Virus record (IMG/VR): IMGVR_UViG_3300027759_003534
Location: 96,001 to 160,000 of that record
Origin: a virus
Reading direction: 5' to 3' (one strand)
Length of the DNA stretch: 64,000 nucleotides
Shown here: positions 1 to 64,000 of the stretch, one piece after another
Position numbering within the stretch: the first letter of the stretch is position 1
Layout: each line of letters begins with the position of its first letter
Notes under the pieces: generated by a model
What the model was told of the DNA's origin: nothing
The model's input: the letters and a program-made list of their open reading frames with translations, nothing else
The model's database searches: none
Made by a program: the position numbers and the translations under genes

Positions 1-1
1 A

Positions 2-1195
2 ACTAGATTTTTCTTTTACACCAGCGATCCTATTTACGACAGCAGAACTGGCACAGTAATACGCGATTATATCAATGTACTTAAGGTTAATAGCCAACCA
101 GATAGTTCGGCTCCAATGGGCGCAGATAATGTGTTGACCATTATTGATCAACCTGTGCTTAGTGATGGACTAGTTGACGACTTCCAAGTTGTAGTTAGTT
201 TTGATAGATCTGGCGGAGACCTAGCACCGGTCAATCCAGATTTCTTTGACGAAATTGTAGCACCCACAATAGATCCTACCCAGAAATTAGTGTTCTTCCA
301 AGCCACTGTGGACTTTGATAATTTACAACGCTACTTGTTAATTGAAGCAGGCATAGTCAACAGTGAATATGCAACTCTAGCAGACATTCAAGTAGTTCAA
401 ACACAGTATGTGACCGGCCAGGTATTTTATGCTTATAATCCCACTAGCGCTGCCACAGTTAATTATAATGCTGGAACATTTTACATCTTAGGAGTAGACA
501 GTTTAGGTAATCCTACACTAACTGTAACCTATAATTACATTGCTCGTGTAGGCCGTCAAGACTTGTACTTTCAGTATCGTCACAACAGCCCGTTGACCAG
601 CAGAATTGATCCTGGCTCCACCAACATCATTGATGTATACGTGGTCACTAATGCTTATTACACTGCCTATATCAATTGGTTGCAAGATACTACTGGCACT
701 GTTACAGAGCCACAAGCTCCAACTATAGATGAGTTAAATACTGCTTACCAGGGCCTACAAAATTACAAAATGATATCTGACAACATGATTCTCAACACCG
801 TAGACTTTCAACCGTTGTTCGGTCAAAAGGCAGAGCCAGCGTTAAGAGCCACAATTAAAGTCATCCGAGCATACGGTAGCACTGCTAGTGTTAGTACTAT
901 TAAAAATTTAGTAGTGTCTAACATGAATGCGTATTTTAATCTTGACACTTGGAACTTTGGTGATACTTTCTATTTTAGTGAACTTGCAGCCTATATTCAT
1001 CAAAACATTGCTGACGTTGTTAGTAGTGTAGTTTTAGTTCCGCTAGACACACAAAAAAGCTTTGGTGACCTATATGAGATTAGGTCAGCACCTAACCAAA
1101 TTTTTGTTAACGGAGCCACAGTGAACGACGTGGAAGTTATCACTGCCTTGACCAGTACTAATCTACAGACTGCTCCAGGCAGTGGAGTAATTTGA
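2..1195 (+). CDS. Baseplate wedge-like virion structural protein, C-terminal part (5'-truncated)
   Basis: The frame is open from position 2 (TRFFFYTSDPIYDSRTG...), so the 116 start is internal. Its stop overlaps the ATG of the giant structural gene (TGATG). The wedge call rests on context and C-terminal content and is an inference. Confidence 0.55.
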   Translation, partial: TRFFFYTSDPIYDSRTGTVIRDYINVLKVNSQPDSSAPMGADNVLTIIDQPVLSDGLVDDFQVVVSFDRSGGDLAPVNPDFFDEIVAPTIDPTQKLVFFQATVDFDNLQRYLLIEAGIVNSEYATLADIQVVQTQYVTGQVFYAYNPTSAATVNYNAGTFYILGVDSLGNPTLTVTYNYIARVGRQDLYFQYRHNSPLTSRIDPGSTNIIDVYVVTNAYYTAYINWLQDTTGTVTEPQAPTIDELNTAYQGLQNYKMISDNMILNTVDFQPLFGQKAEPALRATIKVIRAYGSTASVSTIKNLVVSNMNAYFNLDTWNFGDTFYFSELAAYIHQNIADVVSSVVLVPLDTQKSFGDLYEIRSAPNQIFVNGATVNDVEVITALTSTNLQTAPGSGVI

Positions 1196-4100
1196 TGAAA
1201 CAAGTTCGCAGTGTAGATTTCCTACCAGAAATATTTCAAACACCGGTTAACAAACAATTTTTGTCTGCTACTCTGGATCAGTTGATTCAGAATCCAGAGT
1301 ATACCCAGACACAAGGATTTATTGGCCGTAGAGTTGGTCCTGGAGTTAATGCCAATGACCGGTATGTAGTTGAGCCCACCAAGACTCGCACAGACTATCA
1401 ACTAGAGCCAGGAGTAGTACAGGTTAATCCTGAAGATACTCGCAAAGTTGTGGATGCTATAACTTACCCTGGTATCACGAATGCACTTCAATTACAAGGG
1501 GCATTTACCAACAACGGTGATAGACTTTATACCAGTGACTATTATACCTGGGATCCATTTGTTGACTTTGATAAATTTATAAACTATGCCCAATACTATT
1601 GGGTTCCAGAGGGACCACTAGCAGTAGATGTGTCATCTACAGATATTCCGCTCACCGATAACTTCACAGTCACTAGAGCCAATGGAGTATATACGTTTTC
1701 GGGGATTGCTGGAGATAATCCAGCAATTACTTTGGTACGTGGTGGTAATTATACTTTTAATGTAGCCCAGAATCAAACAGAAACTGTAAACTTTCGTGTG
1801 ACTAACAACAATGCCAGTAGTTGGAACATAGATTTTTTACCAAACCCTACACTGACATTGACTCGTGGCAACACTTATGTGTTTAATCTATCACAATCGT
1901 TTCCTTGGGCATTTTATTTCAAAACAGAACTTAGCTTAGGCACAACCAATGTGTACTCAGATGGAGTATTCAACAACGGTGCCGCTAATGGTCTAATTAC
2001 ATTTACAGTGCCTCAAGATGCTCCGGATGTGTTGTTCTATTGCAATGATGTAGAAATAAACCTGCGTGGTCAACTTAATATTGTAGACGGTACACCCGGT
2101 ACTGGTCCTGGATTTTGGATACAAAGCGATCCTGGCGTTAATGGACGTGTGATTGCAACTCCTAACATTAGCAGTAGAGATGTGCTAGGTGTGAGCAACA
2201 ACGGCGAAGACCTTGGCACCGTTACTTTTGACGTGCCGCTAGCCACAGCTCAGAATTTTTATTACAACATGCCTAGCATTGGCACCGTGGATTTGGTTAC
2301 TAACTTACAATTTGATCAGATTAACAATCAATTCTTAGAACCATTTTTTGCGGCCAATCGCAATGGTATTGATGGCATTACAAATTTAGAAAATCGTACC
2401 ATAGCTTTTATTACACAGGATTCAAACCCCGATACCGGAGGATGGCAACAGACTACATTTTTTGATCCTTTGCTCAATGCAGGTAATGTACAAAGTGGAA
2501 TTGGATCGTTTGACTCTACTACTTTTTCTCAAACTACTGTTATTGCAGATCAGGCCACGCAATATAGCGTATGGCGCATACAGTATCTAACTGCTGAAGG
2601 CGGCGGTGGCATCTACATGTCATTGCAATTTGTAGAAAATGTAGATCTTAATAATAAATTTACAGTTGGGTTTGGTACCGAGTATTCCAGCACTGGTTGG
2701 TATAAAAATGCAGATGGTTTTTTTGAACAAATTCCGTTACTTACCGCTGACAAAAATGTTTTGTTTTATCAGGACGGCACTGATCCTGAAATAGTAGGAC
2801 GAATTAATTTAATTGATCTTGATATGTCAACTACCATTGATGTTGATGCTATCATTGGATCGCCTACTTACACCAGCCCTAATGGAGTAACTTTTACTAA
2901 TGGCATGAAGGTAGTGTTTCGTGGCAATGTTTACCCTACCGGTTATCGAAACAATGAATACTATGTAGAAGGAGTAGGCACAGCAATACAGTTATTATCT
3001 GTACTTGATTATGTTACTCCAGAGACTTATACCAACAGTCAAACAATACCATACGATTCAACACCATACGATTCTAACAATTTTGATGGAAATTTAAATC
3101 AGCCCACAGTGCCAGATTACTTGACCATCAACCGTGCTAGCCTAGATCTCAATGCTTGGACTCGAAGCAATCGTTGGTTCCATATTGACGTGATTACTGC
3201 CAGTGCTGAATATAATAACACAACGCCCGTAGTAAACAATTTATTCCGTGCTCGTAGACCTATCCTAGAATTCCGAGCCGGTACACGGTTGTTTGATTTT
3301 GGTACCGATGGCCTAGCACCAGTAGACATTATTGATACTGTACAAACCGATGCTATAACTAACGTCAACGGCGCTCTTGGTTACAGCACCGACGGCTACA
3401 CGTTAATCAACGGCAGTACAATTATTTTTGCTGCAGATACCGATCCAGAAGTGCGTAGAACAGTGTATGAAGTACAATTTGCTATTACCAACACCAATGC
3501 TGACGATTCTACCATTGTAGATGTGCCTGTGATTGTACTAATGCCTATTGCCACAGCACTAATAGATCAAACAACAGTGATCGTTAGTGGTAACACTGAA
3601 CAAGGATTGTCATATTACTATGATGGTGTGGCCTGGATTGAAGCACAACAAAAAATTAGTGTAAATCAACCTCCATTGTTTGACATCTATGACACTAACG
3701 GCATCAGCTTTGGCAATCGTGCTATCTATCCTAGCTCAAACTTTACAGGTAGCCCTTTATTCAGTTATGCCATAGGCAATGCTGATCCCGATTTGATACT
3801 AGGATTTCCACTGACCTATCTTAGTCTGACCAATATTGGTGACATTGTGTTTGACAATAATTTCTACAAGGATTCATTTAACTACACTATCAACAGCGCG
3901 GGACAAACAGTACCTCTTAGTACTGGCTTTGTGCGTGAATACAGTACTAGAGTTACATTTAACCGAGAAATTGGTTGGCAGACCGCAGTTACTCCTAGCC
4001 TGGTACGCCAGCAGTTTCAATTCACCTATGATGGCAACCCACTCTTGCTGGACGTGGCTGTTAATGCTAATACTATAGTTCCTGCTGTACAAATATATGC

Positions 4101-7100
4101 CAATGGACAATTTCAAGAGGCCTATAATTATCAGTACACAGTAGGCTCCAACACAACTACAATTAATTTGTTGACCATGTATGTACCCGGTGATTTAATT
4201 GAGGTAACAGTGCTAAGTGACCAAGTTAGCGCGGCTGGATTTTATGAAGTTCCTATTAATTTAGAAAACAATCCGCTAAACGGCAACAGTGATCAATTTA
4301 CATTAGGAACCATACGCAATCACTACATTGGACTTACAGAAAATCTCATAGCATTACAAGGTCCTCCTATTGGTGCAAACAACACTAGAGACCTAGGCAA
4401 TATCGTTCCTTACGGTTTACAAATATTACAACAGAGCTCACCGTTAACCTTAACTGGTTATTTCATGCGAGATGCCAACTATAATATATTTGCTTCTCTT
4501 GCCTACAACAGCACAGAATATATTAAATTTAAATCACAGTTGTTGAATGCTGTGACCACATTCAGTATTGCAGACTATGGCAATTGGACCGTGGCTAAAT
4601 TACTAGATCAGTCGATTGCACAAATTACAACAGGCAGAACTAATATAAATCCATTCTATTGGAGCGACATGTTGCCCACAGGCACAGTGTTTACTTCAAA
4701 TAGTTATACTGTTAATCCTATAACTACTAACAGATTTAACACAGAACAGACCTATGACTTTACCACTTCAAACTATAAAGGTCTTTGTGTTTATATTAAC
4801 AATATATTATTGACTCGTGATTACGGATATGTGGTCAGCATCGAAAGTTCTACGTTAACCATCCTATTACCATTAACAGTAGGTGATGTAGTTACCATCA
4901 ATGAATATGCTGATACGGCTGGTAATTTTGTTCCTAACACTCCTACCAAGCTAGGTCTATATCCTAAGTATGAACCTAAGATTTTCTTAGATGAAGATTA
5001 TGTAAATCCTACGCCAGTAATCCAAGGACACGATGGAAGTATTACTGTGGCCTTTGGCGACATTCGCGACCAAGTGCTATTGGAATTTGAACAACGTATT
5101 TTTAATAACCTTAAGAACGACGGTAACCCTCCTCCAGTAGTAGCCGAGGATGTAATTCCTGGATATTTCCGCACTACAGATTATACACAAGCCGAAGTTA
5201 ATCAGATCCTAGGTGAAAATTTCTTAGCCTGGGTAGGTGCCAACAAGTTAAACTATACCTCACAGACATATATAGCCGACAATGAGTTTACCTACAACTA
5301 CAGTCAGGCTGGCAACAGAATTGACCAACAACCGTTGTTAGGTGCCTGGCGCGGAATTTATCGTTGGTTCTACGATACCTTAACTCCAAATATCACGCCA
5401 TGGGAAATGTTGGGTCTGAGCGAACAACCTGACTGGTGGGAAAACACTTATGGTCCAGCGCCATACACCAGTGATAACTTGGTGTTGTGGGAAGATCTAG
5501 CAGCAGGGTTGATTAAGGATCCTGTTGCACCTTACATAAATCCCAAGTATATACGGGCAGGACTAACATCTGTAATTCCAGTTGATAGTCAAGGGCAATT
5601 ATTGCCACCGTTTTACAGTGTTATGGGGGCTTACAATCCCAACGGGTTTGTCAAGAGTTGGCAAGTAGGCGATGGCGGCCCTGTAGAAGCATCGTGGTGG
5701 TCCAGTTCAAGTTATCCATTTGCCATTATGCGCCTGCTGATCCTTACACGCCCAGCAGATTTCTTCAGCTTGTTTGCTGATCGTGATCTGTACAAGTACA
5801 GTGCAGAATTTGATCAATATCTTTATAACGGTCGCTATAGAATACAACCACAAAACATACAAGTCTACGGCAACGGCGTCAGCAAGGCCAGTTATATCAA
5901 CTGGATTATTGACTACAATCAACAGTTAGGTATTGATAGTACCGACGCCTTGACTACCGACCTAGCTAACCTAGATGTGCGCCTGTGCTATCGTGCTGCG
6001 TCATTTATTGCACAACAAAACTTGGCCATGTACCTGGAGAAAGGTAGCCCCAACAGCCAAAACAGCAGTTTATTGATTCCTCCTGAAAGTTACAACTTAT
6101 TGTTGTACAAAAATCAGCCATTCAACAGAATAGACTACAGTGCTGTGATTGTAGAAGTAGTTGATGGTGGGTACAGTGTGTATGGCTACAGTACCGTCAC
6201 TCCATATTTTTCAACTCTAGCTAGCCAAGTCACTGGACTTACACAAACATTAACAGGTGGAAACATATCAGTAACTGTTCCTAAACAATACACTGACCGC
6301 ACAATACAAATACCGTACGGCTATACCTTTACCAACTTGACTAGTGTGGTGGATTTTTTATTGAGCTACGGCCAGTACCTAGGCAGTCAAGGTCTTAGAT
6401 TTATCACTAGAGAAAATGGCTATACATTGGACTGGATTCAGATGGCCCAGGAATTCCTATACTTTGCTAACCAAGGTTGGGCTGACGGGACTATCATTAA
6501 CCTAAATCCATCTGCAACCCAAGTCATATCATTCCGTGCTGGTGCAGTGGTAGATTCCATTGTGACCTACACTCCAGAGAATTTGTTGTTGGATCAAAAT
6601 CGTCAGGCATTTAATGCTAGAAATTTGATTATTCAACGAGAAGGAAATACATTTAGATTAAATCCAGAACCTGGTGGAAGCCAAACTATCAATTATCTAC
6701 AGTTGAAATTCACTGATTATGAAGATATGGTGGTGCTAGACAATCGCACAATCTTTAACGATTTAATCTACAATACTGTCACAGGCGAAAGACAAAATCG
6801 TCTCAAGCTGATTGCGGCCACGAGCACTCAATGGAACGGTACCTTAAATGCCCAGGGATTTATATTAAATCAAAACAACGTAGTGGCATGGAAGGCCAAC
6901 ACCAAGTACACCAAAGGCGACATTGTCATTTACAAAAATAGTTATTGGCAGGCTGCAACAATTATACAGCCCAAACTCAAGTTTGAATATGCGGACTGGT
7001 ACAAGAGCAACTATGATGCTATACAACAAGGACTATTACAGAACTTGGCAACCAAGGCTGATCAGTTGGCCAACAGTTATAACACACAAACAGCCAATCT

Positions 7101-10100
7101 TAATAGAGACAATGACCTATTGGCCTACAACCTAATTGGTTTTACTCCAAGACAGTACATGGTGGATTTGAATTTAAGCGACACTAGTCAAATAAGTTTA
7201 TATCAACAATTTATTAAAACCAAAGGATCCACGCAGGCCACAGATTTGTTTACTCAGGTTGACTTTAATCCGTTAACCGCTCAATACAACATATATGAAA
7301 ATTGGGGTATTCTAGTCGGAACATACGGCGCACAAGCCAATCGAAGTTGGTTTGAAATTGCGCTTAATGAAGCAGTATTAACTGGCAATCCTAGCACAGT
7401 ACAAATTATTCAACCAGGCACTATAAGTCAGGCAGATCAGTCCATCCTGTTAAGCAATCTCTGGGCCGAAAGCTATGCAATACCCAATACCGACATCTTG
7501 CCTACAACCTACAACACCAATTCAGACACTGCTTTGCCAAGTGCAGGCTACGTCAACATCAATGACGTAGACATCACAGTATTCAATCTCAACAATCCTA
7601 GCAATATTGCTGCAAACCTCAGTACAGTTGGCAACGGCACTACAATTTGGGTGGCACAAGACAACAGCTACGACTGGAACATTTATCAATGTGCTCAAGT
7701 TACAGGTCGTGTAACACAGTTAACTGACAATCTCAACGGCACAAGCCGCGCACAGTTTAGCACCACCGTTGATCTTGCAGTAGGTGACTTAATAATTATT
7801 CGCTACTTCAGCGATGCAGTAGACGGTGTGTATCGTGTGTTGAGCCGCCCAACTATTGACAGTGTGGTCATCCAGTACGCATTTACTAACTCTAACCAGA
7901 CCACACTCACCGGAATAGGCATTGTATTTTACCTACAGACCATGCGTGTAAGCCAGGCCAGTGATGTTGGGACTTTACCTTATGTAAATCAACTCATACC
8001 CGGTGCCACAGCCTGGGTCGACAATGATGGGTCAGGCCGTTGGGAAGTAATACAAAAAACCAATCCGTTTGCGCCTATAGATACCCTGTCAGCAACCACC
8101 CCAGAAGCTAATTCATTGTTTGGCGCCAGTGTATCTCAAAGTGCTGATCGTTATGCTTTGTTAGTAGGTGCTCCTGCTGCTGCAAGCGGCTCAGGCGCAG
8201 TGTACACTTATCGTTTGGGTAACGTCAACGACTATGTTGAAAATACAGAACTATTACTGCTGGCCACAGACACTAGTGGATATGGATGCAGTGTAGACTT
8301 TGGTAATCGTACCTGGGCAGTGGCTGGTGCAAACACCAGTAACTCTGGCGCAGGATATGCCACAATACTTTACTTGATTCCTGGCACAAACGATTACGTA
8401 CAAACACAATTGTTAGTGGCACCAGACCAAGACTTTAGTGCCATTGGATTTGGAACCTCAGTCCAAATAAGCGACAACGAGCGTTGGATTTATATCAGTG
8501 CTCCTGGTGCAAATCAAGTGTATGCCTATGGACGAGTTGATGTTCCTAGTCAATCAGTATCTTACATTGCAAACGGAACAACGGCTACATTTGTTTACAA
8601 CAATAATATCATGATTGATTCAACATATCCTGACCAGTTGTTGGTGACTGTTAATAATAACCTGCAGGTGTATGGCACAGATTATACCATTAACGGTGTG
8701 CTGATTCAATTTTTAACTACGCCCGGTGCTAATAATACTGTACGTATCCAGCGCCGCACAGCAGTGCAACTGGATTTTGAAACTTATGTTGGAGTGACCC
8801 AAAGCAGTACTACCGGATCAGGATCTGGCTCTACATTTACTGTGACTAACACTCGCGGAGATTATTCAGTCAGCTTGACAGCACCTGGTATTAATTATGC
8901 AGTTGGTAATCAATTGACCATTAGTTACCTACAGGTTGATCCTGTTGGAAGTGCGGCCAACAATATCACTGTTACTGTGACTGCGGTTACCAGTGGTGGT
9001 ATCACTGGATTTACATGGACTGGTAGCGGTGTCAACAATACCGCAGTATTTTCTCTAACAAATTATTTGTACACAGTGACCACATATGATTCATTCCGTG
9101 TGAATGTCAACGGTGTACTACAACGTCCTTACATTGATTACACGTTCAGCAGTGGTACACTTACATTTGTTACTGTGCCTATACCAGGCGCCATCATTAC
9201 AGTACAGTCGGCTGAAGAGGGCGCATATTGGCAGTATGTAAATACTCTTGATTCCAATTATTATCCTATCACTGTAGATCCCAATGCTCAACTTGGACAT
9301 AGCCTCGCTACCAACATAGTAGGCACACAAATTTTAGTAGGCGCACCGTATGACAGTGCTGTAAATTCTGCCGGGGATACCATTGACAATGCAGGTGCGG
9401 TGTATGCATTTGATCGTAGTATAGTCAAGTACATAATCACCAATACCACACAACTGACCTATGCAATTCCTGGAGAATATACCAATCCTGTGGCAGTGGT
9501 ATTAAACAAACAATATCTAACCAATACAGCTCAATACATCAATGGTGAATTTACTGTGAGTGGAAGTGCTATTGTGCTGTCTAGTTCAGTGCCCTTAACT
9601 GTGGGCGACACGTTAGAAATTGAAACTAACCAATTCCAATTTGTGCAGAGATTCACAACCAATACCGTGATTGATGAATCACAATTTGGTCATAGCATAG
9701 ACATCTGTCCTAACAGTTGTAGTGTATATGTTGGCGCTCCATTGGATTCGTTTGCTAGTGGGGTTCCGCAAGCTGGAATGGTTCAACGTCAAGTAAATCA
9801 GTCAAGGGTATATGGCATAACCACCAGCACTGTGGCCAACCCTACTTTGACTGCTGGCGATACTATTCGTGTTAACCATACAGAAGTAACTGTACCCAAC
9901 AGCCCCAATAATACTGTGGCCGGGTTAGTAACCGCTATTAACTCTGCTGGTATACCCAATATTGTAGCAACCAACGCAACTAATGTTATATTAATCGGCG
10001 ACGGCGCAACAAAAATATTTAACATTGGCAACATTTATTCTGCTGCCAGTGCATATACCACAGTAGTCTACATTAATAATGCGTTACAAGTTGCTGGGAT

Positions 10101-13100
10101 GAACTACACCTACAACAACACTACACAACAAATTGCATTTGTATCAACTCCAGCATTAGGCGCAGAAATTTTAGTAGTAGCTGGCCGTATGACAGTAAGT
10201 GTGATCAATCTTGCAGCCTCTGAAGAATTTAACAAGCTCACTGTGTTACCTGGTGTGGCCGCAAATGATAGTACAATTGGGTCAGCATTTTATGATCTTG
10301 GCTTTGTAACCTATGCCTACACACAAACTATTACAAGCCCAGCACCTACAGACTTTGCACAATTTGGTGCCGCAGTGAATGTAAACACCGGTGCTGTAAA
10401 TTTAGTAGTAGGCGCACCTAATGGCAACGTGTACGAACCAACCACCTTTGATGCTGGCGAAACTTATTTTGATGATCGTAGCACTACGTTCTTTGGATAC
10501 ATTCGTAATTCTGGAGTGGTATTTACATATGATTTCTTGCCTAGCGCCGACGGCAGTATATCTAATCCAGGACAGTTTGTATTTGGACAACAAGTTTATG
10601 TGACTACTTTGGCCACTGGAGATCTATTTGGTACAGCAGTCAACTATCGAAATGGTAGATTACTAGTAGGTGCACCAGGCAGCGACCTGGGCGATAGCAG
10701 TGTAAACTATGGCAGTGTATCAGTATTAAACAATGCCAATGACGCCGCAGTATGGCAGGTACTCTATGCTCAACAACCTGTAGTTGATGTAAATTTAATC
10801 AATTCAGTTTATTCATATGATAAACTACTGAACAGCACACAGACCTACTTTGACTATATTGATCCGTTACAAGGCAAAATCCTGGGTGTGGCTCGTAGAA
10901 ACATTGACTACATTGGTGCAGTTGATCCGGCTAGTTACAACACTGGAACAGTACATAACATAGGCACCAGCTGGGGACCAGCACACGAAGGCGAGATCTG
11001 GTGGGATACCAATTCAGTTAGATTTATTAACGCCAATCAAGACAATATAGATTATGCCAGCCGCAGATGGGGTCAAGTATTTCCAGGCAGTACTATTAAT
11101 ATCTATCAGTGGACTGCTAGCTCAGTGCCGCCTGTAAACTACACAGGCACAGGCATACCACTTAGTACCACTAGTTATACTGTTTACTCGTCCGTTGACA
11201 ATCAAGGCTTGTTAATTACAACTTATTATTTTTGGGTAGTTGGAATCAATACCGTGGCAACCACACACGGCAAAACTCTAAGTGCCACAGCCATTGCTAG
11301 TTATATTTTAAATCCTAGCAGCAGTGGCTTGCCCTACATAGCTGCCTTGTCTGCCAACTCTGTTGCTATTTACAATGCTGACACTCTGCTGTCAGCATTT
11401 GATACTATATTACATATTGAGTATGACCGTCAAGCACCTGGTGGCGACAATGACATACACACAGAATATGCGTTTATTGCTGACGGCCAAGCTGATGCAT
11501 TTTTAAATGCAAATTTATATCGTAAATTCCTAGACAGCTTCTGTGGTGCAACCGTCACAGGTGCTGCTGTACCAGATCCTCTGTTAAGCCCAGGCATACA
11601 GTATGGCGTACAGTTCCGCCCACGCCAGAGCATGTTTGCCAACCGCTTTAAAGCACTTGAAAATTATTTAGGTTATGCTAATACTGTACTGGCACAATAT
11701 CCTATAAGTGAAACTCGCAGTTTCCGTTTGTTAAACAGCAGCGAACCCACTCCAGCAGTCAACTCTGGTGCTTGGAATTATGAAGTGGCTACGCTGGAAA
11801 TATTGGCCTACCAAGATCTTTATGTAGTACCCATTGGATATCTATATTTAGTGTTATCTGACACCAGCCAAGATGGACGTTGGACCATATACGAAGTTGC
11901 TCTTGGCACCTTGCCCGGTGAACGTGTATTAAATCTAGTGCAGGTACAAAACTATGACACTCCACTATATTGGAATTACATCAACTGGTACCTGCCCGGA
12001 TACAATAGCAGTATTCAACCTGTTGCCACTGTGGCCAACACAGCTGGCTTACAAACATTAAGCCTAACACAAGCACCTGTGGGCGGCAGTGTCAAAGTTA
12101 CTGCAAACGGTCAAGGCAAATTTGAAATTTATTTACGTACCACTCTTGGTTTTGACCGTGTGGGACTTGAAGATGGAACCATTAAGTTTAGTTCAGTGCT
12201 GTGGGATTATGCCGCAGGCGGATACGGATTTGATGCTGAAGTATTTGATGCAAATTATTTTGATCAAGAACCTGTACTTGAAACTCGTCAAATTATCAAA
12301 GCCATCAATGAAGAACTGTTCATTGACGATTTACTTATCAATCGCAACCAAGCATTGATCCTGGCATTTAAATTTATCTACAGCGAATTTACTAGCCCCA
12401 ACTGGTTGTTTAAATCCAGCTACATCAACGTAGATCATGTGATCCGTGGCCTGTTGCCATATGAACTTTATCAACCAGACAACCAAACTTTTGTGTTGGA
12501 TTATCTCAACGAGGTCAAGCCATACCACGTACAAAATCTTGCGTTTAATCTAATCTATGATGGCATTGACACTTATCCGGGTGCATTAACTGACTATGAT
12601 GTCCCAGCCTACTGGAATACCACGCTAGCCCTCCCACAGTTTATAAGTCCTGTATTAACTCCATACACTTATAGCGACAGTGTAAACCAATCGTTCACCA
12701 GTGATACTGCTAGTAATGCACAGATATGGTTAGAACGTCCGTGGAGCGACTGGGTCAATAACTATACATTAAACGTAGACAGCATTGATGTAATTGATAC
12801 CACAACTACATATACCATAGTACCGGTTATAACTATTGGTGCTGAATGGACTGCTGATACCGCATACACTGTTGGGGAGCAAATTGCTTATCGTAACAAT
12901 CTCTATACTGTAACTGTGGCTGGAACCACCAGCAACACTGCACCAACAATTACCTTAGGAAGCGTAGTCAACGGCACTGCAACTTTAACTTACACAGGAC
13001 CACGTGCCCAAGCCTCAGCCGTTCTTAGAGCAAACGGCACCATTGCCACGGTTACAATAACCGTACACGGATCTGGTTATTTGACTACTCCATTAATTGC

Positions 13101-15939
13101 TATTGACGGAGACTATCCTAACTTTACTACAGCCGCTATAAAATTAGTGCCTGTAATGAGCAACAATTTAGTCAGAAGCATCAAGACCACTATCAAGTAC
13201 GACCGTTATCAATATGTCACTACCATTTATGAATGGCAGGCCAATGTAGTCTATTCTGAAGGCGAGCAGGTGCGTTGGAACAATCGTGTTTGGTCAGCCA
13301 ATACCACACAATCGTCTTCAACCTTTGTTATTGAAGAGTGGAATTTAGTCGACGCTGATTCATTAAGTGGTGTAGATCGCACCATGGGATTCTATGTGCC
13401 TACGGTTAATATGCCTGGACTTAGCTTGCCACTTTTAATTGATGGAGTTAGCTATCCAGGTGTACAAGTTGATGCTCCGGACTTTAATCAAAACACTGGG
13501 TTTGATGTGGGCAACTACGATATCAACCCATTTGACAATCTTTCGTATGATGCTTCTGGTCGCCCAACTTACGACCCGGCAATCTTGGATGCTCGCTACA
13601 GTAGCGAATATATAGACCCATACCTTGGTACCAGAGCTACAGACATCAACGTGGACGGCGGCAAATATGTTGGGCCTTACAGTAGCCATGCGCCAGAAGA
13701 GCTAGTACCAGGTGCAGAATTTGACACCCTAGATCTACGTGTGTACACACGTCCTGGAGCGGACTGGTTGCAACGCGGTCATGGATTCCCAAGTGCCAAC
13801 ATTAAATACACTGTAAGTTTATCCGAGTTAATTTTAAGTTTTGCTGGACTATTGCCATACACAGCCCTAGTATCAGTGGCCAATCAAACCCAAAGTATAG
13901 ACCTGCACCTAGATGGTGATTACACAGTAGACTATGTAGCCCAAACTGTAACCATGATACCCAGTGGCAATGTCAACACTGACGACATAATTGTAATCAC
14001 TGCCTACGAAATTGGAGGCGGTAATCAACTTTACAAAAATATATACAACGGTGCTGATGTAGGCAATACTATTACAGTTCCTGTGGCCTATTATACTGCT
14101 ACCGGCACTGAACAAATACAAGAATTTGTAATTTTTGTAAATGGCGTAATAACCACTGATTATACCTATGCCGCAGATGGTGCGCAAAATACCACTGTTA
14201 CGTTTGACACAACCTACACAAATACCGATAGCATTGCCTTGTATGTGCTGGCACCTACCGTAGTAAATGATACCACAGTTAATTACAGTTGGAGTGCACC
14301 ACAAACACAGTTAATTGATGGTGTTACTTCTGTGTTGACTTATACCCTTGACAACAATCTTGAGTATGTAAATCCAGACAGTGTAATAGTCACAGTCAAC
14401 GGTGTTCGTGCTAGAACTGCGGCAGGAATCCGTCATGTGGGCGATGGTAGTACAGCTTACACCTTGCCAGACAGACTAGGATTCAGTCAGTCTATAATTG
14501 TAGACAACGAAGTACATGTGTATATTGATGATGAGCCGCAAATATTGTATGTGGATTTTGTATTAGAACCCTACGATGGCACGCTAAGAGAAGTGATCTT
14601 TATTACAGAACCGCCTGTTGGTTCAGAGATACTGATCTATGTAATAACCAATACTCAATGCTATGTCAACGGTAATCAACTGGTATTTAATTCAATCGGC
14701 GGTCTTGTTCCTATTGACGGCGAGGTTATAGCTGTTACCACCTGGAATGACACACGTCAACAACAAATATTAAGTCAGTGTTTTGTAGGCCCTGTTACTA
14801 CCGGAGTCACAGTAGTAGAACCCTACGACAGTACCGACTTTGATGTAGGAACTGTTACTGGTGCCGCAGGTAGCTATGATTATAGCTCTGGTGTTACTGT
14901 GACTATAAACAATCTTGATATGGGCGTTGTAATAACCGACCCAGATCGTTTGTGGGTATCATTAAATGGGCGTAGACTGTTTAACAATATTGGATTCACT
15001 GTGAGCGGCACTGAGGTAATTTTGACGTCTGGTATCTTAGGAGCAGCTGACGTGGTTATGATCACACAGTTTACAAATTTTGTAGTGCCAGAAAGCATGG
15101 CTTTCCGCATATTCCAAGACATGCGTGGAGTGCAGGCTACTTACCGCATCACCCCAGCAACTACCACCACTACTACATCTGCTGTGACTGTCAATACTGA
15201 CATAATCTATGTGGCCAATGCTGGTGCACTAGCTGAACCTAATTTTGATATCAACATTTGGGGAGTTGCAACCATCAACGCCGAACGCATTATGTATCGT
15301 TACAGAGATACAGCAAATAATACTATCAGTGGGTTGATGCGTGGCACGGCTGGCACAGCCATTACAGCACATGCCAATGGATCCATAGTGTACAATATGG
15401 GTCGTAGCAACTTGTTGCCAGAAAATTATCAAGATTACCTTGTGAGTACCAATACCCTGGGTGATGGAACCACTACTGTTTTTACTGCTGATAATATCAA
15501 TTTAACCTCCGAAGATAGTACATTGCGCTTAGATGCACTTGAAGTATACGTGGGTGGAATCAAACAATCAGAACATTTTATTGGTAACGGTAGTACTGTT
15601 AAATTTGCACTAACTGGAATAGTTGCGTTAACAGATTCAATTGTAACTGTTAACGGAGCCGTGCAAACCAGTGTTACAGATTACTCAATAACCAACACAA
15701 CATTGACATTTGTGACCGCTCCAGAATCTGAATCCATAGTTCAAGTTTCTGGCTATACACTTGTTGCTAGCAACCCAGTTGAAATTGTGTTTGAAACAGC
15801 GCCAGCAGCTGGTAGCGAGGTTACACTGTTGGTACGCCGTGGAGTTACATGGTATGCGCAAGGCTCTGGCACCGCCAGCAATGGTAATCCGTTGCAGATT
15901 ACCGAAACAGCGGCCGCAAGGTTTTTACGGGGCTTATAA
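1195..15939 (+). CDS. Giant (4914 aa) modular virion structural / baseplate-adhesin protein
   Basis: Uninterrupted 14.7-kb ORF. It has five FG-GAP/integrin-alpha-like 'LxVGAP' motifs (about 8160, 9335, 9730, 10405, 10662), three CBM5/12-like 'W-x-A-x-T-x-Y-x-x-G' modules (about 6889, 12846, 13231), cupredoxin-like segments near 1720-2090, and repeated GDGxT motifs. ATG at 1195 overlaps the upstream stop. Confidence 0.75.
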   Translation: MKQVRSVDFLPEIFQTPVNKQFLSATLDQLIQNPEYTQTQGFIGRRVGPGVNANDRYVVEPTKTRTDYQLEPGVVQVNPEDTRKVVDAITYPGITNALQLQGAFTNNGDRLYTSDYYTWDPFVDFDKFINYAQYYWVPEGPLAVDVSSTDIPLTDNFTVTRANGVYTFSGIAGDNPAITLVRGGNYTFNVAQNQTETVNFRVTNNNASSWNIDFLPNPTLTLTRGNTYVFNLSQSFPWAFYFKTELSLGTTNVYSDGVFNNGAANGLITFTVPQDAPDVLFYCNDVEINLRGQLNIVDGTPGTGPGFWIQSDPGVNGRVIATPNISSRDVLGVSNNGEDLGTVTFDVPLATAQNFYYNMPSIGTVDLVTNLQFDQINNQFLEPFFAANRNGIDGITNLENRTIAFITQDSNPDTGGWQQTTFFDPLLNAGNVQSGIGSFDSTTFSQTTVIADQATQYSVWRIQYLTAEGGGGIYMSLQFVENVDLNNKFTVGFGTEYSSTGWYKNADGFFEQIPLLTADKNVLFYQDGTDPEIVGRINLIDLDMSTTIDVDAIIGSPTYTSPNGVTFTNGMKVVFRGNVYPTGYRNNEYYVEGVGTAIQLLSVLDYVTPETYTNSQTIPYDSTPYDSNNFDGNLNQPTVPDYLTINRASLDLNAWTRSNRWFHIDVITASAEYNNTTPVVNNLFRARRPILEFRAGTRLFDFGTDGLAPVDIIDTVQTDAITNVNGALGYSTDGYTLINGSTIIFAADTDPEVRRTVYEVQFAITNTNADDSTIVDVPVIVLMPIATALIDQTTVIVSGNTEQGLSYYYDGVAWIEAQQKISVNQPPLFDIYDTNGISFGNRAIYPSSNFTGSPLFSYAIGNADPDLILGFPLTYLSLTNIGDIVFDNNFYKDSFNYTINSAGQTVPLSTGFVREYSTRVTFNREIGWQTAVTPSLVRQQFQFTYDGNPLLLDVAVNANTIVPAVQIYANGQFQEAYNYQYTVGSNTTTINLLTMYVPGDLIEVTVLSDQVSAAGFYEVPINLENNPLNGNSDQFTLGTIRNHYIGLTENLIALQGPPIGANNTRDLGNIVPYGLQILQQSSPLTLTGYFMRDANYNIFASLAYNSTEYIKFKSQLLNAVTTFSIADYGNWTVAKLLDQSIAQITTGRTNINPFYWSDMLPTGTVFTSNSYTVNPITTNRFNTEQTYDFTTSNYKGLCVYINNILLTRDYGYVVSIESSTLTILLPLTVGDVVTINEYADTAGNFVPNTPTKLGLYPKYEPKIFLDEDYVNPTPVIQGHDGSITVAFGDIRDQVLLEFEQRIFNNLKNDGNPPPVVAEDVIPGYFRTTDYTQAEVNQILGENFLAWVGANKLNYTSQTYIADNEFTYNYSQAGNRIDQQPLLGAWRGIYRWFYDTLTPNITPWEMLGLSEQPDWWENTYGPAPYTSDNLVLWEDLAAGLIKDPVAPYINPKYIRAGLTSVIPVDSQGQLLPPFYSVMGAYNPNGFVKSWQVGDGGPVEASWWSSSSYPFAIMRLLILTRPADFFSLFADRDLYKYSAEFDQYLYNGRYRIQPQNIQVYGNGVSKASYINWIIDYNQQLGIDSTDALTTDLANLDVRLCYRAASFIAQQNLAMYLEKGSPNSQNSSLLIPPESYNLLLYKNQPFNRIDYSAVIVEVVDGGYSVYGYSTVTPYFSTLASQVTGLTQTLTGGNISVTVPKQYTDRTIQIPYGYTFTNLTSVVDFLLSYGQYLGSQGLRFITRENGYTLDWIQMAQEFLYFANQGWADGTIINLNPSATQVISFRAGAVVDSIVTYTPENLLLDQNRQAFNARNLIIQREGNTFRLNPEPGGSQTINYLQLKFTDYEDMVVLDNRTIFNDLIYNTVTGERQNRLKLIAATSTQWNGTLNAQGFILNQNNVVAWKANTKYTKGDIVIYKNSYWQAATIIQPKLKFEYADWYKSNYDAIQQGLLQNLATKADQLANSYNTQTANLNRDNDLLAYNLIGFTPRQYMVDLNLSDTSQISLYQQFIKTKGSTQATDLFTQVDFNPLTAQYNIYENWGILVGTYGAQANRSWFEIALNEAVLTGNPSTVQIIQPGTISQADQSILLSNLWAESYAIPNTDILPTTYNTNSDTALPSAGYVNINDVDITVFNLNNPSNIAANLSTVGNGTTIWVAQDNSYDWNIYQCAQVTGRVTQLTDNLNGTSRAQFSTTVDLAVGDLIIIRYFSDAVDGVYRVLSRPTIDSVVIQYAFTNSNQTTLTGIGIVFYLQTMRVSQASDVGTLPYVNQLIPGATAWVDNDGSGRWEVIQKTNPFAPIDTLSATTPEANSLFGASVSQSADRYALLVGAPAAASGSGAVYTYRLGNVNDYVENTELLLLATDTSGYGCSVDFGNRTWAVAGANTSNSGAGYATILYLIPGTNDYVQTQLLVAPDQDFSAIGFGTSVQISDNERWIYISAPGANQVYAYGRVDVPSQSVSYIANGTTATFVYNNNIMIDSTYPDQLLVTVNNNLQVYGTDYTINGVLIQFLTTPGANNTVRIQRRTAVQLDFETYVGVTQSSTTGSGSGSTFTVTNTRGDYSVSLTAPGINYAVGNQLTISYLQVDPVGSAANNITVTVTAVTSGGITGFTWTGSGVNNTAVFSLTNYLYTVTTYDSFRVNVNGVLQRPYIDYTFSSGTLTFVTVPIPGAIITVQSAEEGAYWQYVNTLDSNYYPITVDPNAQLGHSLATNIVGTQILVGAPYDSAVNSAGDTIDNAGAVYAFDRSIVKYIITNTTQLTYAIPGEYTNPVAVVLNKQYLTNTAQYINGEFTVSGSAIVLSSSVPLTVGDTLEIETNQFQFVQRFTTNTVIDESQFGHSIDICPNSCSVYVGAPLDSFASGVPQAGMVQRQVNQSRVYGITTSTVANPTLTAGDTIRVNHTEVTVPNSPNNTVAGLVTAINSAGIPNIVATNATNVILIGDGATKIFNIGNIYSAASAYTTVVYINNALQVAGMNYTYNNTTQQIAFVSTPALGAEILVVAGRMTVSVINLAASEEFNKLTVLPGVAANDSTIGSAFYDLGFVTYAYTQTITSPAPTDFAQFGAAVNVNTGAVNLVVGAPNGNVYEPTTFDAGETYFDDRSTTFFGYIRNSGVVFTYDFLPSADGSISNPGQFVFGQQVYVTTLATGDLFGTAVNYRNGRLLVGAPGSDLGDSSVNYGSVSVLNNANDAAVWQVLYAQQPVVDVNLINSVYSYDKLLNSTQTYFDYIDPLQGKILGVARRNIDYIGAVDPASYNTGTVHNIGTSWGPAHEGEIWWDTNSVRFINANQDNIDYASRRWGQVFPGSTINIYQWTASSVPPVNYTGTGIPLSTTSYTVYSSVDNQGLLITTYYFWVVGINTVATTHGKTLSATAIASYILNPSSSGLPYIAALSANSVAIYNADTLLSAFDTILHIEYDRQAPGGDNDIHTEYAFIADGQADAFLNANLYRKFLDSFCGATVTGAAVPDPLLSPGIQYGVQFRPRQSMFANRFKALENYLGYANTVLAQYPISETRSFRLLNSSEPTPAVNSGAWNYEVATLEILAYQDLYVVPIGYLYLVLSDTSQDGRWTIYEVALGTLPGERVLNLVQVQNYDTPLYWNYINWYLPGYNSSIQPVATVANTAGLQTLSLTQAPVGGSVKVTANGQGKFEIYLRTTLGFDRVGLEDGTIKFSSVLWDYAAGGYGFDAEVFDANYFDQEPVLETRQIIKAINEELFIDDLLINRNQALILAFKFIYSEFTSPNWLFKSSYINVDHVIRGLLPYELYQPDNQTFVLDYLNEVKPYHVQNLAFNLIYDGIDTYPGALTDYDVPAYWNTTLALPQFISPVLTPYTYSDSVNQSFTSDTASNAQIWLERPWSDWVNNYTLNVDSIDVIDTTTTYTIVPVITIGAEWTADTAYTVGEQIAYRNNLYTVTVAGTTSNTAPTITLGSVVNGTATLTYTGPRAQASAVLRANGTIATVTITVHGSGYLTTPLIAIDGDYPNFTTAAIKLVPVMSNNLVRSIKTTIKYDRYQYVTTIYEWQANVVYSEGEQVRWNNRVWSANTTQSSSTFVIEEWNLVDADSLSGVDRTMGFYVPTVNMPGLSLPLLIDGVSYPGVQVDAPDFNQNTGFDVGNYDINPFDNLSYDASGRPTYDPAILDARYSSEYIDPYLGTRATDINVDGGKYVGPYSSHAPEELVPGAEFDTLDLRVYTRPGADWLQRGHGFPSANIKYTVSLSELILSFAGLLPYTALVSVANQTQSIDLHLDGDYTVDYVAQTVTMIPSGNVNTDDIIVITAYEIGGGNQLYKNIYNGADVGNTITVPVAYYTATGTEQIQEFVIFVNGVITTDYTYAADGAQNTTVTFDTTYTNTDSIALYVLAPTVVNDTTVNYSWSAPQTQLIDGVTSVLTYTLDNNLEYVNPDSVIVTVNGVRARTAAGIRHVGDGSTAYTLPDRLGFSQSIIVDNEVHVYIDDEPQILYVDFVLEPYDGTLREVIFITEPPVGSEILIYVITNTQCYVNGNQLVFNSIGGLVPIDGEVIAVTTWNDTRQQQILSQCFVGPVTTGVTVVEPYDSTDFDVGTVTGAAGSYDYSSGVTVTINNLDMGVVITDPDRLWVSLNGRRLFNNIGFTVSGTEVILTSGILGAADVVMITQFTNFVVPESMAFRIFQDMRGVQATYRITPATTTTTTSAVTVNTDIIYVANAGALAEPNFDINIWGVATINAERIMYRYRDTANNTISGLMRGTAGTAITAHANGSIVYNMGRSNLLPENYQDYLVSTNTLGDGTTTVFTADNINLTSEDSTLRLDALEVYVGGIKQSEHFIGNGSTVKFALTGIVALTDSIVTVNGAVQTSVTDYSITNTTLTFVTAPESESIVQVSGYTLVASNPVEIVFETAPAAGSEVTLLVRRGVTWYAQGSGTASNGNPLQITETAAARFLRGL

Positions 15940-15945
15940 TCCAGG

Positions 15946-15951
15946 TAAATA
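15946..15951 (+). promoter_or_regulatory. TAAATA late-promoter-like motif
   Basis: GTAAATA lies 7 nt upstream of ATG 15959; the same hexamer occurs at 16690-16695 and 16715-16720. It resembles the T4-type late promoter core TATAAATA. Confidence 0.4.
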
Positions 15952-15958
15952 AATTACA

Positions 15959-16090
15959 ATGAGCGATAATACTAAACAACCAACTCCTGCACCAAAACGC
16001 CCCAACGAAACTGGGTCTATCAGTGTTGAAGGATTTATAAAGATTTTTGATCCAAAAACCAAACAAGTATTTGTGGAGAAACGAGCATGA
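15959..16090 (+). CDS. 43-aa protein paralogous to the N-terminus of the next gene (not in ORF track)
   Basis: MSDNTKQPTPAPKRPNETGSISVEGFIKIFDPKTKQVFVEKRA*. Its stop overlaps ATG 16087 (ATGA). It aligns with GLCKIEGFVKITDPTTGAVLLDKKNA. Confidence 0.7.
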   Translation: MSDNTKQPTPAPKRPNETGSISVEGFIKIFDPKTKQVFVEKRA

Positions 16091-16692
16091 TCCAACCAGG
16101 CCTATGTAAAATTGAAGGGTTTGTTAAGATTACAGATCCCACCACAGGCGCAGTCTTGTTAGACAAAAAGAACGCAATTCACTACGAAAACATCAGTATT
16201 TGTATGGCCAATACTTTAGCTGATAGAAACACTGGATACATTTATAAAATGGCATTTGGCAATGGTGGCAGTGCTGTAGATCCCACAGGCGTTATTACCT
16301 ATTTGCCACCAAACACCACTGGACAAAATGCCAGCCTGTACAACGAAACCTACAGCAAAGTAGTTGACGATAACTCAGCTGCCAATACAGATCCTGCTAA
16401 CAACTACATGACTGTGGTACACACGTCGGGTAATGTGTACACTGATATCATAACCACTTGTTTGTTGGATTACGGCGAGCCTGCTGGACAGCAAGCATTT
16501 GATAATAGCACCAACTTTAATGGTGAATATGTGTTTGACGAGCTAGGGCTACAGTGCTGGAACGGAAGCGCCAGTGATTTATTATTAATCACCCATGTAA
16601 TTTTTCACCCGGTACAAAAGAGTTTAAATCGTCAGATACAGATAGATTATACTTTACGTATTCAAACTTTAACTAACTTGAGTGCGGCATAA
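16087..16692 (+). CDS. Virion structural protein (tail/baseplate-associated)
   Basis: 201-aa ORF within the structural operon; ends FDELGL...LITHVIFHPVQKSLNRQIQIDYTLRIQ. Confidence 0.55.
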   Translation: MIQPGLCKIEGFVKITDPTTGAVLLDKKNAIHYENISICMANTLADRNTGYIYKMAFGNGGSAVDPTGVITYLPPNTTGQNASLYNETYSKVVDDNSAANTDPANNYMTVVHTSGNVYTDIITTCLLDYGEPAGQQAFDNSTNFNGEYVFDELGLQCWNGSASDLLLITHVIFHPVQKSLNRQIQIDYTLRIQTLTNLSAA

Positions 16693-16739
16693 ATATGAGT
16701 ATATTATTTTGCGGTAAATACATGAATACGGAGCAATAA

Positions 16740-18020
16740 ATGTCATATACAATTAACTTAACAGATGGTGCGTTATTTGCTACCATAGCAGATGGTACAA
16801 TCAATACCTCCAGCTCAATGACTTTGGTAGGTAAAAACTACGCCGGATACGGTCAGTTTTTGGATACTAACTTTATCCATCTGTTGGAAAATGCATCAAA
16901 TACTACAGCCCCGGGTGCACCGCTTACTGGTCAACTTTGGTGGGACTCCGGCAACGGCTTAATGAAGGTGTATACCGGTACTACATGGAAAACCATCAGT
17001 AGTGCTACTTCTAGTTCAACTGCTCCAAGTAATAATGTAACCGGTGACTTGTGGTACGACACAGTAAATCAACAGTTAAATGTATGGACTGGTACAGCAT
17101 GGTTATTGGTTGGTCCACAATTCACAGCCGGTCAAGGCACAACAGGGGCCATTGCAGCTACAATTACAGATAACACAAGTGTTACTCACACTGTTATTGA
17201 ATTATATGTAAACGATAGTATTGTGGGTATTGTAAGCAAGGACGCTACCTTTACTCCAGCTGTAGCAATTCCTGGATACACTACAGTTCGCCCTGGTATT
17301 ACTTTAGCTACAATAGTTGGCAGTCAAGTTCCATTGTTTCAAGGCACCTCTACTGATTCACTATCGTTGGGTGGAGTGCTTGCTACCTCGTTTATGCGCA
17401 CAGATGCCAACACCAGTACAAGTGGTACTTTATCGGTACTTAACAACACTGGCCTAGCAGTTGGCGCAAGCAGTAACTTTAGAGTTTCAGTATCTGGTAA
17501 TGATGTTACCCTAAGAAATCAAACATCAGGTGGCAATCTTTATTTAGGTGTCAACGTGGCAGGAAATGTCTCGCCAACCCTAACCATGTTTGGATCCAAT
17601 GGTGCCATCAGCGGTAATCAAATCAATGCCAACTATGCCGACGTTGCAGAACGCTTTGAAGCTGACGAAGTCATGCTTCCTGGCACTGTGGTTGAGCTTG
17701 GCGGCTCAGCAGAAATCACTCAAGTTTCAGCTGAATTAAGCGAAAAAGTGTTTGGAGTCATAAGTACACGAGCAGCATATTTGATGAACAGTTCAGCAGG
17801 CTCAGACGCTACACATCCCCCAGTTGCAATGACTGGACGAGTACCTGTTAATGTTGTTGGTTCAATTGCCCGAGGCGATAGATTGGTCAGTGCTGGCAAT
17901 GGTCTAGCGAGAGCTGCACAAGCAGGAGAAGCTACTGCGTTCAACGTAATTGGCCGTGCATTAAGAGATAAATTAGACACAGGCCCTGGCACTGTAGAAG
18001 CTATCGTAACAATTAAATAA
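16740..18020 (+). CDS. Tail fibre protein with C-terminal intramolecular-chaperone (peptidase G2-like) domain
   Basis: T/G/S-rich body with 'GQLWWDS' and 'GDLWYDT' fibre repeats. The C-terminal 'ANYADVAERFEAD...PGTVV...GVIST..AYLMN...VAMTGRVPV' pattern resembles autocleaving chaperone domains. Confidence 0.7.
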   Translation: MSYTINLTDGALFATIADGTINTSSSMTLVGKNYAGYGQFLDTNFIHLLENASNTTAPGAPLTGQLWWDSGNGLMKVYTGTTWKTISSATSSSTAPSNNVTGDLWYDTVNQQLNVWTGTAWLLVGPQFTAGQGTTGAIAATITDNTSVTHTVIELYVNDSIVGIVSKDATFTPAVAIPGYTTVRPGITLATIVGSQVPLFQGTSTDSLSLGGVLATSFMRTDANTSTSGTLSVLNNTGLAVGASSNFRVSVSGNDVTLRNQTSGGNLYLGVNVAGNVSPTLTMFGSNGAISGNQINANYADVAERFEADEVMLPGTVVELGGSAEITQVSAELSEKVFGVISTRAAYLMNSSAGSDATHPPVAMTGRVPVNVVGSIARGDRLVSAGNGLARAAQAGEATAFNVIGRALRDKLDTGPGTVEAIVTIK

Positions 18021-18036
18021 TATCAAGGATTAAACA

Positions 18037-19020
18037 ATGACTTATTCAGCAGGTGGACTAATACAAGCAACAGACTATAATGGGTTTGTTAGCACAACAT
18101 CGGGTGCAAACGTTAATGCAACGTGGAGCACTGGAACTACCAATGCTGGATGGGGTCAAACAGCACTAGGCACAGTAAGTGCTGGTGGCACGGTAACTGC
18201 AACACAATGGGCTAGTTTAGTCAACACCTTGTCAGCCATGGGCAGTCAAACCGGTACCTCAATTACCAGTAGAAGTGCACCAACTGCTGGTCAAACTATC
18301 AGCGTGTTGGCGGCTGTTAACACAGACTTGACAAACTGTTACACCAATCGTGGTAATGCTGCAGGATCTGGAACAGCATATGGCACGTTCTCAGGTACAA
18401 CAAGCAAAACTAGTGCCACAGGATCTGGTCAATCTGCCTGGACTATTACATTTACACACACTATCACATTCCCAAGTGCAGATCAAACCCGTTATTTCTT
18501 TAACGCTGGTGGCATTATAAAACTTCAGTACGGAAAATCAAGTACAGGCACCGACGTTGACCCAGACTGGAACACTCTTGCAGGATGGTGTGGAAGTATC
18601 AATATTACCGGCGGTGCGCAAACCATTGCCGGCCAAGCCTATACAGGAACTACCAGAATTGGCGGCACTGGCGGCACACAAACTACATTGGCCACTGGAA
18701 CAGGGTGGTATGCACTTACAGGCTCGCCCGCTACTATATTCCAACTAAATAATTCAGGTGGGCCTTACACAGGTGAGTATATTCGTACCACAGCCACAGC
18801 AACTTCAAGCACAGTTTTGACCTTGGTTACAACTTGGGTCAGTGACGGATCAACCGGTGCTGGTACTAGTGCTAATATTTCTGGTGGCACAGCCACTGCC
18901 AGCCCAAACACCACAATCACCGGTACAGCACCAACTACTTTGGTCACGTACCTTCCACCAAGCACAACTTATCTAACCGATTCGTGGGGAACCCCAACTA
19001 TTGCGGCTAGTGTAGCCTAA
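18037..19020 (+). CDS. T/G/S-rich tail-associated structural protein
   Basis: 327 aa, strongly Thr/Gly/Ser/Ala-rich; last gene before a terminator. Confidence 0.55.
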   Translation: MTYSAGGLIQATDYNGFVSTTSGANVNATWSTGTTNAGWGQTALGTVSAGGTVTATQWASLVNTLSAMGSQTGTSITSRSAPTAGQTISVLAAVNTDLTNCYTNRGNAAGSGTAYGTFSGTTSKTSATGSGQSAWTITFTHTITFPSADQTRYFFNAGGIIKLQYGKSSTGTDVDPDWNTLAGWCGSINITGGAQTIAGQAYTGTTRIGGTGGTQTTLATGTGWYALTGSPATIFQLNNSGGPYTGEYIRTTATATSSTVLTLVTTWVSDGSTGAGTSANISGGTATASPNTTITGTAPTTLVTYLPPSTTYLTDSWGTPTIAASVA

Positions 19021-19039
19021 TAGCAGTTTAGCTTTACCA

Positions 19040-19075
19040 AAAGGGTCTTAGGACCCTTTACTTTTATCTTCTTTT
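19040..19075 (+). terminator. Rho-independent terminator
   Basis: AAAGGGTC-TTAG-GACCCTTT hairpin followed by ACTTTTATCTTCTTTT, about 20 nt after the stop at 19020. Confidence 0.8.
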
Positions 19076-19091
19076 GTAGTACAATAAATGT

Positions 19092-19397
19092 ATGAATACT
19101 GACGAACTTGTTGCCTACGCTCGTGCCCGTTTTGACCATGCAACCGCGCGACGCACACTTAAAGAAAAATATCAAGCCAAACTAACAGTTGCCCATGCTG
19201 GCGGAATGTGGTTAGCTGGTCCAGAATTATTGGCTGTATTGGCCGCTTGTGCAGGCCCATCAGCAGTTGTCCTTGACTTATATGACACGCCAGTGAAAGT
19301 AGTGCCTAACGAGTTTCAAGATTTAGTGCGTACTCACTGGCAAGAACAAATGAACGCTTGGCTTGTAGAATACGAAGAGCTTAATCAAAATAGATGA
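19092..19397 (+). CDS. Hypothetical protein
   Basis: 101-aa ORF coupled to the next gene by an ATGA overlap. Confidence 0.7.
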   Translation: MNTDELVAYARARFDHATARRTLKEKYQAKLTVAHAGGMWLAGPELLAVLAACAGPSAVVLDLYDTPVKVVPNEFQDLVRTHWQEQMNAWLVEYEELNQNR

Positions 19398-20149
19398 CAA
19401 CAGGTGCATTAATATTTGCCCGCAATAATGAGCAGATTAACTATGAGGCAATGGCTCACTGGTCGGCTAAGAATATTGAACGACATCTTGGTATCCCAAC
19501 ACACATTGTAACCGATGATTCTGCACCATCTACCAACACAAGACACTTTACAGATGTTGGCCCAGTTACATGGCACAATCTCAATCGCATGGATGCTTAT
19601 CAACTGAGTCCGTGGGATTGCACTCTAGTGCTAGATGCAGACTATGTTGTGGCTAGCGATCAGTTACAATCTGTGCTAGACATAGACCAAGATTTTTTAG
19701 CACATCGCTGGGCGTACGATATTACCGGCAACAACAACTTTGAAGGGCTTAATTACTTTGGAAACAATCGTATGCCCATGTGGTGGGCAACTGTAATGAT
19801 GTTTCGTCGCAGTCGACACGCAGAATTAATTTTTGACTCAATGCAGATGATCCGAGACAACTGGACTCATTATAGGAATTTGTATAAAAATACAAATGCA
19901 ACTTATCGTAACGACCATGCGCTTAGTATTGCCCTAGGCATAGTTAACGGGCATACATTAGATCATGCTGGTATTCCTTGGGCATTGGCCAGTTTAACAC
20001 CTGATCATAAATTAACACAGCTAGATCAAGACAGTTACAGAGTAGATTTTGTAAACACAGAAAATAACCTACGCTGGATAACATTAACACAAGACTTCCA
20101 CGCTATGGGCAAACAACAACTAGGAGAGATCGTTGCCAATCACTGCTGA
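19394..20149 (+). CDS. GT-A fold nucleotide-sugar transferase-like protein
   Basis: 'AYQLSPWDCTLVLDADYVV' carries a DxD motif; paralog of the next gene. Confidence 0.55.
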   Translation: MTTGALIFARNNEQINYEAMAHWSAKNIERHLGIPTHIVTDDSAPSTNTRHFTDVGPVTWHNLNRMDAYQLSPWDCTLVLDADYVVASDQLQSVLDIDQDFLAHRWAYDITGNNNFEGLNYFGNNRMPMWWATVMMFRRSRHAELIFDSMQMIRDNWTHYRNLYKNTNATYRNDHALSIALGIVNGHTLDHAGIPWALASLTPDHKLTQLDQDSYRVDFVNTENNLRWITLTQDFHAMGKQQLGEIVANHC

Positions 20150-20858
20150 ACGCGGTTACTTAATACCTGCAATTGGTGATGTATATGTAGGTTGCGCCAA
20201 CCGGTTAGCAGACAGCATACACCGCTTCCACCCCAACGCCAACGTAACTATTCTTACCAAGGACATGTTGCCCTATGGTGATCAAGGTGGTTACGCCAAC
20301 GACTGGCAAGTGTTTGTTGCTAGTCCCTACAGGCAAACTATTAAACTAGAAGCTGACATGATTTGTGCTAGCCCTATAGATCATTGGTGGCCGCTGTTTG
20401 AACGGCGTGATGTTGTTATTAGCCAAGGTGCTAGAACGTTTTATGATCAACCCGCGGTGTCACGCTACTACAGAAAAATATTTGATGCTAACAAGTTACC
20501 AGACGTTTACAATGCTATTACTTATTGGAGATTAAGTAACACAGCCAAAGAGTTTTTTAATTTAGTTAGACAAATATTTGAACAATGGGATAGCTATAAA
20601 CGAGTATTAAAGTTTCCAGATGATATGCCAACTACTGATGTAGTCTATGCTATTGCGGCAGTTATTATAGGTCCAGAAAACATTACATTGCCTTCTGGTC
20701 TAGGACCAACCATAGTACATATGAAACGCTACATTAACCCTACACAAAGTAACAATTGGACAAGAGAATTAGTCTGGGAAAACAATCCGTTTCGTATTAA
20801 TACAGTAGCACAGTGGGGATTGGTGCATTATCATATCAAGGAGTGGGCAAATGAGTAA
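20133..20858 (+). CDS. GT-A fold nucleotide-sugar transferase-like protein (paralog)
   Basis: 'FVASPYRQTIKLEADMIC' (ExD variant). TTG start is preceded by an AGGAG Shine-Dalgarno. Confidence 0.5.
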   Translation: MPITAERGYLIPAIGDVYVGCANRLADSIHRFHPNANVTILTKDMLPYGDQGGYANDWQVFVASPYRQTIKLEADMICASPIDHWWPLFERRDVVISQGARTFYDQPAVSRYYRKIFDANKLPDVYNAITYWRLSNTAKEFFNLVRQIFEQWDSYKRVLKFPDDMPTTDVVYAIAAVIIGPENITLPSGLGPTIVHMKRYINPTQSNNWTRELVWENNPFRINTVAQWGLVHYHIKEWANE

Positions 20859-21114
20859 AGACGAAGATAAATTTAAACACAGTAAAAGGCTACATAAAGA
20901 CCAGGCCACCATTGAGAAACAATTAAAGATTGCTAAAAGCCATGGCATGACTAATAAGGTTGTTGAAGAGCCACACCGTTTGGCCAAACATCATGCAATG
21001 GATTGTGGCGTTCCTCATTGTCCTATGTGTTCGAATCCAAGGCACAATAAAACAGTTAAAGATCATTTGACTATCCAAGAAAAACGCAATCTTCAAAAGG
21101 CCAAAGATGAGTGA
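20851..21114 (+). CDS. Small basic hypothetical protein with CxxxxCxxC
   Basis: 87 aa, K/H-rich, contains DCGVPHCPMCSNPR. Confidence 0.65.
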   Translation: MSKDEDKFKHSKRLHKDQATIEKQLKIAKSHGMTNKVVEEPHRLAKHHAMDCGVPHCPMCSNPRHNKTVKDHLTIQEKRNLQKAKDE

Positions 21115-21457
21115 TATGACTGAAGAAGAGTTTTGGTTGATCTTACATGCAACACCACAAACTAAGCAAGTATTTTATAGATTATATTACAACAAGGACG
21201 GCTCGCCTATTATCTACAGCATGGAGGACTTGCTAGGTAATTACATAGAAGTTGATCAATCGACATACGTGTTAGCGCCGTTTAATGTTAAGGTAATTGA
21301 CGGTAAACTTGTTTATATTAACCCAACGATTACTGTTAAAAAATTACAACCCACAAACTCAACCGGCACCGCATGCGACCCCCAAGATGTGTGCATAGTA
21401 GTCGATACAGATCAACCACATACAAAATGGAATATAGTAAACAATGAACTCAATTGA
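21107..21457 (+). CDS. Hypothetical protein
   Basis: 116-aa ORF overlapping both neighbours. Confidence 0.65.
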   Translation: MSDMTEEEFWLILHATPQTKQVFYRLYYNKDGSPIIYSMEDLLGNYIEVDQSTYVLAPFNVKVIDGKLVYINPTITVKKLQPTNSTGTACDPQDVCIVVDTDQPHTKWNIVNNELN

Positions 21458-22361
21458 TATAGCAGATTTAGACTGTGTATTTTTAACCTATGATGAACCC
21501 AACAAAGAAGAAACATGGGTTAAAATTAAGAATATGGTTCCTTGGGCCCGCCGTGTAGATGGAGTTAAGGGCAGTGATGCTGCACACAAGGCAGCCGCTG
21601 ATGCTAGTACTACAGATCGATTTGTGTTAATTGACGGAGACAATATTCCCGACGCTAAGTTTTTTAATCTTACCTTAGACACAAACGAGGTTTGTGTGTA
21701 TCGTTGGAGAGCCCGTAATCACATCAATGGGTTGATGTACGGTAATGGAGGCCTAAGCATATGGTCTAAGGAATTTGTATATGCTATGCGTACACACGAA
21801 GCAAGTGATGGCACTACCGAAAACGATGTAGAGTTTTGTTTTTATTCCAACTACTATGCTATGCACGATTGCTATAGTACAACATATCCAAACGGATCGG
21901 CCTTCCAGGCATGGAGGGCTGGCTTCCGCGAAGGTGTTAAGATGTGCTTAAACAAAGGTGCACGTCCTACCTTACAAGAATTTAAACAACGAGTACACCA
22001 ACGCAACTTAGATCATCTTACTATCTGGCACAACGTAGGGCGCGATGCGGATAACGGTATCTGGGCCATAGCCGGAAGTCGCATGGGCACATACATGACT
22101 ATGATTACTCCTCAGTGGGACTATCGTGCTGTACAAGATTTTATAGAGTTAGAAAAGTTATGGGACACAGTAAAGGATGACAATCCTGAAATGTTAGCAG
22201 GCCACGTAGGCGAGCCATTAGTAGAACAGCTAGATTTACCTATCAACATGATTGGCTCAGCCGAAAGCAAATTCTTTAAGCATCACTACCGCAGTAACTG
22301 GCACAACCAAGGAATAATGGTTAAAGAAATTGATGTAATAAGAAATCAGGAAGGCTGGTAA
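21444..22361 (+). CDS. Glycosyltransferase-like protein (GT-A)
   Basis: 'DCVFLTYDEPN', 'FVLIDGD' (DxD) and 'AWRAGFREGVKM'; homologous to the C-terminal domain of 40988-43393. Confidence 0.55.
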   Translation: MNSIDIADLDCVFLTYDEPNKEETWVKIKNMVPWARRVDGVKGSDAAHKAAADASTTDRFVLIDGDNIPDAKFFNLTLDTNEVCVYRWRARNHINGLMYGNGGLSIWSKEFVYAMRTHEASDGTTENDVEFCFYSNYYAMHDCYSTTYPNGSAFQAWRAGFREGVKMCLNKGARPTLQEFKQRVHQRNLDHLTIWHNVGRDADNGIWAIAGSRMGTYMTMITPQWDYRAVQDFIELEKLWDTVKDDNPEMLAGHVGEPLVEQLDLPINMIGSAESKFFKHHYRSNWHNQGIMVKEIDVIRNQEGW

Positions 22362-23062
22362 TGATTATTGCTTTTTATCCTGGCGCTGGCGGAAACAGGT
22401 ATTTACGCATGTTAAAAGAATTAAAATGGACTGACTCAAACACATCATATGATCGATTGGTTAGCGGTCAAGAATTCAAACACAGATATTTAACTGACGA
22501 TGTCAGCAACGGTGCTCAAGATTTTATCTTAACACATTGTTTAAATGAGCCACATATACGTTCAAAATTTCCTAACCACAACATTGTTTTTATACTTGGC
22601 AATTTTAAAAAATGTCTACAACGTGAGTGGATATTAGCTGGACATGAGAGATACATTCAAAAAAACATACAACATACCTATGACTATGATAGGATAGAGC
22701 ACTATAACGCATTTAAAGATAATTCGTGGCCAGCCTGTTTTACTATTAATGATATAGAAAATTTGCCAGTTTCTATTCTTAACGAGATTACTCAAGAGTT
22801 TAAAAAAATACAAAAAAGACAAAATGCCACTAACATGCTAGCTGACCTTGAAAACCGTATAATTGGTAAAGTGAACTCTGCATATGAAATTATATGTTGG
22901 CATAAAAATTATTATGATCAATATCCTTTGTTAATTTCAAATGAGTCTACAGTAATTGATATTAATTGTGATGAGGATATTTTTTCAAAAACAATGCAAA
23001 AAGAATTAGACTTCTACAACAGCGAAATATTTGATGAAGTGTGGAAGGAATTAAATGTCTAA
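22361..23062 (+). CDS. Hypothetical protein, possibly sulfotransferase/P-loop-like
   Basis: N-terminal 'IIAFYPGAGGN' Gly-rich loop; AT-rich DNA. Confidence 0.35.
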   Translation: MIIAFYPGAGGNRYLRMLKELKWTDSNTSYDRLVSGQEFKHRYLTDDVSNGAQDFILTHCLNEPHIRSKFPNHNIVFILGNFKKCLQREWILAGHERYIQKNIQHTYDYDRIEHYNAFKDNSWPACFTINDIENLPVSILNEITQEFKKIQKRQNATNMLADLENRIIGKVNSAYEIICWHKNYYDQYPLLISNESTVIDINCDEDIFSKTMQKELDFYNSEIFDEVWKELNV

Positions 23063-24086
23063 AGTAAACGCATTCAATGGGTTTGATAAGTTAACAGAAG
23101 TATGGTTAGGCGATGTTTATCCAACGGATTTTTATCAAGATTTTGATTCAGAAGTTCGAGATGCCTTTGAACAAATTACCGCGATGACTATTGAAGATCT
23201 TTCCAAGATACAAACAGTTTTAGAATCAAAAAATGTTAAGGTACAACGTCCTCAATTTAGTTCAAATCTTGAAAATTATCTCAACGATTCTGGAACTTTA
23301 ATAAAACCTCCAATAATGCCTAGAGACACTGAATTATCCTTGGGTAATACGTTCTATCATTTAAGATCTGATTACAAAATAGATCCTTGGCAAAAACAAA
23401 TTGATGCTATGCTAGACAATGGAGTAGACATAAAAGTTGGACCATCCGGAAATGATTTATCTTGTATACAGCCACCTAGTATAGTTCGTTGCGGCAATGA
23501 TCTTTATGTTGACATTGATTCGCATAAGCATGTGATGCCTCAAATCGCGTTAACTTTAATAGAATGGTCGAAACAGTATAGGGTTCACTTGATTTCTACA
23601 GGTGGACATAGCGATGGTGTATTCTGTCCAATTCGTGAAGGATTACTTATTACCACTCACTGGATAGACGATTACAAAAAAACATTTCCGGGATGGGAAG
23701 TATTTAAAATACCCCGGGAGCTTACTGGTATTGCTGGATCTTTACAGAATTGGTGGGTTCCGGAGATACAAATTTCGTCAAACAGTTTATTTGCAAAACA
23801 TATAGAAGAAAGAGCAATAGATTGGGTTGGAAATTATCAAGAAACGCAATTTAGTGTCAACATGCTGGTTGTTGATCATAATACAGTGATTGCCGTAAAT
23901 CAAAATCCTGTGTTGACTGAATTTTTAACCAAAAAAGGAATAGAAGTAATTATTGTTGATTTTAGATGTAAAGAATTTTGGGATGGTGGTATGCATTGCC
24001 TAACGTGTGATACTCAACGCAATGGCTTGATTAAAAATTATTTTCCAGAGCGCCCAGTTGCAAACTATTTAGATTGGATAAAATGA
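23055..24086 (+). CDS. Amidinotransferase (glycine / inosamine-phosphate amidinotransferase family)
   Basis: 'FDKLTEVWLG', 'PPIMPRD', 'GGHSDGVF' and C-terminal 'FWDGGMHCLT' match the family pattern with catalytic Asp/His/Cys. Confidence 0.75.
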   Translation: MSKVNAFNGFDKLTEVWLGDVYPTDFYQDFDSEVRDAFEQITAMTIEDLSKIQTVLESKNVKVQRPQFSSNLENYLNDSGTLIKPPIMPRDTELSLGNTFYHLRSDYKIDPWQKQIDAMLDNGVDIKVGPSGNDLSCIQPPSIVRCGNDLYVDIDSHKHVMPQIALTLIEWSKQYRVHLISTGGHSDGVFCPIREGLLITTHWIDDYKKTFPGWEVFKIPRELTGIAGSLQNWWVPEIQISSNSLFAKHIEERAIDWVGNYQETQFSVNMLVVDHNTVIAVNQNPVLTEFLTKKGIEVIIVDFRCKEFWDGGMHCLTCDTQRNGLIKNYFPERPVANYLDWIK

Positions 24087-25495
24087 ACAACAAAGGCGAC
24101 GAAAGTGTAAACAATAAAAGCAAGTTTCTCAGCGGTGCCGAGGAAATGCAAAATCTGCTTGGCCCAGCACTTTGTCTGGCCAAATGGAAACAGGTTAGTT
24201 TACATTTACCCACGGGCCTTAACAACAGTTGTTATCATCCTCCACTACACCCTATTCCCGCTGAGTTGTTGACTGATAATCCTGGTGCGCTACACAATAC
24301 TCCACACAAAAAAGAACAGCGCAAGATCATGTTACGGCAAGAACGCCCTAGCGAATGTAGTTATTGCTGGGCTATGGAGGACAATGACAAGTTAAGTGAT
24401 CGTCATTATCGCAGTGGTGAGCCATGGGCTGCCAAATACTTTGATATTATAACCAATTCAAATGGAGATGAAGATGTCATACCTAGTTATGTGGAAGTTA
24501 ACTTTAATCATGCTTGTAATTTGGCATGTAGTTACTGTAGTCCTCAATTTAGTTCAACTTGGCAACAAGAAATGGATCAGCATGGCGCTTACCCTACTAG
24601 CACTAGACACAACGATCCTAGTCATTTTGTTGGTCGCAATCGGCCTATCCCAGTTCGCGAGCATAATCCCTATGTAGAAGCTTTTTGGGCCTGGTGGCCT
24701 ACGCTTTATCCAGAACTAGAGCACTTTCGTATGACCGGTGGTGAGCCCATGTTGGACAAGAACACGTATAGAGTGTTTGATTATGTATTAGCCAACCCTA
24801 AACCCAACTTGCATTTAAACGTAACCAGTAATTTCAGTGTAGATGAAAAGACTTGGCAAAAGTATAAGGGATATGTAAAAGAATTATGCAAAGGTGAGCG
24901 GATTGAACACTTTATGCAGTTTGTTAGTCTGGACAGCTTCGGTGATCAAGCAGAATATATTAGACACGGCTTGGACTTTGATCTGCTGTGGGATCGTGTA
25001 AATCAATTCTTAACAGAGATACCTGGACGTAATTCAATTACCTTTATTGTGACTATGAATAATCTTAGTGTAACAGGATTACCGCACCTGTTTGCTGGCA
25101 TACTAGGCCTGCGTAAGTTATACAGCAAGACATATCAGCGTGTGTGGTTTGACACACCTGTGCTCAGACAACCCACATGGCAAAGCCTACAACTGCTACC
25201 AGAATCGTATGTGGATCAACTTGAACAACTTTGGGCTTGGATGATTCGTCAAATTGAAACAGAAGAAACTCGTTTCCACGGATTTAAAGACTACGAGATT
25301 GCTCGCTTGGACAGAGATATTGCCTGGATGCGTGATGGACAAAAGTTGGATCCTGCTGTGATCAATTGTAATAAAGCAGACTTCTATAGATTCTTTGCAG
25401 AAGCTGATCGCAGACACAGTACAAACTTCTTAAAAACTTTTCCAGAAATGACAGCTTGGTGGAAAGAATGCAAATATTATGCTAAACAATCATAA
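24083..25495 (+). CDS. Radical SAM protein with N-terminal twitch-like domain (copy 1)
   Basis: CNLACSYC (CxxxCxxC) and TGGEP; N-terminal CLAKW...SCYHP...CSYCW. ATG 24083 overlaps the upstream stop. Confidence 0.85.
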   Translation: MNNKGDESVNNKSKFLSGAEEMQNLLGPALCLAKWKQVSLHLPTGLNNSCYHPPLHPIPAELLTDNPGALHNTPHKKEQRKIMLRQERPSECSYCWAMEDNDKLSDRHYRSGEPWAAKYFDIITNSNGDEDVIPSYVEVNFNHACNLACSYCSPQFSSTWQQEMDQHGAYPTSTRHNDPSHFVGRNRPIPVREHNPYVEAFWAWWPTLYPELEHFRMTGGEPMLDKNTYRVFDYVLANPKPNLHLNVTSNFSVDEKTWQKYKGYVKELCKGERIEHFMQFVSLDSFGDQAEYIRHGLDFDLLWDRVNQFLTEIPGRNSITFIVTMNNLSVTGLPHLFAGILGLRKLYSKTYQRVWFDTPVLRQPTWQSLQLLPESYVDQLEQLWAWMIRQIETEETRFHGFKDYEIARLDRDIAWMRDGQKLDPAVINCNKADFYRFFAEADRRHSTNFLKTFPEMTAWWKECKYYAKQS

Positions 25496-26618
25496 AATTG
25501 TATTAAACAATTTTTGTGAAATTGATCGTCTTATCCGCCCATTTGCCGATGACGAGTTTTACGATTTAACCAAGCACACTATAGTACCAGGCGCCATATA
25601 CATAATTGGCCGAGAGCAATTTACAACTAACCGACAGCTTATTAAACAATTAGTTGATAGCGGTACTATACGAGCAGTATTATGTAATCCTGCCGAGGGG
25701 TCTGAGTCAATGTATTGGTTATATCAGACATTAGGAATAGGCAATTTTACCAAACATGCCGCTGTTATCACTGGCGGATATTTGCCCGATGGTATTCCGC
25801 ATATGTACCATGAACATTTTCTACCGTTGATATTAGATTACGATGAAAACATAAAAGCTATAGAAGATTATAAAAACAGAAAAACAACCGACCGCCCTTA
25901 CAAATTTTTATTTTTAAATGGTAGATTGCGTGTACACCGAAAATATCTATTAGAATATTTTAGATTAACTGGGTTGTTAGACCAAAGTCTCTGGACAAAT
26001 CTAGACCATAGAAATAGTCAGCCACCAAAACTAAAATTAGAACATAACGGACAAGATCTTATCAATAGTCCATTTCCTGTACACTATCTACCAGCCCAAT
26101 ATGAGATCGACCGTTATCAACAACAAGCAGTTAAAGTGCCAACAGAGTTATCGGGCGACCTGGCTGCCAAACGATATTTGTTTAACAACGAATGGGGCGA
26201 CATTTATATTGCACCCGCGCCTTACCTAGACACTTATTTTAGTTTAGTAACCGAAACAGTATTTGATTATCCGTATACATTTAGAACAGAAAAAATTTGG
26301 AAACCTATAGCAATTGGACATCCGTGGATTGCCGCTACTAACCGTGGCTATTATAGAGATATGCACAACCTAGGATTTAAAACTTTTGGACACCTAATTG
26401 ACGAAAGTTTTGATCAAATAGAAAATGGTCAAGATAGAATTGAGCGTATAACTCAAGTAGTGGAGGATCTTTGCCGGCAGGACCTTCCAGCTTTCTTAAC
26501 AGCAGCCAAAGATGTGTGTAAATACAATCAACAATTGCTTGCGGAGTTAAGGATTAAAGTCCGCAGTGAGTTTCCTGATCGTTTCCACCAATTTATTAAT
26601 CAACAATTCAATGCATGA
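25479..26618 (+). CDS. GT-B / GT10-like glycosyltransferase-like protein (copy 1)
   Basis: 'FSLVTET...RTEKIWKPIAIGHPWI...GFKTF..LIDESFD', shared with 38521-39732 and 39714-40985. Confidence 0.45.
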   Translation: MLNNHKIVLNNFCEIDRLIRPFADDEFYDLTKHTIVPGAIYIIGREQFTTNRQLIKQLVDSGTIRAVLCNPAEGSESMYWLYQTLGIGNFTKHAAVITGGYLPDGIPHMYHEHFLPLILDYDENIKAIEDYKNRKTTDRPYKFLFLNGRLRVHRKYLLEYFRLTGLLDQSLWTNLDHRNSQPPKLKLEHNGQDLINSPFPVHYLPAQYEIDRYQQQAVKVPTELSGDLAAKRYLFNNEWGDIYIAPAPYLDTYFSLVTETVFDYPYTFRTEKIWKPIAIGHPWIAATNRGYYRDMHNLGFKTFGHLIDESFDQIENGQDRIERITQVVEDLCRQDLPAFLTAAKDVCKYNQQLLAELRIKVRSEFPDRFHQFINQQFNA

Positions 26619-27942
26619 TTTAGAATTCAAACAACAAGTGTTAGACACAAAGAGTGCCAGCTTTTGTGCAGCCAAGTGGTATAATGCTACTATATGGTTA
26701 GGTTCAGGACAGACTACAAGTTGTCATCACCCACCCGCACACAAGATTGATCTAGAAGAATTAAAAACAAATCCAAAGGCATTACACAACACGGTAGAAA
26801 AGAAAATAGATCGATTGAACATGCAGTTGGGCAATCGTCCTAAGGGGTGTGAATATTGCTGGAAGATTGAAGACATGGGCCGCGATAGTATTAGCGACCG
26901 TGTATATAAAAGTAAAATTTACCCTATAAAGGCCCTAGATGAAGCATATCAAACTCCGCATCAAGCAGATGTCAATTTACGTACACTGGAAATTGCGTTC
27001 GATCGCACTTGCCAATTTGCTTGTAGCTATTGTAACCCTGCTTTCAGTAGCACATGGGTTAAAGACATACGATCCAACGGTCCCTATGAGTCCTTGGTGT
27101 CTGATGGGCGTAACCACTTTACTCACGATCACCCTAGCAGTCAACTATACCGCGTTGGCGAAACTAATCCCTATGTTGAAGCGTTCTTTGCTTGGTGGGA
27201 AACGGATCTTCACCGGACTCTTCAAGAGCTGAGGATCACTGGTGGTGAACCCTTAATGAGTGGCGAAACCTGGAAGCTGTTGGATTGGTTTAAAACCAAT
27301 AAAGGTAAAAGCTCAACTCGGTTGGCCATCAACAGTAACTTGGGTGCAAAAGTGGATTTAGATCGTTTGCTAGACAGCATAGAAGGATTAGAAGTAGATA
27401 TCTATACTAGTCAAGAAAGCGTATACAATCAAGCTGAATACATTCGAGATGGATTAGATTATGATGCTTGGATATCCAATGTTCAAAAGTTACTAGACAG
27501 CGACTGTGTAAGAGCTGTACATTGCATGGCTACTATCAACGCATTATGCTTAGATAGTTTGACTAGCTTGCTGTATCAATTGCTAGAATTTAAACAAATG
27601 TACGGGCGTGAGCGAGTGAGTTTTACACTGAACATTTTGCGTTTTCCTAGTTTTCAAAGTCCATTGGTATTGCCTGACGACTTGCGCACACACTATAAAG
27701 ATCGATTACAAGACTTCCTGGATCGCAATCGCAACAATAAATTCATACACGAGCACGAGCTCAATCACATACAACGGTTGATTGATTATCTAGATGTGGT
27801 TAAGACCCCGCATTCGGATTCATTTGATATGCCTAAATTGTTAAATGATTTTAAACAGTTTCATACTCAATACGATCAGCGTCGTAACAAAAATTTTACC
27901 GCAACATTTCCTCAATTGGCAGACTGGTATAACACATTATGA
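26611..27942 (+). CDS. Radical SAM protein with N-terminal twitch-like domain (copy 2)
   Basis: CQFACSYC and TGGEP; N-terminal CAAKW...SCHHP...CEYCW. Start placed at ATG 26611 (MHDLEF). Confidence 0.85.
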   Translation: MHDLEFKQQVLDTKSASFCAAKWYNATIWLGSGQTTSCHHPPAHKIDLEELKTNPKALHNTVEKKIDRLNMQLGNRPKGCEYCWKIEDMGRDSISDRVYKSKIYPIKALDEAYQTPHQADVNLRTLEIAFDRTCQFACSYCNPAFSSTWVKDIRSNGPYESLVSDGRNHFTHDHPSSQLYRVGETNPYVEAFFAWWETDLHRTLQELRITGGEPLMSGETWKLLDWFKTNKGKSSTRLAINSNLGAKVDLDRLLDSIEGLEVDIYTSQESVYNQAEYIRDGLDYDAWISNVQKLLDSDCVRAVHCMATINALCLDSLTSLLYQLLEFKQMYGRERVSFTLNILRFPSFQSPLVLPDDLRTHYKDRLQDFLDRNRNNKFIHEHELNHIQRLIDYLDVVKTPHSDSFDMPKLLNDFKQFHTQYDQRRNKNFTATFPQLADWYNTL

Positions 27943-29630
27943 ATTTAGATGATAAAATTATTGAACTTAAAACAGCGTACAACGTAATTGACGTGGTAAA
28001 TTTGGACCAGTGGAGTAACAGTATTAATGAAGGCAAAAACTGGCTCGAGCACACCTGTCGCCGTCTGCACAAGGATCCGTACAAAAACAATGAGCGTATT
28101 GTTTTTACACACTCGGCAGATTTTTACACAGAAGATGATTTAACAACAGCTGGGATTATACTTAGAAACTTACAAGTTATTTTAAATTCAGTTGATATAT
28201 CAAACTTTTTTGTTATTGTTGTATCAACCAATAACAATATAGCAGAAGAGTGGAACATTATAAATGAACTAAGCAAAGACCCGGTGCCATTGGCAGTTGA
28301 AATTGTCGATGGAAAATTTACTCAAAACATTATAAAAGATTATTCAAAACGCCAGGAAACTTATAAATATGGGTCAGTCGATCCTGTAAAAATACGATTA
28401 GACGAGCTTACAACTCAAGAAAAATTTTTACTTACAGAAAGTAAAACCTTCTGTATCTACCCCTGGATACATCTACATGCTTATCCAACTGGGGAGGCAT
28501 ATCCTTGTTGTCATGCTGAAATGGCGTATCCGGTAGGCAATACAAAATTTAAAACCCTTGAAGAAATATATCGTGATGCGCCCATGCGTGAGCTAAGAAA
28601 GGACATGCTGGCCGAGCAACCAAACCCTGCATGCGGTCGTTGTTACGAGCAGGAGGAAGCAGGTTTCTTCAGCGGTCGCCGGAGTGCCAACAAGCACCAT
28701 GGACACCATGTCAAACGTATCGATGATGATCAGTTTCAAATGAGCTACTGGGATATTCGTTTCAGTAACTTATGCAACCTAAGTTGCCGTAGTTGTGGGC
28801 ATATATTCAGCTCTAGCTGGTATCAAGATCAGGCCAAGTTGGCTGGTGGTGATTGGAAAGATCGCAACCAAGTGTTAAACTATGCAGGCCGTACAGAGAC
28901 AGACATGTGGGAACAGTTGATTCCGCATCTGGACTATGTAGAGCAAATTTACTTTGCTGGCGGCGAACCCTTAATGATGAAGGAACACTACAACATTTTA
29001 GATGAACTGGAACGTCGTGGGCGGTTTGATGTCAGACTGATATATAATACTAACTTTACACATGTCAAGCTGAAGGATCGCACAGTATTTGATTATTGGA
29101 AACGCTTTAAAAGTGTAGCGGTAGGAGCCAGTTTAGATGCTATGGGCCCACGTGCAGAGTATATACGAAAAGGCACTGAATGGGACCAAGTAGAACGCAA
29201 TCGTGCGCAAATGCTAGAAATATGCCCCAATATAGACTTTTATATAAGCCCTACACTAAGCATAATGAATGCACTACACCTACCAGAGTTTCACCGCAAC
29301 TGGGTTGACAAAGGATTTATTAAACCGCAAGACTTGAATGTGAATATTTTGCAAGACCCAACGCATTTCAGAATAGACATAGCACCTGTTGAATATAAGC
29401 AACGTATACAAGTAGCATACGAAGAACACTTGGAATGGTTGCGCCCATTGGATTCACTACAGCGAGCAACTGTGGGGTTTGAGAGTGCTATCAACTTTTT
29501 GATGTCCACAGACAATTCTGCATTGTTACCTAAATTTTGGTCGGCGTCTGACAAATTAGATCACATTCGATCCGAAAGTTTATTAGACGTAGTTCCGGAA
29601 TTGACATTAATCGAACAATATAGACAATAA
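27939..29630 (+). CDS. Radical SAM / twitch protein with extra N-terminal domain (copy 3)
   Basis: CNLSCRSC and AGGEP; FCIYPW...YPCC...CGRCY; about 165-aa N-terminal extension. Confidence 0.85.
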   Translation: MNLDDKIIELKTAYNVIDVVNLDQWSNSINEGKNWLEHTCRRLHKDPYKNNERIVFTHSADFYTEDDLTTAGIILRNLQVILNSVDISNFFVIVVSTNNNIAEEWNIINELSKDPVPLAVEIVDGKFTQNIIKDYSKRQETYKYGSVDPVKIRLDELTTQEKFLLTESKTFCIYPWIHLHAYPTGEAYPCCHAEMAYPVGNTKFKTLEEIYRDAPMRELRKDMLAEQPNPACGRCYEQEEAGFFSGRRSANKHHGHHVKRIDDDQFQMSYWDIRFSNLCNLSCRSCGHIFSSSWYQDQAKLAGGDWKDRNQVLNYAGRTETDMWEQLIPHLDYVEQIYFAGGEPLMMKEHYNILDELERRGRFDVRLIYNTNFTHVKLKDRTVFDYWKRFKSVAVGASLDAMGPRAEYIRKGTEWDQVERNRAQMLEICPNIDFYISPTLSIMNALHLPEFHRNWVDKGFIKPQDLNVNILQDPTHFRIDIAPVEYKQRIQVAYEEHLEWLRPLDSLQRATVGFESAINFLMSTDNSALLPKFWSASDKLDHIRSESLLDVVPELTLIEQYRQ

Positions 29631-29632
29631 TC

Positions 29633-30961
29633 ATGACTGATAAAATTATAGGCAAATACAACTGGCAAGATCGAATTCCCAGTTACATTCCGTTAGAACA
29701 GCTAACCGACATTCAACGGCATAGACTAATGGAAAGTAAAACTTTTTGCATGTTACCTTGGATACACTTACATGCATGGCCCGATGGCCGCGCTTATCCG
29801 TGTTGTTTAGGCAATGCTCGACATCCTGTGGGTAACTTTAAAGAAAAATCCATGAAGGAAATTTGGAACGACGACGCCATGCGGCAAATGCGAGTCAACA
29901 TGCTCAATGATCAGCCTTGCAAGGAATGTAGTGACTGCTACGAGCAAGAAGAGTACGGCTTCGCTAGTATGCGCAACAACAGCAACAAAAACTTTGGACA
30001 GCACGTTGCCGAAGTAGAAGATACATTGCCCGACGGTTCCACGCCAAACTTTCAATTGCACTACTGGGATGTGCGCTTTAGTAATATATGCCAGCTCAAG
30101 TGCCGTAGTTGTGGCAGTATCTTTAGCAGTCGTTGGTATGATGATGATGTCAAGTTATGGGGTAAAGAACTGCGCCCACGTGTGCAGTTTGCTGGTCGTC
30201 ATGAAAATGATGTATGGGAACAGATGCAAGAACATGTTCCGCACCTGGACCAAATATATTTTGCCGGCGGCGAACCCTTGATCATGGAAGAACATGCACG
30301 TATATTAAAGCTGCTGATAGAAAAAGGTAATACCAATGTTCGCTTGATTTACAATACCAATTTGAATGAATTGCGTTATAAACGAGAATCAGTACTGGAT
30401 CTATGGAAACATTTCCCCAATGTGTGCGTGGCTGCCAGTTTGGACGACATGGGAGCTCGTGCTGAAATCATACGGTCAGGCACAAACTGGGCTCAAGTAG
30501 AACAAAACATTAGAGATTTAAAGCGTGAGTGTCCGCATATAGACTTCATGATCAGCCCTACACTCAGCATGATGAACATCTGGAACTTTACTAGATTCCA
30601 CCGTTACATGGTTGATCAAGGATTTATACGAGCCCAAGACTTTAACTTGAACATATTACAAGGTCCCCAAGAATATCGTATAGATATGTTGCCAACTGAT
30701 ATCAAACAACAGTTCAAGCGAGAGTTTGAAGAACACATCCGTTGGTTAGAGCCGATCGACGGAATACAACGTGCCACTGGTGGATTCCGTGGAGCTATTG
30801 AGTTTATGATGGCCACTGACAACAGCCATTTGTTACAGGGATTTTGGGAAACTGTCAATGATCTGGATTGGAGCCGTAGTGAAAGTTTATTGAGTGTGGT
30901 TCCAGAGTTGGCGGCCATTGTCCAATATCGCCCCAAAGATAAAAGGATACCCCTTAAGTGA
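29633..30961 (+). CDS. Radical SAM / twitch protein (copy 4)
   Basis: CQLKCRSC and AGGEP; FCMLPW...YPCC...CSDCY. Confidence 0.85.
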   Translation: MTDKIIGKYNWQDRIPSYIPLEQLTDIQRHRLMESKTFCMLPWIHLHAWPDGRAYPCCLGNARHPVGNFKEKSMKEIWNDDAMRQMRVNMLNDQPCKECSDCYEQEEYGFASMRNNSNKNFGQHVAEVEDTLPDGSTPNFQLHYWDVRFSNICQLKCRSCGSIFSSRWYDDDVKLWGKELRPRVQFAGRHENDVWEQMQEHVPHLDQIYFAGGEPLIMEEHARILKLLIEKGNTNVRLIYNTNLNELRYKRESVLDLWKHFPNVCVAASLDDMGARAEIIRSGTNWAQVEQNIRDLKRECPHIDFMISPTLSMMNIWNFTRFHRYMVDQGFIRAQDFNLNILQGPQEYRIDMLPTDIKQQFKREFEEHIRWLEPIDGIQRATGGFRGAIEFMMATDNSHLLQGFWETVNDLDWSRSESLLSVVPELAAIVQYRPKDKRIPLK

Positions 30962-32181
30962 CATTACCACACGATAAATTCTGCGTACTACCTTGGATTA
31001 GTTTAGAAACTAGTCCCGTAGGTACTGTACGTCCTTGTTGTCTAGCTGAAGACGAACTGGTAGACAATGCTGGAGATAAGTTTAATCTAGCCACGGCTGA
31101 GTTTAGTACTATACAAAACAGCCACGGTATGCGTCGGTTGCGTCAAGAGTTCATTGACCGGAAACAGCCACAAACATGCCGCAAGTGCTGGAGAGAAGAA
31201 CGTGCAGGCCGCACTAGTAAACGTATGCATACCTTAGATCGTTTAAAGCACATGTTGGATCACGTAACAGACTGGACCGTAGACGCCAAGCCCTTGATGT
31301 TTTTAGATCTCAAGCTGGGTAACATATGTAACTTAAAATGCCGCATATGCGGATCATGGAGTTCAAGTACATTTGCCGCAGAGGAACTGGCCAATCTAGA
31401 ACCCACGGAAGATCGTAAAACAAATCATCATTATCAAATGCTACGTCAAGGCGCTTGGCCCAGAGAAAATCTCAAGTTTTGGTCGGAGATAGCTCAGGTA
31501 AGCGATCAAATTGAGTATATAGAGTTTACCGGCGGTGAACCCTTTATGATACAAGAACACTTTGACCTGTTGCAGGACCTGGTAGATCGTGACCTAGCCC
31601 AGAACATAGAAATACACTACAACACCAATGGTACACAATACCCTGAGCAAGGCCCTGAGATATGGCGCCACTTTCAGCATGTAGAAATAGCCGTCAGCAT
31701 AGACGATGTGGGTGATAGATTTGAATATCAACGCTCAAATGCTCTTTGGGCAGAAGTAGAAGCCAATATAGCCCGTTTTAAAACTCTACGTAGCCAACAT
31801 TCTAATATGACTCTACAGGTATGTAGCACAGTGAATGTGTTTAACGTGTATTACTTGCCAGAACTGGCCAAATGGAATTATGCACAAGGATTTGACTATG
31901 TGTATTGGAACATGATGCACGAAGCCTACTACTTTAGCGTCAGCACATTGCCCGAAGCCGCAAAAGCAGATATTACTGCAAAACTACGCACCGGCAAGAG
32001 CGACGTTGCGCAAGAATTTGAACGTATCATTAACTTTATGAACAACGGTGCCAGCCTGGATGGGAAACTGTTAAGAATGAAAATAGCTGATCTGGATCGC
32101 AAACGTGGTCAAGACTTGAGAACTGTAGAGCCAGAATTTGCTGAATTAATAGGATACAATGGACCCAATGGCAACATCTGA
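30958..32181 (+). CDS. Radical SAM / twitch protein (copy 5)
   Basis: CNLKCRIC and TGGEP; FCVLPW...RPCC...CRKCW; GTG start overlaps the upstream stop. Confidence 0.85.
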   Translation: MTLPHDKFCVLPWISLETSPVGTVRPCCLAEDELVDNAGDKFNLATAEFSTIQNSHGMRRLRQEFIDRKQPQTCRKCWREERAGRTSKRMHTLDRLKHMLDHVTDWTVDAKPLMFLDLKLGNICNLKCRICGSWSSSTFAAEELANLEPTEDRKTNHHYQMLRQGAWPRENLKFWSEIAQVSDQIEYIEFTGGEPFMIQEHFDLLQDLVDRDLAQNIEIHYNTNGTQYPEQGPEIWRHFQHVEIAVSIDDVGDRFEYQRSNALWAEVEANIARFKTLRSQHSNMTLQVCSTVNVFNVYYLPELAKWNYAQGFDYVYWNMMHEAYYFSVSTLPEAAKADITAKLRTGKSDVAQEFERIINFMNNGASLDGKLLRMKIADLDRKRGQDLRTVEPEFAELIGYNGPNGNI

Positions 32182-33463
32182 TCGACTGTGTTTAGCACCC
32201 TGGGTCCATACATATCTTAGTCCACAAACCGAAAGGCGCATGTGCTGTGCCAGCAGAGAACCTGCACAGGCATTTGAACAGTATATAGATACTGTTGCAG
32301 GCACAGGTACATACCACCCTACAACATTAGAAGCACACTGGAACGGCGATCACATGCGCAGTGTAAGACGGCGCATGATGGCCGACGAAACTTTACCTGA
32401 ATGCGCTGTGTGCAATGAACAACTGCTTAATACCGACGTGTACCGTAGCTACTTTAACCGTATGTTTGGGCACTTACGCAATGACATTTATGCTAAAACA
32501 GATGATACAGGGTCAACTACTATGCAACCTGTATCATGGGATTATCGCTTCAGTAACCTATGTAACTTTAAGTGCCGTACGTGCGGGGATATGTTAAGTA
32601 GTAGTTGGGAGTCAGAACAACGTGCTAACAACATGATCAACTGGTCTAACCCAAAGAATAACTGGATGCTTCCAGAAGTACGTGAAGAAATAACTCGGTT
32701 TCAAGACAGTCAAATTGAGCAAGAGTTTAGTCAAGCAGTAGAAGAACACCGTGTAGAAGAAGTATATTGGGTAGGCGGCGAACCTTTGATGTATGAACAG
32801 CACTGGCGCTATATGCGTCGCATAATTGAATTAGGAGATGGACCACGTGTTTACGCAAGATATAATACTAACCTTAGTCGGGTTAATTATAGGGGTATTG
32901 GGTTGTATACTGATATTCTTGCCCATATTCGTGATTGGCAAATCTGCGCCAGCCTCGACGGAACAGGACCAACAGGAGAATACATCAGAACGGGATTGGA
33001 CTATGTGGATTGGCTAGCTAACTTTAAACAAGGGTTAGAACTAGCACAAACACGTAGACAAATGCGTATAGACTTTACGCTAACATTACCTGGCTTGTTC
33101 GAAGTTCATAATATCCAACAATTAGCTGAAGAGCTTGATGTAGACATTTTAGCCAAAGTAGTATTCAGCTTCTCCCCAGATATCATTATGAGCCCACTTG
33201 CACTACCCAGAAAGTTATTAGACAAGACCGTGGATCGTATAATAACTCAACTACCCAACGGTGCTTTACGAGATGTATTACTACAGTTAAAACGTAGGCC
33301 CGTGTTTACCGAACAATGGAACCACGGCGAAGCCGCAGCGCAAATTGCAGTAGGAAAAAAACGTATATTACAGTTAGAACAAATCCGCGGAGACACATTG
33401 ACTTTACAAACAATATTAAATCAAGACCCAGAAATAGGAGCATGGTATGACAGCATTGCTTGA
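32159..33463 (+). CDS. Radical SAM / twitch protein (copy 6)
   Basis: CNFKCRTC and VGGEP; LCLAPW...RMCC...CAVC. Confidence 0.85.
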   Translation: MDPMATSDRLCLAPWVHTYLSPQTERRMCCASREPAQAFEQYIDTVAGTGTYHPTTLEAHWNGDHMRSVRRRMMADETLPECAVCNEQLLNTDVYRSYFNRMFGHLRNDIYAKTDDTGSTTMQPVSWDYRFSNLCNFKCRTCGDMLSSSWESEQRANNMINWSNPKNNWMLPEVREEITRFQDSQIEQEFSQAVEEHRVEEVYWVGGEPLMYEQHWRYMRRIIELGDGPRVYARYNTNLSRVNYRGIGLYTDILAHIRDWQICASLDGTGPTGEYIRTGLDYVDWLANFKQGLELAQTRRQMRIDFTLTLPGLFEVHNIQQLAEELDVDILAKVVFSFSPDIIMSPLALPRKLLDKTVDRIITQLPNGALRDVLLQLKRRPVFTEQWNHGEAAAQIAVGKKRILQLEQIRGDTLTLQTILNQDPEIGAWYDSIA

Positions 33464-34478
33464 TCAAATAGAGTTGGACTTAGAAGATCTCACTGTGTAC
33501 ATTGATGTTTACGATAACAGTCTAGCACGTCGTTGGTTAACTGCTTTAAATGCAGTATTAATCAATAACTTGCATCTTGAAAAAAACTACTGCTTTTTAG
33601 GTTTTGCAGAAGGGCCGCGCCAGGGTGAATTACTCATTGCAGAGATTAATCGCAGTATCAGTGCAATTAATGCCAGTGCTGTAGACTATGCAATAGATCA
33701 TACCTTTACATTGGCTCAAAGCGTAGACTCAGAGGGTGGAGTTAATCACTCAGAGTTTAATCTACTACATCGTTACTTTGAAGACTTACAGGGCACTGCT
33801 AGTAGCCCTAGTCCTTTGTATGCAACCGCTGATTCTACCACACGCTGGCATATACGTCAGTTAAACTTACTATGTCACGAGTTTGAATCTTGGCAACTTA
33901 GTTGGCGCAAGCTACACACAGCACCAGAATGGATGCGTCCCAGCCAACTCATGTGTTGGCTAAATGCTCCACGCTACACACTGGACCGAGAAGATTTTGA
34001 GCTGTTTGGCGTAGACACCATTAACAGAAGCTTGGGTGGTGTGTATGCAGGTGTTAACAAGGCCGTGGGCAAGCACCATTGGGAAGTGTTCCAGGATGAA
34101 GGGCGCGACAGTAGGATAGGTGAATTAACCACAACCAGCTTGGCCGCACAAACCTTGGCCTGTGCAGACTTTGATATAGAATGGGCCAACAATCCTGGCG
34201 CATATCATTGGCAGATAACGCGGTTAAAACAGTTCCGTGAATGGTTAACTGCAAACGGCTGGAACCCAGAAGATCCCGCCCTTACTATAGGACATCCCAA
34301 GATTGGTCAAGTTGACTTGCGGCGTAGTTTTGGTACAGAAGATTATTGCGAAATCTGGGCTCAGTTAAATACTCGTTTAAATGTGTCAGCCGTACGTACT
34401 AGTACAGCACAAGCTGTTTACCCGTATTCATGGACTGATGCAGACTATGCTCAACAACAAATAAAGGAACTCAAATGA
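33447..34478 (+). CDS. Hypothetical protein
   Basis: 343-aa ORF overlapping the last radical SAM gene; no motif recognised. Confidence 0.7.
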   Translation: MTALLDQIELDLEDLTVYIDVYDNSLARRWLTALNAVLINNLHLEKNYCFLGFAEGPRQGELLIAEINRSISAINASAVDYAIDHTFTLAQSVDSEGGVNHSEFNLLHRYFEDLQGTASSPSPLYATADSTTRWHIRQLNLLCHEFESWQLSWRKLHTAPEWMRPSQLMCWLNAPRYTLDREDFELFGVDTINRSLGGVYAGVNKAVGKHHWEVFQDEGRDSRIGELTTTSLAAQTLACADFDIEWANNPGAYHWQITRLKQFREWLTANGWNPEDPALTIGHPKIGQVDLRRSFGTEDYCEIWAQLNTRLNVSAVRTSTAQAVYPYSWTDADYAQQQIKELK

Positions 34479-34576
34479 ACTGGATTCGTAACATATACAA
34501 CCAAATTAAACTAGAGATACGCTATCGTAAGAAGCTGAAAGAACTGCGCAAGAGAGACCCGTTTATATACAAATGA
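34475..34576 (+). CDS. 33-aa basic peptide (not in ORF track)
   Basis: MNWIRNIYNQIKLEIRYRKKLKELRKRDPFIYK*, with ATGA overlaps to both the upstream gene and the carbamoyltransferase. Confidence 0.7.
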   Translation: MNWIRNIYNQIKLEIRYRKKLKELRKRDPFIYK

Positions 34577-36045
34577 AACTGGCACCCAATCAATATATCT
34601 TGGGCATCAGTGCAGGCTACCACGATGCGGCTGCTGCAGTAGTTGATGTACAGGGCAATGTAGTGTTTGCTGCTCACAGTGAACGTTATAGTAAATGTAA
34701 GAATGATCCTAACATTGCCAGTGGCCTACTAGCAGAACTGTGTGACTACCAGTATGCCACAGTGGCCTACTACGAGCGTCCGTGGTTACATAACCTACAA
34801 CAGTTGTATTCAGGACAACGCATACTAGGACCGTGGACCACCCGCGGCGCATTACAACAGCATCTAGGTGCCTGGTATCACAAGCCTGCAGATCGTGAAG
34901 TCAGCTACCCACATCATTTAAGCCATGCAGCTGCAGGATTCCAAACCAGTCCGTTTGAACGTGCCACAGTAGTAGTAATAGATGCTGTAGGCGAGTTAGA
35001 TACCGTGAGCATATATGGCGCTGAGTATGACCGACAGGGTCGTGCCGTATATAAAAGACTTTGGGTACAACGTTACCCACGTAGCATAGGCCTGTTTTAC
35101 AGTGCTGTTACGCAACGTGTTGGACTTGACCCCATGCATGAAGAGTACATAACCATGGGCATGGCTGCATATGGCGAACCCTGCTATGTGGAAGAGCTTA
35201 GAGCCCTACTAGACGAGAACTTACATGTGGGTTTAGACCCAGAGTTCTTGCCCAATGCCAAAGATACAGATATCGCTGCCAGTGCCCAGGTGCTTGCAGA
35301 ACAATTGATATATAACATAATGCGTCGTGCTAGAGATTTCAAGTGGAGTACTAACTTGGTCTATCAGGGCGGTGTTGCACTCAACTGTTTGGCCAATAGA
35401 AACTTAGGTGATTACTTTGAAAACGTTTGGATTATGCCTTGCCCTGGCGACGCTGGCTCTAGCCTTGGCGCTGCTGCCTTGGCCTACGGAAAGCAACTTT
35501 GCTGGAACAACGCATTCCTTGGTCAAGAAATCGCTGGAGACTATCCCGTTGATGCCATCTGTGATAGCTTACAGCATGATAGAATCTGCGGTGTCGCTAG
35601 CGGTCGGGCAGAGTTTGGACCCAGAGCTCTTGGAAATAGAAGCCTACTGGCAGACCCCCGCGGACCAGATATAAAGGAGTTAGTAAATCGAATCAAACGT
35701 AGACAACAGTTTAGACCCTTTGCACCAGTCATTTTGGAGGAGCATGTGGATCAGTATTTTGACTTGCCAGGTGGTTGGGTTGACAGTAGGTATATGCAGA
35801 TCGTTGGTCGTTGTAGGCATCCTGACCTATTTCCTGCTGTTACCCATGTTGATGGCACCAGTCGCGTACAGACTGTACCGGCGGATGGATCAGGAATCAG
35901 ATGTTTACTAGAAGCCTGGTATGCTAGAACAGGATGTCCCATGCTGTTGAACACCAGTCTTAACATACGTGGCGAACCCATGGTCAACGACCGTGCAGAT
36001 GCTGATCGTTTTGAACAACTGTACGGTATAAGGGTACACAGTTAG
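34573..36045 (+). CDS. Carbamoyltransferase, NodU/CmcH (TobZ-like) family
   Basis: 'ILGISAGYHDAAA', 'HHLSHAA', 'IDAVGE', 'EFGPRALGNRSLLADPR', 'FRPFAP', 'LLNTSLNIRGEP'. Confidence 0.92.
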   Translation: MKLAPNQYILGISAGYHDAAAAVVDVQGNVVFAAHSERYSKCKNDPNIASGLLAELCDYQYATVAYYERPWLHNLQQLYSGQRILGPWTTRGALQQHLGAWYHKPADREVSYPHHLSHAAAGFQTSPFERATVVVIDAVGELDTVSIYGAEYDRQGRAVYKRLWVQRYPRSIGLFYSAVTQRVGLDPMHEEYITMGMAAYGEPCYVEELRALLDENLHVGLDPEFLPNAKDTDIAASAQVLAEQLIYNIMRRARDFKWSTNLVYQGGVALNCLANRNLGDYFENVWIMPCPGDAGSSLGAAALAYGKQLCWNNAFLGQEIAGDYPVDAICDSLQHDRICGVASGRAEFGPRALGNRSLLADPRGPDIKELVNRIKRRQQFRPFAPVILEEHVDQYFDLPGGWVDSRYMQIVGRCRHPDLFPAVTHVDGTSRVQTVPADGSGIRCLLEAWYARTGCPMLLNTSLNIRGEPMVNDRADADRFEQLYGIRVHS

Positions 36046-36046
36046 C

Positions 36047-36781
36047 ATGGACCGCGCCGTTATATTTGTGGGTGACAGCTACTGTGCCACTACAGACCAA
36101 AGCACCTATGATTTTAGCGGACGACCGCGGCATCAATGCTACGTTAAAGATAGCCCTGGGCATCCGGCCTTGGTTAGTGAACACTACCGAGCAGAACTGG
36201 TGTGCCATGGCTATTGGGGTAAAAGCTGGTGGTATAGTCGCCACCGGTTGCAACAAGCACTCAAACAGGATCCAGGCCTGTTGGCCCGCACTAGAGCTGT
36301 GGTATTTTGTCATACAGATTCGGGTAGAATAAACAGCTCCAATAAAGATCTAACTGTAATGCACTTTCCACGGCTGTATGATCCTGTCAGGCAGAACATG
36401 CCGTATGATCCAGGACTGGCTGACGCAAGCCGGTTGTGGCTCATGCACCTCCACGATTATGAATTCCAGGACTGGGCACAACAGCAGTACTTTCGCGAAC
36501 TGGCACGCGAATACAGCACAGTAAAGACCATACACTTTCATTGTTTTAAGCACACGGTCCAGTACAGTGACTTGTTACCGGGCATGGTATACACTACTCC
36601 GCTGATAGAGATCTCTAAGAGAGAATCTGGTGCAGACGAGAGAAGTTTTGTACAAGATGGCAGAGCCAACCACATGAACGCACACAACAACCGGGCCCTA
36701 GCCCAGGTTATTATCAGTGCTATAGACAACTATAGTCCTGGACTACATACAATCAACCTAACAGGATTCGACCTCATATGA
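36047..36781 (+). CDS. SGNH/GDSL hydrolase-like protein
   Basis: N-terminal 'VIFVGDSY' and C-terminal 'ANHM'. Confidence 0.5.
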   Translation: MDRAVIFVGDSYCATTDQSTYDFSGRPRHQCYVKDSPGHPALVSEHYRAELVCHGYWGKSWWYSRHRLQQALKQDPGLLARTRAVVFCHTDSGRINSSNKDLTVMHFPRLYDPVRQNMPYDPGLADASRLWLMHLHDYEFQDWAQQQYFRELAREYSTVKTIHFHCFKHTVQYSDLLPGMVYTTPLIEISKRESGADERSFVQDGRANHMNAHNNRALAQVIISAIDNYSPGLHTINLTGFDLI

Positions 36782-36823
36782 AACCAGTATTCCCTATACC
36801 CACCGCTCAGGACTGCCGCTAGC

Positions 36824-37489
36824 ATGTACTTTCATCACAATAATCAAGTGGCCTGGCTCAGCATAGCTAAAAACGCATGTCGTAGTTGGGAGCGGGTGTT
36901 TGACAATCTGGGCTGGGTCAAAGAAGACCTGTGGAAACCTACTGTGGATATTGCACAGTTGGAGTTCTTTGGATTACTACGTTGGCCCACTGTGAGACAC
37001 ACCATGGGTGTGATTGAGTTTCTGGAGCAGACTGGTCAGTTGGCCCTGTTGCACAACCCTGAAGTGAATCGCTTGCTGGTGTCAGCTGTGTTTGATCAGC
37101 ACAGCTATACAGTGAGTCAGATGATACCAGCCCACATTGTCGAACGTACCACATGGTTCATAATTGATCAGGTCAATTGGGACTACGAGCAACTGGTACA
37201 AAACTATCTACACAGCCATGGAGTAGAAATTGCCGTTCCTGTGCCTAGAATCACAGATGCTAGACCCACCACTCGACCTGGTCGAATCGAGCTGACCAAG
37301 CTGAAACAAAAATACAGCGATGATTATGCCCGGTTGGTAAAAAACTTCTTGGATGCAGATATTAAACTGTATGAACGCACAATAGGGATACAATATCTGC
37401 ACCGTGGCCCTACACAGTCCCGTCTGGAATCGGTCACCAGGTCGGAATTTTATCCTTGGCTAGCCGCTGAAGACTGGCTTCAATCCTGA
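36824..37489 (+). CDS. Hypothetical protein, possibly sulfotransferase-like
   Basis: 'AWLSIAKNACRS' weakly resembles the 'xHIPKxAGTS' PAPS-binding motif; last + strand gene before the convergence point. Confidence 0.35.
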   Translation: MYFHHNNQVAWLSIAKNACRSWERVFDNLGWVKEDLWKPTVDIAQLEFFGLLRWPTVRHTMGVIEFLEQTGQLALLHNPEVNRLLVSAVFDQHSYTVSQMIPAHIVERTTWFIIDQVNWDYEQLVQNYLHSHGVEIAVPVPRITDARPTTRPGRIELTKLKQKYSDDYARLVKNFLDADIKLYERTIGIQYLHRGPTQSRLESVTRSEFYPWLAAEDWLQS

Positions 37490-37493
37490 CAGA

Positions 37494-38528
37494 TTATAGA
37501 TACTGTTCCAGTCCACCGCGGCGGCGTAGATCCTGTGTACAGCATGAAATGCCACCGTCCCAGAAGTAACTATGTCGCAGTTCACTAATGATGGGTTCAA
37601 TACCGTGGCTCCTACAGAAGTCAAACACTGGCTTGTTATAAGCACTGAAGATCACATTAGATTCATCCAAGACCAAGCAGTTGACATCAAACACTGTTTC
37701 GGCCACAAAGCCGGTCCACTTTGACAGGTAGGTATCTACGAAACTAGTAAATTCTGGCGTGGGTGTTGACCCTTGCACATACCATGCTCCTGGACTAGTT
37801 TCATACTTGAACTTGCCCACTTCCATGGCCGCCCATATGCTCGAATCCCACACCTTGCATACCGACCAACCTGGAAAGTCTCTGGCCAGATCAAGATGCA
37901 TGTCGTGTTTACTGCTTAATATAACACCCGGCTTGAGGATAGCAAATACAGCATCTCCGTGTCCGTCTGTTACTGCTTCGTGTATACGATAACGCGAATC
38001 CAGCACATTCGCCACTATCCAAGCTGTCTGTTCCGGTCGCAAATAGTCACTATTATCAAAGAACACATCGCGCCCTACACGTACTATACAACTAGCTGAC
38101 GCACCATTTAATATGCAATCAGTATCCCACGCTGACCTGTGTGGGTTAACAACTTGATCGCCAAAGTCTGCACATATTCGATCCAGTTCCGGCATGGCCA
38201 ATACACGCAACAAACGATCACCCAGACTTATCTGCCAATCACGCGGAGTCAAGGGCGGTAGCGGGGCTCCTGAACCTGCAGTCTGATGCCATACAAATGA
38301 GTCTTTGCTGGGCAAGTCCGGACGACGTACACGGGCACCATAAGTCTCTATAACGCGACTTAATGCATCTAAATCTTCTTCAGTTTCGGCTAATATTTGT
38401 TGCAACTGATGCCGCACTTGAGCATTGTCAATAAAGTCAAAATAGTCAGGACTATATGCCCGCCCTACTATGACTTCTTCAAGCGGTTGCCAACTGGTAT
38501 AACTGCTGATTCCTTCGGTATTATTCAT
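37494..38528 (-). CDS. Amidinotransferase (second copy)
   Basis: 'SSYTSWQPLEEVIVGR', 'PPLTPRD', 'DGHGDAVF', 'FWDGGISCCTQDLRR'. Confidence 0.8.
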   Translation of the reverse strand: MNNTEGISSYTSWQPLEEVIVGRAYSPDYFDFIDNAQVRHQLQQILAETEEDLDALSRVIETYGARVRRPDLPSKDSFVWHQTAGSGAPLPPLTPRDWQISLGDRLLRVLAMPELDRICADFGDQVVNPHRSAWDTDCILNGASASCIVRVGRDVFFDNSDYLRPEQTAWIVANVLDSRYRIHEAVTDGHGDAVFAILKPGVILSSKHDMHLDLARDFPGWSVCKVWDSSIWAAMEVGKFKYETSPGAWYVQGSTPTPEFTSFVDTYLSKWTGFVAETVFDVNCLVLDESNVIFSAYNKPVFDFCRSHGIEPIISELRHSYFWDGGISCCTQDLRRRGGLEQYL

Positions 38529-39732
38529 TGTGTAATCTTTCGTATAAGCTATTTAAACGATCATATTTACTGGCCAAAAATAATGCTTGATTATGTTCTA
38601 AGTCCCGTACACAGCTATTATACAGTGTAGTAGGATCTACTAGTAGTAGTTTGCGTATAGTAGCGATTACAGCTAGATAACGCTGAGTATTATCCGCAAT
38701 ATGATCATATGAATTATCCAACACTGTGTCAAAGGTTCTATAGCCCATACGACGTAAACTAGCAAGCGATCCTGCTGGTGCAAACAACACAAACGGGTGA
38801 CCATGCTTGATACACTTAAAGGTCTTTTCGGTTAGGAAAGCACCGCCCGACCCGTCGGCATCAAAGTGAGTTTCTAATATGATACTACACGCTGTAGACT
38901 CATAGTGTTGTGCTACGTGTTGACTGTGATCATTGTGCTGTGTGCTATCAAGCGCATCACATGTGTAAGGACCTGCTGTTAAGAACTTTTCTATATCTGA
39001 CCGTATATCTAGTGTATCAAGCTCGACGGGACAGTCTTCTATACGATCGCCTACTGTTATGGCTGTATTATAGCTCCACACAGCTGATCGCAACAATTCC
39101 TGGCGTTTAAGGTCCGTTACAACCGACGCTCGCCACCACTTGTGCGATCTAGACAATAATAAAAAACTTGACCTCATGGGAACCCCGGTTTTAAGGAATT
39201 CTGGCTGTTTTGCTGGTATTTGACTATTTCTCATATAATATAATAACTCATGATCTGCGAAGTGTACACAGCGTTCTATAGCATCTGCTGCTGTGTTTCC
39301 TGACACTAATCTATATACGTCCACGGGCAAGTCGTTCTTGATACATAGAGCATCTAACCGTTGTTTTATCCTTTTCGGGTCATCACCTTCATGATAATAA
39401 AATAATATCCTTAGGTTGCGTGTATTATCTGCTAATACGCATTTAATGTCGGGCGGTAACAGTGCTACATAGTCTATCTCAAAACAAAAGAACCCAAACT
39501 GTACAGGATACCAGTGTCGCGCAGTATTAGCACTGTGCAAATACTCAAGGGTAGTCTTTAACTCAAAAAGATACCCATGCGCTTCACAGTGTGTGATCAA
39601 CTCAACAGGTACTGTATACGGTCGATATTGTGAAAACTCACGCCAACTCTGTGTATACGGTTCAGCGGCATGAACAGCTAGATTGGGATATGCTCGCCCA
39701 CGTTGGATACGATCTACGACAAATCTGAACAT
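38521..39732 (-). CDS. GT-B / GT10-like glycosyltransferase-like protein (copy 2)
   Basis: 'SIILETHF...FLTEKTFKCIKHGHPFV...GYRTF..VLDNSYD'. Confidence 0.45.
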   Translation of the reverse strand: MFRFVVDRIQRGRAYPNLAVHAAEPYTQSWREFSQYRPYTVPVELITHCEAHGYLFELKTTLEYLHSANTARHWYPVQFGFFCFEIDYVALLPPDIKCVLADNTRNLRILFYYHEGDDPKRIKQRLDALCIKNDLPVDVYRLVSGNTAADAIERCVHFADHELLYYMRNSQIPAKQPEFLKTGVPMRSSFLLLSRSHKWWRASVVTDLKRQELLRSAVWSYNTAITVGDRIEDCPVELDTLDIRSDIEKFLTAGPYTCDALDSTQHNDHSQHVAQHYESTACSIILETHFDADGSGGAFLTEKTFKCIKHGHPFVLFAPAGSLASLRRMGYRTFDTVLDNSYDHIADNTQRYLAVIATIRKLLLVDPTTLYNSCVRDLEHNQALFLASKYDRLNSLYERLHNE

Positions 39733-40985
39733 AGGGTCTTTAACATTTGCTTTAATTCAACCTCTAGCACATCCCTGAATCCACCACGGTAGAAATGGTT
39801 CCAGTTGTGCTCTACTACAGGCAAAAGATCTTGTTGCAGTTGCTTTTTCGCAGCAGCGCTTCGCGCATCTATCTCTAGTAATAGCTGGGCCACGGCCTCG
39901 ATTCTTAGCACTGGGTCAGTTATGGTATCGTAGGTTTCATCTATATACGGAGCAAATGTTCTAAATCCGTATTCTCTCAAGTATTCGAGACTGTGTGCGG
40001 GTGCTACCAGAACAAACGGCATTTCTAATGCTATTGCTTTGAATGTTTTTTCTGTCAAGTGAGTTCTGCGCCCAAAATACACTGTTTCAGTGGGCACATA
40101 TATCATACTGTCGGCCGCTTCGGCCCAGTTGCCCAATTGATAACTGTGCATCAGTTGTTCTGCTTCGCCCTCAAATGTACAGGGCAAATCAGCCTGTTTA
40201 AACACTTGCTCTATGTCGGGATATATGTTATTATACTTGCTAGCCACTTGGCTTATATCTACACCTTCGTACTGGCAGAATCTTGGTGCTGATATATGGT
40301 TATGTTGCAGGTTGTTTTTGAATATGTTATAAAGGAATAGCACACGATGATCTCTTTTACCACCCACAATACGATTGGGACTCATAAAGGTCTGTTGTGG
40401 ATCTCGATCTCTTGCACGGGCTATTAAATATGTTTGATCATATCCGCGGAACCAATCTAAACAAGCCCATCCGTGATAAAAATAATAGTGTGCTGTCCAA
40501 CCGTATTGTTTGGTCAATTCTTCAACATATTCGCCCTTTTCTGACACTACAATATGTCCCAAGTTAAACAGTTCGGTATTGTGTTTTCTAAACTCGGTAA
40601 ATTTATCACGGCTATTTCTATAAAAATCAATAGCATTGCTGGGCTGACTCATAATAGCTTGTTTGGCCTGTGCTTGATAGTCAGTATCGGGCCAGTTTAA
40701 TCTGGGGTTAACTAGGTGATCTGCAATGCTGTTTTGAGATAATATTAAATCGTAATTTCTCAACAGCACTTCGTCAAATAACGGTTTAAAAATGTCCAAA
40801 TGTACAGGTTCTTGATCGTGAAAGTATATGTAATCAGTTTCTACTGCATCATCACTGCCCATGTTAAATAAACAATCAGGGCTGGTATTGCCCGGTGGAT
40901 CACAAAAAAATACTCTAGTTCCAGATTTATTTTGCTCTATCCAGGGCCAGAAAGTATTGTTGTATATTTCGTCTATTCTAATCAT
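39714..40985 (-). CDS. GT-B / GT10-like glycosyltransferase-like protein (copy 3)
   Basis: 'YVPTETVY...HLTEKTFKAIALEMPFV...GFRTF..YIDETYD'. Confidence 0.45.
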   Translation of the reverse strand: MIRIDEIYNNTFWPWIEQNKSGTRVFFCDPPGNTSPDCLFNMGSDDAVETDYIYFHDQEPVHLDIFKPLFDEVLLRNYDLILSQNSIADHLVNPRLNWPDTDYQAQAKQAIMSQPSNAIDFYRNSRDKFTEFRKHNTELFNLGHIVVSEKGEYVEELTKQYGWTAHYYFYHGWACLDWFRGYDQTYLIARARDRDPQQTFMSPNRIVGGKRDHRVLFLYNIFKNNLQHNHISAPRFCQYEGVDISQVASKYNNIYPDIEQVFKQADLPCTFEGEAEQLMHSYQLGNWAEAADSMIYVPTETVYFGRRTHLTEKTFKAIALEMPFVLVAPAHSLEYLREYGFRTFAPYIDETYDTITDPVLRIEAVAQLLLEIDARSAAAKKQLQQDLLPVVEHNWNHFYRGGFRDVLEVELKQMLKTLCSDLS

Positions 40986-40987
40986 TT

Positions 40988-43393
40988 ATGTTTGATATCT
41001 TTTATTCGGGAACTAAACCCAACTTATTTGCTCACGAGCGTGAAGCTCGAGATATAGAGCATGCACGGACTCTAAGTCGTACTAGGTATTTTTGGTGGAC
41101 CAATTATTTAACTGACTACACAGACTTTGACTTTTTATTTGAGCCGGTGCCGTGGCAAGCAGAATATACTCATACTTGGCCCAGTCAATGGCATGAGTAT
41201 TCGGGCACTTATCTTGTACCCGTAAATAATACACAAATACAATATTATTTTAATCAGCAAATACTGCCAAATCGAGATAGTAGCGGCAATTATAATAAAA
41301 TAAAAGATAATATTGGCTTTGATTATACCTGGGCACCACATCCGTTTGATCCGCCATTTAATTACGTTTTTGGTAATCAATGGTATCCAGCAAATAAAAT
41401 GCCCACAGTAGAATATCGGATGCCAGGCGCAGAAGAAACAAAATATATTTTTACTCCCAGAGCAGAGCTATTATCTAACAAAGACGATTGTTGGCAGACT
41501 TTAATTGCGTGTGAGTTTGATTATTCGTGGGTGCCCGATCCTGGCGACCCACCTTATATTTACATATTTGGTAATCAGTGGTGGCCTGCTGTTAAAATGC
41601 CCACAGTAAAATATACTGTGCCCGGTGCAACTGAAATAAAGTATATGCCTTATCCTAGGGCACAATTACTAATTAAAAATAATCAAGATAATTGGGAAAT
41701 ACCTGCAGATATTGATGCAGAAACATTTGATTATTCGTGGGTGCCCGATCCTGGAGATCCGCCGTTGGTATATCAATTCGGCACACAATGGCAAAAAACT
41801 GGTGGCCCTAAATATCGTGTAGCAGGTGCAACGGAAATAAAGTACATTACAGAACCCAGAGCTGATAAAATTGTGCAAGATAATAATTGGACAATTCCGG
41901 ATAATGTAGATACTAGTTCATTTGATTTTACCTGGCATCCGGACACAACAGAACAACCCTACATATATCAATTTGGTACACAGCATCAACGCACAGGTGG
42001 CCCACAATATCATGTTAAAGGCGCAACAGAAATCAAATATATTGATCAAATTAAAATTAAAACAGAGCGTGTTGCGTCTGCTATCTACGAAATAGATCAT
42101 TTAGATGGTGCTGCAGGGCAACGTGCTGATGTGTTTCGAACTGTTAGATATTTTGACAATTATTTAGATACATTAAAACGCATAGCTAAAAATGCTCCAG
42201 ATGATCAGGAGTTTGTTTGGATTTGCTCCAGCATCTGTGATTATAAAGATTTTGACTTTACATGGCATCCAGAAGTATGGCAAGCAGGTATGCTACATGT
42301 ATTTCCCAGTGATGGAGAAAAGTTTGGAGATACTTTCTTTATGCATGTTCCATCATTTCAATATCGTGCAGATAAGTTACAGTTATTGGATTGGTATGAT
42401 GTTAATTATATGGATAAGAGTGTGCCACGCAGACCCGTGCCCATCGTACGACATAATTATGATACACATGTAGAAGCAGTTAAACAAATAAATTTCGATG
42501 GACCCTTGGCTATTTTTACTACCGAAGATAAGCCGGATTATAATATACCCGCTGTTCCGCTGTGGAGAGAAAAGACCAAAACTATTGTGCCGTTAAGTGC
42601 TGGCGCTGGAATAACTATAATTCCTAAAGTGTGTGTTCCTTATATAAAGACGCAATTATATGATTATCCCAATATACTTCGTACACAGCGGCATTTATAT
42701 TCAGATACTCCGTTAGACATAGTGTTTATAGATAATGGCGAATCGAATGCAGAACAAAATTGGACATTTTTAAATATAACAACCGCAAATAATAATAATC
42801 GAATACATCGCAGTTCAGGAGTCACGGGTCGAGTTGCAGCTTATCGTGCGGCTGCAGAATTAAGTACCACTCCTTGGTTTTTTGCTGTATTTGCTAAATT
42901 AAAAATTGATCCCTTATTTAATTTTAATTGGCAACCTGATCGTTTACAGGAACCTAAGCATTATATTTTTCATGCACAAAATCCTGTAAATGCATTAGTA
43001 TATGGACATCAAGCCATGATAGCATATAATAAACAATTGGTATTGGAAAATACTGCACTGGGATTAGACTTTACCCTAGATCAAGCACACGAAGTAGTTC
43101 CTATCGTTTCAGGAACAGCTAATTATCACACAGATGCTTGGTCATGCTGGCGTACAGCATTTAGAGAATGTATTAAATTACAAAATAGTCCAGATGTAGA
43201 AAGTCAGTATCGTTTACGTCAATGGCTTACTAAAGATACTACCGAAGAACAATGGAGTCTTAAAGGTGCAGAAGATGCTGTGGAATATTACGATAGTGTT
43301 GCGGGAGACTTTGCTGAATTGAAGAAAAGCTATGACTGGGCCTGGTTGGCTAGTTATGCTTTGTTAAAGCGGAATCTAATACCGAGTCAATAA
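40988..43393 (+). CDS. 801-aa protein with W/P-rich internal repeats and degenerate GT-A-like domains
   Basis: Four repeats of about 65-70 aa. The C-terminal domain is homologous to 21444-22361 ('LDIVFIDNGESN', 'CWRTAFRECIKL'). It is an isolated + strand gene in a minus-strand block. Confidence 0.6.
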   Translation: MFDIFYSGTKPNLFAHEREARDIEHARTLSRTRYFWWTNYLTDYTDFDFLFEPVPWQAEYTHTWPSQWHEYSGTYLVPVNNTQIQYYFNQQILPNRDSSGNYNKIKDNIGFDYTWAPHPFDPPFNYVFGNQWYPANKMPTVEYRMPGAEETKYIFTPRAELLSNKDDCWQTLIACEFDYSWVPDPGDPPYIYIFGNQWWPAVKMPTVKYTVPGATEIKYMPYPRAQLLIKNNQDNWEIPADIDAETFDYSWVPDPGDPPLVYQFGTQWQKTGGPKYRVAGATEIKYITEPRADKIVQDNNWTIPDNVDTSSFDFTWHPDTTEQPYIYQFGTQHQRTGGPQYHVKGATEIKYIDQIKIKTERVASAIYEIDHLDGAAGQRADVFRTVRYFDNYLDTLKRIAKNAPDDQEFVWICSSICDYKDFDFTWHPEVWQAGMLHVFPSDGEKFGDTFFMHVPSFQYRADKLQLLDWYDVNYMDKSVPRRPVPIVRHNYDTHVEAVKQINFDGPLAIFTTEDKPDYNIPAVPLWREKTKTIVPLSAGAGITIIPKVCVPYIKTQLYDYPNILRTQRHLYSDTPLDIVFIDNGESNAEQNWTFLNITTANNNNRIHRSSGVTGRVAAYRAAAELSTTPWFFAVFAKLKIDPLFNFNWQPDRLQEPKHYIFHAQNPVNALVYGHQAMIAYNKQLVLENTALGLDFTLDQAHEVVPIVSGTANYHTDAWSCWRTAFRECIKLQNSPDVESQYRLRQWLTKDTTEEQWSLKGAEDAVEYYDSVAGDFAELKKSYDWAWLASYALLKRNLIPSQ
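41316..42040 (+). repeat. Intragenic tandem repeat (4 units, about 200 bp period)
   Basis: Protein units FDY(T/S)WxPxPxDPPxxYxFGxQW...PxxxYxxxGAxExKY. An identical 29-bp DNA copy TTTGATTATTCGTGGGTGCCCGATCCTGG sits at 41516-41544 and 41726-41754. Confidence 0.85.
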
Positions 43394-44435
43394 CGTATTC
43401 TACTTCTAGATCTGTTAATTCAGGATATAAGGGTAAACTTAATACTCGTCTACTTAAACTACTAGCAACACTTAATATATCAGTACCAGTATAATCTGAA
43501 TAAGCAGGTAACTCGTGCAAGGGCTGTCGATAATGTACTCGAGTTTCAATACCTTTTATATCTAAATTACGTGCAAGTATATCTCTAGCATCTACATCAA
43601 TAACAAATTTGTGATAACAATGTGTTTCAAAGTTATTTGCATCAATTAAACTTCTAACTCCGCTATTCTTTAAACGGCCCATCCAATATAATGCAATCGT
43701 CTTGCGACGAGCTTGCCACGCATCAATATACCGTGTTTTAATTAACATTTGCGCAGACTCTGTTTCACTCATACGACTATTTGTTCCTATATTGGTATGA
43801 GCAGGCTTTCCATTATTTGTCCACTCGCGGGCAAATTCCAACAAGTCCATGTCATCGGTTACAACAGCGCCGCCATTGCCGTAGGCATTTAAGTTTTTCA
43901 TAGGATCAAAACTAACGGCAGTAGCATTACCTATTCTATTACAGTTGTTGCTTAACCAATGTTGAGCACCATCTTCTATAATTAAATCTGTGCCCCAAAA
44001 GCGATCAGCATTTACTGCTGCACCGTATAAGCCAACCAACACAGTTGCTTGTACGCTTAGGTCGTGTGGTATTTTATTTTTGTTTAATAAGCCATGTGTG
44101 TCTGTATCGGCAATATATACTTCCCAACCAGCTCGCATAAATGCATTGGCAGTGGCCACATAAGTCATTGCAGGTACGACCACCCTGGGTGGATTTGTGC
44201 TGGTTTGTGCGCGATAGTATTCGGCTATTATTTCTAAGGCTTGACTACCCGAGTGACAGGTCACAGCATACTTAGAGTGATTCTTTCGAGCTAACCAGTT
44301 TTCAAATTCAGCAGTATAATTGCCCGCCATGAGTTGACCCGAACGTAGCACTTCATCGGTGGCATCTAAGATCTCTGTGCGGAGATTATTATACTGTTTT
44401 TTGAGCCCAGTAAAGGGAATTTTAAGCCCGTTCAT
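43350..44435 (-). CDS. DegT/DnrJ/EryC1/StrS-family PLP-dependent sugar aminotransferase
   Basis: 'VLRSGQLMAG', 'IIEDGAQ', 'VSFDPMKNL..YGNGGAV' (PLP lysine), 'RVLSLPLYP'. Confidence 0.9.
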   Translation of the reverse strand: MNGLKIPFTGLKKQYNNLRTEILDATDEVLRSGQLMAGNYTAEFENWLARKNHSKYAVTCHSGSQALEIIAEYYRAQTSTNPPRVVVPAMTYVATANAFMRAGWEVYIADTDTHGLLNKNKIPHDLSVQATVLVGLYGAAVNADRFWGTDLIIEDGAQHWLSNNCNRIGNATAVSFDPMKNLNAYGNGGAVVTDDMDLLEFAREWTNNGKPAHTNIGTNSRMSETESAQMLIKTRYIDAWQARRKTIALYWMGRLKNSGVRSLIDANNFETHCYHKFVIDVDARDILARNLDIKGIETRVHYRQPLHELPAYSDYTGTDILSVASSLSRRVLSLPLYPELTDLEVEYVIDSVLDSALTKHN

Positions 44436-44437
44436 TA

Positions 44438-45397
44438 TTATCTATTAAAATAAGGTGAATCTTTAATCCATTTATAGTACCTTTGGAACCCTTCTTCAAC
44501 ATCAACTTTAGGATCGTAGCCAAGAATTACTCTAGCACGATTGATATCTAATGCTCCGCGACTGGGAAAGTCTGCACTTTTGTCTTGAACTTCTACTGTT
44601 CCTTTGCCTACAATTTCAACAATCATTTCTGCAGCTTTTAATAGTGTAACTGAATGTGATTTTGTAATATTATATATGCGATTGGCACTCATGATACGGG
44701 TAGTGGCACTGACAATTCCGTCAACAACGTCGTCAACGTAGGTAAAGTCCAGGGTTTCCTCTGCACCATTTACTCGAAGGATTTCTCCGCGCATGGCAGA
44801 CAGCATGAATTTTGAAACAACTCGATCCTCGACATCAAGAGGACCATACACAGCACTGGGACGAATAATAGTATAATCAAAAGCCCCGCGACGATGGTAA
44901 TCTTTGACCAGTTGTTCTCCTGCCAGTTTCATAATGCCATATTGTCCAATAGGGTTGCATTCACTGTCCTCGGCAACCTGATCTTCAAAATCACCATATA
45001 CCATTGAACTGCTAATATAAACAACACGTTCTACTTTATGACGTTTGGCACTCTCTAGAACATTAATCAAGCCTTCCATCATGACTTGCGCACCCCACGC
45101 AGGATCGGCATTGACTACTTTTTGCCTGGGAAAACTAGCCAGGTGTATAACTGTATCTGGTTTATGCTCACGCACGACCCAATCAATTCCGTCGCGATCA
45201 GTGATATCAATTTGATAAATTCTATCTGTGACAATCTTTTTACGACGCTCGGCTATCAAGTAATCCAGTTCTGCTTGTGGCACAATACCATAGGTAGTTC
45301 TGGTATCGGTAATCACACAGGTATGACCCTTTGCTTCCAGGGCAGCCACTACATTGTGTCCAATAAATCCTAAACCGCCGGTTACTAATATTTTCAT
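44438..45397 (-). CDS. NAD-dependent NDP-sugar epimerase/dehydratase (extended SDR)
   Basis: 'KILVTGGLGFIG', 'YISSSMVYG', 'YGIMK' (YxxxK), 'IRPSAVYGP'. Confidence 0.9.
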   Translation of the reverse strand: MKILVTGGLGFIGHNVVAALEAKGHTCVITDTRTTYGIVPQAELDYLIAERRKKIVTDRIYQIDITDRDGIDWVVREHKPDTVIHLASFPRQKVVNADPAWGAQVMMEGLINVLESAKRHKVERVVYISSSMVYGDFEDQVAEDSECNPIGQYGIMKLAGEQLVKDYHRRGAFDYTIIRPSAVYGPLDVEDRVVSKFMLSAMRGEILRVNGAEETLDFTYVDDVVDGIVSATTRIMSANRIYNITKSHSVTLLKAAEMIVEIVGKGTVEVQDKSADFPSRGALDINRARVILGYDPKVDVEEGFQRYYKWIKDSPYFNR

Positions 45398-45921
45398 AAT
45401 TCTGGCTCATTAAATGTCATGCACTGTAATCCCAGTCTGGGAAATACAATATTTTCTTCGCACCAAACATCATGCGGTATTCCTGCGTTGATAACACACG
45501 GAGCAATCACTTCCATACGACCAATTTCTTCAAGCTCGTTGGGATTAGTAAACTGTTGTCCGCCTAGAGAATTTACAGTAACAGTAGGATTTAAAACCGT
45601 TGTACGGAACCATCGATTAAATGTTCCAGCAGTATTGTGTATAGGCCAACTCAGCTTGTTCACAGCCGGCAGAGTATCAATGTGAATTCCACAACATTCT
45701 CTGGTTTGCCCCACAGTCAGTGCTACAGAATGCAACTTTAATCCCACACCGTTGGCCCAGATATAAAATTCAGGAGCTGCCTTTAGAAACTCCACAGTGT
45801 TGAGGGGATTCCAAAACTGAGTAGTTGATTCAACAATGCCAGTTGATTGCACATAGGACTTTATCTGTTGATTGATATGATCATAATTTGCGCAATCTAA
45901 TTTTTTATATAGTTTAATCAT
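45394..45921 (-). CDS. Hypothetical protein, possible cupin/2OG-Fe(II)-like
   Basis: 'GIHIDT' and 'INAGIPHDV' (HxD...H). Start placed at ATG 45921 to avoid a long overlap. Confidence 0.35.
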   Translation of the reverse strand: MIKLYKKLDCANYDHINQQIKSYVQSTGIVESTTQFWNPLNTVEFLKAAPEFYIWANGVGLKLHSVALTVGQTRECCGIHIDTLPAVNKLSWPIHNTAGTFNRWFRTTVLNPTVTVNSLGGQQFTNPNELEEIGRMEVIAPCVINAGIPHDVWCEENIVFPRLGLQCMTFNEPEL

Positions 45922-47491
45922 ATCCCATGGCCTTGGCAATTTCTTTGTGTGTACTAGAGAAATTTTCATTTCTCCAATGATCCTTTTGCTTCATCTCTTG
46001 TATAAATGTTGTGTTGTCTGAGTATTTTTGCTCTTGTAGCAGGCACAATACCGACTGTATTTTTTTCCTGGCTTCGTTGTTGAATTTCCACTGAGACAAT
46101 TTGTTCAAGGTCATTAGTCTGGCCTGCTCGGTTAAATTACTTACGCTGAGATACTCTGGATGAGTCAGCAAGTTTAGATAATAATGATCAAACTGTTGAC
46201 GGTCTATCCACTCAATCAGTTCGGGTAGATAAAATACATTCTGAATATTTACTGTAACACACACGCCTATTTTTAATTTTGAGTTGGCAGATCTTATCTG
46301 TTTAAACTGATCTAGGTTAGCAACAACCAAATCCCAGTCAGCACCCTTGCGTTCATAGTTGAATTTTTCCCCGACGTTGTCTATACTAACAGTGACCACT
46401 AGCCTTTTAAATTGATCCACTTGCTTAAAGATATCTGGGCACAGAGTACCATTGGTAGTAATATCAAATATACAGTCCTGACTGTGTCCTTGATCTATCA
46501 AATACTGCATAAAATCTAAATTCTGTTTTAGCATAAGTGGCTCGCCACCTAAAAACTCAAACACTTTGATTTGCCCGGCACGCTGTTTAAGTGAATCCCA
46601 AAACTCGTTTTTCTTTTTTGCCCAGCTGGTGTTTTCGGTCCATTGATAAGCAGGATGCTGTTTGCGTTGATCTTGTGGTATCTGAGACAACTGCTCAGCT
46701 GCCACAGTTGAACTAAAACTTGGATCGCAAATGCGACATTTTAGATTGCACAAGTTTCCAAGATGCCCACCCACATAACGCAAGTTGTTTGAGACATCAT
46801 TGCTTTCCCAATCAATTAGTCCCCAAATATTTTCTAATCTATAAGAAGACAATGTACGACGCGAATCAACGCCCATCTGTTCTCTTTTGGTGCAATTTGC
46901 ACAACCCACAGGATCAATATTGTTTCTCATCTGATCTCTAACATTGCTCATGTAATCACTAGAGACTATGGTTTCAATTGAGTGTTGTTTGATATTGTAC
47001 GGAACACCGTCTGGGTCTGTGATTGTTCCTTTGTAATCACAGCATACTCCGGCTGTGCCATCAGTCCAGACATGCAATCCAGCCCAGGCATGAGCACACA
47101 TTTTTTTGTTGGCGTTGAACAGTGGAATTGTATCTAAACACAGCACGTCAGTTCTTGTTACCTGTGTTTGATGTACAGTAATTGGAGAAGTCAGTGATCT
47201 AAAAAAATCTGCTGTTTGATGTTGATTGGTATAAATTTCAACAAAGTAGGGACTGATGTCAAGATAGTTAATTATACTAGCAACATGATCTAGTGTTGCC
47301 GGTTGTAACGGTTTAGCATTACATAAAATAAATCTATAATTGTTGTTGTAGGCCGTCTGTTGAAATGATACTAGGGTTTTATAAAATGTAGAACTGGGAC
47401 TGTGTTCAAGATCCTCAAGAAAGATCCAGCAATCAACTTTATATTGTTTACTTAAATCACTTTTAAGTTGCTCAAACTCTATTATTTTCAT
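45914..47491 (-). CDS. Radical SAM / twitch protein with extra N-terminal domain (copy 7)
   Basis: CNLKCRIC and LGGEP; MCAHAW...GVCC...CANC. The N-terminal extension resembles that of 27939-29630. Confidence 0.85.
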   Translation of the reverse strand: MKIIEFEQLKSDLSKQYKVDCWIFLEDLEHSPSSTFYKTLVSFQQTAYNNNYRFILCNAKPLQPATLDHVASIINYLDISPYFVEIYTNQHQTADFFRSLTSPITVHQTQVTRTDVLCLDTIPLFNANKKMCAHAWAGLHVWTDGTAGVCCDYKGTITDPDGVPYNIKQHSIETIVSSDYMSNVRDQMRNNIDPVGCANCTKREQMGVDSRRTLSSYRLENIWGLIDWESNDVSNNLRYVGGHLGNLCNLKCRICDPSFSSTVAAEQLSQIPQDQRKQHPAYQWTENTSWAKKKNEFWDSLKQRAGQIKVFEFLGGEPLMLKQNLDFMQYLIDQGHSQDCIFDITTNGTLCPDIFKQVDQFKRLVVTVSIDNVGEKFNYERKGADWDLVVANLDQFKQIRSANSKLKIGVCVTVNIQNVFYLPELIEWIDRQQFDHYYLNLLTHPEYLSVSNLTEQARLMTLNKLSQWKFNNEARKKIQSVLCLLQEQKYSDNTTFIQEMKQKDHWRNENFSSTHKEIAKAMGYD

Positions 47492-47727
47492 TTGCCCCAC
47501 CGTAGTAAGTATTCTGTGGCTAATTGATCTTCTACTAGACCGTACACAATGATTTTGTGTCCCCAGTTGTGTTCATCGGCTCGTACAATGTATTGTGGGT
47601 CTGAACAGTTTTTCATCGCCCACTGACCTTGTTCTGTTTGTTGCCACTCATATAATGGTTGTGCGACATAGAGTTCTGGATCCTCTACATCGCCCATACT
47701 AAAAGAATGGAATGTAATTTTTTGCAC
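47488..47727 (-). CDS. Small protein, possible outlying member of the 54660-56844 paralog family
   Basis: Ends ATEYLLRWGK. Confidence 0.65.
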   Translation of the reverse strand: MQKITFHSFSMGDVEDPELYVAQPLYEWQQTEQGQWAMKNCSDPQYIVRADEHNWGHKIIVYGLVEDQLATEYLLRWGK

Positions 47728-48195
47728 TTATTTTTTCTTGTGCAATTCTGCTGTTGCCACACGTTGGCGCAGTCCTGAACTACTAAAACTATGATCTCGT
47801 CCATTAAAAATTGGAACAATACCGCGAACAGTTCCTTCTTTTTTACCAGTATATTCTTTGTCTTGATACTCAACACCAAGTACACGAACATCCAACGGAA
47901 GTATTAGCAATAGGTCTACTAGATCCTGTTCGGTTTGATATACTACTACTTCATCCACATAACGACATGCAGCCAGCTGTATTTGACGCTCCACAATACT
48001 TTGAACTGGTTTGTTCTTGGTATCAGGACGATCAATTGTTGGATCTGTTTGCAAGCCAGCAATCAAATAATCGCAATGATTCTTTGCTTCAGCCAACATG
48101 GCAATATGTCCTGCGTGTAACATGTCAAAGGTACTGAAGGTAATGCCAATCTTTTTACCTTCTTCTTTGAGTTTACGTATGTGATTGAATATCAT
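47728..48195 (-). CDS. Cytidylyltransferase (TagD/glycerol-3-phosphate cytidylyltransferase-like)
   Basis: 'FSTFDMLHAGH' (HxGH), 'LIAGLQTD', 'RYVDEVV', 'RDHSFSSSGLR'. Confidence 0.85.
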   Translation of the reverse strand: MIFNHIRKLKEEGKKIGITFSTFDMLHAGHIAMLAEAKNHCDYLIAGLQTDPTIDRPDTKNKPVQSIVERQIQLAACRYVDEVVVYQTEQDLVDLLLILPLDVRVLGVEYQDKEYTGKKEGTVRGIVPIFNGRDHSFSSSGLRQRVATAELHKKK

Positions 48196-48219
48196 ACTAC
48201 CATTATAACAGAAAGTCTG

Positions 48220-48882
48220 TTAGTTCACAAGAAATTCAGTGACCATTGGGAAGATTAATTCGAGTGCGACGGCACATGCCTGCGCAATTTCTCTATGTTC
48301 CTTTTGTGTTTCTGGACCACTACGCAATTCAATATAGTGCAACCAGCTACGAAGAGTGCCTTGCATATACAAACGACTAGTGGTAATACCTTCTGGTAAT
48401 ACAGCACGAGCCTGCTCTTTAGCAATACCACTTCTAATAGCCCAGTTGTACACTTCTTGAGTTGTTTCGACCACTCGTTGTTGCTTTAATTGCCAGGCTG
48501 AACTCAATGCAGGATCTTCAATTTCAATACTGTTTTGGCGATTCTTAGTGTCTTGCAGTCTAGCTTCTTTGTATTCTATGCCCAAGTCTGCTACAGCATA
48601 CCGCTGGCTAAACTCTTGAAATGAGAAACTACGATGACGTAGGATTTGTCTAGCAATATCGCGTGTGGTTTCAATTTCTAAACAAGCCGACACCATTTCT
48701 AATGGACTCCAGTGCTGGTGTTTGATAAGATAGCGAATGAGCTTTTCGCTGGTGTCTGTGTTGGTTTGATTACCAGGATTGCTAACTCTAGCGCAGAATG
48801 CAACCAACTCTTGGGCATTTAATATACCCTGGGCCGCTAATTCTGCGCTAGGTTGGCTCGACGAAACCAGTGAGACTTTCAA
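48220..48882 (-). CDS. thyX: FAD-dependent thymidylate synthase
   Basis: ThyX signature RHRSFSFQEFSQRY; also 'HWSPLE' and 'EQARAVLP'. Confidence 0.95.
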   Translation of the reverse strand: MKVSLVSSSQPSAELAAQGILNAQELVAFCARVSNPGNQTNTDTSEKLIRYLIKHQHWSPLEMVSACLEIETTRDIARQILRHRSFSFQEFSQRYAVADLGIEYKEARLQDTKNRQNSIEIEDPALSSAWQLKQQRVVETTQEVYNWAIRSGIAKEQARAVLPEGITTSRLYMQGTLRSWLHYIELRSGPETQKEHREIAQACAVALELIFPMVTEFLVN

Positions 48883-49181
48883 ATTTTTCCTAACAGCTTG
48901 TCGGTTTCGGGTTGTACAAGATTTGCCACAGCAGTAACATCTACCACAAAGTCTACATCGCGAATTTGATGATCGTTCTCACTAAAAAATCTAGTGAGCA
49001 TCTGTTCAACTTCTGCTAGGTCCAGGCCCTGCTTTAACAAGGTATGAACATTGATAGTTTTTTGTTTACCACCTGCAAGTTTAATTACAACTTTCTTGAT
49101 ACATTCTAAGGGAACATCAGTTTTGTTTACATCAGCAAGAATGTGTTCCCATTGGGTTAAGAAATCATCCGTGTGTTGCAT
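48879..49181 (-). CDS. Hypothetical protein
   Basis: Likely start MQHTDDFLTQW at 49181; coupled to thyX. Confidence 0.65.
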   Translation of the reverse strand: MQHTDDFLTQWEHILADVNKTDVPLECIKKVVIKLAGGKQKTINVHTLLKQGLDLAEVEQMLTRFFSENDHQIRDVDFVVDVTAVANLVQPETDKLLGKI

Positions 49182-49926
49182 CTGCCGCCACAGTCTTAGG
49201 TTTGTTAGGACCACGGCCGCGACGCTTAGGCGCTTCCGTAACTGGGGCTTCGGATTGTACATTTGGTGCTACGGCTCTTGCTGACACTGTAGGATCCATA
49301 CGTTCTGCATCTTTCTTCATTCTAGCAGCTTCTGCTACCATGTTTCTAGCATTGATTTCCATGGCTTTAGCCTGCGACAACATATTAGCGGCAATGTCGC
49401 GATCACTTAAGGCACCGTCTTGTCCAGCCGTTAATGTTGGAGGTACAACCATGCCTGGGTTAGCGGCAGCAACTTGCTGGGCCTTGTAAGCGGCTTCGGC
49501 GGCACGTTTAACGTCAGGAGCAACCATACCACGGCTAGCATCATTTTCGGCCATCTTCTTGATAGCAGCTTCACCCTGCTTCATTTCGTTTAGCATCTTG
49601 TTAAGTTCATCCAACCGAATCTTGGCATCTGGTGTTGGAGTTACAATAATATCACTGGTACGAAGTTTCTTAATCATACGCTCTTGGTGTAGAGTTTCTA
49701 ACACAGGACGACCATCGGGCAAATAACTACGATGTAGCGCATCGGCAAGCTCTTCGCTTTGTTGTGCCACATCGCTTTCTAATGCCTTCTGGATTGAGTC
49801 TTGCCAGTGTGCGTGTAGCGTGTCTGGATAGATGACCAAGCACATGTGATCTTCGCCCGGGACCTGGCGGAACAGGATACAGACTTTACGGTCTCCGTGT
49901 TTACCTACGTGTTTCATAAATGCCAT
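49165..49926 (-). CDS. Hypothetical protein with Ala/Met-rich helical C-terminal half
   Basis: Start MAFMKHVGKHG at 49926, preceded by an AGGAG Shine-Dalgarno. Confidence 0.7.
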   Translation of the reverse strand: MAFMKHVGKHGDRKVCILFRQVPGEDHMCLVIYPDTLHAHWQDSIQKALESDVAQQSEELADALHRSYLPDGRPVLETLHQERMIKKLRTSDIIVTPTPDAKIRLDELNKMLNEMKQGEAAIKKMAENDASRGMVAPDVKRAAEAAYKAQQVAAANPGMVVPPTLTAGQDGALSDRDIAANMLSQAKAMEINARNMVAEAARMKKDAERMDPTVSARAVAPNVQSEAPVTEAPKRRGRGPNKPKTVAADATHG

Positions 49927-49927
49927 G

Positions 49928-50137
49928 TTATTCTCCTTGAGTTTCGCCGGCTTCAGCGTTTGTTGCTTCTTGGGCTTTCGCCTGTTCAATCACTGCTTCT
50001 AAAAATACAGTGAGCTTGTCATACACCACACCCACTTGACTAAGTTCTGCACCGCGAAATGCACCACGAGTGCAAGCTAGGTCGATAATGTTTTTAATAG
50101 TATCAAGATCTGCAATTGTAATTTGTGTATTATCCAT
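49928..50137 (-). CDS. Hypothetical protein
   Basis: 69 aa; a TAAATA motif (50143-50148) lies 5 nt upstream of the ATG. Confidence 0.7.
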   Translation of the reverse strand: MDNTQITIADLDTIKNIIDLACTRGAFRGAELSQVGVVYDKLTVFLEAVIEQAKAQEATNAEAGETQGE

Positions 50138-50179
50138 ATAGATATTTACGACTAATATAGGTACTTAATTTATTTTTTA

Positions 50180-50209
50180 AACAAAAAACACCCCATTTAG
50201 GGGTGTTTT
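50180..50209 (-). terminator. Rho-independent terminator
   Basis: AAAACACCCC-ATTTA-GGGGTGTTTT hairpin; on the minus strand it is followed by TTGTTT. Confidence 0.8.
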
Positions 50210-50227
50210 GGTTAAACTGATGTAAAG

Positions 50228-50395
50228 TTATCTACGGTTTAAGTAGTAGTTAGCAACGGCGATAGCCCAGAAGACCAATGCCGCATCAAATTCACCTTGA
50301 CTAAATTTTTCTGCTCCGGCAGCTGCTAGAATACCGATTATAAACCAATTAATTTCTGTAAAATTTCTTTGATACCACTGTCTAAATTTATTCAT
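50228..50395 (-). CDS. 55-aa membrane protein (not in ORF track)
   Basis: MNKFRQWYQRNFTEINWFIIGILAAAGAEKFSQGEFDAALVFWAIAVANYYLNRR*, with two hydrophobic stretches. Confidence 0.55.
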   Translation of the reverse strand: MNKFRQWYQRNFTEINWFIIGILAAAGAEKFSQGEFDAALVFWAIAVANYYLNRR

Positions 50396-50579
50396 CTTCT
50401 TCTCTATTAAGTTCTAAATCCTGCCCAACCATGTCTACCATGCAACTGTAGCAGGTAGGGCAAAATGCTACAGGTAATATTCCAAAGTGTCCTTGTATGC
50501 CACCTTCGTCGTCGGCAAACTCACAGGAGCATACATTACAATTGTGATCAGTACCTACATGTTCAAATCCTACAATCAT
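50388..50579 (-). CDS. Small CxxC...CxxC (zinc ribbon-like) protein
   Basis: CNVC...CPTCYSC. Confidence 0.6.
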   Translation of the reverse strand: MIVGFEHVGTDHNCNVCSCEFADDEGGIQGHFGILPVAFCPTCYSCMVDMVGQDLELNREEDE

Positions 50580-50974
50580 GGTGTTTCCTTAACAATGTTT
50601 TTGTATCCGGCCCAACTTGGATGAATACCATCTGGTTGTAGTCGGGTAATAGGTAATACTATATCTCCGTTTTCTGTTGCTACCTTACGAACAATTTCTT
50701 GAATGTCGGGCTTAACGGCCGGCAAGATCCAATATACCCGATTGGCTTTTGTTAGCTGTCGTATAGTTTGCAGTTCACTTTCTGTTTTAATATACTTGTG
50801 ATCGTTTGATCCTAAACTGATGATAACAGTTTTAGCAATATAAGGACTTTTGCCTACATTACGATCGACCCACTGTTTGCTATTGAGTCCTCCGGTGGCA
50901 TAGGCTACACATTCTTGCTTGAACATATGAGTTCCTACAGCAATACTATCACCCATTATTAAACAATCGATCAT
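50576..50974 (-). CDS. SGNH/GDSL hydrolase-like protein
   Basis: 'LIMGDSIAVG', 'ISLGSND', 'PDGIHP' (DxxH); start MIDCL at 50974. Confidence 0.75.
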   Translation of the reverse strand: MIDCLIMGDSIAVGTHMFKQECVAYATGGLNSKQWVDRNVGKSPYIAKTVIISLGSNDHKYIKTESELQTIRQLTKANRVYWILPAVKPDIQEIVRKVATENGDIVLPITRLQPDGIHPSWAGYKNIVKETP

Positions 50975-51198
50975 TTTGTATCTCTCAAATATGGTGGTAT
51001 GTCTGTGTCTGCAATAGCCAGGCCAAAATGTTCTTTGATAATGAGATTCCAAGGCCGACCACGGCCAAATATGTTGTAACTGTAGGCCAAGTCAGCACAG
51101 TCCTGAATGATCAATTGGGCAAACAAGTCTAAGCCTTCTTGATCAGGATTATCATCGATACCTGCGGCCTGTTTAAGTTTGTTAATATTCTCGTTCAT
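50971..51198 (-). CDS. Hypothetical protein
   Basis: 75-aa ORF coupled to its neighbours. Confidence 0.55.
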   Translation of the reverse strand: MNENINKLKQAAGIDDNPDQEGLDLFAQLIIQDCADLAYSYNIFGRGRPWNLIIKEHFGLAIADTDIPPYLRDTK

Positions 51199-51199
51199 A

Positions 51200-51319
51200 T
51201 TAAGTCTTTAAACATTCACTACGATGGATTACAGTGTACTCTGGTATGGTGCGCCAACTAAGTATGCCAACCCATATAGCCATACATACTGCAAATCCAA
51301 TCCAAAATTGTTTTGTCAT
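51200..51319 (-). CDS. 39-aa single-TM peptide (not in ORF track)
   Basis: MTKQFWIGFAVCMAIWVGILSWRTIPEYTVIHRSECLKT*. Confidence 0.5.
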   Translation of the reverse strand: MTKQFWIGFAVCMAIWVGILSWRTIPEYTVIHRSECLKT

Positions 51320-51387
51320 TCGCTAGTATCCACAGCAACAATAATAATTACTACCGCAATCAATACGAAAGTAATCCACATGGCCAT
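51316..51387 (-). CDS. 23-aa hydrophobic peptide (not in ORF track)
   Basis: MAMWITFVLIAVVIIIVAVDTSE*; start and stop overlap the neighbouring ORFs; AGGAG upstream. Confidence 0.4.
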   Translation of the reverse strand: MAMWITFVLIAVVIIIVAVDTSE

Positions 51388-51554
51388 TAGTAGTTCTCCT
51401 TAACGATGTAATATTGCGGCTTCGTATATTCTTCAACGATCCGTTGTTCTTTGATAAATCGATTCATTTCGGGTGCCGTAAAAAACATTTTATGTACTAC
51501 CGGCTTGTGAGTTGCAGTATCTACTACACTTAGGTACCAGGATTTGACAGCCAT
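51387..51554 (-). CDS. 55-aa hypothetical protein (not in ORF track)
   Basis: MAVKSWYLSVVDTATHKPVVHKMFFTAPEMNRFIKEQRIVEEYTKPQYYIVKENY*. Confidence 0.55.
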   Translation of the reverse strand: MAVKSWYLSVVDTATHKPVVHKMFFTAPEMNRFIKEQRIVEEYTKPQYYIVKENY

Positions 51555-51646
51555 TATTTTTCACTCCAAGGATCATATGCAGGAATCTCAACAAACAAGT
51601 ATAAGATACAAAGTAATGCAACAAAATTAAGTACAATATCGATCAT
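51554..51646 (-). CDS. 30-aa single-TM peptide (not in ORF track)
   Basis: MIDIVLNFVALLCILYLFVEIPAYDPWSEK*; ATG overlaps the stop of the VWA gene. Confidence 0.5.
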   Translation of the reverse strand: MIDIVLNFVALLCILYLFVEIPAYDPWSEK

Positions 51647-52938
51647 TAGTGTTGACTTTCTTCTTCATAGTAAGCGTATTGACCAAACGGTGGCACAATG
51701 CTTGTGGTACCGTGCATGATAAAAACTGTATCGCAATACTGCTCATCACCCCACGACCCATTAGGATAACCGTCTGTGAACATGATATGACGCTTGGGTT
51801 CAATTTCGTTAGCTTTGAAGTATTCAAATACTGAATCAAAGTCTGTACCACCACCACCGTGGATTTCATAGCCGGTGATATCATCCAAGTTCTCTGAATC
51901 AAACTGTCGAGGATTGTAAACCTGCGTATCAAATGATAATACATGAATGCGATATGCTGGAAATTGTTCCATGATACCTGCTACTTCACTTAGGAAGTCT
52001 TTGAGCATGCGTTCGCCCATTGACCCGCTAGCATCAATACTGACAGCAATATCAATCATTGGATCCAGCTTCATACCGGGCATAACGGCATCCATATGCC
52101 AACCTCTGCGACTGTTGCGCATCCAGGTGTAGTCACTCTTGATAGTGCTTTCTAATTGCATACGGAGCAATTCACGCCAGTTCATCTTGGGTGCAGTCAT
52201 GTCTTCAATAATACGCTTGACACCGGCTGGCAAGTTGCCTGCACCATCACTGGCACTTGCTGCGGCTAAGACAGCTTCTTTAATTTCGTCACGTATTTTT
52301 TGTTTTTCTTCTGCACTTATTTTAGGACGACCTTTACCCTTACCACTTTTTTCATCGCCATCACCTTCACCACTGGCATCGTTGCCTTCGCCATCTAAGT
52401 GTTCGTCTAGCATTTTGTCAATCAAACTGCTGATGTCGATCTTTTCGGCATTTTCGTACAAGATATCATAGATCTCTTCTGAACTCATACCTTCGTATTT
52501 GTGATCATATAAACAAGGCACACTGGTAATAAACTCGCCTACCCGATGTTTCTTCAAGTCGCCATTTACACAATAATCATTGGCAATATTAAACAGCATA
52601 GGATCACGATCTCCACGACGACCAAAGTGATCATACACACAATGCAAGACCTCGTGACCAAACAAGAATTCAAGTTCTTTGGGTTTGAGCAGCTCTACAA
52701 ATCGAGTATTATAATAAAAATTACGCCCGTCTGTGGCGGCAGTAGGACACCATTCGTCAGCATTTACTAATTTCAGTCTAGTGGCCAAGTTACCAAAAAA
52801 GCTGGCACGGAGCAATAAACCCACACGGGCAGTGATCAATTTTTCACGAACTTCACGATCCAATTTAGGATCAGTAGGACCACACAAATCTTTGAACTTA
52901 TCTGATTCTTTTTTGTTTACTGAAGTAGCTGTGCTCAT
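51646..52938 (-). CDS. Metallopeptidase-like + VWA domain protein (DUF2201-like; MoxR partner)
   Basis: 'TAATDG', 'HEVLH' (HExxH), acidic/Gly linker, VWA 'IDASGSM', 'GGGGTDF', 'FTDGYP'. Confidence 0.85.
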   Translation of the reverse strand: MSTATSVNKKESDKFKDLCGPTDPKLDREVREKLITARVGLLLRASFFGNLATRLKLVNADEWCPTAATDGRNFYYNTRFVELLKPKELEFLFGHEVLHCVYDHFGRRGDRDPMLFNIANDYCVNGDLKKHRVGEFITSVPCLYDHKYEGMSSEEIYDILYENAEKIDISSLIDKMLDEHLDGEGNDASGEGDGDEKSGKGKGRPKISAEEKQKIRDEIKEAVLAAASASDGAGNLPAGVKRIIEDMTAPKMNWRELLRMQLESTIKSDYTWMRNSRRGWHMDAVMPGMKLDPMIDIAVSIDASGSMGERMLKDFLSEVAGIMEQFPAYRIHVLSFDTQVYNPRQFDSENLDDITGYEIHGGGGTDFDSVFEYFKANEIEPKRHIMFTDGYPNGSWGDEQYCDTVFIMHGTTSIVPPFGQYAYYEEESQH

Positions 52939-52966
52939 AAGTGTCCTAATTATTAACTATACTACT

Positions 52967-52995
52967 ATTATATACGAAATGGAATTAATGGTCAA
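52967..52995 (-). promoter_or_regulatory. Sigma70-type early promoter
   Basis: TTGACC-17 bp-TATAAT, followed by AGTAGTATAGT. Confidence 0.8.
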
Positions 52996-53015
52996 CCGTT
53001 AGTTATTGCGGTATT

Positions 53016-54008
53016 TTAACATAGATCCTCTTTGATCCATTTATTAACATAGCCATCAGCCACAAGATTGCCTACAATACCTGTTAAAATTTTAGTCACC
53101 TGAAGAATCATATCGTTAACCCCGTTAATATGCCAATCAAATTTGTCTTCTTTGATTAGATTGTTCTCTTTTAAAAAAATTAAATCTTTTTTCATCGCTG
53201 AATATACAGACAATCTAATTAATTGAAAGTTAAAAAAATTTGCAGGTTCGTGTTCAAACGAGAGTAGTTCTTTATGCAACTGATTTTTATGTAGACGCCG
53301 TTTCAGTAAAGGGGTATCTATCACATAGCAACCACCTACAAGAAACGATCTCCAGGCCATTACCTTATCATGTCCGTATGTGCAATAAGATGTTGTCAAT
53401 AATGGAAAATCTTTGAATAACGATTTACGCCAGGCCATATTACTACCAATCAGACGGTCATCTCGATCTGTGATTACATCGGCATATTTTACAGACTCTA
53501 CTTTTATATTAGATAAGGAAAAATCTTTTGGCTTGCCTAGTGCTTTTCCTTGGCTGTCAATCATTAAAGGATTCACAAAAATCATAGATACGGTTTTATC
53601 TTCTTGGTTGAATGCCTTAATCAAAACCGAACACCGAAGAGGGTGTGAGATGTCGTCGCCGTGAGCTTGACACACCAACTCGCAGGATGCTTTTTTGGCC
53701 AACAAGTGTAGGTGATCTCTTATTAACTGTGATGATCCAATACGCATCAAGACTGTGTGTTTTGATCCATGTTGACTGATGTAGTCAACTACTGCCCGAT
53801 ATGCAACAACAAAAGTATCATCGGTAGAAGCGTCATCTGATATCAGGATCTCGGCCACTACATCTTGTTGCGCTAAAACTGAAACAACTGCATCGGCAAC
53901 AAATTCCGTACAGTTATAAATGGGCATGACTACGGAAATTTCTGGGTGATCTGCTCCTTGGTGAACGACTACAAAGTTGTCCTTATAGATGCTTGAATCG
54001 TTAATCAT
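53016..54008 (-). CDS. Glycosyltransferase family 2
   Basis: 'ISVVMPIYN', 'ILISDDASTDDT', 'AHGDDIS'; start placed at ATG 54008. Confidence 0.8.
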   Translation of the reverse strand: MINDSSIYKDNFVVVHQGADHPEISVVMPIYNCTEFVADAVVSVLAQQDVVAEILISDDASTDDTFVVAYRAVVDYISQHGSKHTVLMRIGSSQLIRDHLHLLAKKASCELVCQAHGDDISHPLRCSVLIKAFNQEDKTVSMIFVNPLMIDSQGKALGKPKDFSLSNIKVESVKYADVITDRDDRLIGSNMAWRKSLFKDFPLLTTSYCTYGHDKVMAWRSFLVGGCYVIDTPLLKRRLHKNQLHKELLSFEHEPANFFNFQLIRLSVYSAMKKDLIFLKENNLIKEDKFDWHINGVNDMILQVTKILTGIVGNLVADGYVNKWIKEDLC

Positions 54009-54651
54009 ACTCATGCCCGGGAATTCCAAGATTTTTTGAATATTCTTGCGTGTTGCGATTTATCAAGGTACTGGAGCCAATAAAACTTCCATCAGCAATG
54101 ATGATTGAATTCAATACCGTAGTGTTCAAACCAATATATGTTTGCGAACCAATTGTGGTCCTGCTACCCACCGTAACTTCGGCTGATATGAAGCAGTGGT
54201 CTTTGACCACACAGTGATGTCCTAAGTTAACACCGGAACGAACGATTGTGTTGTTGCCAATTGTAACAAAAGGTTGCACTACGGCGCCTTCGTATATTAA
54301 TACATTTTCACCAATGTTAACATTCGTTGCTACCATGGCTTGGCTGGATATGTAATTGATAAACCGGTAGCCCATGGTCTTGATTAACTCGTAGCGAGTT
54401 TGTCTGAACACGTTGGTGTTGTAAGGATTTGATATTTGAAACCCTGCAGGAAATATAAAATCAAATTGGTCAGGCGGAAATTCTTCCTGTATGTTTTCAA
54501 ATGCCACAACTGGAAGGTTTTCATAACTGGAGTTGGTAATCCTGTCTTGGTCCACGGTAAATGCTGCCACTTGGTAAGGACTGTCTACAGATAGATAATA
54601 ATGAGTAGTGCTGGCCGAATCCTGATTGCCAAATATTATTACGGGTTTCAT
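54001..54651 (-). CDS. NeuD/PglD-like sugar O-/N-acetyltransferase (hexapeptide repeat)
   Basis: Rossmann-like N-terminus 'KPVIIFG' plus hexapeptide repeats 'VNIGENVLIYEGAVVQPFVTIGNNTIV...HHCVVKDHCFIS'. Confidence 0.85.
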   Translation of the reverse strand: MKPVIIFGNQDSASTTHYYLSVDSPYQVAAFTVDQDRITNSSYENLPVVAFENIQEEFPPDQFDFIFPAGFQISNPYNTNVFRQTRYELIKTMGYRFINYISSQAMVATNVNIGENVLIYEGAVVQPFVTIGNNTIVRSGVNLGHHCVVKDHCFISAEVTVGSRTTIGSQTYIGLNTTVLNSIIIADGSFIGSSTLINRNTQEYSKNLGIPGHEYD

Positions 54652-54659
54652 TTTAATAC

Positions 54660-54965
54660 TTATGTATGATTTAGGTAGCGAAGCACAAAAAAGCTCATTT
54701 GAGCTTCGTTATAGAAGTCCAGATGTATCTGCGGTTCATAATGATAACGATTATGGAATCCTTCGCTTTTCATTACTTCCCACGTGTCTTTGTCATGCTC
54801 GACCAGACCTTTGTGATGACGTATGGTAAATCCTAGTTCACGTTTCATACGCCAGCTGACCAACATGGTGGCACGACCGTGTTCTTCCAACAAGCGATGG
54901 TGTAGTTCCTCAAACTCACGCACACTATGGAATATGATTAGATTCTTTTTGACAGTGGTTTTCAT
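54660..54965 (-). CDS. Small paralog-family protein
   Basis: Ends LDFYNEAQMSFFVLRY. Confidence 0.7.
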   Translation of the reverse strand: MKTTVKKNLIIFHSVREFEELHHRLLEEHGRATMLVSWRMKRELGFTIRHHKGLVEHDKDTWEVMKSEGFHNRYHYEPQIHLDFYNEAQMSFFVLRYLNHT

Positions 54966-54968
54966 TCT

Positions 54969-55190
54969 TTACACAAATCGTAATCTAAACATTAAGGCAT
55001 CCTGCTCATTGCTAAACCAATAACAATCTTCGTGTGGTCCCTCTACTACAACTGCCATGGTCATGTCTGGAAAATCCTTCCACCATGACTCATTCCATAC
55101 ACCTATATTGACTTGACACCAGAGCTCGCACTCGGTATAGTGAGTGTAAGTTTTAACTGGAATAGTTAATCTAGGATTACGATCAATCAT
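54969..55190 (-). CDS. Small paralog-family protein
   Basis: Ends YWFSNEQDALMFRLRF. Confidence 0.7.
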   Translation of the reverse strand: MIDRNPRLTIPVKTYTHYTECELWCQVNIGVWNESWWKDFPDMTMAVVVEGPHEDCYWFSNEQDALMFRLRFV

Positions 55191-55435
55191 TTGTATTTCA
55201 ATCTAAACAAGGTAGCATCCGCTGGATCAACAAAGTAAAAGGCCGCGGCCTCATCAAAGTAGGCACTAACATCCGATGTTTCGACCAACTCTGACCATAC
55301 TAAACTTAACTTATTTGCCCAACAGTATTTTTTCATTGCCCACATACGAAACGCAGGATCGTTGACCACAACCAAGTGACATTGGTCCAGTGCCGATTCA
55401 GCAGGTCTAGGTAGGGTGTAGTTGTTAACATGCAT
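55187..55435 (-). CDS. Small paralog-family protein
   Basis: Ends FYFVDPADATLFRLKY. Confidence 0.7.
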   Translation of the reverse strand: MHVNNYTLPRPAESALDQCHLVVVNDPAFRMWAMKKYCWANKLSLVWSELVETSDVSAYFDEAAAFYFVDPADATLFRLKYK

Positions 55436-55710
55436 TATTGGCCAAACTTTAATAGGAACATGGTGTACTTCTTTTCATCTATAACGGCATAGTCTAACTT
55501 TATGTCATCGCCATCATAAACTAGTTTAACACCATAGTATTCTTTAACATAGTCGTAGAACGTAAGAAAACCTTGCCCAACAGGTACCACTTGTGCTAGT
55601 GCATCGTATTCATTCTTAACTTGCTGTAAGCGCAGGAAGTGTGTAGTGTCACCACCTATGATAGTGTCTAATCTGGCGGCGGTGTTGATGTAGTATTCAT
55701 CCTGGCTCAT
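55435..55710 (-). CDS. Small paralog-family protein
   Basis: Ends YAVIDEKKYTMFLLKF. Confidence 0.7.
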   Translation of the reverse strand: MSQDEYYINTAARLDTIIGGDTTHFLRLQQVKNEYDALAQVVPVGQGFLTFYDYVKEYYGVKLVYDGDDIKLDYAVIDEKKYTMFLLKFGQ

Positions 55711-55984
55711 CTTGCCACCATTTGATTGTTTTTGCCTTGAGCTTGACTAAGGTAAACTCGTGAGGATCCACTGACCGATGTCCATGCCAGATTGGATGTA
55801 CTTGGTATACACCGTTACGATTTTCTACCCATACTCTACTACTGCGAGCCACAAACTCGTCGTGCGTTTTAAAACACATCTTGCCATTGTCTGCCGGGCT
55901 ACAGTTGGCCATACACCACCACCGCCACTTGTCTCCGTGCGGTGTACTGTTATACTTGGGATCTATTTCGTAATAGTAATTCAT
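55697..55984 (-). CDS. Small hypothetical protein (divergent array member)
   Basis: 95 aa, coupled to both neighbours; the C-terminal motif is only weakly similar. Confidence 0.6.
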   Translation of the reverse strand: MNYYYEIDPKYNSTPHGDKWRWWCMANCSPADNGKMCFKTHDEFVARSSRVWVENRNGVYQVHPIWHGHRSVDPHEFTLVKLKAKTIKWWQDEPG

Positions 55985-56199
55985 TTAGCCCACTTCAATT
56001 GAAAATATGTTGCCCATTGTTTGTCCTTAAAATCAAACTCCACTGTGGCCGGAGTTATTATATCATCGCCTAACCATGTATTTACTGCCGGAGTGAATCG
56101 CCAAGTGTAATCAACGTCACGACGCAGGCCTTGATCTGCAATTTGATCGTTGTATAAGAAAGCCTCGTGGGCTGTTTTAACTGTGATCTTCAACCCCAT
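55981..56199 (-). CDS. Small paralog-family protein
   Basis: Ends FDFKDKQWATYFQLKW; start placed at ATG 56199. Confidence 0.65.
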   Translation of the reverse strand: MGLKITVKTAHEAFLYNDQIADQGLRRDVDYTWRFTPAVNTWLGDDIITPATVEFDFKDKQWATYFQLKWAK

Positions 56200-56408
56200 T
56201 GTAACATGAACCAAGTGTAATCTTCGTCGCGGTCGAATATATAGTAAACTGTTTCAGCAGGACTATTAGGATCAATCCTGCACTTAAACGCTTCACGCCA
56301 ACGCCGTCCGTACTGTCTAGGCTGTTCTAAATTCTCAACAGGTAATGTCCGCCTGGCATTCCAGTATGCATGGTTAAACGCATCGTCTAGGACATTAACT
56401 CTAATCAT
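56190..56408 (-). CDS. Small paralog-family protein
   Basis: Ends YIFDRDEDYTWFMLQW; start MIRVNV at 56408. Confidence 0.65.
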   Translation of the reverse strand: MIRVNVLDDAFNHAYWNARRTLPVENLEQPRQYGRRWREAFKCRIDPNSPAETVYYIFDRDEDYTWFMLQWG

Positions 56409-56596
56409 GACCACCTTAACATAAACAACACATAGTCTGAATCCCATTCGAATTCAAACACACCTTCGCTAATGAACAACCAAGGCCCTTCACAATGCTC
56501 GTCGCACCATTTGATACAAGGTGTCCAACCTTGATATCTGTGACCTGACACTGGATCTGAATTTGCTATGGGTGCCATAACACTAGCTATTTTCAT
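56405..56596 (-). CDS. Small paralog-family protein
   Basis: Ends FEFEWDSDYVLFMLRW. Confidence 0.7.
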   Translation of the reverse strand: MKIASVMAPIANSDPVSGHRYQGWTPCIKWCDEHCEGPWLFISEGVFEFEWDSDYVLFMLRWS

Positions 56597-56844
56597 ACCG
56601 GATTACCGTGCCGTATCTTAAACCAACTCAATTCTTCGTCGCCACGTAGGTAAACAGTACAGCCGGCTAGTCTAATCTCAAATCCCCAATGCGGATTGTA
56701 TATAGTATCACGATCAACCTGTTCAGCTAGTCCATAAGTCTGCGATAGCCATTGCCTTACTGAGTGGAACTCCAACATTCGACCTATCCTAATTAGATAC
56801 TTAAAATGATTGTTCGGTCTAGTGTCTTCTAAGGTATAGTTCAT
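56593..56844 (-). CDS. Small paralog-family protein
   Basis: Ends VYLRGDEELSWFKIRH. Confidence 0.65.
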   Translation of the reverse strand: MNYTLEDTRPNNHFKYLIRIGRMLEFHSVRQWLSQTYGLAEQVDRDTIYNPHWGFEIRLAGCTVYLRGDEELSWFKIRHGNPV

Positions 56845-56856
56845 AGTATAAAAGGT

Positions 56857-56905
56857 TGGAGGGCGGTGCGAACACAGCCCGTGTAATACCGCTACACCAC
56901 CCTCC
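56857..56905 (-). other. GC-rich intergenic structured element with tRNA-like D-arm
   Basis: Minus strand GGAGGGTGGTGTAGCGGTATTACACGGGCTGTGTTCGCACCGCCCTCCA; outer GGAGGG/CCCTCC stem, GTGT-loop-ACAC arm and GTG-TTCG-CAC hairpin. Confidence 0.45.
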
Positions 56906-56913
56906 TTGGACGA

Positions 56914-57999
56914 CTAGGCGGATGCCTGTAAAATGTACTTGCCGTAGCGTTGATGGAATTCATCAAAGTTCTTGAGCTTGGTAGGCTGGAACGGTAAGTT
57001 GTATGTGGTAAGCGCAATTCTAGCACCCATAACAACCAACTCGGTTTCAAAGTTCTTCATCATGTAAGCAAAGAAATTATCGGCCATTTCATGGAACTGC
57101 TTGTCAGATACCTTTTGCTCAATTGCGGCTTTGAGCTCATAGCACATACTAATTACCAGGCTATACATAGCTGATACCTCTTTGACATTCAACTCTTTTT
57201 CCTTGCCTGCCAGGATATCTTCTGGCTTAGGCATCTTACCAGCAATCTTGCGGTGTGCCATAAACTTAACAGCAAGGCCTTCACCTACAGTGCCGGCAAT
57301 CAGGTTCATGATTGTGTCATCATCGCTGTCGTCATCTTCCAACAATTCGCTTACGAATGTCCATGAACGTGGTGTTGCAAAGGCGCGGCTTGCTGACTTG
57401 GCATCAAAATCGTAGAGATCCTGCTTGGCGTATGAAATGTAACCTACTACATCTTTGTGAATGTTTTTGTTCACTGCCCACTCTTGCCAGCTTGAAAAGT
57501 CACATTTCATTTCTTGATGAATGAAACGATTTGCAAGTGGAGTTGGCATACGATATGTGACACCTTTGTCACTTTCTCTATTGCCAGCAGCAACCATTAC
57601 TACATTGTCAGGCAGTATGTATTTGCCACTACGACGATTTAGGATCAACTGATAGGCCGCGGCCTGTACACTAGGAGCCGCACTGTTGAGTTCGTCAAAG
57701 AACACAACCACAATAGGATGCTGGCTAGCGAATTCTTCTGTAGGAAGATCGATAGGTTCGGCCCAGTCCATCTTGCCGTTGTCTTTATTATAAAACGGAA
57801 TACCACGAATGTCTGTCGGCTCCATCTGACCCAAACGAAGGTCAATCATTACACCACCAAGTTCAGCAGTGATGTCTGCTACCAATTCACTCTTACCAAT
57901 ACCAGGAGGGCCCCACAGGAATAGTGGGCGTTGTTTTTTAAATGCTTTGAGTAGACTCTTGCGAGCTTGAGTCGAAGTGACGGTTCTTGTTTCTGACAT
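56914..57999 (-). CDS. MoxR-like AAA+ ATPase
   Basis: Walker A 'WGPPGIGKS', Walker B 'VVFFDELN', 'AAGNR', 'PLANRF', 'ATPRSW'. Confidence 0.9.
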   Translation of the reverse strand: MSETRTVTSTQARKSLLKAFKKQRPLFLWGPPGIGKSELVADITAELGGVMIDLRLGQMEPTDIRGIPFYNKDNGKMDWAEPIDLPTEEFASQHPIVVVFFDELNSAAPSVQAAAYQLILNRRSGKYILPDNVVMVAAGNRESDKGVTYRMPTPLANRFIHQEMKCDFSSWQEWAVNKNIHKDVVGYISYAKQDLYDFDAKSASRAFATPRSWTFVSELLEDDDSDDDTIMNLIAGTVGEGLAVKFMAHRKIAGKMPKPEDILAGKEKELNVKEVSAMYSLVISMCYELKAAIEQKVSDKQFHEMADNFFAYMMKNFETELVVMGARIALTTYNLPFQPTKLKNFDEFHQRYGKYILQASA

Positions 58000-58047
58000 G
58001 AGGGCTGTGTCCTATAAATTGTGATTAAAATTAACTACTATACGACT

Positions 58048-58077
58048 ATTATACTATTAAAGAGATTTTTGTGTCAA
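58048..58077 (-). promoter_or_regulatory. Sigma70-type early promoter
   Basis: TTGACA-18 bp-TATAAT, followed by AGTCGTATAGT; upstream of the AAA ATPase. Confidence 0.7.
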
Positions 58078-58266
58078 ACGGTCAAAGATCTGCTGTTGTA
58101 AAACGACAACATCTTCATGGCTTACATAGAAGTCGGTGCGTGGGTCATAATACTCTCCAGCTCGGGGATCGTAGTATAGGACAGCACCACTAGGGTAATG
58201 AAAAGGTCCTTCTAAGCCTGCACGTGGGCCAAAGTTAGGATCATGTTGGAAAACGGTGTAAGCCAT
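58057..58266 (-). CDS. Small hypothetical protein
   Basis: 69 aa with a tandem YYDPR motif; AAAAGGAG Shine-Dalgarno. Confidence 0.7.
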   Translation of the reverse strand: MAYTVFQHDPNFGPRAGLEGPFHYPSGAVLYYDPRAGEYYDPRTDFYVSHEDVVVLQQQIFDRLTQKSL

Positions 58267-58295
58267 CTTGAACTCCTTTTAATTACTATACAACT

Positions 58296-58324
58296 ATTAT
58301 AGCAAAATGGAAATTAATGGTCAA
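58296..58324 (-). promoter_or_regulatory. Sigma70-type early promoter
   Basis: TTGACC-17 bp-TATAAT, followed by AGTTGTATAGT; very similar to the 52967-52995 promoter. Confidence 0.8.
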
Positions 58325-58354
58325 CCACCAGCGAGAATACTGTTTATCTACTGT

Positions 58355-59512
58355 TTATTCTAAAAAATACTCTTTACTGAAACTTAGTTTTTGACCAAAA
58401 TAAATGTTGTTGGGGTTGTTTCTCCAGTAGTCTGGTATTTTGTTCCATATATTGGCCATGCTATTATAGAAATTTTTAGCAGCCTTTTCGTTGTTGTTGG
58501 CGGAAAAAAACCAGTTGTCGCGTTGGGCAAAAAAGATGCTAGGAGTTTTGCTTTCTACATACACCGTAGGGTTCCATTTTGGGTATATCAAGGTATGCAC
58601 TCCAGACGCACTCAACCAAAGTTGTGATCCATCTGACAAGTATTTGTAAGCCAAATCTGATTTTGTTTTTGTCATAAATTCTGTACGTTCATTGGCATGT
58701 TGCAAATAATTTTTAATAACATGAGCCTGTTTGATTGGGATTAGTGGAGCTTCTGGAGACCAATAAAAAAGCTCATAGTTATTGCCGTCCTTATTTTCTT
58801 TTTGTTCACGTGCCGAAATTGCCATATCAACACTTTCGATAAATCTAAATGCATATCGTCCTTCTTTAAGAGTGACTCGAGGTTTATCCAGGCCATAAAT
58901 TATGACTAGCCTACGACCCGAATCTATAATATCTCTCCATTCGGGTATGCGTTCTTTTAAACCATATTTAAAACTGTGCCAGGGAGTTCTATGTATATTG
59001 GTTTCGTAACCCCAAGATTCTATCATGTCAGAGTTTTCAAACCGCTCAATTACATCCTGGGTAAAATCAATTGTTCTGAACTGCAGATCAGGCCATTTAA
59101 CCTTGAGTTGTTCAAACTTAGGAGTAACCACTTTGAATATTTCAGCATTGGCTAAGTTGTCTGCGTCACCGGTGTATTCATAATTATGAAAACTAAACAG
59201 CTCGTCGATCTTGATGTTGTTGTCTACAAAAGTATCAAGGATATTATTGCTGTCTGCACCGCCGCTGTAGGCTAATATTACATAGTCATAATTTATGCGT
59301 ATTTGTTCAGCACGTTGGCGATACAACTCACTAAGACTTTGCTTGGGCTCTACTGTCCAATCAAATTGATTGTAAACCTGCTCATTGAAATTCCAGTGAG
59401 GATGTATGCCTGTTTTGGTATGTAGTTCGATGGCTTCCAGTTTGCTGTAGGTCTGACAATTACCAACTTGGTAAAAGCCAAACATATCGGGGTTTTGTCT
59501 CATGACGGTCAT
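58355..59512 (-). CDS. PP-loop (adenine nucleotide alpha-hydrolase-like) protein
   Basis: 'YVILAYSGGADSNNIL' (SGGxDS). Confidence 0.55.
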   Translation of the reverse strand: MTVMRQNPDMFGFYQVGNCQTYSKLEAIELHTKTGIHPHWNFNEQVYNQFDWTVEPKQSLSELYRQRAEQIRINYDYVILAYSGGADSNNILDTFVDNNIKIDELFSFHNYEYTGDADNLANAEIFKVVTPKFEQLKVKWPDLQFRTIDFTQDVIERFENSDMIESWGYETNIHRTPWHSFKYGLKERIPEWRDIIDSGRRLVIIYGLDKPRVTLKEGRYAFRFIESVDMAISAREQKENKDGNNYELFYWSPEAPLIPIKQAHVIKNYLQHANERTEFMTKTKSDLAYKYLSDGSQLWLSASGVHTLIYPKWNPTVYVESKTPSIFFAQRDNWFFSANNNEKAAKNFYNSMANIWNKIPDYWRNNPNNIYFGQKLSFSKEYFLE

Positions 59513-59515
59513 CTA

Positions 59516-60481
59516 TTATTGTTGTTCGCTAAAGTTTGAACTTTCCATGACTTTTCGACTGGAACGAATACTATCGCTAATAATCTTTAAAAACTCTGCG
59601 GATTCTGTAATTGGCAATGGATAGGCCATATTTTTGGCTAAAATATTTAAAAACTCAGGATCCTTGGCGGCTACACGCATAGCATTTCTCAACCGGTCAA
59701 TCACATAAGCTGGCGTATTAGCCGGAGCAATTATACCATACCACGGAACTATGTTGGCTTCTGGCAACTCTAATTCTGTAAACGTGGGCACGTTTGGTAG
59801 TTCGGCCAAGCGGTTCGGCCAAGCTACGGCCAAAGGAACAGCACTGCCTGCGGCAATATGTTGATTAACGGGCATGATAATTTCAGCCATGGAATTTAAA
59901 TCACCTCGCAAAAAGTCTAACAACATCTGATTAGCAGCCTTGTAAGGAATCATGGTCAATTTGGTATTGGTTTTAAAAGCAATAGTTTCCATGATCAAAT
60001 GCGTATGGTTGCAATACTGTGCGCCGTAGTTAACCTTGTTGGGATTTTGCCTTGCTGTGCTGACAAGTTCTTGAAAAGTTTTTAAAGACGAATTTTTTGG
60101 CACTGCTAATACAATAGGCGAAGCTGCAAACCGCGACACAGGTGTAAAATCAGTAACTGAATTATAAGGTGCGTTCTTGACGCATTGCGGACTGATAACC
60201 AAGGCCGAAACGGTACCCATGCCTATAGTGTACCCATCAGGCTTTGCTTTTGACACCTGAGACAACCCTATAGATCCGCCTGCTCCGGTTACATTAACTA
60301 CTACCAACGGCTGTCCAAGAGAGTTAGACATGGATTTGGCTATGGCACGGGCTAAGATATCCGATGCACCACCTGTTCCGAATGGCACAATAAACTCAAT
60401 GGGTTTAACCGGATAAGCAGGCGTCTGTGCTTGCGATACTATCCAAAATAATCCCAAAAAAATTGTTGCAAAATATTTCAT
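59516..60481 (-). CDS. Tripartite tricarboxylate transporter substrate-binding protein (TctC/Bug family)
   Basis: Signal peptide followed by 'YPVKPIEFIVPFGTGGASDILAR', 'GAGGSIG', 'AKPDGYT', 'PNVPTFTE', 'WYGIIAPANTP'; AGGAG before ATG 60481. Confidence 0.9.
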   Translation of the reverse strand: MKYFATIFLGLFWIVSQAQTPAYPVKPIEFIVPFGTGGASDILARAIAKSMSNSLGQPLVVVNVTGAGGSIGLSQVSKAKPDGYTIGMGTVSALVISPQCVKNAPYNSVTDFTPVSRFAASPIVLAVPKNSSLKTFQELVSTARQNPNKVNYGAQYCNHTHLIMETIAFKTNTKLTMIPYKAANQMLLDFLRGDLNSMAEIIMPVNQHIAAGSAVPLAVAWPNRLAELPNVPTFTELELPEANIVPWYGIIAPANTPAYVIDRLRNAMRVAAKDPEFLNILAKNMAYPLPITESAEFLKIISDSIRSSRKVMESSNFSEQQ

Positions 60482-60526
60482 AAAACTCCTTTTAATGTTG
60501 TAAATGTTTTCGCCGTACGTTTTACT

Positions 60527-60554
60527 ATTATACAATGTATAGCAAAAATGTCAA
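60527..60554 (-). promoter_or_regulatory. Sigma70-type promoter for the TctC-like gene
   Basis: TTGACA-16 bp-TATAAT, followed by AGT. Confidence 0.65.
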
Positions 60555-60685
60555 GCAATTTTTAGAAGCTGGCGATGAATATCGCTCACGGTGGGCGTTC
60601 TGTGTTTTTAACACAGTAAAGACATCAATATGTCAGGCGTCTGTAATATATCCGACGTCGGTGAATCCGGCGTTGCTAGAATTAT

Positions 60686-61933
60686 TTATAACTGATCAAT
60701 CCATTTTAACATTTTTATGGCCACCAAGCTATTGATAGGAATATGACCGTGTGTGTGAGCAAGAGCAATTTGATCTTGAATATAGTCAAGACCTTCGGCG
60801 TCGTGCGACAGAGAATCAGGTATGGTCAGCAACTGTTGATCCAACAATGATAACGGAATCAAGGTGTCTTTAAGCATGTCATTGTCGTATAGGCTTTCAA
60901 TGCCAATATAAGGTTCCAAAAAATTATCTACATTTGAAAACATGATGTCTTGGGCTATTGTAGCATTGGCCACGTGTGACAAACTAACACCGGTAAAATC
61001 AAGCCTTCGTAACAGATCAAATGTTAAATCTGTACCTATAGGACTGTAGACTTTATTACCATTTATTCCATCCATCAACGCCCAGGGTTTTTGTAACAAG
61101 TGAGTGCGATCTATACCTATCCGGGGTTTGTAAACATCATAGGATTTCAAAGATTGGGTGTAAAATGTTTGTGAGTTTAAATAATCCTTGACCTGGGCGG
61201 AAGTTACCTGGTCTTGCAACAATAACTCGTCCACAAATACAGGTTTGTGCAATAAAATTTGGTTGCCATGGAATCCAAAAATAAACGCCGTGTCACGATG
61301 TTTTCTTAATATGCTGTGCGTAGTGTAGCACTTCAAGTGCTGTAAATCTCCATGGTTAAAACTATAGGCTATATCTTCTACAGTCATGGTCATGCGGGTA
61401 ATAGATTTGCACTGTGATTCTAACCTGTTTAAAAGAGCATCAACTTTGTGTTTGTTTTCTAGATTGTTATGTAGACTCAGCTCGCTGTCTTGAGTGCGAT
61501 TTTCAAAACACAATATATTGGTTCTTGGCAACAGTTTTTGCGAAATGACAAAACTCAACAACACCATTGAATCTATTCCACCACTGTAGCAAAGAGTAAC
61601 TTGTGCATGGCTTTGATATATGCTTGATATGGCCCGACTTATTTGGTCATGCACCTGTTGTGTATAAAACTCTAAATTGACATTTCTTGTTACAGGCGTG
61701 CAAGACAATATATCACCATCTTGGCTGTAGATGAAATTGCCAGTGGGAATAAAATATCCAGCCCAACAACTACCCAGTTGTGAATCGGCAATATTTATAA
61801 TAGGTGCATTTGATGGGCGGAAATAGACAGCTCTATCAAGTGGTTGATTCTTGATTTTAGATATATCTGTTTCTATTAGATTGTCTTTGACAATAAATTT
61901 ATTGAGCTCTAGGTCTTTGTTACAAAACTGCAT
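60686..61933 (-). CDS. Asparagine synthetase-like PP-loop protein
   Basis: 'VTLCYSGGIDSMVLL' and 'FGFHGNQIL' (resembles the AsnB G.GGDE.F region). Confidence 0.5.
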   Translation of the reverse strand: MQFCNKDLELNKFIVKDNLIETDISKIKNQPLDRAVYFRPSNAPIINIADSQLGSCWAGYFIPTGNFIYSQDGDILSCTPVTRNVNLEFYTQQVHDQISRAISSIYQSHAQVTLCYSGGIDSMVLLSFVISQKLLPRTNILCFENRTQDSELSLHNNLENKHKVDALLNRLESQCKSITRMTMTVEDIAYSFNHGDLQHLKCYTTHSILRKHRDTAFIFGFHGNQILLHKPVFVDELLLQDQVTSAQVKDYLNSQTFYTQSLKSYDVYKPRIGIDRTHLLQKPWALMDGINGNKVYSPIGTDLTFDLLRRLDFTGVSLSHVANATIAQDIMFSNVDNFLEPYIGIESLYDNDMLKDTLIPLSLLDQQLLTIPDSLSHDAEGLDYIQDQIALAHTHGHIPINSLVAIKMLKWIDQL

Positions 61934-61941
61934 AAGTTAAA

Positions 61942-62109
61942 TTACCGTCCACGGCCAGCACTACGAGTTGGCGGTTTCTTGGCTGGCCCAGCTGAGGGTT
62001 TAACTTTGGCTTTTTTCTCTACAACAGAATTAACATCGCTACTGTCTGGGTGAGTTCGACCTTGTTTCTTTGCTAATGCTTTGGCAATTGTGTCAGAAAG
62101 TTTTGACAT
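61942..62109 (-). CDS. 55-aa basic protein (not in ORF track)
   Basis: MSKLSDTIAKALAKKQGRTHPDSSDVNSVVEKKAKVKPSAGPAKKPPTRSAGRGR*; AGGA Shine-Dalgarno. Confidence 0.6.
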   Translation of the reverse strand: MSKLSDTIAKALAKKQGRTHPDSSDVNSVVEKKAKVKPSAGPAKKPPTRSAGRGR

Positions 62110-62141
62110 TTCGTGTTCCTTTTTCTTTGTGTCTAGTCTTG

Positions 62142-62345
62142 CTACTCTGCTACAACCTCTTTTTCGACGAATCCTGGGCGAGCTTTTAGTACTGCAATTC
62201 TGCGTTGAATTTTTGGTGCAGTCTTTTTACGAGCATTGACCAGCAACTTTTCTAACTGGGTTACATTCAGCGGCCCTAAGCGTTCCCGACCATTCTTGGT
62301 ACGCATTGGATCTGATTTGCGAGCTTTTTGTCCTGTCTTTGCCAT
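62142..62345 (-). CDS. 67-aa basic protein
   Basis: K/R-rich; AAGGA Shine-Dalgarno; TATAAGTA motif upstream. Confidence 0.65.
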   Translation of the reverse strand: MAKTGQKARKSDPMRTKNGRERLGPLNVTQLEKLLVNARKKTAPKIQRRIAVLKARPGFVEKEVVAE

Positions 62346-62424
62346 GTTGTTTCCTTGTGTTATATTTTACTTATAACTGGAATAGCTGGCAATTAAAATT
62401 CTGGTGGGCCCTGAAGGTGTTTTG

Positions 62425-62498
62425 TGGACCCCTCCGGACTCGAACCGGAATAGTACAAATTATGAGTTTGCGGCAATAACCAATTATGCTAGAGGTCC
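62425..62498 (-). tRNA. tRNA with CAT anticodon (Met or Ile2); CCA not encoded at the normal position
   Basis: Acceptor GGACCTC/GGGGTCC, anticodon arm GCAAA-CTCATAA-TTTGT, T-arm TCCGG-TTCGAGT-CCGGA. Confidence 0.85.
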
Positions 62499-62524
62499 AC
62501 AAAACATCCTTGCCCTACAAAACT

Positions 62525-62614
62525 TGGCGGAAGCGGTCCGATTCGAACGGACGGAGGATTTAACTCCTCGGCAGGTTAGTAATCTGCTGGTTTCGGCCAC
62601 TCACCCACGCTTCC
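62525..62614 (-). tRNA. tRNA-Ser with ACT anticodon
   Basis: Acceptor GGAAGCG/CGCTTCC, G73, encoded CCA, long variable arm, loop TT-ACT-AA, A31-C39 mismatch. Confidence 0.85.
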
Positions 62615-62622
62615 GTACAACT

Positions 62623-62698
62623 TGGCGCTCCCGACCGGATTCGAACCGGTGTACTTGCCGTGAAAGGGCAATGTCCTAGGCCTCTAGACGACGGGAGC
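62623..62698 (-). tRNA. tRNA-Glu(TTC)
   Basis: Acceptor GCTCCCG/CGGGAGC, anticodon arm TTGCC-CTTTCAC-GGCAA, canonical T-arm, encoded CCA. Confidence 0.95.
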
Positions 62699-62705
62699 CT
62701 GTACT

Positions 62706-62867
62706 TTACCTCATGAATTGTTGTTGCTTAATGGCCTTGTTGATAGCTTTGATGCGTTGGTTGGCGTCCATGATACTACGGCTAGCCGATTCGCGTTTTT
62801 CACTCTTGGTCCACTGTCCTGCAAGGGTACGGCCTAATTCACTTGATGTTTGTTGTGGCTTTGCCAT
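62706..62867 (-). CDS. 53-aa hypothetical protein (not in ORF track)
   Basis: MAKPQQTSSELGRTLAGQWTKSEKRESASRSIMDANQRIKAINKAIKQQQFMR*. Confidence 0.55.
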   Translation of the reverse strand: MAKPQQTSSELGRTLAGQWTKSEKRESASRSIMDANQRIKAINKAIKQQQFMR

Positions 62868-62868
62868 G

Positions 62869-63096
62869 CTATTTTACCTTTGCTAAGTAATCAACTAAAT
62901 TGACCTGCCCTGCTTGGATTTCATGCAGTGCATCTACGCAGGTCACATAACGGTTGGTGTCTTCACGGTGAACACGTTTGAGTTCACGCAGTCGTTGTGC
63001 GCCAATTAGGACCATGTCATAACGTCCGCCGCCAGCTTGACGTACACACTGTTCCATATCAATCGCTGGGCCACGACTTGCAATTCTTGCTTTCAT
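62869..63096 (-). CDS. RNA polymerase omega subunit (RpoZ)-like protein
   Basis: 'IDMEQCVRQAGGGRYDMVLIGAQRLRELKR...VTCVDALHEIQAG' parallels RpoZ 'VEDCL..V.NRFDLVLVAARRARQL...TVIALREIEEG'; AGGAG Shine-Dalgarno. Confidence 0.65.
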   Translation of the reverse strand: MKARIASRGPAIDMEQCVRQAGGGRYDMVLIGAQRLRELKRVHREDTNRYVTCVDALHEIQAGQVNLVDYLAKVK

Positions 63097-63119
63097 GATA
63101 TCTCCTGTTGTAAAAGTGT

Positions 63120-63148
63120 ATTATATATTAAATTGATGGCAATGTCAA
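63120..63148 (-). promoter_or_regulatory. Consensus sigma70 promoter
   Basis: TTGACA-17 bp-TATAAT, 23 nt upstream of the RpoZ-like ATG. Confidence 0.85.
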
Positions 63149-63197
63149 TATGAGTATGCTCATTTGATCTTGTTAAAATTGAACAACGGCACGTTGA

Positions 63198-63815
63198 TTA
63201 TACCGGCTCTTTATTTGTTATATTTAAATATTCTTGATATAGTTCTTCCCAATTTAAAATTATGTTTTTAAAAAAATAAGGACTTTTTTGATGTACCTTC
63301 CCAACTCGCAATTCATTGTATTCTAAGCCCAATTCGTCAGCAAGAAATTTTGCCCCTTGATCTATTAGATCTTCGTAGTAAATTGTTACAACTTTTTTAT
63401 AAACAGATAAATTAACTTTATGGTCCCAACTACGCTTTGATTTTAGTAAATTAATAAATTTTAATTTGTCAATGACAGTTGGCTCTACAACTTTGCTACT
63501 ATAATCTTTACCGCTCCATTCATTGACTATGTTGGCTACAATAACACTCATTAATTGAGCAAATACATCTTTCCTGAGACTTATTATTAAAGTTACAGTT
63601 GCTGGATCTAAATCTTTGATTAAATTAATGTCATGCAGATGTATTACTACATTTTGATCTTTAATATGTTGCCGACATTCTTTTTCATTCATCGGAAGCC
63701 ATAGCCCGTACGCATCAGCTAATCCTCCTTTATTAAACGGAGTACCTGCTAACATCTCTAGTATAATATGACTTCCGGTTCTTCCTGGAGAAAAAATAGT
63801 ATAGACACTGTTCAT
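63198..63815 (-). CDS. Sulfotransferase-like protein
   Basis: N-terminal 'IFSPGRTGSH' resembles a PAPS-binding loop; also 'LIISLRKD' and 'IYYEDL'. AT-rich; start placed at the second ATG (63815). Confidence 0.5.
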   Translation of the reverse strand: MNSVYTIFSPGRTGSHIILEMLAGTPFNKGGLADAYGLWLPMNEKECRQHIKDQNVVIHLHDINLIKDLDPATVTLIISLRKDVFAQLMSVIVANIVNEWSGKDYSSKVVEPTVIDKLKFINLLKSKRSWDHKVNLSVYKKVVTIYYEDLIDQGAKFLADELGLEYNELRVGKVHQKSPYFFKNIILNWEELYQEYLNITNKEPV

Positions 63816-63820
63816 GCCCA

Positions 63821-63828
63821 TATTTATA
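63821..63828 (-). promoter_or_regulatory. TATAAATA late-promoter-like motif
   Basis: Exact T4-type late core 5 nt upstream of ATG 63815; another exact copy sits at 60683-60690. Confidence 0.5.
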
Positions 63829-63891
63829 GATCAATTCCGCTTGTCTCAATGTTTCCATTCGTTATAAAAATTTGTGTGTTGACCGTTAGCA

Positions 63892-63968
63892 TGGTACCCT
63901 GGGGAGGATTCGGACCTCCACATTCCGATTTCTTGGACCGGTGACTTTACCTGTTTGTCTACCAGGGC
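63892..63968 (-). tRNA. Non-canonical tRNA-Leu-like gene with AAG anticodon
   Basis: Acceptor GCCCTGG/CCAGGGT, A73, encoded CCA, anticodon arm CCGGT-CCAAGAA-ATCGG (C33), T-loop TCCGAAT (C55), short variable loop. Confidence 0.7.
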
Positions 63969-63991
63969 TAATTTTTACATTGTTACTTGTG

Positions 63992-64000
63992 TGGTACCAT
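63992..64000 (-). tRNA. Probable 3' end of a further tRNA truncated by the window edge
   Basis: Minus strand reads ...ATGGTACCA, matching the GGTACCA end of the adjacent tRNA. Confidence 0.4.

Follow-up and report, generated by a model that had tools for sequence, protein, structure and literature searches.

A sugar-tailoring gene block dominated by N-twitch radical SAM enzymes lies downstream of the tail-fibre genes of a freshwater jumbo phage

Inspection of a 64,000-nt stretch of phage DNA (the window, to which all positions refer) revealed a block of genes for soluble enzymes that activate and tailor sugars and transfer glycosyl groups, located directly downstream of the tail-fibre genes. 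The source is a freshwater jumbo phage; the record is a 182.6-kb fragment (CheckV completeness 49%) of a lineage with genomes of ∼340 kb, in agreement with the phage origin proposed in an earlier sequence-only reading. The block proved genuine, and the main classes of enzyme reported for it were confirmed; as that reading had stated, such classes serve to make sugars with amino, guanidino and carbamoyl groups. The enzyme families and their catalytic motifs, the lack of membrane steps, the orthologous groups of the radical SAM proteins and the placement beside virion genes were observed directly. The explanation that we tentatively prefer, although it falls short of an even chance, is a cytoplasmic pathway producing a heavily tailored amino-sugar glycan that would be attached to fibre proteins. 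Overall, the observations made earlier were partly confirmed, and the interpretation given to them was partly supported.

The structural operon is closed by a gene (18037–19020, + strand) coding for a Thr/Gly/Ala/Ser-rich fibre-like protein, conserved in relatives, with 33% Ser plus Thr by composition. A terminator-like hairpin on the same strand (19040–19059; an 8-bp stem with four GC pairs and a T-rich tail) divides this operon from the island. The island had been delimited to positions 19394–48195. Its start is sound, since the hairpin lies ahead of the first gene, at 19092; this gene (19092–19397, +), which has a same-position homologue in the Ralstonia phage RsoM2USA, encodes a small, conserved protein containing a single hydrophobic segment. 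The end at 48195, however, is arbitrary, since further sugar genes follow up to ∼54.6 kb, namely those for a GDSL/SGNH-like protein (50576–51052, −; PF13472, E 3e-5, a weak match below the cut-off), a GT2 glycosyltransferase (53016–54029, −; PF00535, E 2e-10) and a NeuD/PglB/VioB-family sugar N-acetyltransferase with hexapeptide repeats (54001–54651, −; TIGR03570, 144 bits, just under the 160.8 cut-off). The fibre-like protein closing the structural operon is a candidate acceptor for the glycan; most probably, the acceptors would be soluble proteins of the fibre or tail, rich in Thr and Ser, whose genes immediately precede the island. The giant fibre protein showed no sequon excess, and in T4-like phages hypervariable accessory cassettes usually sit close to the tail genes (PMC7029224). 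Both the absence of this excess and the cassette-prone site were counted against a fibre glycan.

An uncharacterised family of radical SAM enzymes (rSAMs) dominates the block. As counted previously, the island contains seven rSAM ORFs, and all of them belong to NCBIfam family NF033640 (N_Twi_rSAM), with scores of 274–406 bits against a cut-off of 170 bits. They are rSAM 1 (24074–25495, +; 303 bits, with a 33% identical orthologue in RsoM2USA), rSAM 2 (26566–27942, +; 294 bits), rSAM 3 (27939–29630, +; 390 bits), which in alignments carries an extra N-terminal domain of ∼165 aa, its duplicate rSAM 4 (29633–30961, +; 406 bits, 52% identical to rSAM 3), rSAM 5 (30958–32181, +; 342 bits), which has a minimal architecture and more than 7800 relatives in metagenomes, rSAM 6 (32159–33463, +; 274 bits) and rSAM 7 (45914–47500, −; 296 bits), also with an extra N-terminal domain. 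In this family the auxiliary-cluster domain is N-terminal to the core, with SPASM preceding Radical_SAM in Pfam. Alignment showed the CxxxCxxC motif and four N-terminal Cys residues to be invariant in all seven. Each paralogue forms its own orthologous group, with 63–91% identity in relatives, while paralogues are just 20–33% alike. The conservation of both cluster motifs in all seven proteins, together with the presence of a separate orthologue for each, points to distinct, retained roles.

The location of these rSAMs beside fibre genes could also mean that they modify virion proteins directly, by RiPP-maturase-like epimerisation or cross-linking of the fibres, the glycan genes having a separate function. 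Secondary NCBIfam matches to SPASM peptide maturases such as PapB, StsB and CcpM would fit this improbable alternative, but they reached just 20–40 bits, far below cut-off, as against 274–406 bits for NF033640. Further, an RRE-type domain or precursor peptide was not detected, and the bacterial neighbours of the family are glycosyltransferases and sugar enzymes, not peptide/protease/ABC sets. GT2 families were the most frequent non-rSAM neighbours of N_Twi homologues (30 loci). In Poseidonocella, these homologues lie beside FdtA, an NDP-hexose 2,3-dehydratase, B12-rSAMs and an EryCIII-type glycosyltransferase, and in a Bdellovibrionales chromosome beside a GT-B enzyme and a methyltransferase. 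The sugar-pathway context suggested earlier for the rSAMs is borne out by bacterial members of the family, found among NDP-deoxysugar and glycosyltransferase genes.

Four to five more N_Twi_rSAM copies are present elsewhere in the genome, among replication, recombination, packaging and homing-endonuclease-like genes; their neighbours include genes for UvsX-like and gp32-like proteins, TerL and a 5′-3′ exonuclease, and no glycan genes. The family is therefore not confined to the surroundings of virion genes, and these copies were counted against a fibre glycan. The copies found among replication genes would suit a DNA or RNA hypermodification, in which nucleobases would carry sugar, amidino and carbamoyl groups as a means of evading restriction. 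ThyX and the nucleotidylyltransferase are located at the island edge, T4 beta-glucosyltransferase appeared among the structural matches of one of the GT-B enzymes (38521–39732, see below), and the modification of phage DNA is known to involve radical SAM and carbamoyl chemistry (PMC5889632, PMC7261163). Nevertheless, hypermodification seems very unlikely. The lack of a base-activating enzyme, noted earlier for the window, extends to four complete relatives: DpdA is absent from the record and from these genomes, as is a ThyA-family hydroxymethylase, the sole exception being one ordinary ThyA in one relative. There was no match to Tet/JBP, in a search whose control was uninformative.

The sugar-tailoring enzymes include two amidinotransferase-fold proteins, as had been reported. 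Both match phrog_25854 and keep an invariant, intact catalytic Cys motif near the C-terminus (FWDGG..C.T.D); the identity between the two copies is 29%. Copy 1 (23055–24086, +) is divergent and is the only one with weak arginine-deiminase matches (PF02274, 21.3 bits against a cut-off of 22.8, and NF002381, also sub-threshold). Copy 2 (37494–38528, −), which is 78–93% conserved in relatives, matched no Pfam or NCBIfam model; it is 29.5% identical to ORF266 of cyanophage S-SCSM2R, annotated as a ‘glycine amidinotransferase’ and surrounded by KdsA, KdsB and glycosyltransferase genes. This S-SCSM2R homologue was detected in purified virions (PMC12801897). Pfam matches also upheld the predicted NodU/TobZ-type carbamoyltransferase (34573–36045, +; NodU/CmcH type, PF02543, E 1e-38, and PF16861, E 1e-47), DegT aminotransferase (43350–44435, −; PLP-dependent, PF01041, E 3e-55, the best NCBIfam model being PseC, below cut-off) and NDP-sugar epimerase (44438–45397, −; a GalE-like SDR, PF01370, E 4e-48, with NCBIfam matches below cut-off). 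The SDR contains the SSSMVYG and YxxxK motifs and lacks the dehydratase DE pair. The 4,6-dehydratase signature is absent, leaving the aminotransferase without its classical feeding step, and this was counted against the fibre-glycan reading. The proposed cytidylyltransferase (47728–48195, −) is indeed a sugar/polyol-phosphate nucleotidylyltransferase with an HxGH motif (PF01467), but its nearest NCBIfam model is the adenylyl-type RfaE domain II (TIGR02199, 78 bits; cut-off 181.5), which ranks ahead of glycerol-3-phosphate cytidylyltransferase.

About seven glycosyltransferase-like proteins had been listed, of which five are supported: two resemble GT8, though weakly, and three have a GT-B fold. 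The former are GT-A candidates encoded at 19394–20149 (+; glycogenin-like, with a DAD motif in the alignment and a 30% identical homologue in RsoM2USA) and 20133–20858 (+; a distant paralogue with an EAD motif, matching phrog_1903 and also having an RsoM2USA homologue). Their PDB profile matches were to glycogenins (GT8) only, and weak (E 0.007–0.2). Among the latter, the protein encoded at 38521–39732 (−) was modelled with AF2 at a pLDDT of 79, and all its Foldseek matches at E≤0.001 were GT-B enzymes. A candidate with an ET...TEK motif (25479–26618, +) is paralogous to that family (hhalign, 99.8%), and a further paralogue (39714–40985, −) matched it by BLASTP over the C-terminal part (E 1e-12). 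The two remaining proteins, termed ‘DGD’, gave no glycosyltransferase signal, and the family has no PDB or GT8 profile relation. The first (21444–22361, +) is highly conserved (mean column identity 67%), with a 37% identical homologue beside the rSAM of RsoM2USA; its 120 listed relatives, out of 8000 scored, were all hypothetical proteins with no Pfam domain. The second (40988–43393, +) is an 801-aa protein in which residues 576–731 are homologous to the first (BLASTP); it had no Pfam match, and its N-terminal part is unexplained. Both the weak GT8-like assignment and the DGD proteins, which have no assigned fold, were counted against a fibre glycan.

Among the other island proteins, that encoded at 33447–34478 (+) is conserved (732 clusters at 50% identity) and enzyme-like, with a predicted cyclophilin-like barrel (AF2 pLDDT 95), a helical insert and invariant His, Asn and Lys residues. 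The model gave no Foldseek match in the PDB and VIA Z values of 7–8 to cyclophilins. A 27% identical relative is encoded between N-twitch rSAMs and a carbamoyltransferase, with one gene intervening. A candidate 33-codon ORF (34475–34576, +) shows ATGA overlaps with both its neighbours. No family match was found for a small protein conserved in at least 14 loci (21107–21457, +) or for the putative ‘sulfotransferase-like’ protein (36824–37489, +). A protein encoded in an AT-rich patch (22361–23062, +) is poorly conserved in relatives. The SGNH-like assignment within the island came down to an N-terminal GDS motif seen by eye (36047–36781, +); an HxD...H pattern was likewise seen by eye at 45394–45969 (−).

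Gene-neighbourhood conservation, proposed earlier as a check, was found: the island is conserved across relatives, in more than 25 IMG/VR viral contigs. Four complete relatives (337–354 kb) contain 9–13 N_Twi_rSAM genes each, and the carbamoyltransferase is present as one copy in each of five genomes, these four included. Of 38 viral loci encoding a homologue of the carbamoyltransferase (46–76% identity), 29 have N-twitch rSAMs at most 10 kb away. The cultured phage RsoM2USA contains a minimal syntenic version (small protein, two GT8-like genes, DGD protein, rSAM, second DGD protein) that follows the virion proteins ORF361, 359 and 356, confirmed by mass spectrometry (PMC8504454). A placement beside tail fibres is shared with the ‘host recognition clusters’ of pelagimyophages and cyanomyophages, cassettes of glycosyltransferase, LPS-type and radical SAM genes that PMC7029224 interpreted as remodelling the host surface. 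In the same way, modified nucleotide sugars or short glycans might be put on LPS, capsule or S-layer by the host machinery, blocking superinfection or altering the cell surface during a long latent period (270 min in RsoM2USA). Genes of the RfaE-II-like, NeuD/VioB-like, GT2 and DegT kinds, all found here, are characteristic of O-antigen pathways. We consider such envelope remodelling unlikely, although it is the foremost alternative: hydropathy analysis revealed no transmembrane segments in any island enzyme and no integral-membrane enzyme, flippase, polymerase, ligase or polyprenyl-phosphate priming transferase in the island, and surface modification is itself a hypothesis in PMC7029224.

For a glycan built on fibre proteins, which the conservation of the island, its place beside virion genes, the lack of membrane steps and the sugar context in bacteria favour, the steps proposed all derive from family chemistry. 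The pathway would yield one or more unusual amino sugars in nucleotide-activated form. A sugar phosphate would be activated by the HxGH nucleotidylyltransferase, after which the GalE-like SDR and the N-twitch rSAMs would oxidise, epimerise or deoxygenate specific C-H positions of the sugar. The rSAMs would cleave SAM at the CxxxCxxC cluster, generating a 5′-deoxyadenosyl radical, with the N-terminal auxiliary cluster accepting an electron. The DegT enzyme could then convert a keto group into an amine, to be N-acetylated by the NeuD/VioB-type enzyme or, with arginine as the donor, guanidinylated by the Cys-dependent amidinotransferases. A hydroxyl would be O-carbamoylated by the carbamoyltransferase via carbamoyl-AMP, and it is plausible that guanidinylation and carbamoylation affect one and the same glycan. 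Finally, the GT8-like enzymes may prime the acceptor for elongation of the glycan by the GT-B enzymes.

These enzyme classes parallel those of aminoglycoside tailoring, and the product might instead be a free aminoglycoside-, nucleoside- or guanidino-sugar-type metabolite directed against the host, competitors or a defence system. Some bacterial N_Twi homologues lie in PKS/deoxysugar and ACP/KS/GT2 natural-product-like clusters, the nearest solved rSAM cores are those of viperin, BlsE and MoaA, which act on nucleotides or nucleosides (and were counted for the fibre glycan as well), and similar genes of S-SCSM2R were labelled ‘antibiotic synthesis genes’ by its authors (PMC12801897). A small molecule nevertheless appears unlikely, as the island showed no gene for export or self-resistance, seven glycosyltransferase-like genes exceed the usual need, and a cyclitol-forming enzyme is absent from the five genomes. 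The specific aminoglycoside/aminocyclitol pathway proposed earlier was not supported, since these genomes contain no 2-deoxy-scyllo-inosose/DHQ-synthase-type or inositol-1-phosphate synthase gene. The rSAMs, which had been likened to BtrN and NeoN, differ from these: they form a family of their own, in which the twitch domain is N-terminal. The analogy between the island and aminoglycoside pathways holds at the level of enzyme classes only.

The seven radical SAM proteins picked out in the sequence-only reading (24074-25495, 26566-27942, 27939-29630, 29633-30961, 30958-32181 and 32159-33463 on the plus strand, and 45914-47500 on the minus strand) all belong to one curated NCBIfam family, NF033640 (N-twitch radical SAM), scoring 274-406 bits against a cut-off of 170. 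The whole record holds 11 matches above that cut-off. In five of the seven, Pfam places a SPASM/twitch-like domain ahead of the radical SAM core. The alignment of all seven showed the CxxxCxxC motif (C153/C157/C160) and the N-terminal C39, C58, C99 and C102 to be invariant. These paralogues are old, sharing 20-33% identity, except for the adjacent 27939-29630 and 29633-30961 (52%). Most relatives hold only one of these two types (loci L001-L015 the second, L017-L022 and L037-L038 the first), and the pair therefore marks a lineage-variable position in the array. The phage genomes carry 9-13 paralogues each, several in tandem. Models for RiPP peptide maturases gave only 20-31 bits with the island proteins, and the nearest solved structures were viperin, BlsE and MoaA (E 6e-6 to 2e-3). 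NF033640 carries no assigned reaction, and a literature search found no publication on the family.

Further members of the family, four genes and one broken copy (record positions 9706-10593, with two stops), lie elsewhere in the same record, at G000:C1:5616-19035 (locus L154) and G000:C1:167138-168205 (locus L155). They are found between UvsX/RecA-like, gp32-like, TerL and 5'-3' exonuclease genes, and are adjoined by ORFs resembling GIY-YIG (SegE-like) and NUMOD3 homing endonucleases. This suggests that the family spreads as mobile accessory cargo. Locus L155 also contains a gene of the UDP-glucose/GDP-mannose dehydrogenase family (9305-10546 of the locus, 169305-170546 of the record), two genes from another N-twitch radical SAM, and a conventional radical SAM protein with a C-terminal SPASM domain (1151-2206 of the locus).

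Bacterial homologues were sought in a species-genome collection, where a single radical SAM query returned no relatives and an alignment of five paralogues was required. The homologues (26-31% identity) came mostly from Bdellovibrionales/Bacteriovoracaceae and Bacteroidota, often in tandem arrays. Two copies in Poseidonocella sedimentorum are accompanied by FdtA, an NDP-hexose 2,3-dehydratase, two B12-radical SAM proteins, an EryCIII-type glycosyltransferase and a PKS; a Paenibacillus homologue neighbours an ACP, ketosynthases, an SDR and a GT2; and one on a Bdellovibrionales chromosome lies by a GT-B gene and a methyltransferase. The context in Reichenbachiella gave no functional clue. Among the 113 nearest neighbours in 30 bacterial loci, GT2-type glycosyltransferases were the commonest after further radical SAMs. 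This bacterial gene context favours sugars or other small molecules, rather than peptides, as substrates. On the chromosomes of predatory bacteria (loci L087, L094, L134 and L075, and other Bdellovibrionales/Bacteriovoracaceae) the tandem arrays comprise 5-10 homologues with unannotated genes interspersed, and a few of these loci include a carbamoyltransferase.

The remaining gene list of the earlier reading was largely right, its core enzyme set being matched in Pfam, NCBIfam and PHROG scans. The carbamoyltransferase (34573-36045), the DegT aminotransferase (43350-44435) and the SDR (44438-45397) were unambiguous at superfamily level. The first exceeded the gathering scores of both Carbam_trans_N (131 bits) and Carbam_trans_C (162 bits), and did not reach the NodU equivalog (129 bits against a cut-off of 1000). 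The SDR had been read as an NDP-sugar epimerase; since SSSMVYG and YxxxK replace the dehydratase signature TDEVYG, the label 'epimerase-type' is fair. The supposed cytidylyltransferase (47728-48195) is a nucleotidylyltransferase with an HxGH motif, for which the nearest model is the heptose-1-phosphate adenylyltransferase domain of RfaE. Both proposed amidinotransferases (23055-24086 and 37494-38528) are amidinotransferase-fold proteins with only weak family matches: each matched phrog_25854, and 23055-24086 alone also matched arginine deiminase (PF02274, 21 bits against a cut-off of 22.8). The two share a C-terminal G-G-x-x-C-x-T-x-D catalytic motif and a conserved His and Asp, and in the alignment of 37494-38528 residues C329, H190, D97 and D192 were invariant. 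With the specific sugar equivalogs of NCBIfam, every match of the island proteins fell below cut-off.

About seven glycosyltransferase-like proteins had been counted. Two weakly GT8-like proteins and three GT-B proteins stood, while the two DGD proteins (21444-22361, and 40988-43393, an 801-aa protein with a related C-terminus) gave no glycosyltransferase signal. When the two small DAD/EAD proteins (19394-20149 and 20133-20858) were compared with PDB profiles, glycogenin (GT8) was the sole match, and a weak one (E 0.007-0.2); neither had a Pfam match. The predicted structure of 38521-39732 has a GT-B fold (pLDDT 79, pTM 0.82): Foldseek matched it to 25 structures at E<=0.001, every one a GT-B protein, though with TM-scores of only 0.3-0.5. 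The protein at 25479-26618 belongs to the same family (hhalign 99.8%), and 39714-40985 is a BLASTP paralogue. An ET..TEK motif leads us to suspect a relation to GT10 fucosyltransferases, the GT-B fold being the part that is shown. The DGD family gave no PDB match, no hhalign relation to the GT8-like profile and no Pfam domain among the 120 relatives listed; its member at 21444-22361 is very conserved. The SGNH and sulfotransferase calls had a GDS motif as their sole basis.

The protein encoded at 33447-34478 is a member of a large family that has no name (732 clusters when grouped at 50% identity), and its structure was predicted with a pLDDT of 95. Neither sequence-profile searches of PDB and Pfam nor a Foldseek search of PDB with this model found a relative. 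VIA-align gave only a middling similarity to the cyclophilin-like fold (Z 7-8), which may reflect a common arrangement, and an ESM Atlas feature search only a 0.78 lead, to DUF6339. The fusion partners of the family neither carried a Pfam domain nor matched anything in the island, and two bacterial contexts gave no functional clue.

The window (bases 96001-160000) is part of a single 182,566-bp IMG/VR virus contig with a CheckV completeness of 49%. Among its close relatives are two complete, terminally repeated genomes of 337 and 344 kb and a further two, of 340 and 354 kb, rated 98% complete, so the contig comes from a jumbo phage with a genome of about 340 kb. T4-type hallmarks (a TerL N-domain, a UvsX/RecA-like gene and a gp32-like gene) occur elsewhere in the record. 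Upstream of the island, the gene at 1192-15939 (plus strand) encodes a 4915-aa virion-type protein that combines three CBM_5_12 modules with FG-GAP repeats. Three more genes there encode smaller tail or fibre proteins rich in Thr, of which the final one (18037-19020) is 33% Ser+Thr. A clean terminator-like hairpin (19040-19059) divides this fibre operon from the first island gene (19092). At the other side, the end assigned at 48195 turned out to be arbitrary: sugar genes run on past ThyX to 54651, and comprise a GDSL-like gene, a GT2 and a NeuD/VioB-type sugar N-acetyltransferase. Taken with the DegT enzyme, these genes look like the N-acetylation branch typical of amino-sugar pathways. The T4 late motif TATAAATA and sigma-70-like promoter sites were not above chance. 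The sequence CAATAAATG precedes both the first gene of the island and the tail gene at 16740, but its two occurrences genome-wide are too few to use.

G+C content dips to 35% at 22001-24000, against about 42% around it, over the gene at 22361-23062 and the divergent amidinotransferase at 23055-24086. These two are the least conserved genes of the plus-strand block and are possibly a later insertion. The minus strand encodes, near each other, a DUF2201 metallopeptidase-like/VWA protein (51646-52938) and a MoxR-type AAA ATPase (56914-57999), both between the sugar genes and the early region. A 385-aa protein (58355-59512, minus strand) showed a marginal match, below the cut-off, to the ssDNA thymidine ADP-ribosyltransferase DarT (E 0.0096). 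The phage also encodes a TctC/Bug-family periplasmic tricarboxylate receptor (59516-60535, minus strand; PF03401, E 1e-57), a family expanded in Burkholderiales. This gene and the kinship to the cultured Ralstonia jumbo phage RsoM2USA hint at a betaproteobacterial host. A search for amoC, bearing on identity as an amoC phage, gave no match, and its positive control likewise went undetected.

The co-occurrence of the island genes in related phages, proposed as a check on the original reading, was borne out when every ORF of the window was compared by tblastn with 64 viral loci. More than 25 contigs had most of the block, at 45-95% identity, an orthologue of each radical SAM paralogue being retained. 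The conserved block comprises the two GT8-like genes, the DGD protein, the six tandem radical SAMs, a GT-B gene and the 343-aa protein (33447-34478), then the carbamoyltransferase, one amidinotransferase, the other two GT-B genes and the 801-aa protein. Outside this close lineage, N-twitch radical SAMs lay within 10 kb in 29 of the 38 viral loci that had a carbamoyltransferase homologue (46-76% identity), and a fused, 27%-identical relative of 33447-34478 was found between N-twitch radical SAMs and a carbamoyltransferase. No match came from a megablast search of 50,697 phage records with a 20-kb part of the island. The same island was also present, at 64-66% identity, in two contigs of 148 and 183 kb (L066 and L067; NZ_JBBAKG010000003.1 and NZ_JBBAKG010000001.1) assigned to a 'Haliscomenobacter sp.' MAG. 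Their combined length is close to that of one jumbo-phage genome, and both are probably phage sequences placed in a bacterial bin, by mis-binning or as a clue to the host.

A minimal version of the module is present in RsoM2USA (343.8 kb), and XacN1 is a further cultured relative that carries it. Its ORF354 to ORF348 encode, in the same order, a small protein, two GT8-like proteins, an unrelated small gene, a DGD protein, an N-twitch radical SAM and a DGD-like protein, all annotated as 'hypothetical'. A few genes upstream of these in RsoM2USA are ORF361 (over 288 kDa), ORF359 (tail sheath) and ORF356, three proteins found by mass spectrometry in purified virions (PMC8504454). ORF361 shows short matches to the 4915-aa protein at 1192-15939. 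This syntenic module offers an experimental handle that is wanting in the metagenomic lineage.

As to the acceptor, a crude hydropathy scan of the island enzymes found no membrane segment and no hydrophobic 19-mer above threshold, which argues against a self-contained lipid-linked envelope pathway; nor did that scan find a membrane priming transferase, flippase, polymerase or ligase in the island. The preference for sugar tailoring over DNA modification was right in class: DpdA was absent from all five genomes (the record and four complete relatives), and a ThyA-family hydroxymethylase from the record and three of the four relatives, the fourth having an ordinary ThyA. A Tet/JBP search gave no match, its positive control being likewise undetected. 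Cyclitol synthases (PF01761, DHQ-synthase/2-deoxy-scyllo-inosose type, and PF01658, inositol-1-phosphate type) were also absent from the five genomes, the controls being detected. With membrane, DNA-base and cyclitol enzymes not found, a soluble acceptor remains. The fibre or tail proteins are the most economical candidate, because adjacency to virion genes is conserved from this phage to the distant RsoM2USA. Glycosylation of virion proteins by the predicted pathway is given a little less than an even chance, the remainder being divided among host-envelope glycans, a free metabolite, direct protein modification and nucleic-acid modification. Two observations call for caution on the virion link: four or five N-twitch copies sit among replication, recombination and packaging genes by homing-endonuclease-like ORFs, and the region beside tail fibres is a known hot spot for accessory cassettes (PMC7029224).

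A more specific and rather doubtful proposal is that the N-twitch radical SAMs are a virus-expanded family tailoring glycans or NDP-sugars, each of the 9-13 paralogues acting on a different sugar C-H bond, and that with the amidino- and carbamoyltransferases they would build a guanidino/carbamoyl glycan on virion fibres. If true, this would be a virion glycan chemistry with no characterised precedent, common to predatory Bdellovibrionales with similar tandem arrays. NF033640 is curated yet biochemically blank; it accounts for about 3% of the genes of this jumbo-phage lineage, which is abundant in freshwater, and forms arrays in predatory bacteria. Knowing which reaction it catalyses would reveal new radical sugar (or other) chemistry. 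Should the product decorate virions, the chemistry of phage glycan shielding or receptor binding would extend far beyond the known simple hexose additions, with a bearing on host range and on immune recognition of phages.

Aminoglycoside tailoring (BtrN/NeoN, StrS/BtrS, StrB1, TobZ) uses the same enzyme superfamilies as the island, and a predicted sequence of radical SAM oxidation, transamination and amidination, plus O-carbamoylation, is chemically coherent by analogy. The aminoglycoside framing itself was not upheld: besides the missing cyclitol synthase, the twitch domain is N-terminal in all seven island radical SAMs and C-terminal in BtrN/NeoN. The comparison is a useful chemical analogy, not membership. 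Virion glycosylation by viruses is exemplified by the capsid and tail glycans of mycobacteriophages and the viosamine/bacillosamine pathway of Mimivirus fibrils, in which the virus's own soluble glycosyltransferases and nucleotide-sugar enzymes (aminotransferase, N-acetyltransferase) decorate virion proteins; work by Freeman et al. in 2023, cited in PMC12619734, is said to bear on such virus-encoded glycosylation. No radical SAM, carbamoyltransferase or amidinotransferase is known from these systems.

Closer in gene content are three phage modules. Campylobacter phages CP220 and CPt10 carry five radical SAM genes and a putative amidinotransferase in an interchangeable block of unknown function (PMC2853527). 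Like the island, this is a phage radical SAM and amidinotransferase module, but no carbamoyltransferase or glycosyltransferase set has been reported for it, and tblastn with one island radical SAM and the amidinotransferase detected no sequence relation to these phages. Host-recognition clusters of pelagimyophages and cyanomyophages contain glycosyltransferase, LPS-type sugar and radical SAM cassettes beside tail-fibre genes (PMC7029224). Cyanophage S-SCSM2R has DegT, radical SAM and amidinotransferase genes, and its amidinotransferase homologue is present in the virion proteome (PMC12801897); this protein, encoded among KdsA, KdsB and glycosyltransferase genes, is a 29.5%-identical homologue of the island enzyme. 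The cassettes of the host-recognition clusters and S-SCSM2R are smaller and variable, whereas the island is a block of about 29-35 kb that a jumbo-phage lineage has conserved and that, unlike them, includes a carbamoyltransferase and the conserved 33447-34478 protein. Since like modules have been reported three times (CP220/CPt10, pelagimyophages and S-SCSM2R) with no product known, the island represents a conserved variant, large in size, of a kind of phage accessory module that is recognised but uncharacterised.

Follow-up and report, generated by a model that had tools for sequence, protein, structure and literature searches.

The giant uncultured lake phage studied here carries seven intact, anciently diverged N_Twi radical SAM genes, six of them in one operon. 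Within the window (the whole stretch of 64,000 nucleotides analysed, positions 96,001 to 160,000 of IMG/VR record IMGVR_UViG_3300027759_003534), the six genes span positions 24074–33463 of the + strand, and the seventh lies on the − strand (Table 1). All seven ORFs matched the model NF033640 (N_Twi_rSAM) end to end with 274–406 bits, the curated cut-off being 170 bits, and the family model thus recovered both the row of six N_Twi genes and the seventh copy at 45914–47491 described in the initial annotation. The "tandem array of six" proposed there was right as to six copies in one row, but this row is broken by a 379-aa gene that is not a radical SAM gene (X in Table 1). The complete virus record of 182.6 kb contained 11 copies above the NF033640 cut-off, so the window count understates the N_Twi expansion; the same record also included one N_Twi frame with internal stops and three other radical SAM genes.

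Table 1. Features of the radical SAM island, in window coordinates.
Feature	Position	Strand	Remarks
Fibre-like protein	16740-18020	+	Weak Pfam Peptidase_G2/IMC autocleavage; PHROG virion and tail-fibre matches
u19	19394-20149	+	Conserved, before array
u20	20133-20858	+	Conserved, before array
u21a	21107-21457	+	Conserved, before array
u21	21444-22361	+	Conserved, before array
Amidinotransferase-family protein	23055-24086	+	Overlaps R1 start; PDB sequence matches
R1	24074-25495 (ATG at 24083)	+	NF033640 303 bits; subtype C-x-x-KW...SC-x-HP
X, GT-B-fold glycosyltransferase-like, 379 aa	25479-26618	+	Between copies 1 and 2
R2	26566-27942	+	NF033640 294 bits; R1 subtype; own clade, support 0.98
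R3	27939-29630	+	NF033640 390 bits over residues 168-556; 165-aa N-terminal extension
R4	29633-30961	+	NF033640 406 bits, best family-model match
R5	30958-32181	+	NF033640 342 bits; sister to R7, support 0.97
R6	32159-33463	+	NF033640 274 bits; own clade, support 0.92
Y	33447-34478	+	Start overlaps R6 end by 17 nt
NodU/CmcH-type carbamoyltransferase	34573-36045	+	Carbam_trans_N E 9e-38, Carbam_trans_C E 1e-47; phrog_1601
Second amidinotransferase-family paralogue	37494-38528	-	29% identity over 348 aa to 23055-24086, E 3e-38
Two X paralogues	38521-39732, 39714-40985	-	BLASTP to X E 2e-9, 4e-8; syntenic in phage loci
DegT/DnrJ/EryC1 sugar aminotransferase	43350-44435	-	Pfam E 2.7e-55
NDP-sugar epimerase/dehydratase	44438-45397	-	Pfam E 3.7e-48
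R7	45914-47500 (ATG at 47491)	-	NF033640 296 bits over residues 131-523; sister to R5

Domain order and motif retention

The inverted architecture suggested earlier for these proteins was clear in copies 3 to 7, where a full-length PF13186 (SPASM) match, covering residues 9–102 counted after any N-terminal extension, was found N-terminal to Radical_SAM (PF04055); in R4, the SPASM match covered residues 39–102 (E 2.8e-13). Copies 1 and 2 gave no PF13186 match; nevertheless, their four Cys aligned with those of the other copies. The Cys cluster reported ahead of CxxxCxxC and GGEP was kept throughout the alignment, with the N-terminal residues C39, W43, C58, C99, and C102 and the core residues C153-x3-C157-x2-C160, S165 S166, and G212 G213 E214 P215 (copy-4 numbering) invariant in 7/7 copies. 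The two subtypes, C-x-x-KW...SC-x-HP in copies 1–2 versus C-x-x-(P/A)W...CC in copies 3–7, were also visible in it. More broadly, the four N-terminal Cys, CX3CX2C, and GGE were retained in 576 of the 585 family ORFs collected from the window, the phage loci, and the bacterial loci.

The auxiliary domain has just four conserved Cys, corresponding to one predicted cluster, as in the twitch subclass (BtrN and MoaA), defined by a single auxiliary cluster in a truncated SPASM domain (PMC9012708); in that subclass, the domain is a C-terminal extension, whereas here it precedes the core in all copies, and, by sequence, this position ahead of the core is the distinguishing feature of the family. The N-terminal-twitch radical SAM family of unknown function mentioned in the initial annotation does exist as NF033640, for which no function, substrate, or tested member was located, and it comprises 6845 clusters at 50% identity (E ≤1e-30). 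NF033640 is a catalogue entry that shares with all seven proteins the N-terminal four-Cys domain, CX3CX2C-x4-SS-x-W, and GGEP, and the multi-paralogue phage cassette lies outside its family definition. No relevant paper turned up in literature searches on NF033640, on N-terminal SPASM/twitch domains, or on radical SAM arrays of jumbo phages, and a profile search identified no NF033640 member among the solved structures of the PDB.

The AF2 model of R5 (pLDDT 95.5) had a core nearest to those of viperin, SkfB, anSME, CteB, and BlsE (Z 11.8–12.6), and the AF2 core superposed on viperin, anSME, and MoaA at Z 11–12.6. Comparison of the radical SAM model with the PDB by Foldseek returned only low TM-scores (0.3–0.4), which was probably the consequence of the domain order.

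Divergence of the copies and conservation of the cassette

Pairwise identity among the copies was 17–32%, with the exception of copies 3 and 4 (55%), and in the tree each copy fell into its own orthologue clade, common to other phages and to Bdellovibrionota chromosomes (for R1, support 0.96 and sister to R2). Values of dN/dS against orthologues were 0.03–0.13 (0.04 for R1, 0.07–0.09 for R2), with dS saturated. Identity and tree together rule out a recent in-situ duplication, such as was implied by the phylogeny check suggested in the initial annotation: the same subfamilies co-occur in marine phage contigs and in Bdellovibrionota chromosomes, and, judged from these comparisons, the paralogues predate this phage lineage. 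R3 and R4 are the only comparatively close copies. R3 grouped in its own clade with orthologues from the phage contigs L017 and L020 (70–72% identity), in which the R3 type occupies the place of R4 in the row, and orthologues of R4, 72–92% identical, were found in 14 phage loci.

That the copies could be both polyphyletic and decaying had also been considered at the outset; polyphyletic they are, but gene decay is ruled out by the dN/dS values and by the retention of motifs. With per-copy orthologue groups, a fixed order, and dN/dS in that low range, the copies look non-redundant, in line with the earlier idea of an "assembly line" of different steps, and the Fe-S cost supposed for the phage is matched by two A-type Fe-S carrier genes in each complete relative.

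The row R1-R2-(R3 or R4)-R5-R6, with an unknown gene and the carbamoyltransferase gene after it, was fixed in about 90 fetched viral loci (14 close and 76 further ones), the window having both R3 and R4, plus R7; relatives of the query in the same viral scan numbered at least 566. Arrays of the R subfamilies were also present in Bdellovibrionota chromosomes, where they adjoin further radical SAM genes, GT2, carbamoyltransferase, methyltransferases, and DegT. Among the 113 neighbours of single-copy bacterial members, GT2 was the most frequent family (7/113), with PhyH and other radical SAM genes next. In 50,697 GenBank phage records, the array had no megablast match, and tblastn with copy 4 recovered only three records, at 21–25% identity. 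As far as the literature could be searched, this multi-enzyme cassette, carried by abundant giant phages of fresh and marine waters, seems not to have been described.

Several companions of the array have no recognised function. The upstream edge of the conserved module is the fibre-like protein, syntenic in phage loci, whose C-terminus is common to two large ORFs elsewhere in the genome. Marine phage contigs, as well as 60–68 of the 76 further viral loci, contained homologues of the u19–u21 group, and the group itself gave no Pfam or PDB sequence match; u21, for which no meaningful PDB, Pfam, NCBIfam, or Atlas lead was obtained, is similar to residues 576–731 of ORF 40988–43393. Directly after R6 lies, almost always, Y, present in 14/14 close and 65/76 further viral loci and, within genome-collection loci, only in the phage contigs L017 and L020. 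Searches with Y gave no Pfam, NCBIfam, PDB, or Atlas lead.

Candidate pathway and substrates

The AF2 model of X (pLDDT 89) had GT-B glycosyltransferases as its top 50/50 VIA matches, together covering residues 1–379, the best of them with Z 13.2 over 271 residues (rmsd 4.2); the top Foldseek matches were nearly all glycosyltransferases as well, and weak. No sequence-family match to X was found in Pfam. Its nearest Atlas clusters were all viral, with 3307 unannotated homologues, and the Atlas structure search ties it to a viral fusion protein with an NDP-sugar epimerase/dehydratase part. The two X paralogues matched each other at E 7e-13, all similarities being over the C-terminal ~125–155 residues, and no meaningful PDB, Pfam, NCBIfam, or Atlas lead was obtained for the one at 38521–39732. 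The amidinotransferase-family protein ahead of R1 matched L-arginine:glycine amidinotransferase in the PDB (E 3.5e-8), then HsvA, SxtG, and StrB1, with all matches confined to the C-terminal ~65 residues (266–330), and phrog_25854 was assigned to both this protein and its paralogue. The carbamoyltransferase was found in 51 of the 76 further viral loci and also beside some bacterial arrays; amidinotransferases (~20/76) and DegT (10/76) were accessory. Farther from the array, a cytidylyltransferase-like gene, a GT2 gene, and a hexapeptide acyltransferase gene were found.

With moderate confidence, we propose that the seven genes encode a non-redundant set of radical enzymes with a tailoring role in a sugar or glycan pathway. 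A [4Fe-4S] cluster on CX3CX2C would cleave SAM, and a second, fully Cys-ligated [4Fe-4S] cluster would sit on the twitch-like domain ahead of the catalytic core. The old non-redundant set (R1 to R6, plus R7) would travel as a fixed cassette, in which each enzyme would have a radical-initiated reaction of its own, acting on the sugar units of a nucleotide-sugar or of a growing glycan; by analogy with BtrN, NeoN, DesII, and BlsE, candidate steps are C-H abstraction followed by oxidation, epimerisation, deoxygenation, or C-C chemistry. The GT-B transferases, amidinotransferases, carbamoyltransferase, aminotransferase, and dehydratase/epimerase would build and decorate the sugar structure. As the cassette is always found just behind tail-fibre genes, the product would most likely be a glycan on the virion or on a host-surface component. 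The data themselves show purifying selection on intact family members, orthology copy by copy, a conserved cassette, and sugar enzymes in the neighbourhood; substrate class, step-per-enzyme logic, and product destination are what we infer, and so are the successive positions and the NDP-sugar or peptide substrates put forward in the initial annotation.

The sugar or glycan reading is supported by the GT-B, amidinotransferase, carbamoyltransferase, DegT, and epimerase/dehydratase genes of the island, by the farther cytidylyltransferase-like, GT2, and acyltransferase genes, by the Atlas link of X, by the GT2, carbamoyltransferase, and DegT neighbours of bacterial members, and by the retained motifs, low dN/dS, separate clades, and fixed order of the copies. 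A further point in its favour is BtrN, a sugar-type two-electron oxidase that likewise has a single fully Cys-ligated auxiliary cluster (PMC9012708). The phage copies share with BtrN, BlsE, DesII, NeoN, and AprD4 a radical SAM core and one auxiliary [4Fe-4S] on four Cys (predicted here), and with BtrN-type enzymes a sugar/aminoglycoside-type setting with aminotransferase, amidinotransferase, and carbamoyltransferase neighbours; BlsE and DesII were among the structural neighbours (Z 11.8 and 9.9). However, the auxiliary domain of BtrN-type enzymes is C-terminal, and sequence similarity to them is limited to the generic core (BlsE, E 1.5e-4). BtrN itself was missing both from the PDB sequence matches, taken up to E 1, and from the 50 best VIA rows, an absence that excludes no relationship.

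Counted against the sugar or glycan reading are the modest sugar enrichment near bacterial members (7/113), a conserved core without an aminotransferase (DegT in 10/76 loci), and the fact that the most constant companions, u19, u20, u21, and Y, are without recognisable function. In addition, the nearest cores (Z ~12) include as many peptide/protein maturases as small-molecule enzymes, the nearest solved ones being SkfB, anSME, CteB, and ChlB versus viperin, BlsE, and MoaA. Virus-borne nucleotide-sugar enzymes and glycosyltransferases beside structural genes, as in this island, are found in the Mimivirus fibril glycan clusters, the chlorovirus capsid glycosylation genes, and the mycobacteriophage capsid glycosyltransferases; we know of no multi-gene radical SAM set in any of them.

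The maturases among the structural neighbours (SkfB, anSME, CteB, ChlB, and SuiB) point to another reading, which we consider unlikely: the copies would be protein or peptide maturases like anSME, the sactisynthases, and other SPASM/twitch RiPP enzymes, each introducing a different modification (cross-link, epimerisation, or formylglycine-type oxidation) into targets that could be, for example, Y, u19–u21, the fibre-like protein, or the upstream giant protein of 4915 aa. Peptides and proteins are indeed the substrates of most characterised SPASM/twitch enzymes, and anSME, SkfB, CteB, SuiB, and ChlB resemble the phage copies in a Cys-rich domain matched by Pfam SPASM and in cores that superpose at Z 10.4–12.4; the array is always behind fibre genes and adjoins conserved unknown proteins, and Y, which overlaps the R6 end, is present in 79/90 viral loci. 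Relative to these enzymes the domain order is reversed, and the phage copies have Cys for one cluster, versus the seven-Cys, two-cluster SPASM motif. Against the maturase reading, neither an RRE-type Pfam match nor a recognisable leader-peptide gene was found, and no small ORF was common to phage and bacterial arrays, the screen being systematic for ORFs of 80 aa and more. Nor did the neighbour families listed include peptidases or exporters. Moreover, among the fetched bacterial loci, Y and u19–u21 appeared only in phage contigs binned as bacterial genomes, and they were not found with the Bdellovibrionota arrays of the same R subfamilies.

Two amidinotransferase-family genes, with PDB matches including StrB1, and a NodU/TobZ-kind carbamoyltransferase together with DegT would also suit a diffusible aminoglycoside-like or guanidino-sugar small molecule acting on the host or on competing phages, instead of an attached glycan. 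Synthesis of such a molecule would parallel the streptidine or 2-deoxystreptamine pathways, with radical SAM dehydrogenase, aminotransferase, and amidinotransferase steps; in butirosin synthesis, the corresponding oxidation is the work of the twitch radical SAM enzyme BtrN (PMC9012708). We regard such a product as quite unlikely, as none of the genes could be recognised as a cyclitol synthase, kinase, phosphatase, or exporter, the amidinotransferases and DegT lie outside the conserved core, and three to four glycosyltransferases and a place beside fibre genes better fit a polymer or conjugate.

Very improbable is a sugar-type DNA hypermodification, in which the GT-B protein would attach a sugar to a modified base, for editing by the radical SAM enzymes. 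T4 beta- and alpha-glucosyltransferases did rank high among the structural matches of X (Z 12.4 and 11.4), the phage is T4-like, and ThyX is encoded in the window, but the GT-B matches are no more specific than the fold itself, arrays of the same R subfamilies are also found in bacterial chromosomes, and no ThyA/dCMP-hydroxymethylase (PF00303) gene was found in the record and three complete relatives. The absence of PF00303 from these four records argues against a hydroxymethyl-pyrimidine acceptor of the T4 kind and makes T4-style glycosylation of such DNA unlikely. A search for PF09198 gave no match anywhere, control genomes included, and was hence uninformative.

A bolder form of the sugar or glycan reading, which we hold as doubtful, is that five or more N-twitch enzymes perform serial C-H editing of an undescribed glycan or guanidino/carbamoyl sugar in hundreds of aquatic giant phages and in predatory Bdellovibrionota, the product being either an aminoglycoside-like compound made by the phage or a cationic coat around the virion or cell-attack apparatus. 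If true, such serial editing would be a new branch of carbohydrate radical chemistry. Once the substrate is identified, thousands of genes would have a chemistry, and the benefit to a phage of so many Fe-S clusters in each cassette (a predicted two per enzyme) would become clear; a glycan of the virion or host surface, or a metabolite, that affects adsorption or competition could also come to light. The question is experimentally approachable, since cultured KVP40-type Vibrio phages carry distant members.

N-terminal ends of individual copies

The true start of R2 is probably an internal ATG near 26611. Finally, copies 3 (~165 aa) and 7 (~130 aa) carry extra N-terminal domains that went unmentioned in the initial annotation. 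The extension of R3 was recovered by search only in N_Twi-type proteins, and that of R7 aligns with it.

Composition of the radical SAM row

Judged by its baseplate and fibre genes, the source of the window is a T4-like giant phage. The record, of 182,566 bp, of which the window covers positions 96001–160000, has an estimated completeness of 49% (IMG/VR), and its close relatives have complete genomes of 337–344 kb with terminal repeats. Six plus-strand ORFs and one minus-strand ORF (R1 to R7) matched NF033640 (N_Twi_rSAM, the NCBIfam radical SAM family with an N-terminal twitch/SPASM-like domain) over the whole length, with 274–406 bits against a cut-off of 170 bits. The array of six N-terminal-twitch genes plus a seventh described in the initial annotation was thus borne out, and its two motif subtypes were both seen in the alignment of the seven copies.

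Features of the window, its source record and compared loci
Feature	Location	Coordinates	Strand
Baseplate-wedge-like gene	Window	116-1195	
Single 4915-aa ORF	Window	1192-15939	+
Amidinotransferase-family ORF	Window	23055-24086	
R1-R6, NF033640 row	Window	24074-33463	+
GT-B gene between R1 and R2	Window	25479-26618	
Amidinotransferase-family ORF	Window	37494-38528	
Two paralogues of the GT-B gene	Window	38521-40985	
191-aa ORF	Window	45394-45969	-
R7, NF033640	Window	45914-47500	-
DUF2201 metallopeptidase/VWA-like ORF	Window	51646-52938	-
MoxR-type AAA ATPase	Window	56914-57999	-
ORF with very weak DarT-like match	Window	58355-59512	
N_Twi-like frame	Source record, outside window	9706-10593	-
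Eight N_Twi genes	L049	6040-18036	
Four N-twitch-like genes, Vibrio phage K566	L168	5705-12441	

A complete SPASM-type Pfam match, N-terminal and preceding the Radical_SAM domain, was present in five of the seven copies. Besides the three cysteines of CX3CX2C, four cysteines of the N-terminal domain were invariant in all seven copies (seven cysteines in total), as were the SS doublet after CX3CX2C and GGEP, and the Trp downstream of the doublet was nearly invariant across the family. Copies 3 and 7 are each extended at the N-terminus by an additional domain, of about 165 and 130 aa respectively; the two extensions are alignable with each other, and the search found the extension in N_Twi-type proteins only. 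The genes of the row overlap by 4–53 nt or are separated by gaps of 1–2 nt, pointing to one tightly packed operon, which is interrupted between copies 1 and 2 by an ORF that is not a radical SAM gene.

The whole record showed 11 copies above the cut-off and three other radical SAM genes. In addition, an N_Twi-like frame outside the window (133 bits) is broken by two internal stops, a TGA and a TAG, and may be the sole decaying copy.

Age, selection and conservation of the phage cassette

Pairwise identity among the paralogues was 17–32%, with the exception of copies 3 and 4 (55%). A maximum-likelihood phylogeny was built from 278 family members, among them the 12 copies of the record, those of related phages and bacterial loci, and representatives of 50%-identity clusters. 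In it, each copy of the window formed a separate clade with orthologues from other phages inside. Regarding the in-situ duplication raised in the initial annotation, these identities and clades indicate that the copies are not recent duplicates. R1 and R2 (support 0.99) and R5 and R7 (0.97) appeared as sister pairs, and the grouping of R3 with R4 was weak (0.43). Genes from Bdellovibrionota arrays fell inside the R1, R2 and R6 clades, and a contig binned as Flavobacterium (L022) supplied members of the R2, R4 and R6 clades.

Against orthologues 71–92% identical, dN was 0.06–0.22 and dS was saturated, so that dN/dS is at most about 0.03–0.13. When the window was taken together with every locus retrieved, 576 of 585 family ORFs kept the four N-terminal cysteines, CX3CX2C and GGE, the exceptions being mostly truncated at locus ends. 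Decay of the copies, for which a dN/dS near 1 had been proposed as the sign, is contradicted by both results.

At least 566 relatives of the query were found in IMG/VR, and comparing the gene order of about 90 viral loci yielded a canonical module. It begins with a fibre-like gene followed by the conserved genes u18, u19a, u19, u20, (u21a) and u21, continues with R1, (GT-B), R2, (R3 or R4), R5, (GT-B), R6, the conserved gene Y and a carbamoyltransferase gene, and ends on the opposite strand with an amidinotransferase gene and two GT-B genes. Across loci the R genes kept one order, and the GT-B positions within the row varied. Among 76 loci fetched through the family alignment, five copies per about 21 kb was the commonest number (48 loci; range 2–7); the window is unusual in having R3 and R4 types adjacent, plus R7 at a distance of 12 kb.

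Three complete relatives contained 7, 11 and 10 copies above the cut-off and two A-type Fe-S carrier genes each (PF01521; IscA/HesB-like), which fits a high Fe-S demand. No flavodoxin was found in these three genomes, and no such carrier gene was found in the 49% fragment holding the window. Five loci labelled as Haliscomenobacter, Verrucomicrobia, Betaproteobacteria and Rickettsiales MAGs (L017–L021) were syntenic with the phage fibre and radical SAM module and are probably phage contigs binned into bacterial genomes; some of the MAG-binned syntenic phage contigs were of marine origin.

The family beyond these phages

By profile match, the R proteins are members of a catalogued family, which comprises 6845 clusters (50% identity, E at or below 1e-30) with many two- and three-domain fusions. 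Chromosomal arrays are present in Bdellovibrionota, the largest with eight genes in 12 kb in Bacteriovoracaceae bacterium UBA6144 and others with four or five copies (L023, L033, L053). Typical bacterial genes (Obg, polyphosphate kinase, PhoX) flank these arrays, which, in the loci compared, had no further genes in common with the phage. Single copies are scattered in Bacteroidota, Elusimicrobia, Acidobacteriota and other phyla. Literature searches yielded no description of the conserved multi-paralogue cassette of phages or of the corresponding arrays in predatory bacteria.

Four distant N-twitch-like genes in a row were also detected in Vibrio phage K566 (OZ196521.1), with 106–172 bits against the family HMM built here; three bear no annotation beyond "radical SAM domain" protein, and the fourth is called hypothetical. 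As a cultured KVP40-type phage, K566 offers a tractable model.

A profile search of the PDB revealed no solved family member. The AF2 model of R5 was very confident (pLDDT 95.5), and its core was about equidistant (Z 11–12.6) from viperin, SkfB, anSME, CteB, BlsE, ChlB and MoaA. Within the superfamily this puts R5 among the SPASM/twitch, viperin and MoaA enzymes, with no preference for a substrate class. In a library of predicted viral structures, full-length matches (TM 0.7–0.85) were proteins of uncultured freshwater phages, a KVP40 protein being a weaker match (TM 0.59 model-normalised, 0.72 target-normalised).

Neighbouring genes and probable role

The ORF interrupting the row has, by its confident predicted model (pLDDT 89), a GT-B glycosyltransferase fold; its best 50 VIA matches were all GT-B enzymes covering the whole protein, the best with Z 13.2 over 271 aligned residues (rmsd 4.2). 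The two amidinotransferase-family ORFs are paralogous to each other. Genes for a NodU-type carbamoyltransferase, a DegT aminotransferase and an NDP-sugar epimerase/dehydratase lie downstream of the row, and a cytidylyltransferase-like gene, a GT2 and a hexapeptide acyltransferase farther away. Around bacterial members, the commonest families were GT2, PhyH dioxygenases, more radical SAM proteins, carbamoyltransferase, methyltransferases and DegT.

The four conserved cysteines imply that the N-terminal domain carries one fully ligated auxiliary cluster, a prediction that likens it to BtrN, whose single such cluster is thought to take up an electron while a sugar-like substrate undergoes two-electron oxidation (PMC9012708). 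Sugar enzymes surround the genes both in phages and, independently, on bacterial chromosomes. These surroundings and the BtrN-like pattern underlie the reading we prefer, at about an even chance, in which each paralogue would perform a different radical-initiated reaction that helps to make or modify a sugar structure. Since the set lies behind tail-fibre genes, the product would plausibly be a glycan of the virion or surface. Directly after the baseplate-wedge-like gene, the 4915-aa ORF, with Pfam matches limited to CBM_5_12 and FG-GAP repeats, could encode a fibre or adhesin of giant size and is a candidate glycan acceptor.

Maturation of a protein or peptide by the radical SAM set is unlikely, though the leading alternative: no RiPP-type peptidase or exporter was among the families listed next to bacterial members, a Pfam search of the copies found no RRE, and no small ORF common to phage and bacterial arrays was found. 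A diffusible aminoglycoside-like product is slightly less probable still, the phage module lying behind fibre genes. A sugar-type hypermodification of DNA is very improbable, weakened by the failure to find a gene of the hydroxymethylase family in the four records searched.

The end of R7 is overlapped by a 191-aa ORF for which family searches gave no match; its HxD...H pattern (GIHIDT ... IPHDVW) hints at a small cupin or an oxygenase of the 2OG type. Finally, the DUF2201 and MoxR-type genes lie a few kb apart, followed by the ORF with the DarT-like match.
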